Made by a program: the position numbers and the translations under genes
The notes under the pieces: model-generated
What the model was told of the DNA's origin: nothing
What the model saw: only the letters and a program-made list of their open reading frames with translations
Databases searched by the model: none
Shown: positions 1-64,000 of the stretch, one piece after another
Position numbering within the stretch: the first letter of the stretch is position 1
Layout of the letters: the number at the start of each line of letters is the position of its first letter
Origin: Candidatus Heimdallarchaeota archaeon
GTDB lineage: Archaea > Asgardarchaeota > Heimdallarchaeia > JABLTI01
Length of the DNA stretch: 64,000 nucleotides
Direction of reading: 5' to 3'
Assembly: GCA_018238155.1 (NCBI GenBank)
Contig: JABCTZ010000011.1
Span: 32,001 to 96,000 of the forward strand

Positions 1-76
1 AGAAAATCCAAGCATAAATAAAATATCCGGTGCAGACTATACAGACATTTTCTTCAATAAATCACATCCAATATGT

Positions 77-475
77 ATGAAATCACCATTTCAACATGCA
101 TTATGGTTAATGCATTGGTTCAAAGAGAATGAAAAGTTACCAGAATTCCCTGCGGTAGATGTGCTAAAAACACAAATAGATATGGTGAATTTAAACTATC
201 CACAAAGATTAGAAAAAGTACTAAGATCATCAAAGGAAATAATGGACTATCTAACAAAAGAACATGAAGTAATCTATAGATCAACATTGGACGGTCAAAA
301 CGTGATCGTTCAAGATAAAAGTGAAAACAGTCTCGTAATAAGCATAAGACCAAGTGGAACTGGACGATATACAAAAATAATAACCGAAATAGGTTTAGGG
401 AAAGCGGATAGCAAAAAAAGAAAGGAAATCGCTGAAATAATGAACAAAAATATTGCTAAAATAATTGGTAGCTAA
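77..475 (+). CDS. Hypothetical protein (reading frame may begin upstream of the annotated ATG)
   Basis: 132-aa ORF, no recognisable motif. Confidence 0.5.
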   Translation: MKSPFQHALWLMHWFKENEKLPEFPAVDVLKTQIDMVNLNYPQRLEKVLRSSKEIMDYLTKEHEVIYRSTLDGQNVIVQDKSENSLVISIRPSGTGRYTKIITEIGLGKADSKKRKEIAEIMNKNIAKIIGS

Positions 476-551
476 AAAGTAAAAAAATGCACCAAAATAA
501 AAGTGGTGCGAAGTAGTTTTTGTGTTCTTTAGGGATTAAGAAGCTATTGGA

Positions 552-679
552 TTATTGTCTAGAATCGGCAGTAATAGCTAGAAAAGCCATAAAGCCAATA
601 ACAGCGAGGACAATTAAACCAACAATACTTCCAAGAACGATTAATACAATAGCCCACCATTCCATAATTTTGTTCTCCA
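552..679 (-). CDS. Small single-TM membrane protein
   Basis: MENKIMEWWAIVLIVLGSIVGLIVLAVIGFMAFLAITADSRQ hydrophobic helix; the longer ORF start overlaps the tnpB remnant. Confidence 0.45.
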
Positions 680-773
680 TGAATTTTTTAGTTATAATAT
701 AATATTGATTATGTTTACCTATTAAATCTTTAGGCAATGAAATAGAAGAGAAAATAATTGGAGAAAACAATGC

Positions 774-1256
774 TTGAAGATAGCAAAAATACACCAAAAG
801 ATTCGCAATCAACGAAAAGACTACCTCCAAAAAGAAGCAACAAAATTAGTGAATACCTATGATTTAATTTCTCTTGAGGATTTAAAAATAGAAAATATGA
901 TGCAGAATCGCTATTTAGCAAAAAGCATCGGTAATGTCTCTTGGGGAATGTTTCGCAATTTCCTTTCGTATAAAACTGTAGAAAGCGGAAAAGTAATGGT
1001 TTTAGTAAATCCATATAATACTACTCAACTCTGCAGTGAATGTGAAGAGAAAGTAGAAAAGAGTTTAGCAATGAGAATTCATAGTTGCCCTAATTGTGGG
1101 TTAGTCATAGATAGAGATGAAAATTCAGCAAAAATAATCCTTAAGAGAGGATTGAAGAAGTTCCAGTCATCTATTGACAACACCGCTGGGTTGGCGGGAA
1201 GTGCTTGTGGAGAGACTTCAATAGAAGCTCAAGGAAGCAAGAAGATTGTTAATTAA
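774..1256 (+). pseudogene. tnpB: 5'-truncated IS200/IS605-family TnpB (RuvC-II, Zn ribbon and RuvC-III only)
   Basis: ISLEDL, VNPYNTTQLCSEC, CPNCG..IDRDENSA motifs; RuvC-I and N-terminal domains absent; no tnpA. Confidence 0.9.
1180..1245 (+). ncRNA. Putative TnpB omega-RNA scaffold / IS right-end remnant
   Basis: CCGCT-GGGTT-GGCGG hairpin followed by GCTTGTGGAGA...GAAGCAAGAA overlapping the tnpB 3' end, the layout typical of IS605/IS1341 ends. Confidence 0.5.
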
Positions 1257-1336
1257 CAATTGAAACCATAGAATGCTCGGCTTCGGTAATTAACATAAAG
1301 TTAAAAAACCGAACCTATTGAATAAAAATCATTGTT

Positions 1337-1414
1337 AGGCCTGTGGCGCAGCCTGGATAGCGTGCTTGGCTTCGGACCAAGAGGTCGGCGGTTCAAATCC
1401 GTCCAGGCCTGCCA
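1337..1414 (+). tRNA. tRNA-Arg(TCG)
   Basis: Acceptor AGGCCTG/CAGGCCT, anticodon arm CTTGG-CT TCG GA-CCAAG, GGTTCAAATCC, encoded CCA. Confidence 0.97.
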
Positions 1415-1479
1415 ATTTTTATTTATAATTTAGAGATTCATTACCTTTAAATTAGTTATAAGAAATAACTAATATTTGT

Positions 1480-2604
1480 TTATGCCATTGCCATTACTGC
1501 TATTACTATTGCTTCGACTATACTAAGAAAAGGTGCTATAAAAAGACCTATTTTTTTCATAAACCCTTCTTTTTTCTTTTCGAATATAGATTCAGATAAT
1601 GTTTTCAAAGTAATTGCTAAATGTGCTCTTTTTTCAGGATCTTTTTCCTTACTAATATCATTTAAAGTTCTAGTCATTTCAGCTTGAGTTAGCTTATAAG
1701 GATTAGTTTTATAGTTATCAAGTTCATCTTCCAAAGATTCAATTACAGATTTTAACTCATCAATATTATTTTGCTGAATTTCAATTGTACTTTGTAAGCT
1801 CTTCATTTGTTCTATCGTTTCTTTTGATAAAGTAGTCACTTGAGAATAATGCGCTGTTGATGATATTAAAATTTCTCTTGATTTTTCTTCATCCTTATCT
1901 GCAGAGCTTTTTATATTTTCAATTTTATCTTCAAATACCAATCTCCTACATAAAGAATCATATTTCTTTTGCTCATCTTCAGGCAATTCATCATACATTT
2001 CATCAATAATCTTAGTGCCAATACTTTTACTTCCAACCAACTCAACGTGTGCAATCGCAAAATTAAACTTATAATCTACATTAGCTTGGTTATCTATTTC
2101 ATCTTTGATTACTTCAGTTACCTCTTCTCCACCAATCATTAACAAAGAATCCAATGCAAGCAATCTGTAATCTATATCTTCATCATCTTTCATTATACTG
2201 ATTAAAACATCTTTAGCTTGTATTGTACCCAAAATTTCTATCGCTCTTTCTCTATGTGATCCTTCTTTAGCCATTTTGGATAATTTCTCTATGTCTTCAG
2301 AGGCAATTAATTCATCGAATTCAATGTCAATTTTGTATTTAGAATAGTCATCATAAGCAATTCCTACTGCAATAATTAAAAATAAACATATTACAGAACC
2401 AAAAAATATTGTATGTAAATCAGCAGGTAATGTTATTATAAGTAAAACAATAGAAATGATAAAACCTATAATAAATAAAACTGTTAATGACTTTTCTTCT
2501 GTTCTTCTCCAAAACTCACCAATACTATAACCACTATATTCCAATTCTTCATCCATTTTATTTCTCTCACAAATTGATATTCTTAAACAATTAAGCTTGA
2601 CCAT
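1480..2604 (-). CDS. Membrane protein with HEAT-like repeats and coiled coil (likely start MDEELEY)
   Basis: Two N-terminal TM helices, RERAIEILG / RLLALDSL HEAT-like motifs, heptad region, C-terminal hydrophobic helix. Confidence 0.6.
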   Translation of the reverse strand: MVKLNCLRISICERNKMDEELEYSGYSIGEFWRRTEEKSLTVLFIIGFIISIVLLIITLPADLHTIFFGSVICLFLIIAVGIAYDDYSKYKIDIEFDELIASEDIEKLSKMAKEGSHRERAIEILGTIQAKDVLISIMKDDEDIDYRLLALDSLLMIGGEEVTEVIKDEIDNQANVDYKFNFAIAHVELVGSKSIGTKIIDEMYDELPEDEQKKYDSLCRRLVFEDKIENIKSSADKDEEKSREILISSTAHYSQVTTLSKETIEQMKSLQSTIEIQQNNIDELKSVIESLEDELDNYKTNPYKLTQAEMTRTLNDISKEKDPEKRAHLAITLKTLSESIFEKKKEGFMKKIGLFIAPFLSIVEAIVIAVMAMA

Positions 2605-2759
2605 ATTTAATTATATCTAGTTTTTTAAAAAAGAAAGGTATAATAATTCAGAAACACGTATCTTTTTCGGGATTAAATTCTCATATATATTTCATTTGAG
2701 AAAGTGATGCCAATTTGGAAAAAGCAACTTAAAAGTGTACTCTATTGTAGCAAAACATT

Positions 2760-3860
2760 TTGAGTCTTTTTATTCATAATATTATACAGGGGAAAAAATT
2801 GAATTCGATAAACTCTAAAGAAAAAAACCATATTGCAATTTATTGGGATTATGAGAATGTACAAGTTTCAAATTTAGGAGATCAAACTAACATTCCTTCC
2901 GTTGAAAGCATTCTTGATTTTGCTAAGGAATATGGATTAGTTAAATATCAAAATATATATTCAAATTGGTCAACAGAAAACAAAGCCCTAAAAATGAGCC
3001 TTTACAGTCTTGGTTTTGAATTGATTATTGTACCTATGTCAAAAAGCAATAGTTGTGATTTAAAAATAGCAGCAGATATTGCTAATGACATATACAGTGA
3101 CAATATGATTACAGATGTTATCTTGATTACCGGTGATAAGGATTTTATTCCCATAATTACTTGGTTAAAAAAAATCGGAAAAAACGTTGTGTTAATAGGT
3201 CAACCTGATATTACAAGTGATCACTTAATTTTAAGTGCAGATGAATATATTCCGTTTACGAGTTTTACAGCAAAAGAATCAATTTGGCAAGGTACATATA
3301 AAGAAGCTAAAATTCTATTATTAGAGCTACTAAAAGAGTTAACAGAACAACTAAGGTCTACACGCTTTTCTTTTGTTAAAGCTATGATGAAAGATAAAGC
3401 AAAAGGTTTTGATGAAAAAGAAATAACTAATCGACAATATCAGAAATTCCAGGAATTCATTTTTGAAGTTGAAAAGGATAAGGCTATACAAATTAATGGC
3501 AGTGGTGGCTTCTTGGAAATGTTCTTACCTGAAGTAAACTCTGTAACTGAATCTGAGTTTGCTGAAGTTATTTCACAACCAACATTGGAACACTGGGAGT
3601 TATTTTTTGATCGTATTGAATTATGTTTTAAAGATGGCAAAGGAAAGAAAACTGAGGGAACTGAATATATACTATTGGCTTACTTGAAAACTTTAAGAGA
3701 AGAAGAGAAACTTCCTTTAACAAAAAATCAGATTCGTGATATGTTTAGTTCAATTATTGATATAGGATTGCTTGTTGAATTAAAGAAAAAGCAATATAAA
3801 ATGAGTGTTAATTATCAAGAGCTCAAGAATATTTTCTTTGGACAATTTAGAGAAAATTAG
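2760..3860 (+). CDS. NYN (LabA/DUF88, PIN-like) domain protein with probable LOTUS/OST-HTH domain
   Basis: IYWDYENV, KSNSCDLKI, LITGDKDF, LILSADEYI; FDEK..YQKFQEFI LOTUS-like segment. Confidence 0.88.
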   Translation: MSLFIHNIIQGKKLNSINSKEKNHIAIYWDYENVQVSNLGDQTNIPSVESILDFAKEYGLVKYQNIYSNWSTENKALKMSLYSLGFELIIVPMSKSNSCDLKIAADIANDIYSDNMITDVILITGDKDFIPIITWLKKIGKNVVLIGQPDITSDHLILSADEYIPFTSFTAKESIWQGTYKEAKILLLELLKELTEQLRSTRFSFVKAMMKDKAKGFDEKEITNRQYQKFQEFIFEVEKDKAIQINGSGGFLEMFLPEVNSVTESEFAEVISQPTLEHWELFFDRIELCFKDGKGKKTEGTEYILLAYLKTLREEEKLPLTKNQIRDMFSSIIDIGLLVELKKKQYKMSVNYQELKNIFFGQFREN

Positions 3861-4078
3861 TTGTAAACAAAATTTACAATAAATATATATGATGTTTTTT
3901 TGTAATATTGCATTTTTAATGCCTTAAATCAAACAAATTGAAGAAATTCTTTTAAATTATATAGCTATTGTTAATTCATAAAATATAAAATATCTAATGA
4001 TATTGCATGAACATTAAGAAATATATACTCAATCTAATATATTTAAATGTCCAAATGCTTAATAAATTAACAAAGTGA

Positions 4079-4300
4079 TTGAAAATGTCAAAAAGAGGAA
4101 ATGATTTAGGATTCAAAGAGTCAGATATAGTAGGTAAAATTGTGAAATATGATTCAATTTCTGCATTTCATTTGACTACTTCTGGTAGAAGTTCTTTGAA
4201 AGAAAAAGTAGCAGGAAGAGGTAAAGCCATTAAAAGGCACTCAACCATTTTTTCCAAAGATAATTATAAATTACTTAATGGAAAAATAATCAAAAAATAA
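4079..4300 (+). CDS. Small basic hypothetical protein
   Basis: 73-aa ORF in AT-rich DNA with upstream TATA-like and AAGTGA elements. Confidence 0.5.
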   Translation: MKMSKRGNDLGFKESDIVGKIVKYDSISAFHLTTSGRSSLKEKVAGRGKAIKRHSTIFSKDNYKLLNGKIIKK

Positions 4301-4568
4301 TTTAGGTTTTTTCAGTAATAATCATTAAAATTAAGAAAAGCTTAAATTATTCAATCTATTTTTAAAATAGAATGGAATAGGAGATAATAAAATTAAAATT
4401 GGAGAGTATGGGTCTTTAAATTATAAAAATAATAAAAGTGATTCTTCACAAGACGAAGAAAAAAACCCTGAATTAGAAATTATAAGGGCCTATTTCTCAT
4501 TTTTTGAAACCCAGCTTGAATCAGCTGATCCAATAACTGTAGATTTTTCAAAAATAACACTAAAAAAA

Positions 4569-6158
4569 ATGGAAAAAGTTACTCTAAGCACTATTCAGGA
4601 AAGTGATTATTGTAATTTGATTGAATGGAAAATTCAGGAATCTGAATTACCAAATCATTGTCTGGAAAAAATCGAAATAAATTTATTAGAATTACTGGAA
4701 TTCCTTAAAGAGGAACTTGAAAACGATTTGCAAAGTAATGAAAATACATTCAAGCTATATGTATTATTAAAATCATTTTTTACAATTATTTCTGAATTCT
4801 TTATATTAAAAGAGATACTAGAAGACTTTATCAAAGAATATAACTTAGAGAGTTCAGAAGACAATCATAAATTTTCTGAAGAAATGAAAAAAATAAGCTA
4901 TTTTTGTAAATTAAAAATTCTTTGTTGTTTTAATATAGATGAAGAACTATATGTGAAATATCTGTGCAATAAAAAAACGAAGAATTTTTCTCCTGAAAAA
5001 GGGAAGAAAATTATATCAAGTATGTTAAAAACACTGGTTTTACTAGATGACATAAATAAAGAGAATATAACTGATGACTCCATAGATCTCCCATATATAT
5101 TGAATTTCAATGTAGAATATAGTCTATTCACACCATCTCAATTTAATCAAATGATTGAAAAGAATTTAAATTATATTAATTATGAAAAAATAATTGAAAA
5201 TTTACGAATTATTAATGATATATTTTATAGGGATCACTTTATTCATTCTTTTTTTGTGTCTGCTTTACTTCTATACATAGTCAATAAAATTGATGACATA
5301 TTACCTGATAATTTGAATAGACATCTATTAAATTTAGTAGGATTATTTCATGACGATGCTTATCCAATTGAGGAAATTACCTCTCTACTGCCAAAATTTC
5401 TTGAACCAATAGAAGAGATTTTTCCAATAAAATTTAATTTTTCAGATATTTTTACCGCAATAACCTCCAAACAAAATATTGTAGATGAAGAAATTGAAAA
5501 TGAATTCATTAGTAAATATTTTATAACTCCTATATGTCAAGATAATGAAATTAATGATAATTTTAAAAAAATTTTGCAAATTGCAATAAAAACCATTATT
5601 TTATCAAAGGAATGTGATCATGGATACATCTCATCATTATCACTGTTCTCAAATGTAAAAAGATTATCTACAAATTCTACTGTAATCGCAAGATTTGGTT
5701 ATAAGTTCAATCTAGATGAGAATGAGCTTAATAAAATTGGTATCACTGATTTTATTCCTAAAATATTTGAAAATGTTTTTTATTCAATCGCACTTCATAA
5801 TATAAAATTTAATAAAGGGGATGGAGTAGAATTATTATTTAACAATGATACTTCAAAATTTATCTCTTTATTAAATTTAGTAGATAATCTACAACATTGG
5901 AGAAGGACCCCAACAAAAGATTACGATAATGCTATATTAGAATCATTAAGTTTAGACACTGGGTCTCTAAAAATAAAATTAAAGTATATTTTTAATAATG
6001 TACCTACTTCGTTTAATAGGCATTCAATCGAAGATTATTTTAAAAAAATATTCACATTATTTAAATTTGATAAAAGAAGCATAAGTGAATTAGAAATTAT
6101 TATTGATATTAGTGATATTGGTGAAAGGAATATTGAACTAAAGTTTTCACATAATTAG
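4569..6158 (+). CDS. HD-superfamily metal-dependent phosphohydrolase
   Basis: RDHFIHS, GLFHDDAYP, DHG, IALHN, LVDNLQHWRR motifs; frame is open upstream to 4371, so a non-ATG start is possible. Confidence 0.75.
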   Translation: MEKVTLSTIQESDYCNLIEWKIQESELPNHCLEKIEINLLELLEFLKEELENDLQSNENTFKLYVLLKSFFTIISEFFILKEILEDFIKEYNLESSEDNHKFSEEMKKISYFCKLKILCCFNIDEELYVKYLCNKKTKNFSPEKGKKIISSMLKTLVLLDDINKENITDDSIDLPYILNFNVEYSLFTPSQFNQMIEKNLNYINYEKIIENLRIINDIFYRDHFIHSFFVSALLLYIVNKIDDILPDNLNRHLLNLVGLFHDDAYPIEEITSLLPKFLEPIEEIFPIKFNFSDIFTAITSKQNIVDEEIENEFISKYFITPICQDNEINDNFKKILQIAIKTIILSKECDHGYISSLSLFSNVKRLSTNSTVIARFGYKFNLDENELNKIGITDFIPKIFENVFYSIALHNIKFNKGDGVELLFNNDTSKFISLLNLVDNLQHWRRTPTKDYDNAILESLSLDTGSLKIKLKYIFNNVPTSFNRHSIEDYFKKIFTLFKFDKRSISELEIIIDISDIGERNIELKFSHN

Positions 6159-6169
6159 GGGAAATCAAT

Positions 6170-8917
6170 ATGTTGTTTATTAATAAATACAATAAAAAAG
6201 ATAACAATTTTTTAAATATTTTATTTATTCAAACACATAATGTGAATGAAATAAAAACGATAAAACAGAAAATTGCCGATAACAATATCAATGATAATGG
6301 AAAAAGTTCATATTTTCATTCTTTAGGAAAATATGATATTGTAATCTTAGAAGAAACAAAAGATCTTACTTCTATACAAAAATCACCTATTCTTACCGAT
6401 CCAACAATACAAATCAAAGGGTGGTTTCCAATATCTGCTGTTGAATTTTACTCTGATTTAGATCTGAAAAATAGCAATTTTGAAGTAGTAAATTCTGAGA
6501 ACAACGAACTAAAGCGTGGTTTTGAAATTAGTGAAACAGAAATAGTTCTTGTTACTTTGATTAATCTTCAAGATTTTATAAATTTAAATGAGAATATTTC
6601 CAATACCATTTTTCGTAATTTAAACGATTCTTCAAAAGTTATAGATACAAAATCCTTTTCTGATTTCTCAAGATTTTGCATTATTGAGGATTTGATACAA
6701 TTAGCTTATGAGAAGCAAATAGAAATGAGAATTTTTGGTGGTTTTGGTAGAAATGAAATTATTATACTAACAAATCTAACAACAAGTGATTCTAATAAAT
6801 TACAAAATGCTGAAAGCATATACTATCAAAGAAGAAATAATGGGAAAAAAACAACACAAAAACCTGTAACCGTTGCTTGGAGAGTTACAAACTTAATTAA
6901 TCAAATTCTTCCAATAAATAAAAATTTAGCAACAATATTACCACATATTGAATTGGATAATATCGAAAAAAGAATAAATGCCAATGCTATTAATATTTCC
7001 AGAGCTATAGATTTAACCTCAATTATATCAATATCATTTAATGCAAATAGTATTATCAATTTGGATACTGATACTGTTTCAATTATTGAAGAAGAAACAA
7101 AATTAAGCACTTTTATTTCCACTGATAATATACTGTCGTGTATAGAACTTCCAAAACTTGATAAATTAATAAAAAGAAACACTATTTTCGGGTTTTATGA
7201 TTATTATTATGAATGGGAATGTGGTATTTTTGAATGTATTGATAAAATAATTAGCTTTAAAAGAACAATAGAAGAAAGTGATAATCTTATTCAAACATAT
7301 ACTTTTATCTCCCCAATAAATCTTTCAAGTAAATTCGAAAAAGTTAATGGTTATCTAAAAACATTAGATTTTAAAAAAAGTAAGAATTATTTAAGCATTA
7401 TACCTAGAAAACCAAATTGTTCTGGATGCTCAGTTTTTAAAATATTAAAACAAAATAATTATCCCCCCTCAAATTTAAAGAGATTATTCTTTTATTTTGC
7501 TGAAAATAAACTTTTTGAATTAGAATCCATTATAAGAAATTCCTTTGAAGATCCTTCAATAATTTGTTCATTAAGGAATATATGTAACTATATTGAAGGC
7601 ATTTATAAAGACATAGTTAAATATTCAGAGATAGAGGAAGAAAAGAGAAATAAAATTGAAAATCCATTATTATACCCTAAATATATAAAATATATTGAAA
7701 ATGAAAAGAATAGAAATAGAAACAAATTAATGCAAGATATTGGAACATTACAATTTGTTTTGCAACAAAGACTTTCAAATCTACAACAAACAAAAATGAT
7801 AGGTGGCAAATCTTTAGAAATAAATCAAATTCCTATTAATTATGAACAAATAATTATTGCTGCTGAAACAATGTGTTTTTATACATTTAATCAATTTAAT
7901 ATGAATTTATTCGAAATGGATTTAATTAAAGCTAAATTATGGCCAATTGTTACAATTGGATTAGATAGCACTTTTACACTAATTCCACCAGGTTTTATAA
8001 ATTTACCAAATAAAAGTATTTATGAGCCAAGCACTTGGTCTGGTATTATCCATGAATCGATACATTATATATTCAATCATATAAAAATAGAGGGAAAGAA
8101 ACTAGAAAAATATAATGAAATATCAAATTTAGTAAAAAATGAAAATGATGAGAATATTGAATACTTTGAAATTTTTGATGATTTGCTAATTGATTTAATT
8201 ATATTAATAATTGGATTTGATTTTAATATTACGCCATTTATAATCTCCTCTATAACAAATATGATTGAAGAGAATTTTACTTGGGAAAACTTTAGTCGAT
8301 TGATTATTTCTTTTACATTCTCAATTTATTATGAATTAAACAAAGAAAATGATATAGATTTAATCCCCCTCAATGAGATTTTGTCTCATAAATTTCCGAG
8401 TAAAAACAAAAATCATGAACTAGATTTCTTTGATAAGATATGTGAAATAGTTTCTATTTTTTATCAAAATATAATCGATCAAGAAAAACTACCTTATAAA
8501 AGTGATGAAGTCAAAAAAATATTTAATACATTTTGTAATAAAACATACAAAGTTAAAAACTTTGAAACTAAAAAATCTTTATTGGAATTATTTTATGATT
8601 ATTTGATTATTCAAGGGGATATGATAAAGATTAAAGATTCAAAGAAAAATGATATTAGAACCTTACGGAAATATCTCGAAGAAGGAAAGATATCCAATTT
8701 TTCACCCAAAGATATATTGTTGTGTTTAAATGAACCTTTAGAAAAAAACACTCATAAATTGAAATTTTCAATACGAGGTAAGGAAATGGAATATGAATAT
8801 TATTTTCCAAAAGAAAATTTCAGAATAACTAATAGTCTAATAGTAAAATATACTGCAATAATGAATTTAATTAAATGGCAAGAGGAACAAATACTTGGGG
8901 AATATAAAAAATTATAA
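6170..8917 (+). CDS. Large protein with HEXXH motif and repeated G-x-[YF]-D segments
   Basis: IIHESIHY; SLGKYDIV and TIFGFYDY ferredoxin-fold-like segments; 11 bp downstream of the HD gene. Confidence 0.6.
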   Translation: MLFINKYNKKDNNFLNILFIQTHNVNEIKTIKQKIADNNINDNGKSSYFHSLGKYDIVILEETKDLTSIQKSPILTDPTIQIKGWFPISAVEFYSDLDLKNSNFEVVNSENNELKRGFEISETEIVLVTLINLQDFINLNENISNTIFRNLNDSSKVIDTKSFSDFSRFCIIEDLIQLAYEKQIEMRIFGGFGRNEIIILTNLTTSDSNKLQNAESIYYQRRNNGKKTTQKPVTVAWRVTNLINQILPINKNLATILPHIELDNIEKRINANAINISRAIDLTSIISISFNANSIINLDTDTVSIIEEETKLSTFISTDNILSCIELPKLDKLIKRNTIFGFYDYYYEWECGIFECIDKIISFKRTIEESDNLIQTYTFISPINLSSKFEKVNGYLKTLDFKKSKNYLSIIPRKPNCSGCSVFKILKQNNYPPSNLKRLFFYFAENKLFELESIIRNSFEDPSIICSLRNICNYIEGIYKDIVKYSEIEEEKRNKIENPLLYPKYIKYIENEKNRNRNKLMQDIGTLQFVLQQRLSNLQQTKMIGGKSLEINQIPINYEQIIIAAETMCFYTFNQFNMNLFEMDLIKAKLWPIVTIGLDSTFTLIPPGFINLPNKSIYEPSTWSGIIHESIHYIFNHIKIEGKKLEKYNEISNLVKNENDENIEYFEIFDDLLIDLIILIIGFDFNITPFIISSITNMIEENFTWENFSRLIISFTFSIYYELNKENDIDLIPLNEILSHKFPSKNKNHELDFFDKICEIVSIFYQNIIDQEKLPYKSDEVKKIFNTFCNKTYKVKNFETKKSLLELFYDYLIIQGDMIKIKDSKKNDIRTLRKYLEEGKISNFSPKDILLCLNEPLEKNTHKLKFSIRGKEMEYEYYFPKENFRITNSLIVKYTAIMNLIKWQEEQILGEYKKL

Positions 8918-9206
8918 TGAAAGGATTGATTTGAATGAATCTTAAGGATGTTTGTTAAACATCTATACCTCTTTCAAGAATTAATCATTATAAATTGTTT
9001 TTTAATAAGTAGAGTTGTTAATAAAAATTGGCAAAATTTCACAAGGTTCATTGAACTTTCTATTTAGCATATGTATTCTTTTTTCTCTCTTTATTTTAAT
9101 TTCCTTGATTTAAAATAGAAATTTTTATTACTTATTAAAAATAAATCTGATTTCTTACTTAGTATACGTTTTTCTGTTGATTGAGCAAAAATCAAACTTT
9201 AAGGAT

Positions 9207-9285
9207 TGGCGGATGTGGGGAGATTTGAACTCCCGAACCTCCTGGTCCGGAGCCAGGCACTCTATCCAAGCTGAGCTACACATCC
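9207..9285 (-). tRNA. tRNA-Arg(CCG)
   Basis: Reverse complement GGATGTG...CCTGG-CT CCG GA-CCAGG...GTTCAAATC...CACATCC-GCCA. Confidence 0.97.
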
Positions 9286-9401
9286 AAGTAGAAAAAAAAT
9301 TCTTTTTAGTAATTAATTCTTTTTGCCTAATCGTTAAATTTAAGTAGTAATAACATTGGACAGACACCATAAGAATGGATAATTAGGAGAAAATCGAAAA
9401 A

Positions 9402-9614
9402 ATGTCCGAACCAACCATCCCAAAACCAACTTCAGAATTCATTCAAGTTGAATGTCCTGATTGTAACAAGGTTCAAAGAGTCTTTAGCCATGCTTCCACG
9501 CAAGTTCATTGTCAAGTATGCAATTGCTTATTAGCAAAACCTGCAGGTGGCAAATGTAAAATACTTGGTAAAATCGTTGAACCAGAAAAAAAGGTCGTAG
9601 AACCACAAGCCTAA
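9402..9614 (+). CDS. rps27e: 30S ribosomal protein eS27
   Basis: PTSEFIQVECPDC..VFSHAST.V.C..C...LA.P.GGK. Confidence 0.97.
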   Translation: MSEPTIPKPTSEFIQVECPDCNKVQRVFSHASTQVHCQVCNCLLAKPAGGKCKILGKIVEPEKKVVEPQA

Positions 9615-9706
9615 AACCGTTATTTCATTTTGAATATGAAATCCTTCAAAGAACGTTTTAAAAGAGATTAGGTTTATTTTTTCAAACCTATTCAACTATT
9701 TATTTT

Positions 9707-10297
9707 CTACAAGTTTGGTAGATCTACTCTATCTGCCGCATTTTTCATTATCAGTGTTTTTGCATATATGATTGGTAGTCGTACAATGTCTTCTTTTTTG
9801 AAAGGACCAAATGTTTTCTTTGTTTCACCTTTCGCTGTAGCAGCAACTATTTCAGGTATATCTTCTAAAATTCGAATAATCATTAATTCTATTTCTTCTG
9901 TTTTTTTCTCTTCTCTTGGTAATTCTATTGATACTTTTCCGTAAATGCTTCTTTGATTATGCTCATCAAATAGGCGCTCAAGATTGGACACCAGGTCAAT
10001 TTCTTCAGCAGCCAAACCATCTTTATTTAAATTATCATCTAAAATTTCATGAATGATTTTATGTTTTCTGACTTTTGATAAATCACGTAAAATTTTATTT
10101 AAACGCTCAATTCGTTCATTGATTATCGTGAAGGAAACGGTCTCTTTTTTATCTAATTTTTCAAGATCTTTTACAAGCATGTTAATTTTCTGTCTTATTG
10201 TTGAATAGATTACACTTTTTACTTCAAGTAATTTATTTGATTGTCTTTCGCTTTTCCAAAGCAGAACGATTTGATTATATTGTTTATCTCTACTCAT
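9707..10297 (-). CDS. ginS: GINS complex subunit (Gins15/51-type)
   Basis: Helical A domain plus C-terminal B domain (IRILEDIPEIV...GPFKKEDIVRLP..A..L); directly downstream of PCNA. Confidence 0.85.
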   Translation of the reverse strand: MSRDKQYNQIVLLWKSERQSNKLLEVKSVIYSTIRQKINMLVKDLEKLDKKETVSFTIINERIERLNKILRDLSKVRKHKIIHEILDDNLNKDGLAAEEIDLVSNLERLFDEHNQRSIYGKVSIELPREEKKTEEIELMIIRILEDIPEIVAATAKGETKKTFGPFKKEDIVRLPIIYAKTLIMKNAADRVDLPNL

Positions 10298-10513
10298 TCA
10301 TTTATCCTCGATGTTGTATAGATTGCATTTTCTGATTACTTTCATTTTACTTTCTAACGATAAATAGTCATTTTTATCTTTTACTTTTTTGGCACTTGCT
10401 TACAAAACAATTTGTTATATTTCTATTGATAGAAAGAAGGAAAGATGGGCGAGTAAGCCTCCTTATCCTCTGAATATGATAGCTAATTCCTATGAAATAA
10501 ATGCTGAAATTTC

Positions 10514-11275
10514 TTAGGTTTCAATTCTTGGTGCAAGGTAATAAGTAAGTTTTCCTCCAGCGACAATTGGAAACTCCAATTGAATTGGCATACTAGCAGA
10601 GAATGCTAGCATTACTAATTCACTTGCTTTGATTGCTTTTGTCATCTCAGTTAAATAGCTAAGTGAATACATTGCACTTGATTCTTCTCTTACATTGAAT
10701 TCAGCAATTACATCACTATCTTTTTCGATGTAAATCTTTACATCCTTGGTTTCACTAGAAGCAGAAAATGTTAAGCCATTTTCATCTGTTACAATTCTAA
10801 TATGATCACCGATTATTTCAGCGTCTTTTACTGCTTGTTGCAAAGCATCTGCAGTGAGTTTTATCTTTGATTTACTATCAATTGCTGGTGCAGGGTAATC
10901 GCTTTCTCCTAAATCGAGCAAGCTTATACCAAAACTTCTAACATTTTGCCCTTTGAATGTCATTACAAGTTTTGCTGTTCCTTCAAGCTCCATTATAAGT
11001 TCATCAGATGAACTTGAGCGTCTCATGATCTGAATCATTTCATCTAAATTAATGCCTAAACGAGTGACTTCCGAACATTCATATTCTTCGAAAGCATTTG
11101 CAGGAAGGAAAAAGTCGACCATAGCTACTCTACTGGGATCCATTGCCCGTAGTTCAATGCCTCTTTCTGAGGCGATGAAATTTGCTTCATCAAGTAAGGT
11201 GAGTGATTCGATAATATTTTTCCATATTTTTGCGTCTGCTAAAACCATTCTAAGTGCCATTATTTTATCCTCCAT
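10514..11275 (-). CDS. pcn: DNA polymerase sliding clamp PCNA
   Basis: LRAMDPSRVAMV, YSLSYL, YYLAPRIE. Confidence 0.98.
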   Translation of the reverse strand: MEDKIMALRMVLADAKIWKNIIESLTLLDEANFIASERGIELRAMDPSRVAMVDFFLPANAFEEYECSEVTRLGINLDEMIQIMRRSSSSDELIMELEGTAKLVMTFKGQNVRSFGISLLDLGESDYPAPAIDSKSKIKLTADALQQAVKDAEIIGDHIRIVTDENGLTFSASSETKDVKIYIEKDSDVIAEFNVREESSAMYSLSYLTEMTKAIKASELVMLAFSASMPIQLEFPIVAGGKLTYYLAPRIET

Positions 11276-11492
11276 ACTGTATATTGGACCCTCAATTTTT
11301 CTATTAAACTTTCAATTTGTTTCTGTTTACTCTTGTTACTATTCTTCATTTTAATTTCTCTATTAAAAAGTTCTTATCACTGTTTTGTAATCACATAGCC
11401 TTTTTTTTGAGGTAAGAACTTTTCTCTTCACAATTATTTCCTAATTCTAGAATAAAAGTTCATCTTTTTTCCAAAAATCGACTTTTTCAACC

Positions 11493-13112
11493 TTAATTTC
11501 CTACTATTTTCCCATGTACCAATTTTTCAGTGATTACTTTGTCAATATAAATGGTAACGATCTCTCCAATCCTTTCCTTTGCATTTTCAACTGCAACCAT
11601 CGGTCCACCCTCAAGGATATTGCCAATTGCTCCACCTTCTTCTCGATAATTAGGTTCACTTAATATCACTCTTACTTTTTTTCCAACCAAATTGGTCTTC
11701 TTCCGGAGATTGACTTCATTAGCAGCATCAGCAATCATTTTACTGATAGGGTTTTTCACCGCAGGTTTTGGCGGAGGAACATCGCCAAAAGCAGACATTG
11801 GTAGAGGACGAAATCGATAGATAGTTACTTTTTCGATGAATGGTTCCAAATTATGAATTAATTTTACTGTTTCTTTTGCTGTTTGTTTTGTTTGACCTGG
11901 CAAACTATGGATAAAATAAACATGGGCTTTCAAACCATATTTGTGAGCGATTTTCACAGCACGGAGAGTTTCCAGAGGCATACTTGATCGTCCCAACTGA
12001 ATAGCATGAGATTCACTTCCTGTTTCACAACCGATACTAAAAGAAGAGTTTGGAAGATATTTAGATAGAATTTTAGCTACTTCCTCTGTAAAGAGGTGTG
12101 CTTTAATATTTTCTACCTCTATCCATGCTTTCCCATTCGCAACACTTCCAATAGACGTTATTTGTGAAAGGAGCTCTTCGATTAACTTGGTATTTGCTTT
12201 TGGAAAATACGGATTCATCAGCAAATTATCTCCTATTTTACTATCTCTCCCAAAATCGAGAAAATCTGGTGCACTAAGTATAATTCTCTTAACATTTTTT
12301 TCAAGTAGCTCAGTAATTTCTTTTACTACCTGTTCAGGTGTTCGACTACGTGCAGGACCAAATAAGTTAGGTACACTACAAAAACCACATCCAGGAGGTA
12401 TTCCTTCTGGGCAATTCAATCTATCCTCAAGAGAAAAGCTATCACAAAAACCACAATTTGAGCATTCTCTACCATCAGGTAGGAGAAGCTTGGTTCCTTT
12501 AAAATTAGAACAACCTCTCACACATTCTACATATACTTTGGCTGAGAAATACTTGGGATAATCAGTTATGCATTTAGTAGATGCTTGATATGTTCTGAAT
12601 TCCTCTCGAGAGGAATAATTTCTAAAACCATTAATTTTCATTTTGCCTTTTGAATCAAAAAATCCAATACCAAGAATTTTCTCCAAAATTTCTACTGAAG
12701 GCGTTTCTCTTAAAGCATCATATTCAATTAGCTCTTTGATTGTTTTTTCTCCTTCTCCAATAACAATAATATCTGCTTGAGTTGAGAGCAAGGTAGAACC
12801 TAATTCAGAGGAAATTGGACCTCCAACTACTATTCGACCATCAGAGTTTTTCCTCCAAGAAGAGATTACTCTTTTTACAGCTATTTTATCCATAGACATA
12901 GCGCTAATAAATAAAGAAGAAAAATCATTTGGAATCCCTTTCTCGAGGACGTCTTCTGCGAGAAAAATTTTTGCCTCAATTCCTAACCTTTCAAGAACAC
13001 CATATACACTTCTAGAACCGGCACCAATAGCATCTCGAGTGAATCTTCTTTTTCCTTTACCTGAACCTGTAGCATCGACAATAGCAATCTTGTGAAAAGC
13101 AGTATTCATCAT
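11493..13112 (-). CDS. B12-binding radical SAM protein with C-terminal TRAM-like domain
   Basis: VVGGP, GEGE, ECVRGC..(insert)..GCGFC, GCETGS. Confidence 0.9.
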   Translation of the reverse strand: MMNTAFHKIAIVDATGSGKGKRRFTRDAIGAGSRSVYGVLERLGIEAKIFLAEDVLEKGIPNDFSSLFISAMSMDKIAVKRVISSWRKNSDGRIVVGGPISSELGSTLLSTQADIIVIGEGEKTIKELIEYDALRETPSVEILEKILGIGFFDSKGKMKINGFRNYSSREEFRTYQASTKCITDYPKYFSAKVYVECVRGCSNFKGTKLLLPDGRECSNCGFCDSFSLEDRLNCPEGIPPGCGFCSVPNLFGPARSRTPEQVVKEITELLEKNVKRIILSAPDFLDFGRDSKIGDNLLMNPYFPKANTKLIEELLSQITSIGSVANGKAWIEVENIKAHLFTEEVAKILSKYLPNSSFSIGCETGSESHAIQLGRSSMPLETLRAVKIAHKYGLKAHVYFIHSLPGQTKQTAKETVKLIHNLEPFIEKVTIYRFRPLPMSAFGDVPPPKPAVKNPISKMIADAANEVNLRKKTNLVGKKVRVILSEPNYREEGGAIGNILEGGPMVAVENAKERIGEIVTIYIDKVITEKLVHGKIVGN

Positions 13113-13323
13113 GTTTCATCCAGAAAATTAATTACTAATTTGTTAAGTTTACGTTTACTTAGCTTGTTTTGCTCAAAAATATTTCGAAATTTAAACGTTT
13201 TATTAGATACAAAACAACAGCAAACAAAAGAAAGATATTCTAGTAAAGTTACCAGTCAAATATAAGAATGAAAACCAATGCTATTTGAATTCAATCGAAG
13301 AATAGATTTAAATTCCGAAAGAT

Positions 13324-13929
13324 TTGGTGCTAACAATAAGACGTAAAGGATTGAATGAAAAAATGAAAGAAAATGGTGAATTTCTTTTACCTGGCGATTA
13401 CATTTGTGTTGAAGAAGAAGCTCTCCCTGGAGAGGGAACCTATGTTGCTGAAGGTAAAGTATTAACAACAGTCACTGGTACTGTTTTTAACGATACAAAG
13501 AAACGAACAGTCAGTATTTTTCCAAAAGTAAGAAAACCATTAGTTCCTAAAAAAGGAGATGTTATTATTGGGCAGGCTGAAAATGTCAATAAACATATGG
13601 TTTCTATGTCTGTCTCATATATTAACGGACAATCTATAACTCCATCTTACTCAGCAATTATGCATATCTCTCATACTACAAGATCTTATCTCGACTCAAT
13701 GTTTGATGCTCTTAAAGAAGGCGATATTATTAGAGGAAAGATAATGGATGCTCATACACTTCCAATACAGTTCACAACAACCTATAATGAACTTGGTGTA
13801 ATCTATGCACTCTGCAGTAAATGTGGAGAACGATTGCGATACTTACGAAGGGGCACACTCAAATGTGATAATTGTGATAACATAGAACCCCGAAAAGTCG
13901 CAGAAGATTATGGACGAGCACGATTATAA
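13324..13929 (+). CDS. csl4: Exosome complex component Csl4
   Basis: LPGD..EE..PGEGTY, S1 domain, LGVIYALCSKC..CDNC...EPRK. Confidence 0.96.
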   Translation: MVLTIRRKGLNEKMKENGEFLLPGDYICVEEEALPGEGTYVAEGKVLTTVTGTVFNDTKKRTVSIFPKVRKPLVPKKGDVIIGQAENVNKHMVSMSVSYINGQSITPSYSAIMHISHTTRSYLDSMFDALKEGDIIRGKIMDAHTLPIQFTTTYNELGVIYALCSKCGERLRYLRRGTLKCDNCDNIEPRKVAEDYGRARL

Positions 13930-13956
13930 TTGAAATAAGATATAATATTTAGTAAA

Positions 13957-14589
13957 GTGAGGGATTTTCTAATGGCTCGTTGGACAGCAAAAGAAATGGT
14001 ATTGACTGTTTCTTCCACAGAAGAAGCAATTCTCGTGCTAGAAACAATACAAAAACAAATAAAAAAAGTTGATATTATTGCTGACTACCATTCTGGAAAG
14101 GTAACTATTCGGTTCGAAGGAGCAAAAGACCATCTTAAAGATGCCATCGAGCGAGCAAAGAATGTTCACCAAACTGTAAATGGTATGCTCTATCCTGATA
14201 GAGATGGCTTCTACGATTATGATATAACTCATATCTCCAAAATGATTGGTAAAACATTTCCAATAAAGATTCTTTTAAGAGTTTTAGAAAAACGAGGTAT
14301 TGAAAGCAGTCGTGATGAGAATATCATTTATTCTAAAATGGTCTATAAACAATTAGTTCAATTAATCATTGCAATAGATAACTACCTCACCTCAATGCCA
14401 TATGAGGTTTCCACAAAAAGTTTGAGAGAAGTACTGGCAACAATTGCAGTAGTAAAAAACATCTCCATTGAAAAAGCAATAGCATTAGCTCAAAAGATGA
14501 AAGTAACAAGTGAGGATGACTATAAAAGGTTAATATTATCTGTTGAACCTTCACAAGCAATTGACAAATGCTTAGAGAACTCGAAATGA
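13957..14589 (+). CDS. DUF2067-like protein
   Basis: Conserved archaeal position between csl4 and rpoL; LYPDRDGFY segment. Confidence 0.65.
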   Translation: MRDFLMARWTAKEMVLTVSSTEEAILVLETIQKQIKKVDIIADYHSGKVTIRFEGAKDHLKDAIERAKNVHQTVNGMLYPDRDGFYDYDITHISKMIGKTFPIKILLRVLEKRGIESSRDENIIYSKMVYKQLVQLIIAIDNYLTSMPYEVSTKSLREVLATIAVVKNISIEKAIALAQKMKVTSEDDYKRLILSVEPSQAIDKCLENSK

Positions 14590-14685
14590 AGCAAAAGATT
14601 AATAGAAGTAATGAAAAATCGAACAATTAGCAACAAATTCTTATTATTAATTATCTTTTAACAATGAAACGGCGGTTCGAAAAAA

Positions 14686-14964
14686 ATGGAAATCAAAATT
14701 TTAGAATATGACGAAGAAAAAGAAATTACTCTCGAGATAAAAGGTGAAGGACATACTTTTACAAATGTTATAAGGGAATTTTTGAGTGATGTAAAAGATG
14801 TGGATTCAGCAGGGTATTTCAAAGCACATCCTTTCGTCGAAACAACAAAACTAGTTATTAAAGCTGTACCAAAGAAGAAAATAGACAAAGCGGCAAGAAC
14901 AGCAGCAAAAGAACTTGGTAAAACCTGTGATGAGTTTTACAAATTATTAGATAAGGTTGCTTAA
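14686..14964 (+). CDS. rpoL: RNA polymerase subunit L (Rpo11)
   Basis: GEGHTFTN, AGYFKAHP. Confidence 0.96.
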   Translation: MEIKILEYDEEKEITLEIKGEGHTFTNVIREFLSDVKDVDSAGYFKAHPFVETTKLVIKAVPKKKIDKAARTAAKELGKTCDEFYKLLDKVA

Positions 14965-15066
14965 ATGCAATACTGGATTGATCTCAAATGACAATGAGGT
15001 CTATTCTAGAAATTTATCAAATTCCTTTTTATTTAATATTAATGTCTATCATATAGTTTCTCATAG

Positions 15067-15504
15067 TTGATTCCAATGAAAAAAAATAATCTACCTGAAC
15101 CCTTGAGAACAAGATTAACACAAGTAATGAGAGATCATAGTTTAGCAAAATTTGGTGACTCTCTAACGAATTTTGTTTATTCGTTAGCAAAAACAAGACG
15201 ATACAAGCAATCATTTGGAGAGCGAGTATTAGATAAATCACTGGCGGAAGCAATAAGAAATGCGAATCTAAGATCTGTTATGCCATCAAGTGTGTCATCA
15301 GGTGATCTAGGAGATGGAGCAGAAGCACTAATTGGTCATGCGTATTTAAAAAAGATAATGACTATAGATGAAATGGTGGAAATAATCATTTCAGTAATGC
15401 AAGCAAAGACATTGGAAGAAATTTCTTACAGGAGTAATGAACGATTGCTTATGGCAGAAGCATTCGAAAAAGTATTGTTGGAAATTGTAGCGCGTATATC
15501 ATAA
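15067..15504 (+). CDS. Archaeal mini ribonuclease III-like protein
   Basis: LAKFGDSLTNFVYSLA, GDGAEALIG. Confidence 0.85.
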   Translation: MIPMKKNNLPEPLRTRLTQVMRDHSLAKFGDSLTNFVYSLAKTRRYKQSFGERVLDKSLAEAIRNANLRSVMPSSVSSGDLGDGAEALIGHAYLKKIMTIDEMVEIIISVMQAKTLEEISYRSNERLLMAEAFEKVLLEIVARIS

Positions 15505-15519
15505 AGAAATTAGCTTGCA

Positions 15520-16131
15520 GTGCGAAAATTAAACTTGAATTTTGTGGTGAACGTATTGACCCAACAGTTGAAGAAAGGAGTTAAGATACTTGGAATAGCT
15601 TGTGCTTCTTTTAATCGATTAGAGGATAAATTTGTTCCTGTTATTGGAGTAGTGTATCGAGGAGCATCCCTCATTGAGGGGGTAATGAAAACATCAATTG
15701 AGGTTGATGGTGAAGATGCAACAGAAAAAATACAAACAATGATAAAACAAAGTTCTCAAAGCAAACAACTCAAATTGATAATGACTCGAGGTATTACTAT
15801 TGCAGGTTTCAATTATATAGATATCAAGAAATTGTATGAAAAAACAGGGTTGCCTGTGTTATCTGTAGTTGATAGGAAACCAAATTTTGAAAAAATCCGT
15901 TCAGCAATAAAGAATGTTACAAATTGGGAAGAACGCTACAAGGTTATTACTAATTCTGGTTTAATAAGAGAAATTCAATCAGTAGAAGACGAGGAACCTG
16001 TTTTCATACAATCAATTGGTTTCAATGATGAGGAAATAGCTGCCTTTCTGAAAAAAATAACTATTGTCGGGAGAATACCCGAACCAATTAGAGTCGCAAG
16101 ATTGATCGCTACTACAGAAATATGTGAGTAG
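15520..16131 (+). CDS. DUF99 / endonuclease V-like protein
   Basis: VDGEDAT, GITIAGFNYID, GRIPEPIRVA; usual acidic residues look substituted (GIACAS, MTRG). Confidence 0.85.
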   Translation: MRKLNLNFVVNVLTQQLKKGVKILGIACASFNRLEDKFVPVIGVVYRGASLIEGVMKTSIEVDGEDATEKIQTMIKQSSQSKQLKLIMTRGITIAGFNYIDIKKLYEKTGLPVLSVVDRKPNFEKIRSAIKNVTNWEERYKVITNSGLIREIQSVEDEEPVFIQSIGFNDEEIAAFLKKITIVGRIPEPIRVARLIATTEICE

Positions 16132-16197
16132 TTAATTCATCAATCAAATAAATACTAAAAGATTCTTCCCAATAAAAATACTGGGAAGTTAACCCAA

Positions 16198-16563
16198 CTA
16201 ATCATATTCTCGCCATGTTTGTTTGCATTTCGTGCACCGATAGAAGCGTGTTGGTGCTTCATCACCACTTCTTGTCTGCACAGCCCAGTATTGGGTATCA
16301 ACTACTATCTTGCACTTTGGACATCTCATAGGCTTTGTTGGCATAGTGCTTATTTCATCCGGATTTTCTATTATGACCATTTCCTTATCATCAGAGTGCT
16401 TTATTTCTTGTGTTAAAATATTATCTTCTTCTGTTATGCCTTTTTTTCCTGTGCCACATTTTGGGCATGCCATAACATATTTTCCATCTATTTTTGTTGG
16501 TTTTAACATTGATTCACATTCTTCACAAAATTCCATAGCCATATCAGACATCGCCTTTAACAT
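16198..16563 (-). CDS. tfs: Transcription factor S (TFS/RpoM)
   Basis: MEFCEEC, CPKC, QTRSGDE, FYRCTKC..WREY. Confidence 0.96.
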   Translation of the reverse strand: MLKAMSDMAMEFCEECESMLKPTKIDGKYVMACPKCGTGKKGITEEDNILTQEIKHSDDKEMVIIENPDEISTMPTKPMRCPKCKIVVDTQYWAVQTRSGDEAPTRFYRCTKCKQTWREYD

Positions 16564-16663
16564 TTATTTTTTAATACTAATTAATCAAAAATAGTTTCCA
16601 CTTTAACAATATTGCTAAATATCTCAATCAAAAAAGGGAAAAATAAGTGAAAAGGAAAGATTA

Positions 16664-17422
16664 TTACTCTTTTTTCTTTCCAAGTTCTTCTTCTTGCATC
16701 TTTTTAATCAAAGCTATAATTGGAATTGAAATGTTCTTGCATTTTAATGCAGACATATCAAACATATCAGAATCTTTGAGTTTTAATTCCTTTGAGATAT
16801 CTTTAGCGCTGTAAACGTTAGGCAAATCTTGCTTGTTTACTACATAAATAATTGGTACTTTGCGCTCAACATTTTTGATGACTGTTTCTTTGAACTCCTC
16901 ATAATTCTCCTTAATTTTTGGATCAAGCGGATCAAGGATGAAAATTACTCCATCTGCTCTTCGTTCAGCGAAAGCTCGAATGTCTTTAAAGCGCCATTGT
17001 CCTGGAGTTCCAAAGAGATAGAAGATAGTTACCCATTTGATACCTTTTTCGGTGAGATAATCCTCAGACAAATCAGTGAATTTAATGATTTCTGCACTTT
17101 CATCTCCACCTGTGAGGAGAGCAACAACAGTGAAATCAAAGGTTTGTGTGGCTGTATTAGATTCTGGGAAAAGATCGGGGTTTTCTTTTAAAAGTTCATA
17201 ATCGACATAGAAATATCTTGGAACTTCTCTACCATGAGCTTCAGGATCAAAACATCTAATCATAGTTGTTTTTCCACTGCCAGAATTACCTGTAATACAT
17301 ACTTTGTACACGCCTCGTAATTTTCCACTAAGGTATGGATAAGTATTCAATACATTGTTTGCTGTTAAGATGCGGAGTTTTTTTACTTCAAATTCTATGT
17401 CTTCTGTCAAAGGATCACACAT
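16664..17422 (-). CDS. Small GTPase, MglA/Arf-like
   Basis: GNSGSGKTT, LFGTPGQWRF, NKQD, SAL. Confidence 0.88.
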   Translation of the reverse strand: MCDPLTEDIEFEVKKLRILTANNVLNTYPYLSGKLRGVYKVCITGNSGSGKTTMIRCFDPEAHGREVPRYFYVDYELLKENPDLFPESNTATQTFDFTVVALLTGGDESAEIIKFTDLSEDYLTEKGIKWVTIFYLFGTPGQWRFKDIRAFAERRADGVIFILDPLDPKIKENYEEFKETVIKNVERKVPIIYVVNKQDLPNVYSAKDISKELKLKDSDMFDMSALKCKNISIPIIALIKKMQEEELGKKKE

Positions 17423-17506
17423 CCAAATCTATACTGTGACTATATTTTTCTAGCTAAAAAATACTTTCGATAGAGCTATATTCTACTCATATGATTATTA
17501 TTAGCA

Positions 17507-17956
17507 CTAAATAGATATCTGAATTGGTAATTTAAACAATTCCTTTAGTGCTATGAATGCATGTTTGTCAATATTGAAGAGCTTCTTGTTTTCAGCAAAA
17601 CTCTTAGGATCTACAACAGCAACAAGGTCATTATCAATTTCTTGTAAACCAAACAAACGTTTTGCTACACGAAGCTGTCGATAATCAAAATACTTGCAAT
17701 CACAACAATATTTAACATATTTCCTTCCCTCAATATCAATCAATTGTATCCAGAGCAAATGCTCTCGAGACTCTGATTCCTTTCCTTTTGTTTGCTCCTT
17801 TGTTGTAAAATGAACCCGTAAAAGCCCATTGTCAAATTTACGAAAACTTAGTATATCCGTTGGTAATTCGGAATATAATTTATCATATCTAGTTCTGTCA
17901 AAGAAACAATAATCTATTGGAAGAGCTAAATATTCTTTTTTGAGATTCTCAGACAA
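17507..17956 (-). CDS. Hypothetical protein, possible SWIM-like Zn finger
   Basis: CDCKYF ... DKH. Confidence 0.5.
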   Translation of the reverse strand: MSENLKKEYLALPIDYCFFDRTRYDKLYSELPTDILSFRKFDNGLLRVHFTTKEQTKGKESESREHLLWIQLIDIEGRKYVKYCCDCKYFDYRQLRVAKRLFGLQEIDNDLVAVVDPKSFAENKKLFNIDKHAFIALKELFKLPIQISI

Positions 17957-18088
17957 ATGATATTACCTCAATAATAGGTTTACCAATTCGGTCTTATATA
18001 CTTTTTAGAATCTACTTTTATTTTGTAAACAAAAATGATATAATGCTAGACTATTAAAGTAAGAACTAATTCAAAGGGAAGGAAAATC

Positions 18089-18583
18089 ATGCCTGTAAAA
18101 TTAACTAATGTAAAACTAAAGAATCCAGAACTCAAGTATCAAATAATTGTTGGACAAGCAAATTTCTCTATATTTACTACTGATAATCTCTTTATGACGA
18201 TGTTAACTACTGTTCCAAGAATAAAATGCGCTGTAGCAATGAACGAAGCAGTACCAAAACTAACACGAGTAACAGCGAATGATTCTACAATAAAAAAACT
18301 GGCAGCTGAAAATGCATTAGCAATAGGTGCAAGTCATGCATTTGTTATCATGATGGAAAAAGCATTTCCAATAAATGTTCTACCACAAATAAAAAATCAT
18401 CCCGCTGTTTGTAACATATTTGTATCTTCAGCAAATGAAATAGAAATTATTGTAGGAGAAACAGCATTGGGCAAAGCTATTCTAGGAGCTGTTGATGGAA
18501 CCAGTGTAGAGAAAATAGAAACTGATACTCAAAAGAAAGAAAGAAGAGAATTAGTGGAAAAATTTGGTTATAAAATAGAATAA
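18089..18583 (+). CDS. Adenosine-specific kinase family (DUF355)
   Basis: IIVGQANF, AMNEA, IGASHAF, FPINVL, LGAVDG, ERRE..FGYK. Confidence 0.9.
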   Translation: MPVKLTNVKLKNPELKYQIIVGQANFSIFTTDNLFMTMLTTVPRIKCAVAMNEAVPKLTRVTANDSTIKKLAAENALAIGASHAFVIMMEKAFPINVLPQIKNHPAVCNIFVSSANEIEIIVGETALGKAILGAVDGTSVEKIETDTQKKERRELVEKFGYKIE

Positions 18584-18675
18584 AAATCAACTAAAATTGG
18601 TACATAAAAAAAGGCTAGAATGAAAGAGATTCAAGAAATTGCTCTTGAATTTTGCTCCTGTCAAGGAAATGAAGA

Positions 18676-18762
18676 TTATATTCCATTAATAAGTGCGAGT
18701 TTCATTCTAGCTTTAGCTTTATCTTGGATAATTTTCTTTTTGAGTTGGTATTTTTTAGTCAT
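18676..18762 (-). CDS. 28-aa microprotein (paralogue B)
   Basis: MTKKYQLKKKIIQDKAKARMKLALINGI*, preceded by AAGGTGA Shine-Dalgarno. Confidence 0.65.
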   Translation of the reverse strand: MTKKYQLKKKIIQDKAKARMKLALINGI

Positions 18763-18791
18763 TAGTTATCACCTTATTTTTTTTATTTCTT

Positions 18792-18881
18792 CTATTGACC
18801 AGCAATCATTGCGAATTTAATTCTGGCTTGGTCATAATCCTTCTTGATATTTAGTTTGATTTTTTGTTTGGTATTGGTCAT
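18792..18881 (-). CDS. 29-aa microprotein (paralogue A)
   Basis: MTNTKQKIKLNIKKDYDQARIKFAMIAGQ*, preceded by GGAG and a TTTATATA box. Confidence 0.65.
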   Translation of the reverse strand: MTNTKQKIKLNIKKDYDQARIKFAMIAGQ

Positions 18882-19071
18882 TTTTTGTTCTCCGAGTTTT
18901 ATTCGTAATTAACATACAACTAGTTTGATATATAAAACGGATTCACTTTTTAGGAACTCAAAAAGAAGACTCATAAAGAGGTCACAAATTGTGACTAAGA
19001 TAAGTATTTCATGAAAAAAAGTGTTAAAATAATAAAGGAATTCAAGATGATGAATCCCACTAAAGGATTCA

Positions 19072-20493
19072 CTAATCTTCTTTCCTCTTGAAATATTGAG
19101 AAGTAACCTCATCAATGAATATTTTGTACATTTCATCTACGCCCTCACCAGATATTGCTGAGGTTTCAAAGAAAGGAACGTTGATACCGTACACTAGTGA
19201 GAGCGTTTTAGCTAAATTAAAACCATCTTTATTGCTTACACACTCAATCGTCTGATTTGCACGGAGATCACTCTTATTTCCAACCAAGACAAAAATTAGC
19301 TCTTTTCCTTCAAGATTGATTATTTCGGTGATTAAATTTTTGATATTGTCAAATGATTCTTTTTGAGAAATATCATAGATTAAGAGTACACCATTCACTC
19401 CTCTAAAGAAAATTTCACTACTAAAGTAGGAATGATCACCTGTAGATACATCCCAGAATTGGAAAACGAATCCTTCGCCTTCAATTTCAAGCTGCTTTGA
19501 AGTAATATCTGCTCCAAAAACCTCGTTGTATTCATGGGTAGAATCGTCACCAACAAATTTCCTTCTAAGTGATGTTTTTCCAACTGGACCTTCACCAACA
19601 AGTATAACCTTCATTATAGTTTTGGATATTTTTCTAGTGGTGAGTTCCTCTGGTTTTACTTTTTCTTCAGTAACATGTGGTGTTTCTTCAATAACTTCAG
19701 TACTAGCTTCAACGGGAATTTCATCAACATTTGAGGTTTCTTCAACAAGTTCTGGTTGAGACTCTATACTATTTTCATGTGTTTTTTCAGGAATATCTTC
19801 TATGACTGCTTCAATAGCCTTTTCCATGGGTTCCTCTTCGGATACCTTTTGAACTGGCTCATCTTTCACCTCTTCGATAATTTCCTCGGTGATTTCTTCA
19901 GCAATATCTTCTAAAATATCATCATCAAATTTCTCATCAGTGATTTCTTCTACAGCATCTTCAAGAGCGTCTTCTATTGAATCTTCAATGAAATCTTCGA
20001 CTTCATCTTCAATTTCCTCTTTATCCTCAGCTTTATCTGGAGAAATTTCAATACTCGGTTCAGCTGGTTTAACAACTTCTGGGGGAGCAACTTTTGTAGG
20101 AACTATTTCGCTTTCAATTTTGGATTCCTTCGTAATTGAGACATCATCTGAGGGAATGATTTCTGGTCCACTAGTTTGGATCTTCTCTAAAGTGATTATT
20201 GCAGAACGAAAAACCCCTTTCTTTGACTTATTGCGGGGTTCTAAAAGGGCGTTCTTTAAAGCAGCAAGACTAGGTATAGCTTTCTCACCGATAATTCTGA
20301 GAGCATTAGCAGCTTCAGCTCGAACAAGCCAATTATCATCATCAAGTGATAAAGTAACTGATGGAACAACCTTATCAAGATTCTCTTTGCTTTCTCCAAG
20401 CTTTTCAATTGCACTGCAACGGAGATCGATATTTTCACTTTCTTTGGATTGAGAAATGAGTAAATCAATATTTTTTTCTTTAAAATCATTCAT
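19072..20493 (-). CDS. HEAT-repeat / acidic linker / Rab-like GTPase fusion
   Basis: LRCSAIEKLG, VRAEAANAL; Glu/Asp-rich linker; GEGPVGKTS, FWDV, GNKSDL, ETSA. Confidence 0.9.
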   Translation of the reverse strand: MNDFKEKNIDLLISQSKESENIDLRCSAIEKLGESKENLDKVVPSVTLSLDDDNWLVRAEAANALRIIGEKAIPSLAALKNALLEPRNKSKKGVFRSAIITLEKIQTSGPEIIPSDDVSITKESKIESEIVPTKVAPPEVVKPAEPSIEISPDKAEDKEEIEDEVEDFIEDSIEDALEDAVEEITDEKFDDDILEDIAEEITEEIIEEVKDEPVQKVSEEEPMEKAIEAVIEDIPEKTHENSIESQPELVEETSNVDEIPVEASTEVIEETPHVTEEKVKPEELTTRKISKTIMKVILVGEGPVGKTSLRRKFVGDDSTHEYNEVFGADITSKQLEIEGEGFVFQFWDVSTGDHSYFSSEIFFRGVNGVLLIYDISQKESFDNIKNLITEIINLEGKELIFVLVGNKSDLRANQTIECVSNKDGFNLAKTLSLVYGINVPFFETSAISGEGVDEMYKIFIDEVTSQYFKRKED

Positions 20494-20575
20494 GCTTCAT
20501 TCACCTTACTAAGATAATCTTCAATTGAAAATTAAAAAGAATTCGCTATTGACATATTATAAAAAATAAGAGGAC

Positions 20576-20806
20576 TTATATCAACATTAGAATAAGAACA
20601 TCTCCTAATAGAATTAGAATTCTAATTAACAAACCAATTTGGATGATACTACTAATAACAAGAATTCCTAGTAATATTCTAACACTAAGTGCATGATTTC
20701 TGTAATTGCGACGAAAAATATTGAATCGTTCACTATGTGTTGCAGAATTATCTGCATCAAGTATTTCTTCTTCAATGTCATTGACCTCTTTCTCAAAAGT
20801 ATTCAT
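20576..20806 (-). CDS. Small membrane protein
   Basis: Acidic N-terminus, hydrophobic C-terminal helix, GAGG SD. Confidence 0.6.
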   Translation of the reverse strand: MNTFEKEVNDIEEEILDADNSATHSERFNIFRRNYRNHALSVRILLGILVISSIIQIGLLIRILILLGDVLILMLI

Positions 20807-20867
20807 AAAAATTTCCTCTAATGATATTGAAAATGAGTAATAAATAAAGTTATCTAAAGAAAAAAAA

Positions 20868-21007
20868 TGGCGGGCGTGACGCGATTTGAATTCGCGGAAC
20901 TGGGATCACAACCCTGATTCTCACGCGACCTCTTAGTTAAAAGCCAAGAGCTCTACCTAGCTTTGCCTGATATTGGAAATCTTCCAAAATCATTGAGCTA
21001 CACGCCC
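20868..21007 (-). tRNA. tRNA-Lys(TTT) with two non-canonical introns (D-loop 20962-20993, T-arm 20891-20921)
   Basis: Removing the 32- and 31-nt inserts gives GGGCGTGTAGCTCAGCTAGGTAGAGCTCTTGGCTTTTAACTAAGAGGTCGCGTGTTCAAATCGCGTCACGCCCGCCA. Confidence 0.9.
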
Positions 21008-21123
21008 GTGTTGTTTTATTTTTGTGAGTTTTCTCTTTTTAAATTTGCCGTTTTGTTTATTTTTCTTTTACGCTTCTATATTCAAATAATCGCTAATTTT
21101 TTCTTTTCTTCCCTTTCTATCAT

Positions 21124-21306
21124 CTATTTATTCTTTGAATAGTTGTAATATTTATCACCGTACTTTTTTGTACGTACTTTCTTTCCTTTATATCGATGCC
21201 ATTCAGCTTTCTTTTCTGCTTCTTTTTTAGTCATTCCTTTACTTATTAATGAAAATCTTTCATTCTCAACTTTGATTGTTTTTGGGACTTCTGTTTTCCT
21301 TGACAT
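21124..21306 (-). CDS. Small basic hypothetical protein
   Basis: 60 aa, Lys-rich, TKKEAEKKA motif. Confidence 0.55.
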   Translation of the reverse strand: MSRKTEVPKTIKVENERFSLISKGMTKKEAEKKAEWHRYKGKKVRTKKYGDKYYNYSKNK

Positions 21307-21400
21307 TGTAAACCAGCTAGCTTTCCGTATTATAGAATTTCAATTATACTAAATAAAAGATTCCCAGAAATTTCGTCTATTTTCTAAGTTAACGTGCTTT

Positions 21401-22396
21401 TTAAGGCATTTTATTGAGTTTTAGAGTTACATATGGGATATCCTTCTCTATCATTGGTTTCCATTTCTCAATCAATTTTTTTGACCATTCTGTTGGGTTT
21501 AGTTTATGTTCTCTAATAATTACAGCGTAAAGTAGAATGTGTCTCATTCTAAGAAATAATGCTATTTTATTTACCCACCAATTACTAAGGTTGTTTTCTT
21601 GATTATATCCTTTCAAAAATTTGATTAAAAAATCACTGATGAATTCTTCTCTGCTTCTTTCACCATTCAATTTTGCCCATAGTGCAGTGAATAGAATTAC
21701 AGCAATATCTGCAATAAACCAATTATATTCGGAATCATCAAAATCAAAGAGAGTAATTTTACCGTCACTAATTAAAAAATTTGATTGATGAATATCATAA
21801 TGAATTAGTCCGTATGAATCTCTATCTTTGGGTAAAGATTCAATTGTCTGAATAATTTCTTTTGCTCTTTTTAGTGCTACCAGTTCTTTATTTAGATATT
21901 CTTCAATTTTTGGTATATATTCGCTCCAGACAGGTCGTCTTCTCTCTTTGCTCGTTGGCAAATATTCTTTGGTAAGCCTGTGAAGTCTTCCAACCAATTT
22001 TCCCCATTCTATAATGAGAGAATCAGTAAGTAGATGTTTATTTTTATTCAAGAATAATCCTTCAGCTTTTTGGAATGCAGCTATTAAAAAATAGGTTGAA
22101 TCTTGTTGAGTAATTTTTTCCACATAATTACCTTTAGATGAAGGATACGCTTGGCATACACGTGCTTCATTTTCTGCTAGAAAATTTATCCACTCAAGTT
22201 CTCCTTTTATCTGTTTGATATTTCTATGTGAACTATGCGTTATTCTCAAAATACATGGTGTCCCCTTCCAAATGCTTTCAAAAATGAAACTTTCAAATGA
22301 ATCTATTTTTTTTGTTTTCTCTTTCTCTAATTCAAAAAGCTCAATAGCTTGATTTAATATTTCATCTGAAAATAAATTCTCAATTTCTGATTTCAT
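21401..22396 (-). CDS. APH / type II homoserine kinase-like phosphotransferase
   Basis: GLIHYDIHQSN, LFDFDD, DIA. Confidence 0.92.
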   Translation of the reverse strand: MKSEIENLFSDEILNQAIELFELEKEKTKKIDSFESFIFESIWKGTPCILRITHSSHRNIKQIKGELEWINFLAENEARVCQAYPSSKGNYVEKITQQDSTYFLIAAFQKAEGLFLNKNKHLLTDSLIIEWGKLVGRLHRLTKEYLPTSKERRRPVWSEYIPKIEEYLNKELVALKRAKEIIQTIESLPKDRDSYGLIHYDIHQSNFLISDGKITLFDFDDSEYNWFIADIAVILFTALWAKLNGERSREEFISDFLIKFLKGYNQENNLSNWWVNKIALFLRMRHILLYAVIIREHKLNPTEWSKKLIEKWKPMIEKDIPYVTLKLNKMP

Positions 22397-22595
22397 TGGT
22401 TAAAGCTCCAATTTTACTCAAGAATGATATCAAATAATCTCTTTGTTTAATCTAGTTTGTTATATTATGAAAGATTTTTATTTATGAGCGGTGCATAAAT
22501 AGTCAAGATATTGCCACAAAATCATTTGCCTCTTGAGAACTATTTAATTAGATTAAGTTTAACGTATAGTAATTAAAAGAATCAAATTAGAGAAA

Positions 22596-24887
22596 GTGTC
22601 GGGGAAAAATTGTATGTCAAAATCTGAATTATTCGATGTTTTAAATGATCAACTTTTTGATCGCTTGGTGGACTTTGATGCTCTTCGAAAAGATATTTTT
22701 ACTTCTTTAGAGGGGTCCAAAATGGAAAAACTAGGTGATATTTGGTTAGTATTTGCAAAAAGTTGTGCATCCTCCTTAAGTCAAATTGCTACTGCTTCTC
22801 GATTAGAGCGATATGAATATCAAGAAACTTTAATGGATAATATCAAATCACTTCGAAAAAATCCTAAGGCACTTGAAGTGGTTACAAAATCTCGTGATCA
22901 ATCAATTCTGTTAGAGTTTTTTGCTAGGGCACTTTCCTTGCTCTACTATGAAACAATTATTGAAGGTCTATGTAATGGACCTAAAGATCCTTCTTTGATT
23001 AAAGAATTCGCTAAACAAGCACAAGAACTTTCAGATCTTATTTTGTTTAGTTTAGGTAAGGAACTATTGTTCGATAAAGAATTCCTAAAGATATTTGTAA
23101 ATATTGGTAAAATAAATTTTGAATCAAATATCAGTGAACAATTAGCTTCTTTTGAAAAAAGTAAGAATGAGGACCATAGAGAACTTCTTCTCGAGAGAAA
23201 AATAAAGAATCTTCGATATAGAGGAACATTATACAAAGATAATTACACAAAAATTCTCACAATTGCAAAAGAAGACTTTTGGTGGGATGATCAGATCCTT
23301 CGCTTTTGCCTTTTCTCGAAAGCAGAGAGTTACTTTGCAGAAGCACGAGCTATATTGCTAAAAAATCCCATTGATCCAGGATTATTAATGACCATTGATT
23401 TTGAGATTGCACTATGCAAAGGACAAGCTTTACTTGCTCGTGGAGAACATTTTCTTGAATTAGCAATAAATACACTAATTTCAGGTACTCATCAAAAGGC
23501 ATATGACTATTTCATGCTAGCTAATAAGCATTTTAATGATAGCCTCATTGAGTTGAAACAAGTTTCAGTTGAATCTACTTCTTCGTCAGATATTGTTTAT
23601 CAAATAGAATCAAATCTAGAGTTCACAGAATTATTTACTACTCTTTTGGCATTGTCATGTTCAATAATAGAAATTTCATCTCAGAAATTGACCAAAAAAG
23701 AATTGAAAACTCGATTAGAGAGTTTAACTTCTTTATCAGAAGCTCCATTAGCTAACATTGAATTTTATAGTCAATCTGCGTTTTTAAATACCATTGGTTT
23801 TGTTTTGGAGAATTTGAAAATTCTAAGTAAGCATGAAACTTTAACATTTGATCGAATTCAGAAAGAAATTAAAAAGGGTTTCAAAAGACTTGGTTTAATA
23901 TTCAAAGGTCGTATTGATAACATTGGTCGTTCCTTCTTACAGTTAAATTGGGATGATGATGAAAAAGATATTGAAATTAAGAACTCCTTCTGTGCAAAGG
24001 AACCTGAGAAGATACAAGAAATTCTAATTTCAGTACTACTCATGCCATCTTTTGTTAAAGATAGAAAAACATTGATCGCAAAAAACAAGTCAATGTTGAG
24101 TATTGTTAATAGTGAATCCTATAGATTAAGGGGATTAAAAGAGAAAAATGCTACAAAAGCATTGACTTTACTTGTTAAAAGTCATTTAAGTGCAAAAGAA
24201 TCATTTGAAAACATCTCGAAAGGAAAAGTTTTGGGTGAGCTGAAGCAATTTATTGAAAGAGAGTTTAGTCGAACTTATATTCAAAGTCATTTGAAAGAAA
24301 CAACAATTTTGCAAACGGGAAATCAATACTTCTTTGCTCGCTATCTCTTGAGAACACTTCCCGATATTTTACGTACAATGGATTTAACAAAAATCCCTCG
24401 AGATATTGCCATTTTAATCATTGAAAATCATGGTGCAATGTTTGATTCAATGATAACAATTTGGGGAAGGTTAACCTCTCACTACAATAACCTTATAGAT
24501 CACAACCAAAAATATCCGGACATATCAAATGAATTAGTTGATTGGCAATATATCTTAAAGAAAAGAGAACATACAAAGGGTTCCATGTTATTTTTCAAAT
24601 CATGTCAAGCGGTAGTTCAAGCACAGGAATATGCTCGAATAAAAGAAAGGATAAAGGCTGAAAAATTCTTCGCCGCTGCAAGTAAATATGCAGGAGAATC
24701 AGCTCAAATCTTCAATTCGGTTATTGATACTCTGAAAGGTGAAGTGCAACAAATGCCAGCTGATTTGTACAATTTTGCCAACTTTTGTAAAGTGCAAGGA
24801 CAAAAAATTTCACAGAGCAAAAAGGTTGATGAATTGCCTATCAAGGATTTTGTTGTGTTGATTGGTATTATTTCAGCTTCACTTTAA
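22596..24887 (+). CDS. Large alpha-helical (TPR/solenoid-like) hypothetical protein
   Basis: 763 aa, AYDYF..A..HF and AEKFF..A helical-repeat patterns. Confidence 0.6.
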   Translation: MSGKNCMSKSELFDVLNDQLFDRLVDFDALRKDIFTSLEGSKMEKLGDIWLVFAKSCASSLSQIATASRLERYEYQETLMDNIKSLRKNPKALEVVTKSRDQSILLEFFARALSLLYYETIIEGLCNGPKDPSLIKEFAKQAQELSDLILFSLGKELLFDKEFLKIFVNIGKINFESNISEQLASFEKSKNEDHRELLLERKIKNLRYRGTLYKDNYTKILTIAKEDFWWDDQILRFCLFSKAESYFAEARAILLKNPIDPGLLMTIDFEIALCKGQALLARGEHFLELAINTLISGTHQKAYDYFMLANKHFNDSLIELKQVSVESTSSSDIVYQIESNLEFTELFTTLLALSCSIIEISSQKLTKKELKTRLESLTSLSEAPLANIEFYSQSAFLNTIGFVLENLKILSKHETLTFDRIQKEIKKGFKRLGLIFKGRIDNIGRSFLQLNWDDDEKDIEIKNSFCAKEPEKIQEILISVLLMPSFVKDRKTLIAKNKSMLSIVNSESYRLRGLKEKNATKALTLLVKSHLSAKESFENISKGKVLGELKQFIEREFSRTYIQSHLKETTILQTGNQYFFARYLLRTLPDILRTMDLTKIPRDIAILIIENHGAMFDSMITIWGRLTSHYNNLIDHNQKYPDISNELVDWQYILKKREHTKGSMLFFKSCQAVVQAQEYARIKERIKAEKFFAAASKYAGESAQIFNSVIDTLKGEVQQMPADLYNFANFCKVQGQKISQSKKVDELPIKDFVVLIGIISASL

Positions 24888-24936
24888 TCTGCTAAAACAT
24901 TAATAAAAGTTAAGAAGGAATGAGTAGTTCACATAT

Positions 24937-26160
24937 TTGATAAAGATGCCAAGTATAGCTACTAATCAAACTGAACTTTTATTTTGGAAAAATTCTTACA
25001 CGAAAGAATTCGAAGCAAAAATACTTGATATAACCAAAAAAGGAGTTGTTTTGGATAAGACTCTTTTTTATCCAACAGGTGGTGGTCAGTTTTCTGATAT
25101 AGGATATTTACAATTAAAATCAAATAAAGATGTTCGATTAAATGTAAGTTCAGTAGAAAAAATTGACGGAAAAATAGTCCACATTATACAAGAAAAACAG
25201 CTACTTAAACTGAAAATAGCTGATCTTGTTATTGGTCGAATCAATTGGGAAAGAAGATACAATTTGATGAAAGCTCACACATCTCAACATGTTTTATCTG
25301 CGATGATAATGAAGCATGTAAATATCAAAACTTCAAAAGCAGTAATCGATGTCTCAGATGTATCAATCCATTTAGAAAAACCAATTATTAAAGAAAAACT
25401 CCTTGTAGCATTACTGGAAACAAATAAAATACTAAATACGGAAATAAAGATTGAATCCAAAGTCATTTCAAAAGAAAAAATACCTGTCTCTTTAAGGGAT
25501 AGTTTGAGAGGTCATTTAGAAGAAATTTCAGTTGATAAAATTAGAATTGTTTCTATTGAAGGAATAGATAATTCCTTGTGTGGAGGAACGCATTGTAAAG
25601 TTACATCTGAAATTGGGTCATTATTTTTAAGTGATATTAAAGGAGATAATATCACATATGTGTTTGGAACCTCTGCATTAGAGAACCTAACAAAATTGTC
25701 CTTAGAAGCAACTACAACTGCAAAATTGCTCTCAGCAAAACCTGACGAAGTTTTTCAAAGAATGGAAAAAATGATAAATGAATTCAATGAAATGAAAGAG
25801 CTTAACTATCAGCTGGTAAAAAAAGTTGTTAAATCACAAATGGCAGAAATAAAGAAAAATCCGAATCGAATAAATGCTTTTCAGATACTTATGGGTGATT
25901 TTTCATTTGCAGAGAAAAAACATGTTCTTCAAGAATTGGGAAAATTACCTGAGGAATTCCTTGCTATTTTTGTTGTTAAAGGACCTATATTGTTAATTGC
26001 TTCTTCATCCAAACAACTCGCAGCTAACAAATTGATTCAACTTTTTATTGAAGAAACCAATAATAATGGTGGTGGTTCCTCAACTATAGCACAAGCATCC
26101 ATTAGTGAATCTGAAAAGGATCTTAAAATAATATCAAAAATAATTTCCGAATATAAATAA
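24937..26160 (+). CDS. alaX: Alanyl-tRNA editing protein AlaX (long form)
   Basis: TLFYPTGGGQ..D.G, HTSQH, CGGTH, C-terminal GGGS (DHHA1). Confidence 0.95.
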   Translation: MIKMPSIATNQTELLFWKNSYTKEFEAKILDITKKGVVLDKTLFYPTGGGQFSDIGYLQLKSNKDVRLNVSSVEKIDGKIVHIIQEKQLLKLKIADLVIGRINWERRYNLMKAHTSQHVLSAMIMKHVNIKTSKAVIDVSDVSIHLEKPIIKEKLLVALLETNKILNTEIKIESKVISKEKIPVSLRDSLRGHLEEISVDKIRIVSIEGIDNSLCGGTHCKVTSEIGSLFLSDIKGDNITYVFGTSALENLTKLSLEATTTAKLLSAKPDEVFQRMEKMINEFNEMKELNYQLVKKVVKSQMAEIKKNPNRINAFQILMGDFSFAEKKHVLQELGKLPEEFLAIFVVKGPILLIASSSKQLAANKLIQLFIEETNNNGGGSSTIAQASISESEKDLKIISKIISEYK

Positions 26161-26182
26161 AAGAAGAAATAAAGATGGTAAT

Positions 26183-27028
26183 TTACAACCATTCTTCTTT
26201 AATAATTTCCAAAGCAGTAGGGTCAAAACCTGCTACAATATCGATAATTAAATCATAAGCATCTTGACTAACATCCATTTTGACGAGATCAATTGCTTTT
26301 GAACCGATTTGGGGTTCTTTTGCAAGTTCAATCAACATCTTTGCAAATTCAATTATCATGTCGATTTTCAGCTTAGCGGCATATGCTATTCCTTTTGGCT
26401 CCAAAGTAATCAATTTATTCAGAAAAGTTCTAGAATAATTAGAGGTTTTACCGTTTAGAACTTTATTTGAATCCAGATTAACAATTACTGCATCATTATA
26501 TTGTTTTGCTAGTTCAGGTTTTGTTCCAATAATTTGTTTGTTCTTAGTTACTTTCTCTGCCCATTCTACAACAGATGGGTATCTTGTTGGTGCAAAGAGC
26601 TGAAGTGTACGAACAATACGCTTTACAAATTTGCTATTTTTGCTTGTAATAACGATTTGCTTGCTTGATAGAACTGCATGGATAACCTTATCCGCTTCTT
26701 TAACTTGACTTACAAGGAATTTTACATCAGCTATTTCTTCTGTAGACCATTTCTCATCCTCATCACTACCTGTTTCCAGATTACCTACAAAAGGCGAAAC
26801 AGATGCTTGTCTCACAGCATAATTTCTATCAAGAACAATATTCATGATCATTTCTTTACCGTCTTTGCAATGATGAATTGTTGAAACTTGATATAATCCT
26901 CCAATGTGAGGTAAAAGATCTCTGGTAGAGATTTGAAAAACGTCTACATTTTTGCATTGATCACACATAGCACGGACGGAAATAATTGATTTCGTAGTTT
27001 TCCCTTTCTTGCTTTTACTCATTATCAT
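26183..27028 (-). CDS. Zn-binding N-terminus plus DENN-like domain protein
   Basis: CDQC..HHC; VIHAVLSSKQIVITS..VKRIVRTLQLFAP..IIGT..VIVNLDS matches the core DENN pattern. Confidence 0.6.
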   Translation of the reverse strand: MIMSKSKKGKTTKSIISVRAMCDQCKNVDVFQISTRDLLPHIGGLYQVSTIHHCKDGKEMIMNIVLDRNYAVRQASVSPFVGNLETGSDEDEKWSTEEIADVKFLVSQVKEADKVIHAVLSSKQIVITSKNSKFVKRIVRTLQLFAPTRYPSVVEWAEKVTKNKQIIGTKPELAKQYNDAVIVNLDSNKVLNGKTSNYSRTFLNKLITLEPKGIAYAAKLKIDMIIEFAKMLIELAKEPQIGSKAIDLVKMDVSQDAYDLIIDIVAGFDPTALEIIKEEWL

Positions 27029-27235
27029 AGATTCTCCAATGGTTTAGTTGTTTAATAATACTGTATAGTTAAACACAATAATTCTATCTGATAACTTATC
27101 AAATAAAAAAGTAACCAATGTGGAAAATTAACTAAAAAACTGTTTTAGGCGATAAAAATAAATCATGATCTCTAAGTTGAGATTATCAAGATCTTCTAAT
27201 TTTGAGTAAAATCTTTACAGAGGTAAAGATAAAAA

Positions 27236-27661
27236 ATGATGTGGTCGCGTGTTTCCAAAATCTCACATAAGAAACATTTCACAACATTCAATCAGTATGA
27301 TTTGGATGCCAGTAGAATTAACTTCAAAGAAGTCAAAGAGGAAATTGAGTCCAGACAGAATTGTCCAATTAGATTATACTCGTTTATATACAATTCAAAA
27401 GATTTAAGTAGAATTGTTGAATCTCTAAAATATGGTAAGAGTAGTTTAAGGAATCATATTCTCCTGATGGTGAATATAATACTAAACGACTATTACGGAA
27501 ACATACAAAAGTATGAAAAAACTATTATCTCTACATCGGTAAGTAACCGAGATGAAAACTCATTACTGCTATGGATGTCGAGAGGCATTCCTTCAATGAC
27601 CGTAATAATGCTGAATCCAAGAGTGCAACAAACTCAATGCGGAAAGAGGCTTGAAGTATAG
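27236..27661 (+). CDS. Hypothetical protein
   Basis: 141-aa ORF with GAGGT SD. Confidence 0.5.
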   Translation: MMWSRVSKISHKKHFTTFNQYDLDASRINFKEVKEEIESRQNCPIRLYSFIYNSKDLSRIVESLKYGKSSLRNHILLMVNIILNDYYGNIQKYEKTIISTSVSNRDENSLLLWMSRGIPSMTVIMLNPRVQQTQCGKRLEV

Positions 27662-27706
27662 GCAGTGAAGTAGATTGACTGAGAAAGTCAAAATGGTGAC
27701 AGTACT

Positions 27707-28204
27707 ATGATCAATGTTAAAGCGTTCGACAATGTCCTTAGTAAAATCATTAAAGCCGAAGCTGGCATAAGAAAAGTTATCCTAGTCGATAGAACAGGGT
27801 TAACTATTGCACACGTTTCAAAGTTCTCGTACTTCCCCATTGATGTAGATGGAGTAGGCGCGATTGCTAGTGCAGTCTTTGTTGCCAGTGAAGAACAAGG
27901 AGTAAACCTTGATCTAGGTGATTTAGATATTGTCTCATCAGAATTTAGCAAAGGGAAGATTTTTGCTGCAAGTTGTGGAAAGGGGATCCTCTGTGTTATA
28001 ACAGACAATGATGTTAATATTGGGTTAGTCAGACTTGTCTTAAAAAGAGAGGCTTCCGAAATTGAAAAATTATTGAATGAATTCTTATCAGAAAAGATAT
28101 CATTTCCATCTACAGCTGCAGAAGATGCAGCAAATCTAACAAGTGCAGATGAGTCAATGGATGATAATCTAGAAGAAGCTCTAAAGGAGCTCGAAAAATT
28201 CTAA
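27707..28204 (+). CDS. Roadblock/LC7 domain protein with acidic tail
   Basis: ILVDRTGLTIA, GAIASA, VNIGLVRL. Confidence 0.92.
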   Translation: MINVKAFDNVLSKIIKAEAGIRKVILVDRTGLTIAHVSKFSYFPIDVDGVGAIASAVFVASEEQGVNLDLGDLDIVSSEFSKGKIFAASCGKGILCVITDNDVNIGLVRLVLKREASEIEKLLNEFLSEKISFPSTAAEDAANLTSADESMDDNLEEALKELEKF

Positions 28205-28289
28205 AAAAAGTAAAATAATGATTCAATGAAAATATAATGATAGAAGCTTCTGAAAAATGAGCTTCTAGTTTTTATCTTTCTAAAAGGAA

Positions 28290-28598
28290 TTATTTCTTTT
28301 TCTTGTCTTTCAAAACGATTAGAATATAATCATTCTCAGGTGCTACTAGTATTTCTCCTTTAGTTGTGTCGATGGTAAAGAAATTCAAATCCCCTTCTTC
28401 TAATTGATCTACTGCTTGCTTCGCTTTTCCTACGAGAGATGAAACTAATGCAGCAATAGATTCTGTTTTATCCGTTTCTATATCACTAGATATAGGTAGA
28501 CCCTCTTTTGTTGTAATAATAACTCCCCTAACTCCATCGAATCCTGCGAGTTTTTTAAGAGTGGATTGAAATTGTTTTTGAGATATCATAATAGTCAC
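28290..28598 (-). CDS. Roadblock/LC7 (dynein light chain-like) protein
   Basis: [42 protein letters not shown]. Confidence 0.95.
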
Positions 28599-28689
28599 CA
28601 GATATAGATTACTTAGGTATAAGAGCTGTTTTAAGGATTTCTAAATTAGCAAAAATAGCTCTTTTTTCTTAAATATAGTCGCTTTTTTT

Positions 28690-28914
28690 CTATTCTTTTG
28701 ACCAATATTTGCCTTTTTGTCTTCGTTTTAGTTCGGCCTTTTTGCTATTATTCCAGTTTTCAATAACTGAAAAATAACCAACTACTCTGCTTATACCATA
28801 AACATTCACACTTGAACAGAGTGGACATTGTGGGGTCATTATATCTGCAGTATTCTCTTTTTTCTCAATTGAACTAAGGCTATTTTTCTTTTTGGAAGTG
28901 GGGTTAGCAGTCAT
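28690..28914 (-). CDS. Stand-alone NrdD C-terminal (Zn ribbon half + glycyl radical loop) protein
   Basis: CPLC...SRVVGYFS..NWN..KKAE..RR; likely start MTANPTS. Confidence 0.85.
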   Translation of the reverse strand: MTANPTSKKKNSLSSIEKKENTADIMTPQCPLCSSVNVYGISRVVGYFSVIENWNNSKKAELKRRQKGKYWSKE

Positions 28915-29035
28915 TTTTCTAATCACAAGCTCTCTTCTGTACCTTAGTATATTGTAAAAAGTATAAAAACAGCTCAATACTTACCAATAGCGAAACTATT
29001 ATTTTGGTTAATAGTTAATATTTAGAGTATAGAAA

Positions 29036-29794
29036 TTGGATGGAAAGCTCTTGAAAGTCTATTCTTTAGTTGGTAGAAAACTCGTCGAATGTTCTCCAGA
29101 TGAATTACTGGAATCACAAGTTGGTATGATCCTTGATGAAGAAGAAGAAATGATTCGTTTAGTTATCACACGTGATGCACGCAAAAAACAGCGAGAATAC
29201 CTCTTGCAACAAACTGCTGATTTTAATAAGAAGGAGTTTGCAGGTACTTTTCTTGTGTCATATTTAGAAAATCCTGAAATAATTAGTGCCTTTCTTGATG
29301 AAATAAAGAAAATTGAATCAGGAGAGATTTCTGAAAAACCAGCTGAAAAACAAAAAAGCAAACAAAAAAAGAAAAAGAAGAAGAAGAAAAAACCTGAAAC
29401 TGAAGAGGTTGAAAAAGAAACAACCATTTTGGAGCGATGGAACCCTGATCTTGTAAAAAAAGCAGTTATTTTTTTGGATGGAAAAGATTTTGTACATCTT
29501 CTTGAAATTCAAGAAATCTTAGAAGTAACAGAAGGTGAAGCGTATTGGTTAACTCAAGATTTAATTCATGTTGGCATTGTTCCTGGACGTTGGACCGGTT
29601 ATGCAGAAGGTCAATGGGTTTATCAAGTATTATCTGAACATCTCAAAAGCAAACAAAAATCCAAGAAAACTTCTACAAAAAAGCCGGCTACTAAAAAACC
29701 AACCAAAAAGAAACCTGCTGCTAAAAAGTCTACTACAACTAAATCCTCTTCTAAGAAGTCTACAAAACCTAAATCTAAGAACGATACTTCATAA
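29036..29794 (+). CDS. Possible gelsolin-like domain + winged helix + Lys-rich H1-like tail
   Basis: ILDEEEEMIRLVI..A..QR pattern; wHTH-like LLEIQEILEVTEGEAYWL..LI..G; KKPATKKPTKKKPAAKK tail. Confidence 0.5.
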   Translation: MDGKLLKVYSLVGRKLVECSPDELLESQVGMILDEEEEMIRLVITRDARKKQREYLLQQTADFNKKEFAGTFLVSYLENPEIISAFLDEIKKIESGEISEKPAEKQKSKQKKKKKKKKKPETEEVEKETTILERWNPDLVKKAVIFLDGKDFVHLLEIQEILEVTEGEAYWLTQDLIHVGIVPGRWTGYAEGQWVYQVLSEHLKSKQKSKKTSTKKPATKKPTKKKPAAKKSTTTKSSSKKSTKPKSKNDTS

Positions 29795-29815
29795 TGTGAT
29801 TCAAAAAATATCTTT

Positions 29816-30715
29816 TCATTGAAAAATGCCCATAAAAACAAAGGAGATTGCATATGTGAGGTAGAAGGTAAATAATACTACCAAACTTGACCTACTCATT
29901 GTTAGCTCTTTTGATTGACAAACAGCAGTAGTCATCAATGAAAGAGCCCAAATTTGCCCTAAAACAATTAATATTTGTCCTTCAAGGAAGAGAAAAGTAA
30001 CGGTAACTTTTGTTTGAAGCCAAATAAAGAATAATGCAACCATACTTGGAATCAAAGTAAAAGGGACAACAGCTAATAATTTTACCGGATTAAATTTACG
30101 TTTGTAGAACAAAGCATAAAGTAATTCAGAAAACAAAGCAAGAAAAGTCCACAAACCGATTATGCTTAAAGTAGAAAAATACCATCCCTCAACTTCAAGA
30201 GGATAAAATCCAATCAAAGCTAATTGACTATCAATTGCAAAGAAAAGCATTGCACCAATAATAATTGCTCCTTCAAAAAGCGTTCTGAGTGGTTCTGAAG
30301 CTAAATACTGAAATATCTTTCTTGGAAGGAAGAAAAAAATAATTAACTCAAGAGATTTTTTACCAAATGAATCTTCCTTTTTTGTAACGCGTTTTACATT
30401 TGATGCTTCAATTTGATCTCTATTTAAAATTATTAAATTATGAGCTACTTTACCAAGATCCGATAAAAGGTATTTCTTATTTTCATCTTGTTTAAGAAGT
30501 TCCTTTAAGGAATTTAGTTGATGATAGAGTGAACCTACTTTGAGGGATTTGAATTCCTTTCTCAGATCATTAAAACCCACGATTTGATGTTTGTTTACAA
30601 AAGAAAGAATGTTTCTTCTAATTTGATTACCTAAAGCAGTATAGATAATTTCTTCTTCAAGGTGAGATATTTCAACTTGCAGTAGATTGTTATCTAACTC
30701 GTTTTTTTTGCCCAT
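29816..30715 (-). CDS. ArsR-type wHTH fused to Yip1-like membrane domain
   Basis: ALGNQIRRNIL, GSLYHQL; about 5 TM helices ending IWALSL..AV. Confidence 0.8.
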   Translation of the reverse strand: MGKKNELDNNLLQVEISHLEEEIIYTALGNQIRRNILSFVNKHQIVGFNDLRKEFKSLKVGSLYHQLNSLKELLKQDENKKYLLSDLGKVAHNLIILNRDQIEASNVKRVTKKEDSFGKKSLELIIFFFLPRKIFQYLASEPLRTLFEGAIIIGAMLFFAIDSQLALIGFYPLEVEGWYFSTLSIIGLWTFLALFSELLYALFYKRKFNPVKLLAVVPFTLIPSMVALFFIWLQTKVTVTFLFLEGQILIVLGQIWALSLMTTAVCQSKELTMSRSSLVVLFTFYLTYAISFVFMGIFQ

Positions 30716-30742
30716 TGATAATCACGTTAGAAGATAAATTGT

Positions 30743-31756
30743 CTATTGATTTTCCCGATCTTGTTGTTGATATTCTTGGGGAGGAGGCGGTGTTGGTAAT
30801 TGTTGTTGTTCATCTACAAAAGAGCTACTCGCATAGTAATCTTCGGATTGAGTAGTGTCTTGTACGTAAATTTCTTGTTGAGGTGCTGCTTCTTGTGAAT
30901 GTTCGTGAGTTTCATATATATCAAGAATTTGATTGGTCTCAACTCTTTCTGCTTCTGCAGGAAATTGAAAGAGTCTTTTTCGTTCTATTAATCCTCCACC
31001 TAAAATTGCAGATAAGAGGGCAATTGCGATATATTGTTCAGCCATAAGTAATACAATAGGAATTGTAGTAGCTAAATTAGAGGTATCTCCAAGTAAAATA
31101 CCGGCAACGGCAATATCATACACAAAATAACCAATTACAGGTAGAATACCAATAGTATTCGCAATCAATGCGTATTTTCTTGTTCCTGCAGTTATTGCTC
31201 CAACAAAAAAACCCGGAATACAAGCTAGAAAAATAAGATAAGGGAGATTACTCAATACACCTGAACCCAAATTGGGAAAGATATTCGGGATTTGTATTAT
31301 AATAAATAATGTGCCAATAGTAAGTGCCATTGTAACAATAGTACCAAATATTGTTGATGCTGCACCACGAGCTAAAATTTTCGGAAAAAGTATTTGATCA
31401 ATATCGGTTTCAAACCCTTCGAAGATATTTAGGTCTATATACATGTCATCAGTTAGATACTTGGAAAATTTTTCTTGAAAAGCAACAGAAATTTTATTTA
31501 TTAAATTTTCAACTAAGCTTGGATCATCTCTTTTATCTGCTAAAGCTGCAACAAGAAACTTTCCAGCGGAGCCATAAACAAATTGATTATCTTCTCCTCC
31601 TATTTGTTGTATGCCGCCAATACCACTCTCAGCAGAGAAAGCATTAAATGCTGTTAAAAGACCGGAAATTAATTGATCTTCAATATCCATTTTGATATAT
31701 TTATGACTAAAGATACATTGACCAGTTTCTGTAATTATCCATATAGCTTGGATCAA
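30743..31756 (-). CDS. Longin-domain membrane protein with acidic/Gln tail
   Basis: MIQAIWII..TGQCIF, DQLISGLLTAF; about 4 TM helices. Confidence 0.8.
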   Translation of the reverse strand: MIQAIWIITETGQCIFSHKYIKMDIEDQLISGLLTAFNAFSAESGIGGIQQIGGEDNQFVYGSAGKFLVAALADKRDDPSLVENLINKISVAFQEKFSKYLTDDMYIDLNIFEGFETDIDQILFPKILARGAASTIFGTIVTMALTIGTLFIIIQIPNIFPNLGSGVLSNLPYLIFLACIPGFFVGAITAGTRKYALIANTIGILPVIGYFVYDIAVAGILLGDTSNLATTIPIVLLMAEQYIAIALLSAILGGGLIERKRLFQFPAEAERVETNQILDIYETHEHSQEAAPQQEIYVQDTTQSEDYYASSSFVDEQQQLPTPPPPQEYQQQDRENQ

Positions 31757-32064
31757 AATGATGCCTCCATAGCAAACAAGTTAGCTAACTTTATGATTAA
31801 AGATTGCGTAATAAGTAAAACGCGTAAACTACAATAAAAATAATTCTAAATCGGCATTCAGAAGAGATTAGATTGGAAAAATCTTACCCTAAACATAAGA
31901 ATTTTATGAGGAAAAAAGATATTTAGGTTAACTGAAATGGATTACTAGTAAATTGTTAAAAAACAAATAGCATCGAAATAGTAATACCTAAAAAACAAAA
32001 GATAGGAAAAGTGATATATACAAAAAACACTTGGTAACTGCCTATCCTCTTTTGGTGAAAAATA

Positions 32065-33348
32065 ATGCAAAAAATACTCTTTATTGGAATTGACGGGGCA
32101 GGGAAAACTGCTCTCTATCAGAAATTCTTTGGAAAAAAACCACCAGCTCAGCTTCTAAATATACCACCTACAAGAGGGATTGCTAAATATAAACACGATT
32201 TCCTGCGATCTGATGTAGAGATTATTGATGTCGGTGGAGGAAAGAAATTTAGGCAAGGATATATCGGGAATAAGGAATTAGTGTCAAATCTAAGTGCTAT
32301 CGTATATTTTGTTGATGTACAAAACGTTTCAAAATACGAAGAAACAGCTAATTTCCTAATATTATGGACGAAAAGCATTGCTGACCAATTGAGAAACGTG
32401 AAAGGATATATTCTGTTCAATAAAATTGACCCAGGACTGGAAGCACAAATAAAAAATGGTTTAGCACAATTAGCTCAACTAATTGCTCCACTAGATGCGC
32501 TCATACCAGGTGGTCTTATAAAAAACATTACTAGTATCTATACGGATTCCTCAAATCAAACTATGCAAAGAATACTATTGGATACTTTGCCAAAGAAAAT
32601 GTCAAAAACACCTGTAAGTGCATTGCCACAAGTTCAACAAGAACCCGCAACACATTCTCCTCCTGTTCACAAAGTAATACTAAAACCACCAGTTGAAAAA
32701 CAAAAAAAATTTCTAACAGAACCAGCTGTATCAAAAACTGTTACTATACCAAAAACAACACCTTCTCCAACTGCTGGACCACCAAAACTAGTTGAATCAT
32801 CGATAACCGATGTTGCTCCCCCTAATATGAACATTGTTCAACCAATGAAAAAAGAAGAAGCAAAGCGAATACAAGAGAAAATAGCAGAAAGATTATCAGA
32901 TATCATTACAGCCACTTTGGATAATAATACTGAGCTAACTGCAATAGCAGTCTATACAGAAAATGCGGAACGGGTAGTTGGTGCAGTACAAAGAGGAGCC
33001 AACCCAGAGATATTACAATTAATTGAAATTACTCTCTCTAAAATTAACTTGGAAGAATATATGCAAAAAATAGGTAAAATACGAATTGGTGGAGAAGGGC
33101 ACCTGAAGATTGATGTTTATAATATATTCTTTGAAAAAATCTCACCAGAACATGTAAGTACAGTTATTTGCACTTCAATTGAAGAAAGCTCAATAAAGAA
33201 TATTCAGCAATTAAATAAATATCTCAACCAAGCTTTAAGCGTATCTCCAGATAGTGTGAGCGATGACACATTCAAAAGATCTGATCTTATGACTGAATTG
33301 AAAATGAGGCTACACAGAAGAGGAAAAAGTGTAGACGAGCTGCTCTAA
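32065..33348 (+). CDS. Rag/Gtr-like GTPase with Pro-rich linker and C-terminal roadblock-like domain
   Basis: GIDGAGKT, PT, DVGG, NKID, TSIY; C-terminal alpha/beta domain. Confidence 0.8.
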   Translation: MQKILFIGIDGAGKTALYQKFFGKKPPAQLLNIPPTRGIAKYKHDFLRSDVEIIDVGGGKKFRQGYIGNKELVSNLSAIVYFVDVQNVSKYEETANFLILWTKSIADQLRNVKGYILFNKIDPGLEAQIKNGLAQLAQLIAPLDALIPGGLIKNITSIYTDSSNQTMQRILLDTLPKKMSKTPVSALPQVQQEPATHSPPVHKVILKPPVEKQKKFLTEPAVSKTVTIPKTTPSPTAGPPKLVESSITDVAPPNMNIVQPMKKEEAKRIQEKIAERLSDIITATLDNNTELTAIAVYTENAERVVGAVQRGANPEILQLIEITLSKINLEEYMQKIGKIRIGGEGHLKIDVYNIFFEKISPEHVSTVICTSIEESSIKNIQQLNKYLNQALSVSPDSVSDDTFKRSDLMTELKMRLHRRGKSVDELL

Positions 33349-33367
33349 AATCCACTTTAGCAAAAAG

Positions 33368-33417
33368 AAAGAGAAAAGAAAGTGGTGGACCGGATGGAAT
33401 TTGAATCCATGATCTCC
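33368..33417 (-). repeat. tRNA-Ala 3'-end repeat R1 (with U-rich trailer)
   Basis: 29/29 identical to the tRNA 3' end, flanked by AAAGAGAAAAGAAAG. Confidence 0.97.
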
Positions 33418-33499
33418 ATTACAAACCATTGACTTTACTACTTGATATACGGGTTTCTGAATTGTAATACTAAAATTAAACTCCTTATCTAATTCAATT

Positions 33500-33674
33500 A
33501 ATTAGTCAAATCAGAAAGGAATATTTCAAAATCTCTATCTGATTTTAGAAATACAAAAACTTCTTCTTTCAAAATTTCTTCTAACAATGGAAATTTTTCA
33601 AGATCAATAAGTGGTAATGTTTCCAATGTAAATTCATTGTCTTTTTCAAGTGCATAAACAATCGCATTTATTGA
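33500..33674 (-). pseudogene. Orphan 3' fragment of an unrelated gene
   Basis: Startless frame SINAIVYALEKDNEFTLETLPLIDLEKFPLLEEILKEEVFVFLKSDRDFEIFLSDLTN*. Confidence 0.5.
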
Positions 33675-34115
33675 TCAATACAGGTTCTTCCGGAAGTGGT
33701 TCACCTTCGTCTGTTTTATGTCAAAGACATAGACCGCTCGGAAATAGATCCCTTTTTCGTTGACTTCCTCGCCTGTTCGGTCATCGAGACGTTTCTTCTC
33801 GTATGTGCATGGTGCTAAGATAGCAATTCCTTTCTCACCTTTTCTTACGAATCGGTTGAGCTTTTTCCACTTGTTGATTCTGACATCTTTTTTAGGGGTG
33901 TATCCAGCAACAAGGGAAGCGTTCGATTGCTGACATAGAATTAACAGAATATTGTTGTAGGAGTATTTGTGGAACTTGGACATCAATTGGAGATGCTTTT
34001 ACATTTCCTCTGAGATGCGAGCTTTTTCAGTTTGGTTGGCAAGTTCGTCGATAGCGTCTGTTATTTGCTCTTTTAGATCAGCTTGTTTTTGCTTCCAATC
34101 TTTTTTTGCCGTTAT
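33675..34115 (-). pseudogene. ArdC-like (DUF1738) ssDNA-binding/antirestriction protein pseudogene
   Basis: FHKYSYNNILLI..Q, W..LNR.VRKGEKGI.ILAP, VFDI.QT; ATA at the probable start after GAGGT, in-frame TAA at 33999-34001, frameshift before EGEPLPE, truncated. Confidence 0.85.
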
Positions 34116-34375
34116 CGGATAGACCTCTTTAGGTTTTGGTTTATTAAGTCAATAATTAATAGAGATGAAGATAGAACTGATCCTGTTAAGCTAAAGAGAT
34201 TCTTCGAACTCTAGGTATTAAAAATGAGCAAAAATGATTTTGTCCTATTAGTCCATATTTTAATAGCAACAACTGCCACACGATAAAATTGAAAAGAAGG
34301 AAAGAACGAGGGGGAAAAGAGGATTTGTTAATTGAATTATTTTAAAATGATTACTAAAATAGTGCTTAAATTAAT

Positions 34376-36943
34376 CTAATACCCCAAATATTCTTTTTCA
34401 ATAAAGTCTTTTATCTCTGTAATAAAACTACTTTCTGAGTCTTTTTGTGTATAGATAATTATCTGTTCTTTAGCTCGAGTTAAAGCAACATAAAATAATC
34501 TTCTTTCTTCTTGTTCACGTAATCCATCATTCTCTTTAATAGCTGTCTCAAAGACATCTGGATTTTCAAGTTCACAAGGAAATCCATATAATCCCTTATC
34601 TACATTTAATAAAATTACAACTTTCGATTCTAATCCCTTGCTTTTATGAACAGAGAATATACGAACACAATTTGGTTTATCAGGTTCTTCAGAAATAGGG
34701 ATACCATACATATTCTTCATGCCAAAATGATTTCTTAATTTAGGATTTTTTGCAATTCTTAAAAGAATCATAAAATCATCGTATTTGAAGCCTTTTTTAA
34801 CAAGTTCGTTTATTTTCTTTAGAGCGTGAGACGCAATTTGTTCATAATATTTACCAAAATATTCTTTTTTGTGTTTCGAGGAATAAACCAAAATTTTCGT
34901 TTCTTTATTTTTGTTAGCAATAGTCTGTTTTTTAATTTGATTAATGTTATTTTTTATTACGGTTGCTCCAACATTTACGATTGTTTTTATACTTCTATAA
35001 TTTCTTATCAAATCTGTTCTAGCTGGATGATCAAAATATCTATCAAAGTGAATAAAATAGTCAAGATTCGATCCCGCAAACCCCATGATACTCTGCCAAT
35101 CATCACCTACACAAAATAGTTTACACTTTGGATTTTTTTCCATTAAAGCCTTAATTAAATAATATCTTTGAGTACTAATATCCTGAAATTCATCAATGAG
35201 AATATGGTCATAAGTATCTAGATAGAAATCTTTGTTTTTATTTAGAAGCTTTGAAGCGTGATTGATCATATCACAAAAATCCATAGAATAATTTTTCTCT
35301 AGTTCTTTTTCGTATTCCTGATAGATTCTCAAAGCTATTTTAGTAAAAGCAAACTGTTTGGGTGACCAATTCATTTTATCTAATCGTTCTTCAATATCTG
35401 ATACAGTTAAACCATAGGTTTTTGCAATAGTAATATACCTTGAAATATTCATTGGTAACCCTTTAACAAATTCTTTACATTCTTCCCAAACTTTTTCTAC
35501 TAGTTCACTATATGATAGTAACGATTGTTTAAACTCTTCTTGAGGAAATTTCTTATAAAGTGCTGTCAGAAATTTTTCTTCCAATGTTTTGTCAATTGGT
35601 TTGGTCTTAAATTCTGCTTCTGTAGTTTCGATTAGAAATTTATTATTCTCTTTAAATTTACTTCTTTTTTTGCTCATACCTTTTCTATAATTTTCTGTTG
35701 GATTTTCACCGGAAAACCATCTGGGTACATTCCCATCCTCATCAATTGCCCAATGTTCCAAATAGATATCAAAATCAGGAAAATAGAAATCTGGATTTGG
35801 TATATGCTCTATTCCCTCTTCATCTACATAGGTCATCCATTCTGCTGGTTCTTCATATAAAATGTTAATTTTGTTTCCATTAATTTTGTTCCTTATGAAA
35901 AAATTGGCTATTAATCTTTCAGATTCACTTTTTACTTTTGTCCCATCTAAGGTTGTATAAGTCATGTTTCTTTGGTATTCATAAAATTCTTCTTTTTCTT
36001 CAAAATCAGCTTCCTCTTTAATGATTTTTTCATCAGAATAATGCTTCATAAATGAGATAATTTGATTTTGAAATGTTTCATCATTATTTCTTATATTCTC
36101 AAAAATTTCTTGAATATATTTTTGATATTTGTAATCATTGTTACAACGTTGATTTAGCTTTTTTGGATCAATAAATTTTTTTATGGCATCATCTTCGATT
36201 ACTTTTTTTCCAAATGAATGAAAAGTTCTGATTTCGATATCAATTTCATATCTCTTTTTCAATCGGTTCTTAATTTCTTCTTGAGCTTTATTTTGAAAAG
36301 CCAAAGCTAAAATTCGTTTTGGGTTAATTCTATTAGATTTCCTTTTAACAAGATATGCTATTCTTGTAGTCAAGACTTCTGTCTTACCAGATCCTGCTCC
36401 AGCGACAATTAAATTATGTTTATCATCAATTATAATTGCTCTTTGTTGTTCATCATCTAAGATTAAATTCTCTCTTTTAAAGAGATTCGCATATTCAATT
36501 TTTTTTCTTTGAATAAATTGTTCATTATAATGATTGATTTTATCTAATAGTGTAATGACTTCATCTTCTATTTGCTCACTTAGAATAATAATTTTCTCAG
36601 GTAAAAAATTTGAATAACTTTGAATATATCCCAACTTTCTAATGAAGTCTCTAATTTGAGAAAGGTATTTTTCTTTTTCAGAATAAATAAGGTAGGTATC
36701 ATTAATTACAATTTCTTGATATCTCTCCTGAAGAGTTAAGAGATTATCTTTAATAACAATAACAAGTTCCTGTAAGGTTTTTTCCTTCTCATCATACAGA
36801 TAAGATAATCTGATTTTTATCTTACTCAAAATATAAAAACCAATAAAAAAAGGAATGGTTAAATAACCAATAAATCTAAGATTCTTGAATTTCTTTATTT
36901 CCAATAGAAGTTCTTTAAGACGTATAAAATCATACTCTCTCAT
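34376..36943 (-). CDS. UvrD/helicase IV-like SF1 helicase with inserted PD-(D/E)XK-like domain and N-terminal TM segment
   Basis: AGAGSGKT, IDEFQD, VGDDWQSI, SVHKSKGLE, EERRLFYVALTRAK; insert KSESE..YE..PDFY..IYLEHW. Confidence 0.93.
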   Translation of the reverse strand: MREYDFIRLKELLLEIKKFKNLRFIGYLTIPFFIGFYILSKIKIRLSYLYDEKEKTLQELVIVIKDNLLTLQERYQEIVINDTYLIYSEKEKYLSQIRDFIRKLGYIQSYSNFLPEKIIILSEQIEDEVITLLDKINHYNEQFIQRKKIEYANLFKRENLILDDEQQRAIIIDDKHNLIVAGAGSGKTEVLTTRIAYLVKRKSNRINPKRILALAFQNKAQEEIKNRLKKRYEIDIEIRTFHSFGKKVIEDDAIKKFIDPKKLNQRCNNDYKYQKYIQEIFENIRNNDETFQNQIISFMKHYSDEKIIKEEADFEEKEEFYEYQRNMTYTTLDGTKVKSESERLIANFFIRNKINGNKINILYEEPAEWMTYVDEEGIEHIPNPDFYFPDFDIYLEHWAIDEDGNVPRWFSGENPTENYRKGMSKKRSKFKENNKFLIETTEAEFKTKPIDKTLEEKFLTALYKKFPQEEFKQSLLSYSELVEKVWEECKEFVKGLPMNISRYITIAKTYGLTVSDIEERLDKMNWSPKQFAFTKIALRIYQEYEKELEKNYSMDFCDMINHASKLLNKNKDFYLDTYDHILIDEFQDISTQRYYLIKALMEKNPKCKLFCVGDDWQSIMGFAGSNLDYFIHFDRYFDHPARTDLIRNYRSIKTIVNVGATVIKNNINQIKKQTIANKNKETKILVYSSKHKKEYFGKYYEQIASHALKKINELVKKGFKYDDFMILLRIAKNPKLRNHFGMKNMYGIPISEEPDKPNCVRIFSVHKSKGLESKVVILLNVDKGLYGFPCELENPDVFETAIKENDGLREQEERRLFYVALTRAKEQIIIYTQKDSESSFITEIKDFIEKEYLGY

Positions 36944-37154
36944 AGAATTGTATTAACAATAAATAGTTTATAATTATTTTTAATGAAGACAAAACAAGTG
37001 AACTAAGAAAAATAGCTAAAACCGTATTAGATAAATCACGAGTACTCATCTGTTTTATTTATCCACCAATTCATATATTAGTCAACAATATTTGGTTGTC
37101 CTTCGCTATCCAAAATAATACCTTCTATTACCTTTAAAGAATAATAAGAGAAAA

Positions 37155-37330
37155 TTCTTTATAAAATACTAAATGAAAGCCAAAAATTAGTGAATTGTAA
37201 TATCAGATAAAGAAAGGGAAAGAATATTTCTCATTTAAATATCAAATGACTCTTTACTCCCTTTTCCTTTTATTTCAACAATTTTGTTTCTTTTTTCCCC
37301 TTCTACTTAATATAGAAATAAAAACAAAAA
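37155..37330 (+). repeat. 176-bp direct repeat, copy 1
   Basis: Matches 41361-41536 with 2 mismatches by manual alignment. Confidence 0.95.
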
Positions 37331-37350
37331 GAAGGATTATAAAAGACGGA

Positions 37351-37400
37351 AATTAGAAAAGAAAGTGGTGGACCGAGTGGAATTTGAATCCACGTCCTCT
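37351..37400 (-). repeat. tRNA-Ala 3'-end repeat R2
   Basis: AGAAAAGAAAG-TGGTGGACCGAGTGGAATTTGAATCCACG; 26/29 to the tRNA core. Confidence 0.93.
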
Positions 37401-37422
37401 TTTTTGAAATGGAAAACTGAAA

Positions 37423-38991
37423 TCATTTGCGTTTTATGTAAAGAACAATAACTGCAAGCAGTACAACAGTCATTATACCTAGGAACCCATACAAAAATGT
37501 TGGTTGTACAGGTTCGAGTGGCTCAATAAATTTCGTCACAAAACATTCACTCTTGGCACTTTCACGGTCAACCGCATTTATCATTGGAAAATCATCTGAA
37601 TATGTTATGCCCACAATATAACAATAGCCATTATTAGTTACAGCAATATCCCGACCTTCATCTCCCGAGCTCCCTCCAAGATAGGTGCTCCAAAGTAAAA
37701 CACCATCTAATGAGAATTTTGATGCAAAGACATCATAGCCATCGTTTTTAGTAAAATCATAAGCGTTTTTAGTCGGAAAATTCGTTGATGCGGTATAACC
37801 TGTAATATAGCAACTATCATCTTTTGATGTGGTAATTGCGCAACCTCTGTCAGGACCATTTCCACCAAGAAATGTGCTCCATAGCAAACCTCCACTTGCA
37901 GAAAATTTGGCAACAAACGCATCTCCCCAATCATCGTACGTCTCATTAAAGGCATTTTGTACTGGAAATTCACTAGAAACTGTATAGCCCGTCACATAAC
38001 AACTTCCATCACTTGCAGCAGTAATACTATGACCTACATCCCACCACACCCCACCAAGAAAGGTACTCCACAAAAGTGAACCCTCAGTGGAAAATTTAGA
38101 TATATAAGTATCCGAATCACCATTATATGAGTCATCAAATGCATTCTTCACTGGAAAATCAACTGAGTCAGTTTCACCAGTCACATAACAACTCCCATCA
38201 TTTGACACAACAATATCTCCTACACGCTCCGAATAACTCCCTCCTAAATATGTGCTCCAAAGTAACCCCCCTTCTGTATCAAACTTGGAAACAAAAACGT
38301 CATACCCGCCATTATACGTATCACTATAGGCTTCTTTTGTTGGAAAATTAACAGATGAGGTTCTACCTGTGATATAGCAACTCCCATCTTTAGCAACAGA
38401 GATTCCTTGTGCTCTATCAAAATCATTGCCACCAAAGTAGGTGCTCCAAAGTAAAACACCATCTGATGAGAACTTTGAAACAAAAACATCTTCATAACCA
38501 CTAAAAGTACTGTTAAACGCATTTTTGGTTGGAAAATTGCTTGAATTAGTGTTTCCCAAAACATAGCAGCTTCCATCATCTCCCGCAGCAATAGCAAAAG
38601 CTCGATCCCGACTACTCCCTCCAAGATAAGAACTAAAGAGCAGGGAACCATCAAAAGCAAATTTAGTGATAAATGCATCGAGATTACCACCGAGAGTTTC
38701 ATCAAAAGCATTTTTTAAGGGAAAATCATTGGATCCTGTCAGCCCGGTGACATAACACTCTCCCTTGTCGGTTATTGTAGCACTATAGCCATGATCTTTA
38801 TCCTTCCCCCCTAGAAAAGTACTGAAATCAATAGTAAGATTAGCAGACAAAATAGCATTTACATATGGATTTATTTTCACGCTGTTTTTTGTAAAACTAT
38901 ATTGCTGCAGAATTGGTATTAGATTCCCAAAAATTAGTACAAAACCTATGCAACAGACCAGAATTAAATGACTTTTTTTTCTCAACTTCAA
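37423..38991 (-). CDS. Secreted/surface SBBP-repeat beta-propeller protein
   Basis: About 7 repeats of WSTYLGG..D.G..I....DGSCYVTG.T.S.NFP; signal peptide and C-terminal TM anchor. Confidence 0.92.
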   Translation of the reverse strand: MKLRKKSHLILVCCIGFVLIFGNLIPILQQYSFTKNSVKINPYVNAILSANLTIDFSTFLGGKDKDHGYSATITDKGECYVTGLTGSNDFPLKNAFDETLGGNLDAFITKFAFDGSLLFSSYLGGSSRDRAFAIAAGDDGSCYVLGNTNSSNFPTKNAFNSTFSGYEDVFVSKFSSDGVLLWSTYFGGNDFDRAQGISVAKDGSCYITGRTSSVNFPTKEAYSDTYNGGYDVFVSKFDTEGGLLWSTYLGGSYSERVGDIVVSNDGSCYVTGETDSVDFPVKNAFDDSYNGDSDTYISKFSTEGSLLWSTFLGGVWWDVGHSITAASDGSCYVTGYTVSSEFPVQNAFNETYDDWGDAFVAKFSASGGLLWSTFLGGNGPDRGCAITTSKDDSCYITGYTASTNFPTKNAYDFTKNDGYDVFASKFSLDGVLLWSTYLGGSSGDEGRDIAVTNNGYCYIVGITYSDDFPMINAVDRESAKSECFVTKFIEPLEPVQPTFLYGFLGIMTVVLLAVIVLYIKRK

Positions 38992-39160
38992 ATCCCCAAA
39001 TGTTAATTAAGTAATTTACTAAAAAAAGTTATTTTCATAAAATTTCCGTCGTAATCACTAATGAACAATGTTGCTATCTATCATTTTTTTTAATGCTAGA
39101 CTTTTATTAATTGATGTTTTTTTTGACTTTTCACTTATTTTATTCTCTTCTAAAAAAGAA

Positions 39161-39182
39161 AAGGAATCCCAAAAGATTCCCT
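39161..39182 (-). terminator. Hairpin plus U-tract after the peptidase gene
   Basis: AAGGAATC-CCAAAA-GATTCCTT followed on the minus strand by TTCTTTTTT. Confidence 0.55.
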
Positions 39183-39190
39183 TATCTATG

Positions 39191-40105
39191 TTAATCAAAC
39201 CAAGTGTAGCTTGAATAGTCTCTTTTTTGTGAATTCTGATCAGAGCACTCATCTTCTGCATCTTCCCATGCTTCTACCGCAGTATCTTCTACTTCAACAG
39301 CATCAAAGAAGTAATATGAGAATTCTCCTTCTTGATTTGGATATCCTGTACGGAAGTCTGCTTCATGAGAAGTATCTGTAGAAGACATTGCTAAATAGGG
39401 ACTTGCAGTAAAATCTGTTGCCCAAGTACCGGAATAACAGGAATCAACAAGCAGACATTTTCGAGCCGAATCCCAATTATCCATATAGGATTTAAATGTG
39501 TCTGAGTAAACTTGTGAATTTTCATTTGATTTGAAATAGGTGTAAGATTTTCCTTCAGAACTATCGTATTCTCCATGACCAATAATATAGCAGAAAAGAG
39601 TATCGGCAGGACGTTCATAGTCATCAACTGTATCACAATCATCACTAACATCATCACTATTAGCAAATTTGAAATATTTTGTATATCCCTCATCATCTAG
39701 TATCTCTTCGTATATATCTATCGTATCCTCATTGCATGCATCATAGGCATAGAAAAAGACAGCAATTTTCTCAGTGATCGCATCAAGTTCGAAATCATTT
39801 GTACCTCCAGAATAGACTATTTTTGTATCAGTATCCCAACGGTAATTCTTCACTACAGATAAATAATAAGGTGAGTTGCCGCTTAATGTCACAGAAAGAC
39901 TATATTCACCTTGACCGTTTGTTGTTGTTGAACCAAGGATATTGAAATAACTATCGGCTAGAACAATTGATGCGCCACTCAATGGATCGCCATATTCACT
40001 TTCAACTGTTCCAGTAAAGTTCGTTGCTCCACGCACATTAATATTTGTGCTCATCATACCAACAAATAGAAAAACTAACATCATAATTCCTAATTTCTTT
40101 TTCAA
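39191..40105 (-). CDS. Secreted clan CD (caspase/legumain-like) cysteine peptidase with carboxypeptidase-regulatory-like N-domain
   Basis: Signal peptide; G.V....G.PLSGA.I..TTTN.QGEY; catalytic dyad IIGHG and LVDSCYSG. Confidence 0.85.
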   Translation of the reverse strand: MKKKLGIMMLVFLFVGMMSTNINVRGATNFTGTVESEYGDPLSGASIVLADSYFNILGSTTTNGQGEYSLSVTLSGNSPYYLSVVKNYRWDTDTKIVYSGGTNDFELDAITEKIAVFFYAYDACNEDTIDIYEEILDDEGYTKYFKFANSDDVSDDCDTVDDYERPADTLFCYIIGHGEYDSSEGKSYTYFKSNENSQVYSDTFKSYMDNWDSARKCLLVDSCYSGTWATDFTASPYLAMSSTDTSHEADFRTGYPNQEGEFSYYFFDAVEVEDTAVEAWEDAEDECSDQNSQKRDYSSYTWFD

Positions 40106-40430
40106 TTTTAATTCCTCCCCTCTTTCTTAATCAAAAGAGTTCAATGTACAATAACAAGGTAATTATATTTAAGACTTCTTGATATCTATGCTTAGATTGT
40201 ACTTACTGAATAACTATTTAGATTTTGTCAGACAAGTAATAATAAAACCGTTATTATCAGTAATGCAAGTCGAAATCAGCAATGGTTTCATATCATGAAT
40301 TTACTTAAGATTCTTCAATTCCATTGTATGAAAATAACACTAAACAATAAAAGATTTTTGTGAGTCGAGTAAGATGGGTTCAGATGCTACCTCAATAATG
40401 ATTTATTGAATTCGCGGTTTTAGTGAAATC

Positions 40431-41330
40431 CTATTCTTGTAATTGATGTTTTGCTCTGAAATCTTCCAAACCATGAAATTCCATTATCTCATCGATAATC
40501 ATTTTTGCTCCTTCATTATTGTTATAGAGAAAGTCTAATTTCTCTAGAAGAAATCTGGAAGCATGTGGTATTTCTTGAATATAGGAGGAAAATGTTCGAG
40601 CAACAGCTGTAATATATTCATCAATTTGATAATCAAGCGTCATGAATTCTAATAATGGATTAGCAATGAGTTCAAATTGATCGGGAAAATTGGAAAGACT
40701 GTCAATAGCTGATTCTTTGATATCAATGATCCAATATTCGGAATATTCTGGATCAAATGTATCATTAGTAGATATTATTGATGTTCCACCATCATGTCCA
40801 GCAAAGTAGGGGTCCTCAAAATAATGTTCGTCTAGGGCAAGGATTTGAAGAAAAATGGGGATAAGTGATGGGTTTTTGTCAGTATGTGAAAGACGATTTA
40901 AAATCTCAGTAGATTCATAACGCATATCCATATGATTCTCTTTGTTAAGAATAATTCGACGAGAAATTTCAATACTTCTAGCTTGAAATTCTTTCATATG
41001 ATAAAGAACATAAGCTAACCGATATAAAATATAAGGACATTCAGTATCATCCTTCAAGAGATTAGTAACAAAAGAGGGTATGACTTGAGCTATTTCTATG
41101 ATTTTTGCAATAATAAAAACTAAACATTTTCTATTGGTAACATCAACTTCCTGTTCAAGCTGGGCTAACAGGAACTCAAAAATACTGGAAATAAAATCCG
41201 GCTTTATATTAATGGTTGAATTTTCAAAATATTGGAAATCAATCGCTAAAACATCTATTCCTATTGCTTCACAAAGCTGCTCAATAATTGCATCACCTTT
41301 ATCATCAAATTGTAAAACTTCATCAATCAT
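40431..41330 (-). CDS. Acidic HEAT/alpha-solenoid-like hypothetical protein
   Basis: MRYESTEIL and IKESAIDSL helical repeats. Confidence 0.55.
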   Translation of the reverse strand: MIDEVLQFDDKGDAIIEQLCEAIGIDVLAIDFQYFENSTINIKPDFISSIFEFLLAQLEQEVDVTNRKCLVFIIAKIIEIAQVIPSFVTNLLKDDTECPYILYRLAYVLYHMKEFQARSIEISRRIILNKENHMDMRYESTEILNRLSHTDKNPSLIPIFLQILALDEHYFEDPYFAGHDGGTSIISTNDTFDPEYSEYWIIDIKESAIDSLSNFPDQFELIANPLLEFMTLDYQIDEYITAVARTFSSYIQEIPHASRFLLEKLDFLYNNNEGAKMIIDEIMEFHGLEDFRAKHQLQE

Positions 41331-41360
41331 TAGAAATCCTCACTCTTTCCTAGTGTTATC

Positions 41361-41536
41361 TTCTTTATAAAATACTAAATGAAAGCCAAAAATTAGTGAA
41401 TTGTAATATCAGACAAAGAAAGGGAAAGAATATTTCTCATTTAAATATCAAATGACTCTTTACTCCCTTTTTCTTTTATTTCAACAATTTTGTTTCTTTT
41501 TTCCCCTTCTACTTAATATAGAAATAAAAACAAAAA
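41361..41536 (+). repeat. 176-bp direct repeat, copy 2
   Basis: Matches 37155-37330; contains TTTATAAA about 35 bp upstream of the 40431-41330 start. Confidence 0.95.
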
Positions 41537-41661
41537 TATTCCAGAGCTAAGTGTTACAAACATCTTAATTACACAATCTTAAAAAATATGGGAAACGATA
41601 AAAACATGCGGTGTAGGCACAAATTTTAATAATTTCTAAGCAATCAATATTTAGTATTTAA

Positions 41662-44598
41662 ATGAGAAGGAAGTGGCTAATGATAAAGGAAATTGAAAGT
41701 AAACTTGAAGAATTTCTATCTTTTGCAAAAAAATTGTCTGGTAGAGAAAAACAAGAAGCCCAAACTTTCTTGAACCATTTATTCGAAGCATTTGGACATG
41801 AAGGGGTTATTGAGTGTGGAGCTTCTTTTGAAACCTCAATAAAAATCGAGAACAAAACCTATTATGCAGATTTGTTTTGACCTGAAAAAGTATTAATAGA
41901 AATGAAATCAAGAGGGGAAGATTTAAACAAACATATAAGTCAAGCTAAATTCTACTGGATAAATATCTATAAAATGCGACCTTCTTATGTCATTTTGTGT
42001 AATTTTGATGAATTTTGGATATTTGATTGGAACAAACAACCCGATCCAATTGATAAAATACATATAGATAATTTAGTAATTAGATGGAGAGCTTTATCAT
42101 TTCTTTACACTGGTGGAGATATAAAACCTATATTCAATAATGATAGAGTTGCTGTTACAGAAGTAGCAGCACAAAAAATAGCAAAATTATATTTGAGTCT
42201 AATAAAGAGAGGTGTAAGTCATGAAAAAGCTCAAATGTTTACACTTCAATGTTTAGTTTGTTTTTTTGCTGAAGATACTGGTTTATTTCCAGTCCGAGGT
42301 TTTTTCACAGAATTAATCCAAGATTGTATAAATGGAGCTAATAGTTACGATCTTTTTAAATTACTTTTTACTAAGATGAATTCAACAAAAAAAGAAACAG
42401 GAGGTAGATTTAAAGAAGTTTCATATTTCGATGGTGGTATTTTTGAAATCATACAACCTATTGAATTAAACAAGAGTGAATTGGAAAATTTACTCGCAGT
42501 AGCTCTTCATGATTGGTCTAAAATCCAACCTGCTATTTTTGGCAATATATTTGAATCAAGTCTAAGAAAAGATGAACGTCATAAATATGGTGCTCATTAT
42601 ACAAGAGAATCAGACATTATGAAAATAATTGAGCCAACTATTCTGCGACCGATTAGATTAAAAATTAATGAGGTAAAATCACTAAAAGATTTGGAGAAGA
42701 TTTGGATTTCTTTAAGTAAAATGAGAATTCTAGATCCTGCTTGTGGAAGTGGTAATTTTCTCTATATAGCGTTTAGGGAACTAAAATATTTAGAACTTGA
42801 TTTAATACGAAAAATGATAACTGATTATCCATCACTTGAGAAGAAAAAATTCTCTTTACAATCAAAAATTAAATCAACACAATTTTTCGGAATTGATACT
42901 AATCCTTTTGCAATAGAACTTGCCAAAATAACATTATCATTCGCAAAGAAAGATGCAATAGATACTTTTAATGAATTCAATAATCAGCGTTTGTTGCATT
43001 ATGATGGTGAGAGTCCTTTGCCTTTTGATAATCTAGATACAAATTTCATCATTGATGATGCCCTATTTATTGAATGGCCGGTTGCAGATATAATCATTGG
43101 TAATCCTCCATTTCAGTCTAAAAATAAGATGATTGAAGAATTTGGACCAGAATATGTGGAGAAGTTAAGAAAACAATTTCCAGATGTAAATGGTAGAGTA
43201 GATTACTGTGTTTATTGGTTCCGCAAAGCTCATAACAAGTTAAAAGAAGGTGGTAAAGCAGGGCTTGTTGGTACAAATACAATCAGACAAACTTATTCAA
43301 AAAAAGATGGGTTAGAGTATATTATTGAAAATAATGGGACTATTATAGAAGCTGTTTCCACTATGCCATGGAGTGGGGAAGCTCAAGTTCACGTTTCCAT
43401 TGTAAATTGGATTAAGGGAGAGATAGATGAATCTAAGAATAAGAAATTACTATTCTATGATGAGAAAAACCCCAATAATTTACTTGAGGAATATGATCTA
43501 GAATGGATACCTTCTTCTCTATCACAAAAAATAGATGTCATCTCAGCTAAAGAATTGATTACAAATAAGAATTCAGGAACTTGTTACCAAGGTCAAACTC
43601 ATGGACACAGCGGGTTTATTTTATCTCGACAACAAGCTAAAGATATTTTCAAAAGGGAACCTGAAGCAAGAGAAATAATTTTTCCTTACTTAATAGCGAA
43701 CGCAATGCTGGGTAATATAAAATCTCGTCCAGACCGATTAGTGATAGATTTTCAATCGATGTCTTTATTTGATGCACAGAGATTTAAAACCCCATTTAAA
43801 ATAGTAAAACAAAAAGTTCTACCAACAATTGAACAAAAAGCTGATGAAGAAAAGAAGTTATTTGAAAAACTAAAGAAAAAAGATACCGTTCGTCAAAATC
43901 ATTTAAAGAAATGGTGGTTATTTTGGAGAACTAGAAAGGATTTAATAAATCAAATTCAGACTATTCCAAGATACATTGCTTGTAGTCAGGTTGCAAAAAG
44001 ATCAATATTTGATTTTGTCTCATCAAATATTAGACTAAATGCTGCACTAATAGCATTTCCTTTAAGTGATGATTATTCATTTGGTATTTTACAGAGTTTA
44101 TTTCATTGGGAATGGATAAAAGCACGCTGTTCAACTTTGAAAGGAGATTATAGATATACAATAACAACAATCTATAATACATTTCCCTGGCCTCAATTTG
44201 GTATTATAAACGATATTGATATTCAAGATAACTTGGATGAAAAAATTGAACTTTGTATTGATGTAGCAAATAAAGCTAGAGAATTAAGAGTAACGCGGAA
44301 CAAACTAAGAGACGAAAAACATTTGTCATTAAGAGATATGTATAGAACACTAGAATTGCCTGGAGATAATATTCTAAGAAAATTACATGAAGAACTAGAT
44401 AACGCTGTAAGAAAAGCTTATTCCTATGGATTAATAGATACAGAAAAAACTTTTGATCCATTAAAACTACTTCTTCAATTGAATAACGCTTGTAAACATT
44501 TTGAAGAAGAAAATAAAAACCTTATAAAACCTGGGTTGCCATTTTTCTGTAAGAAAAAAGAATTCTATTCAGATGATTGTATAAGTTATCAAATATAA
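41662..44598 (+). pseudogene. MmeI-like type IIL restriction-modification enzyme interrupted by one in-frame TGA (41878-41880)
   Basis: E..EAQTF, ADLF*PEKVLIEMKSRG, GAHYT, LDPACGSGNFL, GNPPF, TFPWP; the two ORFs are in the same frame. Confidence 0.92.
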
Positions 44599-44674
44599 AC
44601 CTAAATATTTCTAGACACTCTTTAGAATTAAATCATTTGTCTACTTATTCTAAAAAAAGAGTCTACAAGAAGGA

Positions 44675-44721
44675 AAAGAGAAAAGAATGTGGCGGACACA
44701 GTAGAATATGAATCCAAGCTC
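44675..44721 (-). repeat. tRNA-Ala 3'-end repeat R3 (degenerate)
   Basis: AAAGAGAAAAGAATG-TGGCGGACACAGTAGAATATGAATCCAAG; 21/29 core plus 14/15 trailer match to R1. Confidence 0.8.
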
Positions 44722-44726
44722 TTTTG

Positions 44727-45596
44727 TTAAATATTAAATAGATCTTTATTTTCCTTCCCTTTTTTAGTAACATATTCCCTTTTTTCTTCATTATAATAAA
44801 TAGTATCAATAGGTAGTATATCTTTAGGTATTGGAGTATTTGCTACTGGATTAATATAGAGAGTTGCTTTCTTATCAGTCAATGTAAACGCATTTAAATT
44901 TGTAGTAATTAAGATAGCACTCACATCACGATTTCTGTAAAAAAAAGTGTTATTTTTTTCATCATATTTTCCAATTTGACCTTCAATAATTAATTGTATC
45001 TCAGATTCTTCAATTGACATAACAAATCCATAAATAGCATCCTTAATTGTTTCATTATCAATTGGTAATCCATTAGTACAGATATTCAAAGCTAAAATGT
45101 ATGGTTTATTTTGTAAAGAATATTTTGCTGGGTGTTTTTTATTTATTGCAACTCTCAATATTTCAATTGGTCTTGTTTCGTGTATCGTTAAGGAACCAAC
45201 TCTTCCTTCTTTTGTTTCCTGTTGTGATTTTTTTTTACTTACTTTTGCTTCAAGATAGAATTTAGTTTGTTTCCGTTTGGCATAAAAATCTGGAGTATTT
45301 TCCTCATTTTCTATATCCGGATGAATTTTAATATCATAACCACTTAAAAATAACATCTCATGTAAATAGAGTTCAAATAGTGCTCCTCTATGAACTCCAA
45401 TTTCATTTGCGATAAATCTTCGGTAAACCTCACAATTTATATTTTCGGGAAATCTATTAAACCATTTTTGTAATCTAAATTTGACCTTAGTAATTTCTGA
45501 ACTATCTGATTCAAGTAAACAACAATACTCAGAATCATTCTTTTTCTTCTCATTACAATTTTCTTTTCGTTCTGAATTAAATAATTTAAGGTTCAC
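44727..45596 (-). CDS. PD-(D/E)XK-family nuclease-like protein
   Basis: LFELY, TPDF, YLEAK. Confidence 0.75.
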   Translation of the reverse strand: MNLKLFNSERKENCNEKKKNDSEYCCLLESDSSEITKVKFRLQKWFNRFPENINCEVYRRFIANEIGVHRGALFELYLHEMLFLSGYDIKIHPDIENEENTPDFYAKRKQTKFYLEAKVSKKKSQQETKEGRVGSLTIHETRPIEILRVAINKKHPAKYSLQNKPYILALNICTNGLPIDNETIKDAIYGFVMSIEESEIQLIIEGQIGKYDEKNNTFFYRNRDVSAILITTNLNAFTLTDKKATLYINPVANTPIPKDILPIDTIYYNEEKREYVTKKGKENKDLFNI

Positions 45597-45604
45597 TGTT
45601 TTTC

Positions 45605-45775
45605 CTAATCCTTTGGATATGATATTTCAACTTCTTTAGTTATAAATATTAAACCGTTGTCGTCTTGTAAGAAGATTAAATCATCTCCTTTACAAAGATC
45701 TAATTTATCTCTTACTGTTTTTGGTAATGTAATCTGACTTTTAGTTGCTAATTTAGCACTTCCGAGAAATTTCAT
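45605..45775 (-). CDS. AbrB/MazE/SpoVT-family DNA-binding protein (not in ORF track)
   Basis: MKFLGSAKLATKSQITLPKTVRDKLDLCKGDDLIF..., GGTG SD. Confidence 0.9.
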   Translation of the reverse strand: MKFLGSAKLATKSQITLPKTVRDKLDLCKGDDLIFLQDDNGLIFITKEVEISYPKD

Positions 45776-45918
45776 TAATTGCACCTATATAATTATTTGA
45801 TTCAAGTAAAATAAACCTTTCCTTAAAATCAATTAAAAATAACAATATTGGTAAAACCCAATAATTTGGGAACCCCTTAAATAAAACCTTCTCCTATATA
45901 TCTATAGGTGATAAGAAA

Positions 45919-48054
45919 ATGGCTCTAGTAATAAAAAACAAGATTTCTTCATACACAAAAGAAAACAGAGTACTCATTTATCAAAAAGAGAAAAAAATTA
46001 GAGGTTCTCATTATAGTATTTATTCGGATGGAACAATAGAGATTAGAGGAAAGCTATTGAGTAGTACTAAATTTACTATACCAAAAGATTTGTTCCAATG
46101 GTTTGAAATCTCCAATCCATCAAGGATATTTTATGTGGAAATCAAATTGTTTCCAATAAACACCTATAGTGCTGATATTAAAGCACGGTTTTTATGCGAA
46201 AAATATGGAACCTTCATTCAATTTTTGGAACAGCTAGATCTAAAGATTGGAGAACAAGTTTTATTTAAACTTGATTTTAGAAATTCGAATATCAAACCCA
46301 CTCCTAAATTCCATAAAACACTAGCTTTGTTAGAATTACATTCCTTACCCTCTATTGAAACTCTAACTTATCTTTTTACTGGCGGTAAAGGGAATCGCGA
46401 GTTCTCTCTCTATAAAGATAACAGAAATGTTCTTTTTGTAAAGGCTAATGGGACGCTAAGAGATGGTGGTTCAGTCTCTCTGTCACAAGAATTGGGATAT
46501 TATATTGAGGATTGGTTTGAAAAAGATCATTTAGTTTACGCTTCCAAGGATAAAGAAGAAGCAAAAATAATAGAATCTAGAATAATTCGAAAAAATACTA
46601 CAAGACATCTTGAAAAATGCATCTATTTTCCTTATCAAGGGAAAAGTAAACCAATTTCATTTGTGATCTCTTCCCATGAATTTCAGTTAACAAGAGATGC
46701 AATTCAAGACTTTGATATCAAACAATCTTTAACAGAAAAAGGAATATCAATAAGTCGTTTTAAATCACATTCTCTTTTAATTGGAAATCATTGTGATTAT
46801 AAATTTGAGGCTAAAATTAGAAAAATTGCTCATCAATTCTCTTCGAATTATGATTGGTTCAATTCTCCTGAGGTTTACTTAGAATTTAATAATCAAAATT
46901 ATACCATTCAAGGAAATTTCAAAACAGTTGACAATATCATTACAGAAAGAAACCTACTAAAAATACTACTAATGGAAATAAAGACATCTGATAAAAATTT
47001 AGGAAGTGAATTAGAATATGCTATTGCGAGTATATTACACACTAAAAGCATGTTTAATCGAGACTACGTTTTTCCTATTCTTTTTATCAACCAAGATACT
47101 AAACGATTGAATGGTAGTTTAATCATAACTGAAAATTTCGGTTTCTCTTGCGGAATTATACTTATTGGTCCCGAAAAGGCATCTTCCCTTCAAGAATCTC
47201 CTCAAAAATTATTGAGTATTTTGAATGATTACACTGAAAAAATGAATATTCTTTCCAAAGAACGGTCAAAACTAATTCATCCCATTTCAGGCAATATAAC
47301 AACAAATATACTTCTGCAGAAAGAGGCATATCAACTTTTAGCTAATTCAAAACTTTCTGAAAACAAGATAATTCCTATTTATTGTTTATTAATGGGAATT
47401 ACTCTTACTGATTTTTGGTTATTATATAGATATTTTAGAGAATCAATTAATAATTGTCAAATGCAAAACCAGAGTGATTTTGGTATTCTTCAAGATGTTG
47501 AAAAGAAATCACCAAATTTAGCAATTTTTGATTATTTACATAATCTTTTAGTGGAAAAGGGCTATTTTGCTCTTTTAGCGCTAAAATCAAAGTTACCTCA
47601 AAATGAAGACTTGCACATTCTTTTACAAAATCAAGATCTCATACTTGAAAGATTCCCAGCTTGTATAAAAATTCGTGACATCTGGAAACGAAAGAGAGGT
47701 AAGGGAACTGCTTATGAACATGAAATAAGAAAGAAATTAATTAAGAATGGATATCAAGTAGCTTCCAATGTTATGCTTTCAAATCTTAGTAAACCATTTG
47801 AAGTTGACCACTTAGCTTTTAAGAATAACGCAATTACTCTTGTAAGCTGTAAAGATAGACGAAATATATCTTATGAACCAGATCTTCCACATTTGATAAG
47901 AGAAGCAGCAAACGTTCTTGAGTTTCGCAAAAACCTTCTTAATATTGATACTGCAATTCTTTATGTAAAAGTCAACCCCAACTTCTTTCACAATCAACAA
48001 TTACTGTTTGGACAGAAACCTTGGGTCAAAAATGTTGAAATAATAATTGAATGA
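45919..48054 (+). CDS. Protein with two PD-(D/E)XK-like nuclease modules
   Basis: FE..VDNII..MEIKT and GTAYE..EVDHLA..VSCK; GGTGA SD. Confidence 0.65.
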   Translation: MALVIKNKISSYTKENRVLIYQKEKKIRGSHYSIYSDGTIEIRGKLLSSTKFTIPKDLFQWFEISNPSRIFYVEIKLFPINTYSADIKARFLCEKYGTFIQFLEQLDLKIGEQVLFKLDFRNSNIKPTPKFHKTLALLELHSLPSIETLTYLFTGGKGNREFSLYKDNRNVLFVKANGTLRDGGSVSLSQELGYYIEDWFEKDHLVYASKDKEEAKIIESRIIRKNTTRHLEKCIYFPYQGKSKPISFVISSHEFQLTRDAIQDFDIKQSLTEKGISISRFKSHSLLIGNHCDYKFEAKIRKIAHQFSSNYDWFNSPEVYLEFNNQNYTIQGNFKTVDNIITERNLLKILLMEIKTSDKNLGSELEYAIASILHTKSMFNRDYVFPILFINQDTKRLNGSLIITENFGFSCGIILIGPEKASSLQESPQKLLSILNDYTEKMNILSKERSKLIHPISGNITTNILLQKEAYQLLANSKLSENKIIPIYCLLMGITLTDFWLLYRYFRESINNCQMQNQSDFGILQDVEKKSPNLAIFDYLHNLLVEKGYFALLALKSKLPQNEDLHILLQNQDLILERFPACIKIRDIWKRKRGKGTAYEHEIRKKLIKNGYQVASNVMLSNLSKPFEVDHLAFKNNAITLVSCKDRRNISYEPDLPHLIREAANVLEFRKNLLNIDTAILYVKVNPNFFHNQQLLFGQKPWVKNVEIIIE

Positions 48055-48503
48055 GAGTTAACTATATGAAACAAGATGTTCCTTTACTTGAAAGTTTATT
48101 CGGAACAAGTGATTTACCAACAATTGAAAAATATCTAACAGATGTAGAAGAAGAAACTAGAGCCAAAGCAATATGGGCATTAACGAAATTTTCTGTGGGG
48201 ATAACTTTTGAACAAGTTAGAGAAGAATTAATATCTGCAAAAAAAGACCGAACAAGGATTTTTCTAGCGGGAGCTTTATACCTTCTAAATTCTTCTTATC
48301 AATCACGAGAAATGATTTTCCTTTCCAAATATTATTTACAACATTATTTTGATGTAGAAAAAGAAGAGTTAAAAGTTGATTTTACAGGAGATTATGGACG
48401 TTCAGCAATAGTCATAGGACTTATTCTCTGGGATGTGGGATATGAAATATTTGCAACAAATACCTTGGACTTTTACGGTTTAAATTGGCTAATTGAAAAA
48501 TAA
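48051..48503 (+). CDS. Small HEAT-like protein
   Basis: EETRAKAIWAL, RTRIFLAGAL; ATGA overlap with the upstream gene. Confidence 0.6.
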   Translation: MRVNYMKQDVPLLESLFGTSDLPTIEKYLTDVEEETRAKAIWALTKFSVGITFEQVREELISAKKDRTRIFLAGALYLLNSSYQSREMIFLSKYYLQHYFDVEKEELKVDFTGDYGRSAIVIGLILWDVGYEIFATNTLDFYGLNWLIEK

Positions 48504-48555
48504 ACAGTTTTTCTTTTTCAATATCTGTTTTTGAAGTGGAGAATATAACACTAGA

Positions 48556-50190
48556 TTGGAAGTACATTTTGAAATGAACCAACAAAACTTTCTCACCTGG
48601 AAAACTGATCCATTTCTTATAGATCCAATACCCACAAGGAAAAATGATTGGTTAACTGCGAATAAGCTATTAGAACAAAAAGAGCAGTCAAAAATTTTCC
48701 TCAAAAATGATATCCTCAACCTTTATTCCATAATGGTTCGCAAAAACGATTTTCTTGCCGGAGAACGCCTTATTCAACGATTGCCTTATGTCTCTTTACC
48801 ACCTGATTTAGCTTCTAGTTTGCGTAAACCGTCACTAAAATTAGCTGAGAGATGCCATTACTATTTTCAAGATACTGCTATCAATTATTCTATCAAGAAG
48901 TGGCAGCAAAAGATTATTGATTATACGGAGAAGCAGCATCGACTACCATTTCCTTTATTTAGGATGAGTGATTTCTGGCAAGACTTTCTAATGCAAAAGT
49001 ACGTTCCCTTCCAATCTGCACGAGGAGAAACCTTCCATTTACCAACTATTCTCTCTAAAGATTTAGCTTATTTCTTAGGAGTAGTTATTGGCGATGGTCA
49101 TTTGAACTATTATAATATCGAATTAGTGGACTTTTCCCAAGAGCACACGATTATGTTACAAAAATTAGCCATGAAATTATTTGGTATTGAGGGTGCAATT
49201 TCTGGTGAGAAAAAAGTGTGGTTGTTACATTTGAATAATAAATGGCTTGTACGGTTAGCTAATTTCCTAACGGATCAACCAATTACCGGGAAAAAATACC
49301 ATGCTTTACGCGAACCACTTATTTTTACGTCGGATGAGAATCTTCGATGGGAATTCTGGAATGGAGTATTAGATGCAGATGGCAGCTATAAATCACAGAT
49401 CAATTTCTGTTCTTCATCAAAAAAATTCATAGAAGCATTTGGCTCATTTCTAGATTCATACAATTTTGACTATAAAATACGAGAATTAACCTCTGACTTG
49501 GGGAATGGTTATTCTTTAAATATTAAAGCGAAACATAAACATTTTTTTAGCCAATTCATACAACCAAGACATCCAATAAAGCAAGAAGATTTTTCACAGC
49601 ACTTAAATCGTCAATCAAACAAAAATCTCAATAATCCTACATTCAAGCGTATGTATATTAAAGATATTAATCCTCAGACACTAGTTACTATTAATGATAC
49701 TGCTTTTTTTAATTTCGAACTCATACCTATGCTCAATGTCACAAATTGCACCAGCTATTTACGAAAGTCTCGTGAAACTAACCAATGGACACAGCAAGAT
49801 TTAGCTAATTTTCTAGAAATTCAAAAAGGACGATTAGCAGCATATGAATACACCGGAAATCTCCCTATTGCTTATCTTGTCAAACTTCTTCCAATTATCC
49901 CTAAGAGTACTCCTCATTTAATGCTATTTCTAAAACGGAACAAACATAATTATTTTCGTTCACGAAAAACAATTGCTAAGTTAGATCTAGAACCAACTAG
50001 TAGTTTGCTTTCTTTAATGAAATCATTAGTGTTCTGTAAGGATTATATTACGATTAAAAATAAAAGACCAATTATTACTGAATTGAAAGACCAATTTGAA
50101 ATAGAAATTGTGAAAAAGAATCTAATTAAAAATTCGGTTTTGCATCGATTTATTAAAACATTTTTTTTGCTGAGTACAGAACGAGAATAA
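48556..50190 (+). CDS. Free-standing two-motif LAGLIDADG protein with XRE-type HTH
   Basis: LAYFLGVVIGDG, FWNGVLDADGS; LRKSRE..WTQQDLA.FL......AAYE; no intein splice motifs. Confidence 0.85.
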   Translation: MEVHFEMNQQNFLTWKTDPFLIDPIPTRKNDWLTANKLLEQKEQSKIFLKNDILNLYSIMVRKNDFLAGERLIQRLPYVSLPPDLASSLRKPSLKLAERCHYYFQDTAINYSIKKWQQKIIDYTEKQHRLPFPLFRMSDFWQDFLMQKYVPFQSARGETFHLPTILSKDLAYFLGVVIGDGHLNYYNIELVDFSQEHTIMLQKLAMKLFGIEGAISGEKKVWLLHLNNKWLVRLANFLTDQPITGKKYHALREPLIFTSDENLRWEFWNGVLDADGSYKSQINFCSSSKKFIEAFGSFLDSYNFDYKIRELTSDLGNGYSLNIKAKHKHFFSQFIQPRHPIKQEDFSQHLNRQSNKNLNNPTFKRMYIKDINPQTLVTINDTAFFNFELIPMLNVTNCTSYLRKSRETNQWTQQDLANFLEIQKGRLAAYEYTGNLPIAYLVKLLPIIPKSTPHLMLFLKRNKHNYFRSRKTIAKLDLEPTSSLLSLMKSLVFCKDYITIKNKRPIITELKDQFEIEIVKKNLIKNSVLHRFIKTFFLLSTERE

Positions 50191-50250
50191 TGTTTAGAGA
50201 TGGTTAAGAGTTCCTCTGTCATTTTGAAAAATTGAAGTATTTTGGAAATG

Positions 50251-50372
50251 CTCTCACAGCTCAGAAGTGAGAGTGAATGTTCTTGACCAAAACTCTATCG
50301 CTGAACGCTCCACTCGTGCGACCTAAAAGCCCACGCTTCGGTGGTCTTTTTTAACGGTCGTCTTCGACACGA
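50251..50372. other. GC-richer multi-hairpin element (candidate ncRNA or cis-acting site)
   Basis: CTCTCAC/GTGAGAG; nested TCGTG-CGACC-AAAAG-CCAC [GCTTCG] GTGG-CTTTT-GGTCG-CACGA. Confidence 0.55.
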
Positions 50373-50636
50373 AAACCAGAGAGAAATCAAAGAGATGATT
50401 TTGTCGTGAAAAAATACCCAAGAAAGAACATGAAAATAGGAAAAAAAGCAGAAAAAGAGATTCTAAAGGGACTTAGAATAACCTTCCGCTATACAAAAAG
50501 AAGCCTTCTCCTGCCTTATTTTCAGGCTGATTTTTCGAGACTTTTTGTTTTTTGACGAATTCTTAACATACAGTAAATTCTTGTTTCTGTTTTTTGGCGA
50601 ATTTTGTGCTTTTTAAACAAAATTTGATAGAATTAG

Positions 50637-51275
50637 GTGAGAATAATGACTTTGGAATCATCTGTGACGCAAGAACAGCATATTCATAAGGATTTATCTA
50701 GTGCTAAAGTTAAAGTGACAAACACAGTTCAAACTTTCTGTAAATACTTAATTGACAGCGCATTGAATCATGGCAGATATTATTATCCTTCATTGAATAC
50801 TTTCAAATTTGATGAGAAATTGACATTAGTCTCAAGAACAATAGATCGCTTAGTGAGATTTTTAGTTCAAGTTAATATTCTAACTAAATTAACACGATCG
50901 AAAACACAAGCTTATCAAGTCAATGTCAATAATCCATTATTCCACCTTATTTTGAGAATATATCATCCTGTTCATCCAATTACCATTTGTACAAAACAAG
51001 ACATCATTTCAATAAAAAGAATTGAAGAACTACAAAGCGGTGTAGAGCACTTGAAACATGTTTTTAGTCTATTAGAATCAAAAGAGGATCATAGATTAGA
51101 ACTTCATAGAGATTTGTTGGATGAAATAACTGAATATACTACAGTCTCAGATATTTCAACAGAAGATCTAAAAGAGAAATTAAGGTCAATCATCTTAGGC
51201 TCTAGCACAAGTGCAGAGATTAACAACTTTTCCATATTAAATGAATTTTTGCTAGAGTATAACAAGGGGGATTAA
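50637..51275 (+). CDS. wHTH + coiled-coil protein, first gene of the Cas1-like operon
   Basis: SRTIDRLVRFLVQVNIL...YQVN..NP; AGGTGA SD. Confidence 0.65.
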   Translation: MRIMTLESSVTQEQHIHKDLSSAKVKVTNTVQTFCKYLIDSALNHGRYYYPSLNTFKFDEKLTLVSRTIDRLVRFLVQVNILTKLTRSKTQAYQVNVNNPLFHLILRIYHPVHPITICTKQDIISIKRIEELQSGVEHLKHVFSLLESKEDHRLELHRDLLDEITEYTTVSDISTEDLKEKLRSIILGSSTSAEINNFSILNEFLLEYNKGD

Positions 51276-51276
51276 T

Positions 51277-52842
51277 TTGGGATTCATAAACACTCTACCT
51301 AAAGCCATCACTACCGTTCTTCGAGATTATTCTTTTCCTTCTGGTGTTGATAAAGACACCATTCGCAAAGCTGTTAGGTGTGATGAAGACCTGCTTTTTG
51401 TTACACCAGATCTAGATGAGCAATTGCAGGTTGCAGTTACTTTAGCTCTTCTAAATGCTCGATTTGCCGACTCATCATCTATGATTATTGTGCGAACTTC
51501 TGATGATGCAAGAAAAATATACAGTATACTCAACCCACAACATCAGGTTAACGTTTCTAGTGATAGTGTAACAAATGAAACTATTTCTCCACCAATAGAT
51601 AAATATGCCATTCGTGTTGCTTCCACTTTTTCCAAATTTAAGGGAAATAGCTTCTCTTCAGCTAATGATTGTATAATAATTACAAGCTATGATTGCTTGC
51701 TTCGAAATTTACTCTATCGAAAAAGTTCCGAAGTGGATTTAAAGAACAGAATTACTTTACCACATACAAATGCCTATATTTTCGTTGACCCATTTGGCGA
51801 AAATAGATCTCTACGAAGAGCTTTAGAGAGCTTCATAACTTTTGATATAGATAGCATATTGTTTTTCAAGAGAAGAACAAATAACCTTAACATCAGAATG
51901 CATTATATCTCACCTGGCATAGTTTCTTTAGATGAACAGAAGAATATGCTAAAAGTAACATCAACAGTCAAAATTTCTGGAAATCTTGAGCTTGACTTTA
52001 GTTTTTCAACGGATAGACATGACATTAGAGAAAATCTCCAATCTGTTCTACCATATTTAATGTTATTAAGACTTTATTCTGGGCATCCAACTAAAAAACA
52101 ATTAACACGTCGAGTGCAAAATTCGGTTAATTATCGTTTACTTCAAAACACTCACGAATCAAAAACTAATCCTGAATTTCTTCAGGAAGTTTTAATTGAG
52201 ACATTGTTTCAATCAACTGATTCTACTGAATGCTTATTTGAATCGTATCAGCAAAGTCTTGGAAAATTCGCTCTTGCATTAAGAGCTAATGGAAATTCAG
52301 GAAAATATATCCTCACACCATTTGGCAAGAAGTTTCTCATAGCCTCAACATATTTTAAAGAAATACAAGATGATCCCATTAGTGTTATATTGGATATTAA
52401 AAACAGAACACAGAATGATATTCTAGATTGGAACAGCATCTCAGAAATATTCCATAATTTTACTAATGGAAAATTAGCTTACGATGATCTGCAAATACTG
52501 CTAGGGATATTAAAAACAGAAGCGAATGTTGAAGATGAGACAATTGCTAACATTCTATCCAGAACACAAGATAGTTATTCTGTTTTTAAAGTCTGTAGAT
52601 TACTTGCAAGCTTTCAGGATCATATGACACCTGAAGCAAAAAAGAGCTTCAATATCATTAGCAAGGCATTAGGGCAAAATCTTGACACAGTAAATGAACC
52701 GTTAGTAGGAAAGAAAGATAGATTAGCAATCGAGCAAGCGATAAAAGAAGAACTAGAATTTGCTACAGATCCAATGACAAAAGCACAAATTGCTCTAAAT
52801 CTCTCATTATTGAGTTCTGATGTAAAACAAGCAATTGGTTAA
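51277..52842 (+). CDS. Degenerate SF2 (Ski2/Hel308-like) helicase-fold protein, probably catalytically dead
   Basis: Eroded motifs (LLFVTP, MIIVRT..A..IY, IIITSYD.L), YILTPFG wing, C-terminal HTH; no GKT or DExH. Confidence 0.5.
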   Translation: MGFINTLPKAITTVLRDYSFPSGVDKDTIRKAVRCDEDLLFVTPDLDEQLQVAVTLALLNARFADSSSMIIVRTSDDARKIYSILNPQHQVNVSSDSVTNETISPPIDKYAIRVASTFSKFKGNSFSSANDCIIITSYDCLLRNLLYRKSSEVDLKNRITLPHTNAYIFVDPFGENRSLRRALESFITFDIDSILFFKRRTNNLNIRMHYISPGIVSLDEQKNMLKVTSTVKISGNLELDFSFSTDRHDIRENLQSVLPYLMLLRLYSGHPTKKQLTRRVQNSVNYRLLQNTHESKTNPEFLQEVLIETLFQSTDSTECLFESYQQSLGKFALALRANGNSGKYILTPFGKKFLIASTYFKEIQDDPISVILDIKNRTQNDILDWNSISEIFHNFTNGKLAYDDLQILLGILKTEANVEDETIANILSRTQDSYSVFKVCRLLASFQDHMTPEAKKSFNIISKALGQNLDTVNEPLVGKKDRLAIEQAIKEELEFATDPMTKAQIALNLSLLSSDVKQAIG

Positions 52843-53350
52843 TATTAAAAAAAATAGTTCGTTACCACTAAAAACTGTTACAGGAAAACCACCAATAGGG
52901 AGAAATGTTACGTACTATTCTACAAAAGAAATCCCAGAGCATTTCTATAAAAAATGCGGTGACTGTTACTATTTTAGCAAAAATTATTGCATTTTCTGGC
53001 GACGAGTGAAAGAGACTGCAGAGCGAAAAGTCCCAAAAGACAAAATGGGCTATATTTCAACCTCAATTCTTAGAAAAAATACTGTTGCCTGTGAAGCATT
53101 TCTAGAAGTAGAAACAATGGTGATACATTTCACTATTGATGAATTCAATAAAACAGTAACAAAAAGATTTGATGGCTATACTGAAGATGGGGAGGAAAAA
53201 TTTACTCATTTTTGCCCAATCTGTAGTAAGCAAGGAGAAATGGTACCGCTAAAGGCATTAGGCAATGCTGCGTTTCCTCAGCAGGGATCAACTCCGACAA
53301 GATGTCCAAGATGTGGTTCATCATTTAAGCTTTATCAGGAAAGAAATTGA
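52835..53350 (+). CDS. Cys-rich Zn-finger protein (possibly a frameshifted continuation of the upstream ORF)
   Basis: CGDC..C..C, CPIC, CPRC. Confidence 0.7.
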   Translation: MVNIKKNSSLPLKTVTGKPPIGRNVTYYSTKEIPEHFYKKCGDCYYFSKNYCIFWRRVKETAERKVPKDKMGYISTSILRKNTVACEAFLEVETMVIHFTIDEFNKTVTKRFDGYTEDGEEKFTHFCPICSKQGEMVPLKALGNAAFPQQGSTPTRCPRCGSSFKLYQERN

Positions 53351-53366
53351 AACATTTAGTAGTTAA

Positions 53367-54872
53367 GTGATAAAAATGACTGAAAAAAATACTGGAAAAC
53401 AACAAATAAAATGTGTGAAAGATAGCAGTCATATACTTTATGACCGGATATACAATTTAACAGGTTTGGCAGCTGAAGAGATAGAAGAAGCAAGAACTAA
53501 TTTAGGAACTCCTATTTATCAAGGCTATGATGTACGATTGATCGATGATGATCTGTTTATTGGAGATGTAAGGTATAAACTAAAGGATATTAAATTCATC
53601 TTTGATTATGCAGGCATTCAAGAAGAGATTAAACAACGATTGCTTGATTATGGCTGTTATTATGAACGGAAAACTAATTTGAGTGGATGGTTTAATGTCG
53701 AAAGAATCGAGCCAAAAAGAGCTGTTTATGTTGATGCTATTAGATTAAGCAATGGGTTCAACAATCTCTATCTAAAATCAGTGATCAAGAGTGACCTTAG
53801 CATTATCTTCGCACTGCAAGGAATGATACCCGATCAAAGAGTGCTAAAGAAGTATGTAGATAAAATTGGTGATGCATATCTCTATGGCTATCACAGTCAT
53901 GCAAATAAGCTATGCAATTCAGCAGAAGGTTTAGCAGCAGATGTTCTCTGGGAATTCACTAACAAGCTGATAGAACCTTACAACTTTAAAATAAGTAATC
54001 GAATTTCTGACCGACTCTGCCAATTGAGACGCATGGTTGGAAATTATAGCAGTATGGCAAAAACAGCTACAGATGCCTTATTTAACACCACATACCAACT
54101 CTTTGAGGAAGAAATATGGAAGATTCTTGAAGAGAAAAAAATTAATTATTTGGGAGTTGGCGGTTTTTCACATTTCAGTTATTATTCAGACCTTTCTTGG
54201 ATGGGATTGCCATTAGATCTTGGTGATGCATTAAAGAAAGGAGGGCACTATACATTAGTCGATACTATATTAGCTGAAGAAATAACTCATGAAGATATTA
54301 AGCGGCTAACTGCATTCAAAGGAGAGGATAATTATACTGTTACGAAATATGGGTGTGACATCCTCTATGAGAAGAAGGAAGAACTTTTCGAAAGCTCATG
54401 CTTTTATCGTGGGAAACAATATTCATCTTTTAGAGAAGCTTGCAGGGAAGAAATTGACAAATTTGATCGCCTATTATCGAATATCGGTGATAGATTAGAA
54501 GAGGAGCATCTGTCTATTAAAAGCCCTGATCTAGGGAATAATTTAGCCGTTAAACTCTGGCGATTAACGTTAGACTGGGAATATTTGCCAGCAAAATTGA
54601 GGGAGAACCTGGGAGAAAGTGTTTTTCAAATATGTCAAGAAGAGATCCAAAAGCTTGACTTTCAGCCATTAGTATGGATGCGATCGAAACACATAGAACA
54701 AAGAGTGAATCAGGAAATTGCTAATTTTGAGGAACTTGCATTCTTATTTACTGATAGGGAAGAAAAGCACCACCAAAAACATGGCAGAAAAATCGGTCAA
54801 TTATCACCAATCACTAAAGAATTCAGTGAAACATTATTGGAGTTACCTGTATCATGGATAAACTTGGAGTAA
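53367..54872 (+). CDS. cas1: Highly divergent Cas1-fold integrase (Asgard aCas1-like)
   Basis: AEGLAA..W (E187), A.TATDALFNTTY..E (cf. DPVNALLNYGY), GFSH (H269), L.LDLGD (D284/D287), then EIT.EDI, in Cas1 order and spacing. Confidence 0.75.
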   Translation: MIKMTEKNTGKQQIKCVKDSSHILYDRIYNLTGLAAEEIEEARTNLGTPIYQGYDVRLIDDDLFIGDVRYKLKDIKFIFDYAGIQEEIKQRLLDYGCYYERKTNLSGWFNVERIEPKRAVYVDAIRLSNGFNNLYLKSVIKSDLSIIFALQGMIPDQRVLKKYVDKIGDAYLYGYHSHANKLCNSAEGLAADVLWEFTNKLIEPYNFKISNRISDRLCQLRRMVGNYSSMAKTATDALFNTTYQLFEEEIWKILEEKKINYLGVGGFSHFSYYSDLSWMGLPLDLGDALKKGGHYTLVDTILAEEITHEDIKRLTAFKGEDNYTVTKYGCDILYEKKEELFESSCFYRGKQYSSFREACREEIDKFDRLLSNIGDRLEEEHLSIKSPDLGNNLAVKLWRLTLDWEYLPAKLRENLGESVFQICQEEIQKLDFQPLVWMRSKHIEQRVNQEIANFEELAFLFTDREEKHHQKHGRKIGQLSPITKEFSETLLELPVSWINLE

Positions 54873-55093
54873 TGCTCTTTTTGCTAAAGGAGTACAATGA
54901 ATTTGGCACTATTCATCCAAAGAGCGCAAAAGAGATCTCTATAGAGGTGGAATTGGCTCCCAGTGAAACATATCTTACTCTTGAGACATTACAGCAAGAT
55001 GGATTGATCTGGCGAGTGGGTAGGAAAAATCTTTACAGGTATGGTATTAAGGAAGAATCTTTAGCTCATCTAAACAAGCTATTCTCTGCTTAA
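54854..55093 (+). CDS. Small winged-helix protein
   Basis: SAKEISIEVEL.PSETY..LE.L..DGLI....RY. Confidence 0.8.
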   Translation: MDKLGVMLFLLKEYNEFGTIHPKSAKEISIEVELAPSETYLTLETLQQDGLIWRVGRKNLYRYGIKEESLAHLNKLFSA

Positions 55094-55107
55094 TTAATGG
55101 TAAACAA

Positions 55108-55404
55108 TTGCCGTCTGAGATGTTAATTGATTATCAGAAGCTTGATGAAGTAGCAGAAAATTATGAGAAGAAGTTTGAGATAGAGAAACAAGAAGGGCTC
55201 CTTGTGAAGGAGATCAAGGCATTGCTTAGTCAACTGGTCTTTATTGAATATAATAACCGATTCGACATGATTGATTCAGCTGTTGATGATATTGTTGAGG
55301 CTTGTTCTCCTGAAAATTTAGATGAAAAATTCGAGCAATTTTTAGAGGATAAGCTTGAATCAATTTGGGAATATATTATCAGTGCAAGATTGGTGGAGGG
55401 ATAA
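55108..55404 (+). CDS. Small acidic helical protein
   Basis: 98 aa, tightly packed in the operon. Confidence 0.65.
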   Translation: MPSEMLIDYQKLDEVAENYEKKFEIEKQEGLLVKEIKALLSQLVFIEYNNRFDMIDSAVDDIVEACSPENLDEKFEQFLEDKLESIWEYIISARLVEG

Positions 55405-55407
55405 GGA

Positions 55408-57735
55408 ATGTCTCGAGGAATTCTTGTAAAATCGGTTTTTGATTTGCCACCATCAGTGTGTAAAGTATCTGATTGCTATGTAGGCGATGACGAAGTTGGA
55501 TTAGAGAATATAGGAAAAAGTATCCAAGAGCTATTCTCACACAAGCTCTACTCTTATCAATTAGAAGCAATTAGAACTGTACTCAAAGGAAATGATTGTT
55601 TCCTTGCTGTTGGAACAGGTTCTGGAAAATCTGAAGCATTTTTATTCCCAATTTTGGAGGATATCGTTGCCGGAAAAATTAATTGTGCGATTATAATTTA
55701 TCCAACAAAACAACTAGCAGAGGATCAAGAACAACGCATTGCAAAATACTGCAATAAGATTCATGAAACGACCGGCAAAAGAATTACTTACAGTAGGTAC
55801 AATGGTGATTTAACTCGAAAGGAAATTGACTTTGTAGAAAAAAGTAAACCAAATATTATTCTTGCAACTATTGACAAATTATTTTATCGTTTCTTTAAGG
55901 AAGGCAATGAAGACTTTCTTGATTGGCTGCTCAATGCTGGTGCTTTCGTTGTTGATGAGATTCATGCCGGCTCAGGAGGATATTTAGATCATGTTCGAGA
56001 AATAATTTCAATCTTGAAAAAGATTAATCCAACTTTAAGAGTTATTCTTGCTTCCGCTACTGTAAAGGAAGTGGAAACTTTTCGCGATAAATTTCTCCCA
56101 TCAGCTCAAATAATTACAGGAAATGCTACAAGAGGTTCTGTTAGAGTGATGATTCTTCAGCCAGAGTCAATAGAAGATCTGCTTTTGGAAAAGATAGACC
56201 CCTATTTGTGCAAAGTAAAAGGAGTTTGCGTAATTTTTGTTGATGATATTCGAAAGGTAGGTGAGTTGGTTGCAAAATGTAATGAACTGTATAAGAAAAA
56301 AACAAACATACCTGATGAAATCCTAAGAATACATTCACCATTTGCTTGCATTAATAGTCAGTTAAATAGTCAAGAGAAAACATACGTTGTAAAAGGAGTT
56401 CATAATGGTACAATTAGGTTTGTGTTTACAACGTCCTTATTGGAACTGGGGATGGACATACCAAATATCGTTCATATAATAAATATTTCTTGGCCCATTA
56501 CGGGAGTTAATGGTCTATTGCAACGATTGGGGAGATTGCGATTTGTAGACCTTTCCGAGAAAAAGAATTTCTCATTAGTGCTAAATCCAGAAAGAACAAT
56601 TGATGAATATTACTTGAGCCATCCTGAAAAAATAGAAGAAATCATGATGAAAAACAAGACTGAACGAATATTATTTGACTCAAAATCATTGCAAAGAGCA
56701 CAAGCATTCGTTCTCTTAAGACTTGTTCTTGGTGTAACTAAAATTAAAGATATCTTATCCCTATGCACAGATGAGCTAGATAACGGAATTACACGAACCG
56801 CAATATCATTACTTTTCGCCAAAGGTTTGTTATCAACTGAAAATCATCACTTGCCGTTTCTGGAAAGAACCTTAATTATAGCAGAAAGAAATGAAGTTAA
56901 TGCTTTTATTCGAAAGCATCGTATTCGCTCAACTGAATACCAATGGGAAATAATACTGAAGAATTCCAAAAATCAAGAAGAAAAAATCGCTTCAATAGAT
57001 GAACGACGAATAATCTTTTCAGCTTTGCAAAGGAATTTGTTACATCTAGGAAGCAAAGGGAATGTTTTTCGAGTAAAAAGTTTGACTAATGAAAAAGTGT
57101 TCGTTGAAAAGCTAAATATCATCAAAACAAATATTGAACGAAACAAAGTAAAGCCACCAATTTTTATTATCGATGGTCAATCTAGAACGCAGCAATTTGA
57201 ACAGCTAAATATTAGATTTGGAAGGATGATCATTCGCTGGGAAACAAGTGAAATAAAGGAATATTCTCGAGATGGACAATTACTTGAAAACCAAATGAAA
57301 AAGTCAACTCAAGGAAATGACACATTAGTAGTTACTGATAATGAAAAGCGTCAAAATCACATTTGGGATGAAAAAACAAGTGGAGTGCTCATAGAATTTG
57401 TGAACATCTCAAAAGCTCTTACCAACAAACAAAAGAAACAATCACTAAGGCTATTTAGAGAATTACTGGTGAAAAGTATTGAGCTAGAGCTTCACATCTC
57501 AGAATCATCATTTCGCACATATTTGAATAATTTTGAAAACAAAATTGCTCTTTATGATCGAGGTGGGGAGCTGGGAAATGCTGAAGCAGTTTTCACACAA
57601 ATAAAACGAGTGCTAAAGCACATGCTCAGCTTATTGCTTGAGAATACAAACGACTCTATACTCCCTCTAGTTGGCAATATCTCGGAAAAATCAATAGAAA
57701 TAACCAAAAAAATGTTAGAGGAGATGGTAAAGTAA
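55408..57735 (+). CDS. DEAD/DEAH-box SF2 helicase (MrfA/Hrq1/Lhr-like)
   Basis: YQ, GTGSGKSEAF, YPTK.LA.DQ, DEIH, SAT, TSLLELGMDI, QRLGR; C-terminal YD..GG.G. Confidence 0.93.
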   Translation: MSRGILVKSVFDLPPSVCKVSDCYVGDDEVGLENIGKSIQELFSHKLYSYQLEAIRTVLKGNDCFLAVGTGSGKSEAFLFPILEDIVAGKINCAIIIYPTKQLAEDQEQRIAKYCNKIHETTGKRITYSRYNGDLTRKEIDFVEKSKPNIILATIDKLFYRFFKEGNEDFLDWLLNAGAFVVDEIHAGSGGYLDHVREIISILKKINPTLRVILASATVKEVETFRDKFLPSAQIITGNATRGSVRVMILQPESIEDLLLEKIDPYLCKVKGVCVIFVDDIRKVGELVAKCNELYKKKTNIPDEILRIHSPFACINSQLNSQEKTYVVKGVHNGTIRFVFTTSLLELGMDIPNIVHIINISWPITGVNGLLQRLGRLRFVDLSEKKNFSLVLNPERTIDEYYLSHPEKIEEIMMKNKTERILFDSKSLQRAQAFVLLRLVLGVTKIKDILSLCTDELDNGITRTAISLLFAKGLLSTENHHLPFLERTLIIAERNEVNAFIRKHRIRSTEYQWEIILKNSKNQEEKIASIDERRIIFSALQRNLLHLGSKGNVFRVKSLTNEKVFVEKLNIIKTNIERNKVKPPIFIIDGQSRTQQFEQLNIRFGRMIIRWETSEIKEYSRDGQLLENQMKKSTQGNDTLVVTDNEKRQNHIWDEKTSGVLIEFVNISKALTNKQKKQSLRLFRELLVKSIELELHISESSFRTYLNNFENKIALYDRGGELGNAEAVFTQIKRVLKHMLSLLLENTNDSILPLVGNISEKSIEITKKMLEEMVK

Positions 57736-57736
57736 A

Positions 57737-58408
57737 ATGCCTGATACAGTAATAATTGGTGATGTTCATCTTGGAGCAGATGGTTGTTTAAAGGAGGAAT
57801 TCAAAGAAGCACTGCTGAGCGTTGCAGAAGAAGTGGATCTAATTCTATTCAATGGTGACTTTATCGATAATTATGGAGAGAAGGGAAAAAAAGCTCTTGA
57901 ACAATTCTTAGAATGGATAGACAATAAAAGTTGGAAAGAAAAAATAGTCTTCATAACTGGTGGTATGGGTCACGAGGGAAATATTCTATTTGATTGTCCT
58001 ACAATTCAAATTTTGCCTTGGGCAATTTTAAACACAAAAGAAGGGCGAATTATTGTCTGTCATGGACATAATATTGGTCTGGTGAAAAAAGATGATGAGA
58101 CGTGGGTAGAAGCATCCTGTCGACTTAAGCAGCGCTTAGTGCGCAATGGTTCTGAGTTCTTGCCAGAGATTTTATCGACAGACAAGATTATTATCAGCCA
58201 CACTCATGTACCATTTTACAAAATGGATAATGGTATGTTTGCAACAGGGGGATGGCGAATAAAAGAGGACTGGTCTGAGGACTATATCAGAAGGAATGTT
58301 GGAGTGTTTATCATAATAGATGATGAAGATAGAGATGACCCAATAAAAATGAAAAGATGGTTAAATGATAAAAAGGGAAGAAAAATTGGTGGACCGGATG
58401 GAATTTGA
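57737..58408 (+). CDS. Calcineurin-like metallophosphoesterase
   Basis: GDVHLG, NGDFID, GHE, HGH, SHTH; last codons overlap the tRNA-Ala 3' end in antisense. Confidence 0.92.
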   Translation: MPDTVIIGDVHLGADGCLKEEFKEALLSVAEEVDLILFNGDFIDNYGEKGKKALEQFLEWIDNKSWKEKIVFITGGMGHEGNILFDCPTIQILPWAILNTKEGRIIVCHGHNIGLVKKDDETWVEASCRLKQRLVRNGSEFLPEILSTDKIIISHTHVPFYKMDNGMFATGGWRIKEDWSEDYIRRNVGVFIIIDDEDRDDPIKMKRWLNDKKGRKIGGPDGI

Positions 58409-58494
58409 ATCCATGGCCTCCTCAATTTTTTTCTTATAGGACGCATCCTTTAAGATTGCAAATGAGGCGATCTACCAGTCTGATCTACCGGCCC
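58387..58494 (-). tRNA. tRNA-Ala(TGC) with a canonical anticodon-loop intron (~31 nt)
   Basis: GGGCCGG/CCGGTCC with G3:U70, CCTCA-TT TGC A-[intron]-TGAGG, ATGGATTCAAATTCCAT, ACCA. Confidence 0.95.
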
Positions 58495-58571
58495 TGTTAG
58501 TTATTTTTTTTGAGTATGTTTCTCTTTTTGAATCTTTGTATTAGGAAATTCTTTCTTCTTTTTCTTTCTTT

Positions 58572-59444
58572 TTACTTTGCATAAGTTACTATTATTAATA
58601 CATTTAGCAGTACATGTCCTACTGATACGCCAAAGATATTTTCTGTTTCCATTACTGTTATTCCTGTTAGCACTCCTGATACTATAATGAATATTATTGA
58701 ATTGCCCACTCCAATATAATTTTGCAACCAGAAGAATTCTTGTATATGTCCACCTAGCCAGGCAATATTTTGTAGAATGAATCCTAATATTTTCCCGCTT
58801 TTTATCTCCAGAGCTCCTTTAAACAGTTTCAGTGAACCTTTTGCTTGGCTAAATTGTATTTGTATGAATGCTTTTGAATAGAATTCGAAAACAAGGACAT
58901 TTATTGCAAAGAACGCTATTAGAGTCACCCACTCCCCTGGTCCAAAAAGAAAATAACTTATCTGATTTACATTTGTCAAATATTTTTGTGAAAGTAGTAT
59001 CCAAGGGTAAAATAGTCCTGCGTGCATTACACACCCTTGTATTAAGCTGCTTATGACTTTCTTTGTAGACATTCCTTTTTTCGTTGCCAAAAAGAAATAT
59101 TTTGCTTTGCCCGTTTTTATTTGAAAAACAGTTAAATAAATTATTGGGACCACTACAAAACAAATTAATGCTAAAAAAACATGAAAATAATATTCGCTTC
59201 CAAACATCTCAAAATGTCCAAGATATTCTACTGGAAAATAAATGGCTAAAGCAATTATTCCAACAATAATATTAGCGATCACTGCGTCTTTCAAGCTTAA
59301 CTCATTCGTTTTATCTCCCTCAAAATAAAATTCCATCACTCGAGTAGATTTTATTTGATGTGCAGTAACAGAAGTGTCTGTTTTTTTTTCCGACATTTGG
59401 TCTGTTCCTTTTTGACCCTTAGATATTTCTTCTGCTTTTGTCAT
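58572..59444 (-). CDS. CPBP (Abi/CAAX protease-like) membrane protein
   Basis: Multiple TM helices, FEFYSKAF, GHI, GHVLLN. Confidence 0.65.
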   Translation of the reverse strand: MTKAEEISKGQKGTDQMSEKKTDTSVTAHQIKSTRVMEFYFEGDKTNELSLKDAVIANIIVGIIALAIYFPVEYLGHFEMFGSEYYFHVFLALICFVVVPIIYLTVFQIKTGKAKYFFLATKKGMSTKKVISSLIQGCVMHAGLFYPWILLSQKYLTNVNQISYFLFGPGEWVTLIAFFAINVLVFEFYSKAFIQIQFSQAKGSLKLFKGALEIKSGKILGFILQNIAWLGGHIQEFFWLQNYIGVGNSIIFIIVSGVLTGITVMETENIFGVSVGHVLLNVLIIVTYAK

Positions 59445-59829
59445 AGAACAATTAACTACAATATGATTTAATTAAGCTTCCTTTTTCGAGTCATAATTCT
59501 CTATTGGCAAGAAGTGTTATTAAAAGCGAATATTGACTAATGTGTTTAATTTCTCTTTTTTCTTGCAATTGAAATAAATCTTGAAGGAATAATATATCCA
59601 AAAAACAAAATACTGGTAGGAAGAGAAATAGGTTTTGTTCCAGACGTGATGACATAATAACCAAAAAAATATAAGTACCATTGGAAATATTTCAATGTTG
59701 TTAAGTGATGTAGAAACACTCAGTACTACAATAAATGTTGATGTTTCTTTCACTGACATGAAACAGCTGACTTGGAGAGGATAATTGCCTTAAAGAAGAG
59801 CTGGTTTGAAGCAAAGGTTGAGAAGTTAA

Positions 59830-61212
59830 ATGTCTAACGAAAACTCATTTGATAGCACCCGCGGGATTATCTGCGATTTACATTGTCATTCTTCGTATGC
59901 TGGTGGCACTGGTAGTTTAGATTTACGTACTGCAGTAGAAAACATGCCAATGAAAGGCGTGCAATTAGTTGGTACAGGTGATTGTCTTTTTCAGCCATGG
60001 TTGAAAACTCTGAAAGAACAATTACATGATCCTGCTGAAACTGGTATTTTCGAATTGAAAGATGCTTCAGAGCAAGACAGAGCTACTAAATTTGTTCTCC
60101 AAACTGAATTAGCTTTTACTGCTCCTATCGGAGTAAATAGGAAAGTAGTTCATTGTGTTTTTCTCTGGCCAAGTTTTGATGTAGTTGATGAAGCAATTCA
60201 AGTGATAGAAAAAATGGGCGTAAAGAATTCTATGGGTCGTCCTTTTGTTACCAATAATTCTATCGAGGAAGTTGGCTCGAAAATTAATACCATGTTGGAC
60301 ATCGATCCGTTAGTAGAATTTTTCCCAGCACATATTTTAGTTCCTTTAGGGATTTATGGTCCAAAACCTTCCATAACACGTATGTCCGATTATTTTGGTG
60401 ATGCTGCAGAGCGAATCCATGCTTTTGAAACCGGATTAAGCGCCGATCCAACAATTACTGCTCTGATACCCGAATTAGATAAGCTTACTTTACTTTCAAA
60501 TAGTGATGCGCACTCTGCAGCTCTAAATCGCCTTGGAAGAGAATTAACGAGTTTAGATATGAAAAAAATGACTTTTGCAGAATTAATTGATACTATTAGA
60601 AACAATCGAGTTTGTTATACAGCTGAATTTCATCCTTCTGAAGGACGTTATTTCCTAACAGGACATAGAGCGGGTGTAAACAACCACAAGGCTGACGAGT
60701 ACTGTGTATTTTCTCCTGATACTGCACCCAAGGATATGATATGCCCGATTTGTGATTTAAGTTTGAAACCAGGCGTTCTTCAGAGAGCAATGGAATTAGC
60801 AAAAGCACAAGGCAGTGAAAGGGTCTATGGTACGATGTATGGTCCAAAAAGAAACTTTTACCGAATGGTTCCACTTGTAGAAATTATTGCAAATGGTATT
60901 GGAATCAAGAGCCCAAACACAAAAAGTGTAAGAAAAATTTACGAATTAATAATTGGAGCTATAGGCAATGAATGCAAATTATGGACCACTCCTCTTGCTG
61001 AACTAGAAGAGCTTCTCCAAAAATTAGTTGCTGAAAAAATAGCTAATGCAATCATTCAAGTGCGTCAAGGGAATTTTTGCTTCGCCCCACCAGGATTCGA
61101 TGGCAGCTATGGAGAACTAACTGTTGGAGCAACATCAGATTATTATGGAATTAAGATCATCAAAGGAGAAATAAAAAACAAAAAACAAAGAATCTTAGAT
61201 GATTTTAGCTAG
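59830..61212 (+). CDS. Endonuclease Q family PHP-domain protein
   Basis: DLHCHS, GTGD, PAH, ETGLSAD, SNSDAHS, LGRE, EGRY..GHR, GFDGSYG. Confidence 0.92.
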   Translation: MSNENSFDSTRGIICDLHCHSSYAGGTGSLDLRTAVENMPMKGVQLVGTGDCLFQPWLKTLKEQLHDPAETGIFELKDASEQDRATKFVLQTELAFTAPIGVNRKVVHCVFLWPSFDVVDEAIQVIEKMGVKNSMGRPFVTNNSIEEVGSKINTMLDIDPLVEFFPAHILVPLGIYGPKPSITRMSDYFGDAAERIHAFETGLSADPTITALIPELDKLTLLSNSDAHSAALNRLGRELTSLDMKKMTFAELIDTIRNNRVCYTAEFHPSEGRYFLTGHRAGVNNHKADEYCVFSPDTAPKDMICPICDLSLKPGVLQRAMELAKAQGSERVYGTMYGPKRNFYRMVPLVEIIANGIGIKSPNTKSVRKIYELIIGAIGNECKLWTTPLAELEELLQKLVAEKIANAIIQVRQGNFCFAPPGFDGSYGELTVGATSDYYGIKIIKGEIKNKKQRILDDFS

Positions 61213-62579
61213 TGAATATTTTTACTTATCTTAGCTAAAATATTTGGTAATCGTAATAGATATCTCTCTGCTGCTGAGTTAGTTGAATCTAGTGCTACAA
61301 AAAGAACTGACTTTTCTTTAATCTTCAATATAAGAATTTCTTTTCCACCCATCGCTAATTTCACAAATTCATTTGGTTTTTTTGTTGCAGTAAGGTTTAG
61401 TAATTTATTTATCTGTAGTCCTAAAACAGATTGCATCCAATCATTGATATCTGAAGTTCTCCTGCTTACAAAGAATTTACTTTCCGGACAAATTACTCCA
61501 ACTAAGAAAATCTCTTTGTAAATATCCATCAAAGTATAGAGTTGATCTTCTTCTTTCTTCCATTTATTATCGTCATCACCAAATGATATTTTAGATGTTT
61601 GACGTTCTAGTTCACTTTTCTCGGATTCATTTTCTCCTTTAATTTCCCTCATTTCCATTGAAAGTTGACCAAGAATCTCATGTTCAGATGTGGTCTCCAA
61701 ATTTTGAAGAATCTTTATTCCAGAAGTATCCCGTCGTAAACCTTCACATCTATTCATCAATTTTGTAATAGTATTGGTTAACTTCTTTTCATTCGCTAGT
61801 CCTTTGATTACTTCAAAAACACAATAATAGTTGTCACTTTCACGGATAATAAAACGATAACTTTGAGTACTAACTTCTTCCAGAGTGCCTGGATCAAGAT
61901 TTTTCATCGATTTCTTAATGCCAATAATAAAATTAGAAAGTGTTTGGATATTGAAAATTGACTCTCCTCGATAAAATTCCGAATGAATCATTTGGTCGCT
62001 CTCTTTTGAAATGATAAATAACCCATCCACTCCTGCAAGTTTATCGACAATGTATTTGATATCTCTACTCTTTTTAATATCTGATTCGAGTTTCTTATGA
62101 GCGTCAATATATCGTGCTTCTTTGGTGCGGAGCTTTACTAATCTACGACCAAATTTCTCATATTCAGGTGTTTCAGTTAAATTTGAAATTAATAATGCGT
62201 TATCAATATCTGAATTACTTGCTCCCTCAAACCGAGAGATAATTTTCATAATAAAGGAATCGTAATTTTCTGTACTATTCTTTGTTTTTTCTATCCAAAT
62301 AACATAAAAGAATTTTTCACGTAATTCAAAAATAAAGCTGGAATTTGAAGTGACAATTGTTTTAATTTTCTCTGCACTAATAATTTCTGAGAGTGCTTGT
62401 AGACTTGAGAGAAGACCTGCTAGAAGGATTACATCTATTTTTTCTTCGGTTAAAAATTCGACATATTTTGGCAGCCCTGATTCTTCAATAACAACAAAAC
62501 CTCTAACAGAATTATAAAATTCCTCTGCTAATTGTGTATCTTCTGTTTCTTGAGAAGTCAAGATAACTTTTACCCCCAA
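61209..62579 (-). CDS. Multi-longin/roadblock repeat protein
   Basis: Internal duplication IISRFEG..SNLTETPEYEKFG / LMNRCEG..QNLETTSEHEILG; LLAGLLSSL longin motif. Confidence 0.7.
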   Translation of the reverse strand: MGVKVILTSQETEDTQLAEEFYNSVRGFVVIEESGLPKYVEFLTEEKIDVILLAGLLSSLQALSEIISAEKIKTIVTSNSSFIFELREKFFYVIWIEKTKNSTENYDSFIMKIISRFEGASNSDIDNALLISNLTETPEYEKFGRRLVKLRTKEARYIDAHKKLESDIKKSRDIKYIVDKLAGVDGLFIISKESDQMIHSEFYRGESIFNIQTLSNFIIGIKKSMKNLDPGTLEEVSTQSYRFIIRESDNYYCVFEVIKGLANEKKLTNTITKLMNRCEGLRRDTSGIKILQNLETTSEHEILGQLSMEMREIKGENESEKSELERQTSKISFGDDDNKWKKEEDQLYTLMDIYKEIFLVGVICPESKFFVSRRTSDINDWMQSVLGLQINKLLNLTATKKPNEFVKLAMGGKEILILKIKEKSVLFVALDSTNSAAERYLLRLPNILAKISKNIH

Positions 62580-62790
62580 ATGATTCGTTGTAAATATTGA
62601 GTTGTAAAGACTTTTCTAACCAATACACCTTCAGTAGTCGATATTAAAAACTCAACCTTTGAGGCAAAAACTAGTGAAATGTTAGATTTAATTTTGATTA
62701 ATTTTCAATCAAAAAGAAAAAGCTTCATCATATTTATTAATTGAAATCTATTTCAATGTTACATGAACGGTATAAAGGACTATTTTTAAA

Positions 62791-63927
62791 ATGACCGGTA
62801 AAATTGACATCACCGAATTGCTGAAAAAGTGTGTCCAATGTGGTTCATGCATATTAATCTGCCCAATTTATAGAGCAACTGGCCAAGAGGTTTTTTCACC
62901 TCGAGGAAAGCTATACTATTTGAAATTAAAAGATGCCTTACCAGAGAAATTCGATGATGGAGAGTTAGCCAAGGATTATGCTTCCACTATTTTCACCTGT
63001 GCTTTTTGCGGACGCTGTGTTGAAACTTGTTCCTCCGAAGTAAAGTTAACAGATATCTTTAGGGAACAAAGAAAGGATACTGTAAAGCTCTTTCCTAAAT
63101 TAATGCAAATTGAAGAAAATATTAACGATGAAATGAATGTTTATGGGCTAGACAATGAAATGAGGTCAGAATCTTGGACTATGGAGCTCGAAGATGATTT
63201 CCCTGATATAGAGGATAAAATCTATAGTAAAGGTAAAACATCTGATATAGTCTTTTTCGTTGGTTGTTTAATGTCATTTAGAAGTAGACATACAAACGTA
63301 TTGAAATCCATTTTCAAAGTAATGAAGTATATAGATGAAGATTATCTTGTTCTTGGAGGAGAAGAATTCTGTTGTGGGCATCCACTTGATCTTCTTGGAA
63401 AAGTAGAGGAAGCAGATGAATTGAGGGCACACAACACAGAGGTCTTCAACAAAATAAAAGCAAAAACGATTGTTACAGATTGTCCTGGTTGTTTAGAAGC
63501 TTTAAGAGATCATCATAAAATCGATTCTTCTGTGAGAATTTTACATTTAACGGAATATTTTGATGAGAAAATCGATTCAGTTCCCAAGAAATTGAACATC
63601 AAACTCAAATATCATGATCCATGTGAATTATTTAGAAATAACAAAGTAATTCAAGCGCCTAGGAATTTAATGAAAAAGATAGGCATTGAAGTAATTGAAA
63701 TGGAACCATCTTGTTGTGGAGGTGGAGGAATGTTACGTGTTACAAATAATGAAATAGCACAAGATATTATTGATCAAAGGATAGTCAAAGAGAAACTCAA
63801 AGAGGAAGATATTTGTGTTGTGACTTGTTGTCCTTCCTGCCTCGAGCAATTTGAACAAAGTGGCATAACAACGTGGGACATCGTAGAACATCTTGCCCAA
63901 GCGATTTCAACTGAGGAGGAGAAATAA
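62791..63927 (+). CDS. HdrD/GlcF-like Fe-S oxidoreductase with two CCG domains
   Basis: CVQCGSC...CP, CAFCGRC...C, CCG twice, YHDPC. Confidence 0.94.
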   Translation: MTGKIDITELLKKCVQCGSCILICPIYRATGQEVFSPRGKLYYLKLKDALPEKFDDGELAKDYASTIFTCAFCGRCVETCSSEVKLTDIFREQRKDTVKLFPKLMQIEENINDEMNVYGLDNEMRSESWTMELEDDFPDIEDKIYSKGKTSDIVFFVGCLMSFRSRHTNVLKSIFKVMKYIDEDYLVLGGEEFCCGHPLDLLGKVEEADELRAHNTEVFNKIKAKTIVTDCPGCLEALRDHHKIDSSVRILHLTEYFDEKIDSVPKKLNIKLKYHDPCELFRNNKVIQAPRNLMKKIGIEVIEMEPSCCGGGGMLRVTNNEIAQDIIDQRIVKEKLKEEDICVVTCCPSCLEQFEQSGITTWDIVEHLAQAISTEEEK

Positions 63928-63928
63928 A

Positions 63929-64000
63929 ATGGAAAAATTACGTCGAATAATTATCGGTTCAAATGCATCTATTTTTCAGAAGATTGATCCCGATTCAAAC
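63929..64000 (+). CDS. Partial CDS running off the window
   Basis: ATG 1 bp after the previous stop, with GGAGG upstream. Confidence 0.6.
   Translation, partial: MEKLRRIIIGSNASIFQKIDPDSN

Follow-up and report, generated by a model that had tools for sequence, protein, structure and literature searches.

The analysed window, a stretch of 64,000 nucleotides of contig JABCTZ010000011.1 from a Candidatus Heimdallarchaeota archaeon (GCA_018238155.1), holds an island of 25 kb between an Arf-like GTPase gene and a tRNA-Ala gene, beyond which lies a gene of the CAAX-protease type (Table 1). In sister genomes this Arf/tRNA-Ala/CAAX site is empty, and in the empty site of genome G008 the three follow one another within 186 bp. 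The tRNA-Ala gene, whose 3' end faces the island, would be the integration target. Its Rfam match covers 58390-58494 on the minus strand, and since an encoded CCA can be read by eye, its 3' end was placed at 58387; a G3:U70 pair was likewise read by eye. ARAGORN misses this gene because of its intron.

Table 1. Features of the island and its chromosomal flanks, with coordinates in the window.
Feature	Position	Strand	Basis and remarks
Arf/Rag-like small GTPase gene, chromosomal left flank	32065..33348	+	Pfam; orthologues adjoin tRNA-Ala in empty sites
R1, distal tRNA-3' copy	33383..33417	-	29/29; 33/35 when extended
ArdC-N gene fragment, 103 aa (antirestriction, ssDNA-binding)	33675..33986	-	Pfam ArdcN 2e-10, partial profile
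Right-end relic of older element	34136..34321	+	blastn 84-87% to two G009 right ends; tblastn 15/16 aa
UvrD/Rep-family helicase, 855 aa	34376..36943	-	Pfam; 83% nt identity to G009
R2	37366..37394	-	26/29 (3 mismatches); 88-nt alignment, 82%; orthologue of DRc in closest relative (G009)
Gene pair, SBBP beta-propeller (522 aa) and CarboxypepD_reg/C13-like (304 aa)	37423..40105	-	Pfam; 92% nt identity to G009
MmeI-family type IIL restriction-modification gene, 72 + 898 aa	41662..44598	+	Pfam MmeI domains; 92.7% nt identity to G009
R3, distal boundary of intact element	44690..44718	-	21/29 (8 mismatches), degenerate
Block 3, nearly intact Cas1-homologue element, 13.7 kb	44719..58386	+	Same unit repeat-bounded in L003, L005, L018/L019
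289-aa protein, PD...ExK nuclease-like motif	44727..45596	-	30-50% identity to L003 gene in same place; phrog_8571
711-aa protein, weak NERD/Hjc-like nuclease signals in C-terminal part	45919..48054	+	Pfam NERD 7e-4; PDB Hjc 0.22; further weak leads from the atlas
150-aa conserved protein	48051..48503	+	Kept in L002, L003, L007
544-aa LAGLIDADG-like/HTH protein	48556..50190	+	Pfam LAGLIDADG_3 2.5e-5; kept in L001, L003, L007, L019, L023
212-aa conserved protein	50637..51275	+	Conservation
~690-aa partner gene, C-terminal zinc ribbons	51277..53350	+	Zinc-ribbon matches; 521 + 171 aa here
Cas1-fold protein (aCas1, 501 aa), candidate integrase	53367..54872	+	AF2, Foldseek, VIA, motifs
~185-aa wHTH protein	54854..55404	+	TrmB/F-93 wHTH hints; 79 + 98 aa here
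775-aa DEAD/DEAH SF2 helicase, Lhr/MrfA type	55408..57735	+	Pfam DEAD 1.5e-28, Helicase_C; NCBIfam, PADLOC matches
223-aa calcineurin-like metallophosphoesterase (MPE), last element gene	57737..58408	+	Pfam Metallophos 1.6e-8
tRNA-Ala(UGC)	58387..58494	-	31-nt intron, encoded CCA; Rfam RF00005 52.7 bits; orthologous tRNA in empty sites
290-aa weakly Rce1-like (CAAX-protease type) gene, chromosomal right flank	58572..59444	-	Weak Pfam; orthologues found

An earlier reading made from the DNA letters only (the sequence-only reading) had claimed three copies of the tRNA 3' end, at 33383, 37366 and 44690, and sequence comparison bore these out, all in the orientation of the tRNA. The spacings from R1 through R2 and R3 to the tRNA are 3983, 7324 and 13697 bp, and 0.00 matches to the 29-nt 3' end were expected from shuffles, as compared with those found at 33383 (no mismatch) and 37366 (three mismatches). 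The copies do share a purine-rich trailer, as the same reading had it (aaagagaaaagaaag at R1, agaaaagaaag at R2 and aaagagaaaagaatg at R3), whereas the intact tRNA-Ala carries gggaagaaaaat in its place. R1 marks the native chromosome junction, 34 nt past the stop codon of the Arf-like GTPase gene; in the empty site of G008 the order there is Arf, trailer, tRNA. Ahead of R2 there are about 50 nt of a 'type A' element right-end spacer (37316-37365), and a type A right-end relic stands ahead of R3 (44672-44689, 17/18). Core identity had also been said to fall in order from R1 to R3; the figures stand, with two qualifications. In R2, the changed bases of the T-stem compensate one another, and the copy agrees at 28/29 with the tRNA-Ala allele of the closest relative (G009), therefore its differences are allelic rather than decay, and the repeats of that relative's own array are without an identity gradient.

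The claimed absence of tyrosine and serine recombinases, PolB and terminal inverted repeats also held within the window, where no match to tyrosine recombinases (PF00589), serine recombinases (PF00239) or PolB was found, and no terminal inverted repeats scored above the best shuffle. No tyrosine integrase gene or fragment was found in the island. The whole genome has two PF00589 matches, both outside the island, and no match to PF00239.

Block 3 is made up of the PD...ExK-like gene and a cluster of nine genes reading toward the tRNA, the last of which, encoding the MPE, has its stop codon within the tRNA-Ala 3' end. The PD...ExK gene forms the left end of the element, in a slot that varies between elements, and is absent from L005 and G009. 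The partner gene is frameshifted at an A8 run (~52829-52836, where tblastn changes frame) and is unbroken (680-709 aa) in L002, L003, L005 and L007; the wHTH gene is frameshifted near 55084 and unbroken in L001-L003, L005 and L007. With these two frameshifts, the element here may be inactive. An MZB domain is present in the helicase paralogue on contig C19.

Structure comparison confirmed the Cas1 fold that had been proposed for the 501-aa protein. All of the top 50 Foldseek matches to its AF2 model (pLDDT 70) are Cas1 or casposase (best E 2.7e-7), and VIA-align to Cas1 of A. fulgidus (4n06_B) covers 249 residues at Z 18.2 and rmsd 3.6. The catalytic E/H/D candidates are E187, H269 and D284/D287; all eight very divergent paralogues of this genome retain H269, D284 and D/E287, and seven of them retain E187, which is Asp in the eighth. 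A Pfam search of the protein gave no match, hhalign against the canonical Cas1 of the genome matched solely at the catalytic EGxAA segment, and a link to PF01867 was obtained at 1.2e-4 through distant library relatives. Genome-wide, a Cas1 homologue lies within 20 kb of three of the four tRNAs with extra downstream 3' copies, as compared with 2 of 31 other tRNAs (p 0.006), and five of the eight paralogues sit at most 20 kb downstream of a tRNA gene. Because of this association, and because no other recombinase is present, we infer that the Cas1 homologue is the integrase. Cas1 homologues of Asgard archaea (aCas1) were reportedly covered by Makarova et al. in CRISPR J in 2020.

The same gene set recurs in other Heimdall genomes as a discrete, patchily distributed and multi-copy unit of 13.7-14.3 kb. 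In L003 it spans 13.9 kb and is flanked by tRNA-Ala direct repeats, in L005 it spans 14.2 kb with tRNA-Pro direct repeats on both sides, and in L002, L008 and L009 it ends at tRNA-Lys. In L018/L019, one element of the family is set within a type I-B CRISPR locus, where the direct CRISPR repeats on either side of it are 14.3 kb apart. At 8 of the 12 loci, the MPE end directly adjoins the 3' end of a tRNA, and homologous operons elsewhere likewise stand next to tRNA-3' repeats with the same polarity. Five of ten genomes of the same genus carry the unit, and the 30 other genomes of the class that were compared all lack it; copy numbers range from 0 to 6 per genome. As a separate observation, contig C19 carries a tRNA-Lys followed by four further copies of its 3' end, which separate 0.85-1.5 kb blocks of small ORFs with no integrase inside; by size and pairing, these ORFs are putative toxin-antitoxin genes.

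The rest of the island contains cargo and remains of mobile elements. The relic in block 1 consists of the last 16 MPE codons, a spacer of ~100 nt and a trailer, the expected next repeat being lost, and the ArdC-N fragment is debris of some mobile element. To the left of both R2 and R3, the sequence matches the right-end spacer found beside the intact tRNA of G009. That genome has its own array at the tRNA-Ala site, in which the shared cargo is partitioned differently by the repeats; there, the MmeI gene shares a block with the Cas1 element, and an MPE relic lies beside the repeat DRd.

Taken together, we lean towards the explanation that the island was built by successive insertions of Cas1-homologue integrative elements at a tRNA-Ala hot spot, the older of which have decayed. 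One nearly intact element accompanied by older wreckage argues for repeated insertion at one site rather than for a CRISPR-like gene-capture array, and the right-end relics ahead of the inner repeats, together with the MPE-gene relic in block 1, argue that blocks were added at the intact tRNA and decayed afterwards. Family members would insert at the 3' ends of tRNA genes with the phosphoesterase end toward the tRNA. The tRNA next to the insert would stay functional, and 30-35 nt of its 3' end would be repeated at the other end of the element. Every new insertion into the intact tRNA would shift the older element outward, and the old junction (the right end of the old element plus the tRNA 3' end) would turn into an inner repeat. 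Older elements would lose their core through deletion, with cargo (UvrD, the SBBP pair and MmeI) and small relics remaining. Counting against this model, R1 is perfect though it would be the oldest repeat, and R3 is the most degenerate; therefore an extra event would be needed, for example, gene conversion or a second integration of the island as a whole.

R1 being the best-preserved repeat would agree with what the sequence-only reading had put first, namely that a resident Cas1 operon by the tRNA takes up arbitrary DNA of several kilobases at R1, with a new copy of the tRNA-derived repeat each time, in the manner of an integron or of a CRISPR array whose spacers are gene-sized. The Cas1 fold is genuine (Foldseek, VIA), the UvrD gene of G009 fits closely between two repeats, at 23-37 nt from either, and at two targets the SBBP pair makes up a repeat-bounded block of its own, the second target being ppdK on contig C19 (57% aa identity to the C19 pair); the small-ORF blocks between the four extra tRNA-Lys copies would fit as well. 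However, the operon is itself repeat-bounded and is found at tRNA-Ala, tRNA-Pro, tRNA-Lys and a CRISPR locus, therefore it moves rather than stays put. Further, right-end relics of former elements lie at the inner repeats and an MPE relic in block 1. The intact unit is next to the tRNA with debris distal, whereas insertion at R1 would give the reverse polarity. R2 differs by allele rather than by decay, G009 is without a gradient, and there is neither Cas2 nor short regular spacing. We thus consider capture at R1 very improbable. Serial integration of a casposon-like element, which the same reading had offered as its alternative, fits better.

Under serial insertion, integration might proceed either by Cas1-like target duplication or by attP-like exchange with a target copy borne by the element. 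At ppdK on contig C19, a distantly related element is flanked by ~370-nt copies whose coding part is 74-77% identical and whose terminator is nearly identical. Such mosaic copies suggest that the element carries its own target copy, and attP-like or homologous exchange fits better than simple target duplication; such chemistry is not known for Cas1. Tyrosine integrases, too, classically leave repeats that extend from the T-arm or anticodon stem as far as the 3' end, which counts against the Cas1 model. Alternatively, the island might have arisen through a recombinase supplied in trans, of tyrosine type or of some unknown kind, or through homologous recombination by way of target copies that the elements carry, with the Cas1-helicase-phosphoesterase cluster as cargo, e.g., a defence or DNA-repair module. 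In addition to the mosaic ppdK repeats, this would be consistent with repeat geometry typical of att sites in tRNA genes, absent inverted termini, element right ends that mimic the native tRNA trailer, a helicase matching Lhr/MrfA, BrxH and Cas3-type models, defence-like neighbours (MmeI, UvrD), and the weak Hjc/NERD-like signals in the 711-aa protein. By contrast, the cluster occupies at least 85% of each repeat-bounded unit, with no other recombinase fold found therein, and at least five different targets bear repeats in a genome with two PF00589 matches and no serine recombinase. The catalytic residues are kept in the eight Cas1 paralogues, five of them close downstream of a tRNA gene, and one member of the family is flanked by CRISPR repeats, on which Cas1 enzymes naturally act. 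We therefore regard such another route, with the cluster as cargo, as unlikely.

Among known systems, family 2 casposons of Aciduliprofundum boonei and Methanosarcina mazei insert at the 3' ends of tRNA-Pro and tRNA-Leu genes, regenerate their target, so that head-to-tail tandem arrays are possible, and are without Cas2 (PMC9939771). The element here is alike in having a Cas1-family protein as sole integrase candidate, tRNA 3'-end insertion with regeneration of the target, and no Cas2. However, it differs in the lack of a family B polymerase (in element or window) and of detected terminal inverted repeats, in direct repeats of 30-35 nt (up to ~48 nt with trailer) rather than duplications of 14-15 bp, in a far more divergent Cas1 without Pfam match, and in a gene set that includes the zinc-ribbon partner, wHTH proteins, Lhr/MrfA helicase, metallophosphoesterase and LAGLIDADG-like protein. 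The aCas1 proteins, extremely diverged Asgard Cas1 without arrays or Cas2, were predicted computationally to be transposases/integrases of new repeat-flanked mobile elements (Altae-Tran et al., 2023, PMC10691335). Compared with aCas1-TnpB loci, the element here lacks TnpB, although the relative L001 has a TnpB gene nearby. Tyrosine-integrase tRNA islands likewise consist of tandem blocks that have direct repeats of the tRNA 3' part at their borders, with the newest block adjoining the tRNA, defence-like cargo and decayed older blocks, but the island here is without a tyrosine integrase gene or fragment. As in CRISPR arrays and integrons, same-orientation repeats part unrelated inserts beside a Cas1-family gene, and the integron-like look is due to blocks of one or two genes; however, the inserts here run to kilobases, with whole elements and relics among them, and there is no Cas2, leader-type polarity toward R1, IntI or attC.

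Block 3 is a member of a rare Heimdallarchaeial family of integrative elements, whose core comprises a divergent Cas1 homologue, a ~690-aa zinc-ribbon partner, wHTH proteins, an Lhr/MrfA-type helicase and a metallophosphoesterase, without PolB. The helicase-nuclease genes of the element could equally serve defence or repair.

Matching of the tRNA-Ala 3' end against the window confirmed the three copies, all in the orientation of the tRNA, that the sequence-only reading had described, at its positions, identities and spacing. The last 29 nt recur at 29/29 identity in R1 and 26/29 in R2, with 0.00 matches expected from shuffled sequence, and a third copy, R3, retains 21/29; the resulting blocks measure 3983, 7324 and 13697 bp. 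The purine-rich trailer was likewise found to adjoin R1, R2 and R3 and to be absent beside the intact tRNA. The direct repeats cover 29–35 nt of the tRNA, or 46–71 nt at most with their flanks, although the present copies are imperfect and the original length may differ. The tRNA-Ala(UGC), whose 3' end faces lower coordinates, has a 31-nt intron, a G3:U70 pair and an encoded CCA (by eye). Because of this intron ARAGORN missed it, and intron-bearing tRNAs were called by Rfam and by eye. Other intron-rich tRNAs, with one or two introns, one of them in the T-arm, lie beside related elements at three loci (L002, L007 and L008) and were missed both by ARAGORN and by Rfam at the gathering threshold; the one at L008 gives only a sub-threshold Rfam match (20.7 bits vs 29).

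Positions of the features discussed; unprefixed coordinates refer to the window, prefixed ones to other contigs (C, of the host genome) or loci (L)
Feature	Position	Strand	Called by
tRNA-Ala(UGC)	58390-58494 by Rfam, 3' end at 58387	minus	Rfam + reading by eye
R1, copy of tRNA-Ala 3' end	33383	as tRNA	shuffle-controlled matching
R2, copy of tRNA-Ala 3' end	37366	as tRNA	shuffle-controlled matching
R3, copy of tRNA-Ala 3' end	44690	as tRNA	
Phosphoesterase-gene relic in block 1	34136-34321		
MmeI gene, N-terminal piece (72 aa)	41662-41880		
MmeI gene, body (898 aa)	41902-44598		
Island segment with SBBP pair and MmeI blocks, compared with G009:C110	33368-44716		
Rejected inverted match	44748-44764 / 58370-58386		
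A8 run, frameshift of ~690-aa gene	52829-52836		
Cas1-fold protein (501 aa)	53367-54872		
Frameshift of ~185-aa gene	about 55084		
Intron-rich tRNA	L002:15040-15200		
Intron-rich tRNA	L007:4106-4218		
Intron-rich tRNA	L008:52-168		
CRISPR-locus element	L018:8212-9901 + L019:486-740		
tRNA-Lys(CUU) and its 3'-end copies	C19:9790-14158		
Distant element downstream of ppdK (L013)	C19:18154-38707		
CRISPR spacer and its match	C12 ~8747; C24:36311-36351		

The 501-aa protein encoded in block 3 (R3 to the tRNA) had been guessed to be Cas1-like, and structure prediction supports that guess. An AF2 model built on 20 homologues (pLDDT 70) shows the two-domain Cas1 architecture, an N-terminal beta domain followed by a C-terminal alpha-helical catalytic domain. 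In Foldseek the top 50 matches listed were all Cas1 or casposase, the best being the M. mazei casposase (6opm, E 2.7e-7), and the VIA-align ranks 1–49 were Cas1 or casposase throughout, with Z 18.2 over 249 residues and 3.6 Å rmsd to A. fulgidus Cas1 (4n06_B). Sequence searches with the protein itself returned next to nothing: neither Pfam, including its Cas_Cas1 family, nor PADLOC matched at 0.01, NCBIfam and PHROGs gave chance-level matches only (hisZ, 20 bits vs a cut-off of 272, and an unnamed phrog at 0.029), and a sequence-profile search of the PDB was empty. Among the 20 homologues one scores 0.024 against Cas_Cas1. When 1.84 billion cluster representatives were searched with a profile, 25 relatives emerged in total, two of which, both distant, match Cas_Cas1 just under the cut-off, at 1.2e-4 and 2.8e-3; IMG/VR contained no relative.

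The catalytic site appears to be preserved as well. E187, H269 and D284, a Glu/His/Asp set like the catalytic E141/H208/D221 of EcCas1, are invariant across the 20 homologues, and E187 sits in an EGxAA motif; when the protein was aligned by hhalign to the canonical Cas1 of the host genome (G000), the single match was the catalytic EGxAA segment. Iterated HMM searches of this genome (4.08 Mb, 91% complete) found eight very divergent paralogues, all of which keep H269, D284 and D/E287 along with a number of Arg, Asn and Gly positions, while E187 is kept in seven and replaced by Asp in one. Judged by the predicted fold and these residues, the 501-aa protein is a genuine and very rare Cas1 homologue that is probably active. 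Divergent Cas1 homologues have previously been reported in Asgard archaea and proposed to be parts of new mobile elements (Makarova 2020, cited in PMC8730458 and PMC10691335).

The Cas1 homologue is part of a conserved cluster that encodes, in order, proteins of 711 aa and 150 aa, a LAGLIDADG-like protein of 544 aa, proteins of 212 aa and ~690 aa, the Cas1 homologue, a ~185-aa protein whose N-terminal part is a wHTH, a Lhr/MrfA-type helicase and a calcineurin-like metallophosphoesterase (MPE). The cluster recurs, conserved, in further Heimdall assemblies, one genome having as many as six matches to the Cas1 gene. It is present in 5 of 10 congeneric genomes vs none of 30 others from the class. 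Comparison of these homologous loci showed that the element abuts a tRNA 3' end (Ala, Pro or Lys) in 8 of 12 cases, always in the same convergent orientation, a site preference shared with family 2 casposons. At L003 the two boundaries of the unit are a tRNA-Ala 3' end and its copy, 13.9 kb apart; at L005 they are a tRNA-Pro 3' end and its copy, 14.2 kb apart; and at three further loci (L002, L008 and L009) the MPE gene ends at a tRNA-Lys. Block 3 (13.7 kb) is a unit of the same type with a PD-ExK-like gene of 289 aa at its left end, which it has in common with L003. A 290-aa gene beside the distal repeat of L005 was considered as a homologue of this gene and rejected, being a TPR protein; the left-end gene of the element is therefore variable. 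For the 711-aa and 289-aa proteins, atlas look-ups gave only weak nuclease-type leads, all <0.9. Relative to all relatives, the window copy has single frameshifts that split the ~690-aa protein into 521 + 171 aa and the ~185-aa protein into 79 + 98 aa, which may reflect early decay or assembly error. The contig ends of five loci (L008–L012) showed no circular overlap, and no free or circular copy of the element was found. No listed sequencing run contained above 0.11 of the words sampled from the window, and no RNA run was listed as containing them.

The island itself is an insertion. In one related Heimdall genome (G008) the orthologous Arf-like GTPase gene, the tRNA-Ala and the right-flank gene, which weakly resembles Rce1/CAAX proteases, all lie within 186 bp, and in two others (G007 and G004) 0.7–1.6 kb separates the Arf-like gene from the tRNA. 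The closest relative, G009, whose flanks are 82–88% identical to those of the window, has an array of its own at tRNA-Ala, with four extra repeats, all near-perfect. The two islands have cargo in common, namely a UvrD helicase gene (83%), a pair formed by a beta-propeller (SBBP) gene and a 304-aa gene (92%) and a type IIL restriction-modification gene, MmeI (92.7%), which the repeats partition differently: in G009 an MPE-gene relic and a repeat separate the SBBP pair from MmeI, and both R3 and the 289-aa gene are missing. Its Cas1 element is a different variant (65–70% nucleotide identity; Cas1 protein 43%). The segment with the SBBP pair and MmeI blocks is 92–93% identical between the two genomes, vs 82–88% for the flanking chromosomal genes, a hint that segments of the island were exchanged once the two lineages had diverged. 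The MmeI gene of the window reads as two pieces and may be interrupted.

The junctions within these arrays indicate how they grew. Some 50 nt on the left side of R2, and 18–40 nt on that of R3, match the spacer that in G009 runs from the MPE stop codon to the intact tRNA (type A end, ...GGAAAAGAGAAAAGAAGG followed directly by TGG), and block 1 holds an MPE relic, the last 16 codons and the spacer, without a repeat. These right-end remains argue that the inner repeats represent former junctions between an element and the tRNA. The intact tRNA of the window is preceded by a different, type B end (GAAGAAAAAT, then TGG), which also occurs at another repeat of G009. Each new element would insert into the intact tRNA, and the earlier element–tRNA junction would become an inner repeat; the pattern of inner junctions agrees with the prediction from such repeated insertion. 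In the trailer we see the last stretch of an older element's end, which resembles the native tract downstream of the tRNA. The array is also polar, with the intact unit nearest the tRNA and debris distal to it. The favored proposal of the sequence-only reading, a resident operon that inserts DNA at R1, is contradicted by the inner relics, the intact unit at the tRNA and the distal debris, whereas its alternative, serial integration of a casposon-like element, fits both the right-end relics and the intact unit on the tRNA side. The array is best explained, by a mechanism that we infer, as elements with a Cas1 homologue that accumulated in tandem at a tRNA hot spot and decayed there. R1 is perfect and has the present tRNA allele, and R2 has the G009 allele; to account for this pattern a further, later step has to be assumed, for example gene conversion or re-integration of the whole island by way of R1 and the tRNA.

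The Cas1 homologue, which from its sequence looks catalytically intact, is the sole integrase-type fold in units of which at least 85% is filled by the cluster, and we infer that it is the integrase. Within the host genome, extra downstream 3' copies (25-nt tail, up to 5 mismatches) accompany 4 of 35 tRNA genes, and a Cas1 homologue lies within 20 kb of three of these four vs 2 of the 31 others (Fisher p 0.006, with small numbers). The repeat geometry is, however, also typical of tyrosine-integrase att sites, so that integration could follow another route. Such a route would be consistent with element ends that have no inverted termini, with flanking repeats longer than casposon duplications, and with a second locus, C19 of the host genome, where a distant Cas1 homologue (fused, 1212 aa) lies with a helicase, an MZB protein and a phosphoesterase downstream of ppdK. 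There, the ppdK 3' end is present in three ~370-nt copies, which delimit the element and a separate block of an SBBP gene and a 306-aa gene. These copies are mosaic: their coding part is 74–77% identical, but the terminator of the outermost copy is almost the same as that of the intact gene, which suggests an element-borne copy of the target and an exchange that was attP-like or homologous. Against a tyrosine integrase stands the genome itself. Pfam scans of all island ORFs of at least 70 aa revealed no tyrosine recombinase, whole or split, although a very divergent or novel one could escape them; a six-frame PF00589 scan of the genome gave two matches, neither in the window, and the whole genome had no serine recombinase, in line with the absence from the island first noticed by eye.

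Among known systems, the closest are the family 2 casposons, which combine a Cas1 integrase, tRNA 3' targets, a regenerated site and tandem arrays and have no Cas2 (PMC9939771). The elements described here resemble them in their tRNA 3' targets, Cas1-family candidate integrase, regenerated site, tandem arrays and lack of Cas2, but differ in three defining features, PolB, inverted termini and a 14–15-bp duplication. No PolB domain was found in any element ORF, the three PF00136 matches of the host genome being on other contigs, and local alignments of the element ends in the window, L003 and L005 gave no terminal inverted repeat above the best shuffle, so that both absences noted at first sight stand. 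The direct repeats, for their part, are longer than a 14–15-bp target-site duplication of the casposon type. One inverted match of 16/17 was rejected as a terminal repeat, being coding on both sides (KKGK(E/K)N in two genes). From a CRISPR array with an adaptation module, the island differs in that no Cas2 was found among the element's ORFs and in its inserts of 4.0, 7.3 and 13.7 kb, which are not short regular spacers; from a tyrosine-integrase tRNA island, in having no detected tyrosine recombinase within the repeat-bounded unit; and from an integron, in having no such recombinase (IntI) and repeats that are tRNA-derived rather than attC-like. The spacers of the three CRISPR arrays of the host genome did not match the island. 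One spacer of the C12 array has a perfect match (41/41) on C24, another contig of the host genome; this would be a self-target unless the matched DNA belongs to a mobile element that is integrated or was co-binned.

In favor of the Cas1 homologue as integrase, one relative of the element lies between CRISPR repeats, the natural target of Cas1. On two metagenome contigs (L018 and L019), whose compared overlap of 2,564 nt is 100% identical, stands an element whose Cas1 homologue is 54% identical to that of the window. It is flanked by direct CRISPR repeats of 37 nt (Rfam CRISPR-DR7) at a distance of 14.3 kb. To one side of it a run of 3–4 repeats adjoins a type I-B cas8b gene; on the other, a degenerate repeat 18 nt past the MPE stop heads an array of at least 23 repeats. 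This element may have inserted into a CRISPR array, although the flanking repeats are only 29/37 identical and the case is single, which leaves room for a chance position between two arrays.

Some repeat-bounded blocks look like cassettes. On C19, a tRNA-Lys(CUU) has four additional 3'-end copies after it, every one with GAAAATG in front, and these separate unrelated blocks of 0.85–1.5 kb. The small, mostly paired ORFs of these blocks look like toxin-antitoxin genes, judged by their sizes and N-terminal sequences, none is of integrase size, and the array has an integron-like look. Similarly, UvrD lies flush between two repeats in G009, and the SBBP pair forms a block of its own both in the window and at ppdK. 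Such blocks could have been left behind by deletion, or they could be cassettes that lack an integrase and were moved in trans. A speculative and rather unlikely extension is that the Cas1 homologue uses CRISPR-type chemistry to duplicate a target of ~30–37 bp and also moves integrase-less cassettes in trans (the two-ORF tRNA-Lys blocks, UvrD and the SBBP pair). The enzyme would act on a tRNA 3' end, or in one lineage on a CRISPR repeat, and reuse of the regenerated site would build head-to-tail arrays. If this were true, the family would stand between casposons and CRISPR arrays as a living intermediate and would serve as a cassette platform as well.

Cas1 is thought to have reached CRISPR from casposon-like transposons, and to our knowledge the only casposases tested come from PolB-bearing elements that make 14–15-bp duplications. 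What sets this family of Cas1-homologue elements apart is that it has no polymerase, is flanked by repeat-sized copies (30–37 nt), targets tRNA 3' ends and, in one case, lies between CRISPR repeats. Should the Cas1 homologue prove to be the integrase, Cas1-driven mobility would extend beyond its known range, and the family would offer a natural system in which to ask how the choice of target and the length of the duplication evolved towards CRISPR adaptation. The variable, defence-rich tRNA islands of genomes with almost no classical integrases in Heimdall, the archaeal lineage closest to eukaryotes, would then be explained as well. If another enzyme is responsible, these tRNA islands would require a new integration mechanism.

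Follow-up and report, generated by a model that had tools for sequence, protein, structure and literature searches.

A conserved six-gene core around a divergent Cas1-like protein in a putative tRNA-anchored mobile element of Heimdallarchaeia

Genes and features of the locus

Asgard archaea are the archaea closest to eukaryotes. The window analyzed here, a stretch of 64,000 nucleotides from Candidatus Heimdallarchaeota archaeon (contig JABCTZ010000011.1), contains a run of tightly spaced genes that ends in a tRNA-Ala gene and lies within a 25-kb island. The features of the island, in window coordinates, are the following.

33383..33417, minus strand: distal copy of the tRNA-Ala 3' end, identical to the tRNA over 29 nt; far boundary of the 25-kb island
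34140..34330, no strand assigned: remnant end of an earlier related element, with a phosphoesterase C terminus and the inverted-end motif TATGGAC.AATAGGACA
37366..37399, minus strand: middle repeat of the tRNA-Ala 3' end, carrying the other T-stem allele (a G-C instead of an A-T pair)
44690..44717, minus strand: degenerate tRNA 3'-end repeat (72% over 43 nt) that bounds the operon-bearing element on its left
45919..48054, plus strand: protein of 711 aa whose C terminus weakly matches NERD nuclease; a variable component of the element
48051..48503, plus strand: 150-aa companion of the NERD protein; likewise a variable component
48556..50190, plus strand: LAGLIDADG endonuclease-like protein with a C-terminal HTH; both acidic motifs kept
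50270..50540, no strand assigned: conserved noncoding block that may be a structured RNA or a DNA site; nothing matched in Rfam
50637..51275, plus strand: gene 1, wHTH-like protein; its language-model features resemble HTH_36, which is a lead only
51277..53350, plus strand: gene 2 (ORF2+3), inactive Hel308/Ski2-like helicase with wHTH and Zn-binding domains; frameshifted
53367..54872, plus strand: gene 3 (ORF4), predicted divergent Cas1-fold integrase of 501 aa, with E187, N240, H269, D284, and D287 conserved
54854..55404, plus strand: gene 4 (ORF5+6), 183-aa protein with wHTH and acidic domains; frameshifted near 55082
55408..57735, plus strand: gene 5 (ORF7), intact SF2 helicase of the YprA/MrfA (DUF1998) family
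57737..58408, plus strand: gene 6 (ORF8), calcineurin-like metallophosphoesterase, with the GNH motif altered to GGMGHE
58387..58494, minus strand: tRNA-Ala(TGC) with an intron; integration site

A first-pass annotation had divided the segment from 50637 to 58408 into eight genes, and all eight ORFs were recovered on the plus strand, with gaps of 1, -8, 16, -19, 14, 3, and 1 bp. They nevertheless represent six genes rather than eight, with ORF2+3 and ORF5+6 each being a single gene in nearly all close homologs. ORF2 and ORF3 form one ORF of 680 to 709 aa in 6 of the 7 complete close homologs; the two are also split in L017, but at another place, and are fused in L020, even though that locus is truncated by a contig edge. 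ORF5 and ORF6 are one ORF in all nine close homologs (183 to 188 aa; called at 172 aa in L023). The window has gained a base near 52833 and lost one near 55082, and reading through these positions yields stop-free proteins of 690 and 183 aa, respectively. Each frameshift is absent from contigs that are 95 to 97% identical and come from three separate studies. Because these near-identical contigs and the homologs lack them, the -8- and 14-bp "gaps" are frameshifts. The other gene junctions are conserved, and the 19-bp overlap between the Cas1-like and wHTH genes was seen again in seven loci. Thus, the Zn finger and the acidic protein of the first-pass annotation are domains that form the C termini of frameshifted genes and not genes of their own, whereas its other domain calls broadly stand (a Cas1 fold in ORF4, a motif-less Ski2/Hel308-like protein in ORF2, an SF2 helicase in ORF7, and a calcineurin-like phosphoesterase in ORF8); the frameshifts and the LAGLIDADG gene had been overlooked.

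Genome-wide indel error is an unlikely cause of the frameshifts: among 60 orthologue comparisons, the only split was in ORF2/3. Since the host genes of the same assembly are not frameshifted, decay is likelier than sequencing error, and the copy in the window is probably decaying and inactive, as judged from its sequence. A local assembly error may be an alternative source of the two frameshifts. In-frame stops are also present in the helicase gene of two other elements of the same genome. Intact relatives of the core are found at L018, L021, L105, and L117. A promoter scan with a bacterial-type model gave matches at chance level.

Composition and conservation of the core

The predicted structure of ORF4 (pLDDT, 76) matches Cas1 proteins in all of its top hits, with the casposase 6opm as the best Foldseek match (E = 1.4e-9). 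Comparison with the Cas1 structure 4n06 gave a VIA Z score of 20.8 (rmsd, 7.6; 288 aligned residues), against 7.5 for the best unrelated fold, and the two-domain Cas1 fold is present in the model. The catalytic residues E187, H269, D284, and D287 were assigned by the Cas1-like order of motifs rather than by residue-level superposition; H269, D284, and an acidic residue at position 187 are invariant in all 18 aligned homologs, and position 287 is D or E in 17 of the 18. On the evidence of the model, ORF4 is very distantly related to the CRISPR integrase Cas1 and is a predicted integrase. ORF4 itself had no match in Pfam, PADLOC, or a PDB profile search. One distant member of its family matches PF01867 above the cutoff, and NCBIfam yielded a single weak cas1 match, for one member of the family; a match of the family to hisZ in NCBIfam was dismissed as chance. 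No CRISPR array was found in the window, and neither Pfam nor PADLOC detected cas2 in the ORFs of the operon. Prediction of a complex between the Cas1-like protein and the phosphoesterase scored 0.00, which was weighed neither way.

Upstream of the Cas1-like gene, gene 2 encodes a degenerate helicase. A model of its homolog in L016 (mean pLDDT, 66) aligns with Hel308 (2va8; Z = 16.0; rmsd, 5.2; 343 aligned residues), but the Walker A and DExH motifs are absent from all aligned members. In distant families, an intact Ski2-like helicase that keeps these motifs is fused to a Cas1 domain, which suggests where gene 2 came from. Recent duplication of the YprA helicase was ruled out as its source, given that a profile comparison of gene 2 and gene 5 gave no match. 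Weak evidence indicates that genes 1 and 4 could be wHTH-like; gene 1 is the fastest-evolving gene of the core, and no homology was detected between gene 4 and the C terminus of the 1,358- to 1,392-aa fusions.

Gene 5 retains intact helicase motifs (GTGSGKS, DEIH, SAT, and QRLGR) and matches 6znp (E = 9e-29), with a second matching stretch at the C terminus. The SF2 core is followed by an OB-CON-DUF1998 region, and an MZB match was obtained for the homolog in L077 (E = 1.4e-6). The C-terminal Cys4 zinc site has been lost in the clade of the window, whereas the cysteines are present in L027. Gene 6 keeps the phosphoesterase motifs except for the Asn of GNH; its 3' end is altered and overlaps the 3' end of tRNA-Ala(TGC), on the opposite strand, by 22 nt.

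The order of these genes is kept in all nine close homologous loci, in which identity of the Cas1-like protein ranges from 40 to 85%, and is partly, indeed largely, kept in a genome of another family. A search seeded with the helicase identified 11 further loci, with the Cas1-like gene adjoining in 8 and a contig edge intervening in the other 3. Nor are the phylogenies discordant: the trees of the six genes recover the same three clades, the identities of the individual genes track those of Cas1 (rho = 0.53 to 0.92; pairs not independent), and the helicase tree follows Cas1 (rho = 0.92; pairs not independent). In paralogs, ORF2, ORF3, and ORF4 are joined in proteins of 1,212 to 1,215 aa, and the helicase and phosphoesterase are joined in proteins of 1,050 to 1,063 aa; because the fusions stay within each group, the core appears to consist of two modules. 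Co-occurrence, shared clades, and fusions together uphold the earlier proposal of one functional unit around a genuine Cas1-family integrase. The LAGLIDADG gene is a near-constant seventh member, found beside the Cas1-like gene at nearly every locus, but it is shuffled among close elements (rho = 0.01 against Cas1 identities). The closest relatives are in Heimdallarchaeota MAGs, and divergent, array-less Cas1-like relatives are present in 16 of 400 genomes of the phylum. Low-sensitivity pattern scans of viral and JGI contigs found no relatives.

Boundaries, target sites, and related elements

The operon-bearing element spans about 13.7 kb (44690 to 58408) inside the 25-kb island, which also carries an MmeI-like restriction-modification gene. 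In G001, G003, G007, G009, and G011, the host flanks lie about 180 bp apart, as expected for an empty site, compared with 25 kb here. The repeats of the tRNA 3' end are 30 to 42 nt long; the nearest is the most decayed and the farthest matches the tRNA, and the decay is nonpolar. A CRISPR-like polar array of tRNA repeats is not favored. The remnant at 34140 to 34330 shares 87% identity with the end of the G006 element that faces the tRNA. No inverted ends were found on the window copy; the inverted-end motif is one-sided in L023 and at window position 34257, and in G006 it occurs some 60 bp away from the tRNA. A separate 43-kb contig joins position 46379 to 58253, so that 11.9 kb of the interior is missing and both flanks and ends are kept; by its sequence, it is a deletion derivative that retains the element ends.

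The same genome contains eight Cas1-like loci, five of which lie less than 10 kb from a tRNA, compared with 15% of random positions (the loci are not independent). Related cores are located at tRNA-Pro, tRNA-Lys, or tRNA-Ala or beside TnpB, and across the elements the sites used comprise tRNA-Ala, -Pro, -Lys, -Leu, and -Val, ppdK, and a dehydrogenase gene. In C19, for example, the element lies at the ppdK end, together with two 360-bp copies that are only 70 to 74% identical to the resident gene. Because these copies have diverged and the middle tRNA repeat has the other allele, the sequences suggest that each element arrives with a target-end copy of its own. Sisters of the TnpB type have inverted ends, one with an approximately 4-bp TTGA duplication, and for one such sister a matching empty site was found in G006; no other transposase was seen in the TnpB elements that carry the core.

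The suggestion that the HTH and Zn proteins specify the tRNA target found no support. The same tRNA-Ala in G006 hosts an element whose HTH/Zn proteins are only 23 to 38% identical to those of the window, and closer cores (50 to 81%) are instead located at tRNA-Pro or beside TnpB. The two tRNA-Ala elements match in their LAGLIDADG (65%) and NERD (47%) proteins, which may reflect either target specificity or simple inheritance of the flank.

Predicted mechanism, alternatives, and significance

Cas1 integrases have been characterized from CRISPR adaptation and from polymerase-encoding casposons. On balance, the comparisons of gene order, phylogeny, and element boundaries favor the view that the operon serves as the transposition core of a Heimdallarchaeia mobile element of the Cas1 family that has no polymerase, and it is fairly probable that the element is Cas1 driven. 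The integrase module would comprise the dead Hel308-like helicase with its wHTH and Zn domains, the Cas1-like enzyme, and the small wHTH protein, and the helicase-nuclease module would comprise the YprA-family helicase and the phosphoesterase. The Cas1-like enzyme would join the 3'-OH ends of the element to the target by transesterification, and the dead helicase, wHTH, and Zn domains would grip the element ends or branched DNA. The YprA helicase would load on single-stranded tails that the phosphoesterase trims, during excision, end maturation, or integration-gap repair, a task that would fall to a Cas4-like nuclease in sister elements. YprA helicases are known to work on single-stranded DNA together with partner nucleases (10.1101/2025.09.15.676423), and end processing by the helicase and phosphoesterase is plausible by analogy; given a Cas1-driven element, the chance that this is their role is about even. 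Five Cas1-like loci of this genome contain a Cas4-like nuclease and lack the YprA/phosphoesterase pair, and the helicase-type loci lack Cas4. This exchange fits the Cas4 analogy, yet it amounts to one evolutionary split between two clades. Some distant loci have neither, and in families f28 and f17 no YprA/phosphoesterase match was found near the Cas1-like genes.

YprA helicases are known mostly from repair and defense, and with downstream nucleases they form the core of DISARM, Dpd, Druantia, and ARMADA (10.1101/2025.09.15.676423), so the pair might instead be a defense or addiction module that travels with a Cas1-driven element and has no role in transposition. The restriction-modification gene of the island would suit such a module, as would the occurrence of the pair in family f15 beside a Cas1-like gene and two possibly RAMP-like genes (recognized by eye; no Pfam match). 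This is nonetheless decidedly unlikely, as in the available DNA the helicase subfamily was never seen apart from the Cas1-like gene, its tree tracks Cas1 as that of exchangeable cargo would not, and PADLOC gives only generic helicase matches. An extrachromosomal form replicated or copied out by the helicase and phosphoesterase, which would replace the casposon polymerase with gene 1 as initiator and the noncoding block as origin, is highly improbable. The absence of PolB from all loci examined, the language-model features that liken gene 1 to HTH_36/RP-C proteins (a lead only), the position of the block directly upstream of gene 1, and the element-borne target copies, which suggest a circular form, are all compatible with it; conversely, no circular junction was seen in the contigs, no primase or known Rep domain was found, and the large-fusion elements have no recognizable gene 1.

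The polarity of the repeats is unlike that of a casposase-type duplication and resembles tyrosine-recombinase att sites, which counts against a Cas1-driven reading. A host or helper tyrosine recombinase might integrate the island at tRNA-Ala in trans, with the Cas1-like operon as cargo, for example, an array-less ARAMP-like system. The length and polarity of the repeats fit attP × attB recombination, as does the foreign T-stem allele of the middle repeat, and the diverged 360-bp ppdK copies of C19 cannot be staggered-cut duplications. Two tyrosine recombinases are encoded elsewhere in the genome, and a RAMP gene adjoins distant Cas1-like genes. Intact tRNA, element, tRNA 3' copies, tandem accretion, and empty sites in relatives are likewise features of tyrosine-integrase tRNA islands, but the 25-kb island contains no PF00589 tyrosine integrase. 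Such help in trans is quite improbable given that the same core is found in TnpB elements with inverted ends, an approximately 4-bp duplication, and no other transposase, that many different target sites are used, and that the internally deleted derivative retains its ends.

Among known elements, the family 2 casposons of Aciduliprofundum boonei and Methanosarcina mazei share with the window element a Cas1-solo integrase, insertion at tRNA 3' ends, and tandem stacking (PMC5137440). Inverted ends were not found on this decayed copy and are present in its TnpB-type sisters. The window element differs in having no family B DNA polymerase among the ORFs of 44690 to 58408 or in the homologous loci examined, in its additional dead-Hel308, YprA, phosphoesterase, and LAGLIDADG genes, and in a Cas1-like protein only about 15% identical to that of family 2 casposons. 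Its 30- to 42-nt repeats include the T-arm, whereas casposon duplications are 15 bp and are added on the tRNA side (PMC5137440). Without PolB and with a different target-site duplication, it was not assigned to the casposons. In the YprA/MrfA systems (MrfAB repair, DISARM, Dpd, Druantia, and ARMADA), the helicase is also followed by a nuclease-like gene (10.1101/2025.09.15.676423), but here the partner is a calcineurin-like phosphoesterase, a term that does not occur in that report, the pair is tied to Cas1, and the zinc site is lost.

The element is of a kind predicted computationally before, and the gene and locus comparisons make it somewhat probable that the operon is the conserved core of such a Heimdall-group (Asgard) mobile element. 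Makarova et al. (2020; CRISPR J 3:156) reportedly noted helicase and nuclease neighbors of aCas1, and parts of the core anatomy may already have been published; Wu 2022 does not mention Cas1. In 2020, Asgard Cas1 homologs were considered possibly tied to new mobile elements (PMC8730458), and aCas1 was later regarded as the probable transposase of TnpB loci flanked by repeats (Altae-Tran et al. 2023, PMC10691335; Cas1H-Asgard-1/-2). Those Asgard elements are the nearest known counterparts of the window element. As here, they feature a very divergent, array-less Cas1 proposed as the transposase of repeat-flanked elements, and Cas1 relatives 82 to 85% identical to that of the window core adjoin TnpB. 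The window copy differs in lacking TnpB, in belonging to a stack of cassettes located at the 3' end of a tRNA, and in carrying the NERD gene; the accessible text of PMC10691335 describes neither the two-module anatomy nor tRNA targeting.

A more specific scheme, in which the dead Hel308-Cas1 integrase and the YprA helicase-nuclease swap in the element's own target 3' end (30 to 42 nt of tRNA or 360 bp of ppdK), is unlikely but not far-fetched. If true, it would be a homology-assisted, recombinase-like form of Cas1 integration, possibly aided by the noncoding block, that builds arrays of kilobase cassettes. If the Cas1-driven reading itself is true, these elements would represent a third, polymerase-free setting of Cas1, with accessory modules that can replace one another (YprA-phosphoesterase or Cas4) and with tRNA-anchored and TnpB-linked forms. 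The published guess that aCas1 is a transposase becomes directly testable. The Cas1-like protein might yield an integrase that prefers certain sites and handles DNA of at least 10 kb, and the elements, again if the reading is true, would widen the route by which Cas1 passes between transposons and immunity.

Cargo and upstream region of the window element

The outer part of the ∼25-kb island, lying between tRNA-Ala 3'-end copies, and the region upstream of the wHTH-like gene 1 hold the following:

Window 33383-44690: cargo cassettes, with an MmeI-like restriction-modification gene, a UvrD helicase, an ArdC fragment, an SBBP beta-propeller and a peptidase-C13-like protein
Window 50270-50540: conserved non-coding block that separates gene 1 from the LAGLIDADG gene

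The SBBP beta-propeller and the peptidase-C13-like protein were found again beside other Cas1-like elements. A 176-nt direct repeat, its copies 99% identical, is present at window 37155 and 41361. The non-coding block is kept in 7 loci, even though their gene 1 proteins are just 19 to 62% identical to that of the window. A long hairpin is a possible fold of the block; covariation in it is weak, at 3 of 23 pairs. An Rfam search with the block returned no match.

Elsewhere in the window, a truncated TnpB-like ORF (774-1256) lies near tRNA-Arg, and two tRNA-Arg genes flank a low-GC (23 to 25%) block (2760-8917) with genes of no known kind.

Giant and distant Cas1-like proteins

In two loci from other contigs (L073:5993-14293 and L074:6698-14500), the Cas1-like domain is found inside proteins of 2,600 to 2,766 aa. 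The L073 protein also contains an intact helicase and has ∼1,400 more residues that matched no Pfam family. Four further loci (L067, L070, L071 and L072) encode distant Cas1-like fusions adjoining a RAMP gene, which has a Pfam match in L070 and similar genes in L071 and L072 and is unassigned in L067. These four are probably ARAMP-type systems.

tRNA and protein genes as element sites

Comparison of tRNA-Ala(TGC) (window 58387-58494) with loci L079 to L087 showed an intron in the genome of the window (G000), G006 and G010, all with large insertions. The intron is absent from all five empty-site genomes; G004 and G005 also lack it, yet carry insertions. Two inverted tRNA-Lys 5' halves, one of them cut in the T-loop, bound another element (L019:52-117 and 14100-14230), an arrangement that looks like an inversion. 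After tRNA-Lys on contig C19 of G000 (8800-14160), the 3' end of this tRNA recurs five times, separating small toxin-antitoxin-like cassettes. The same contig carries an element at a protein-coding gene:

G000:C19:18150-38400: fused-type Cas1-like element (L029) with flank, at the ppdK 3' end

Here, the ppdK end is present in two further, diverged copies of 360 bp that divide the cassettes; they are the protein-gene counterpart of the tRNA repeat array.
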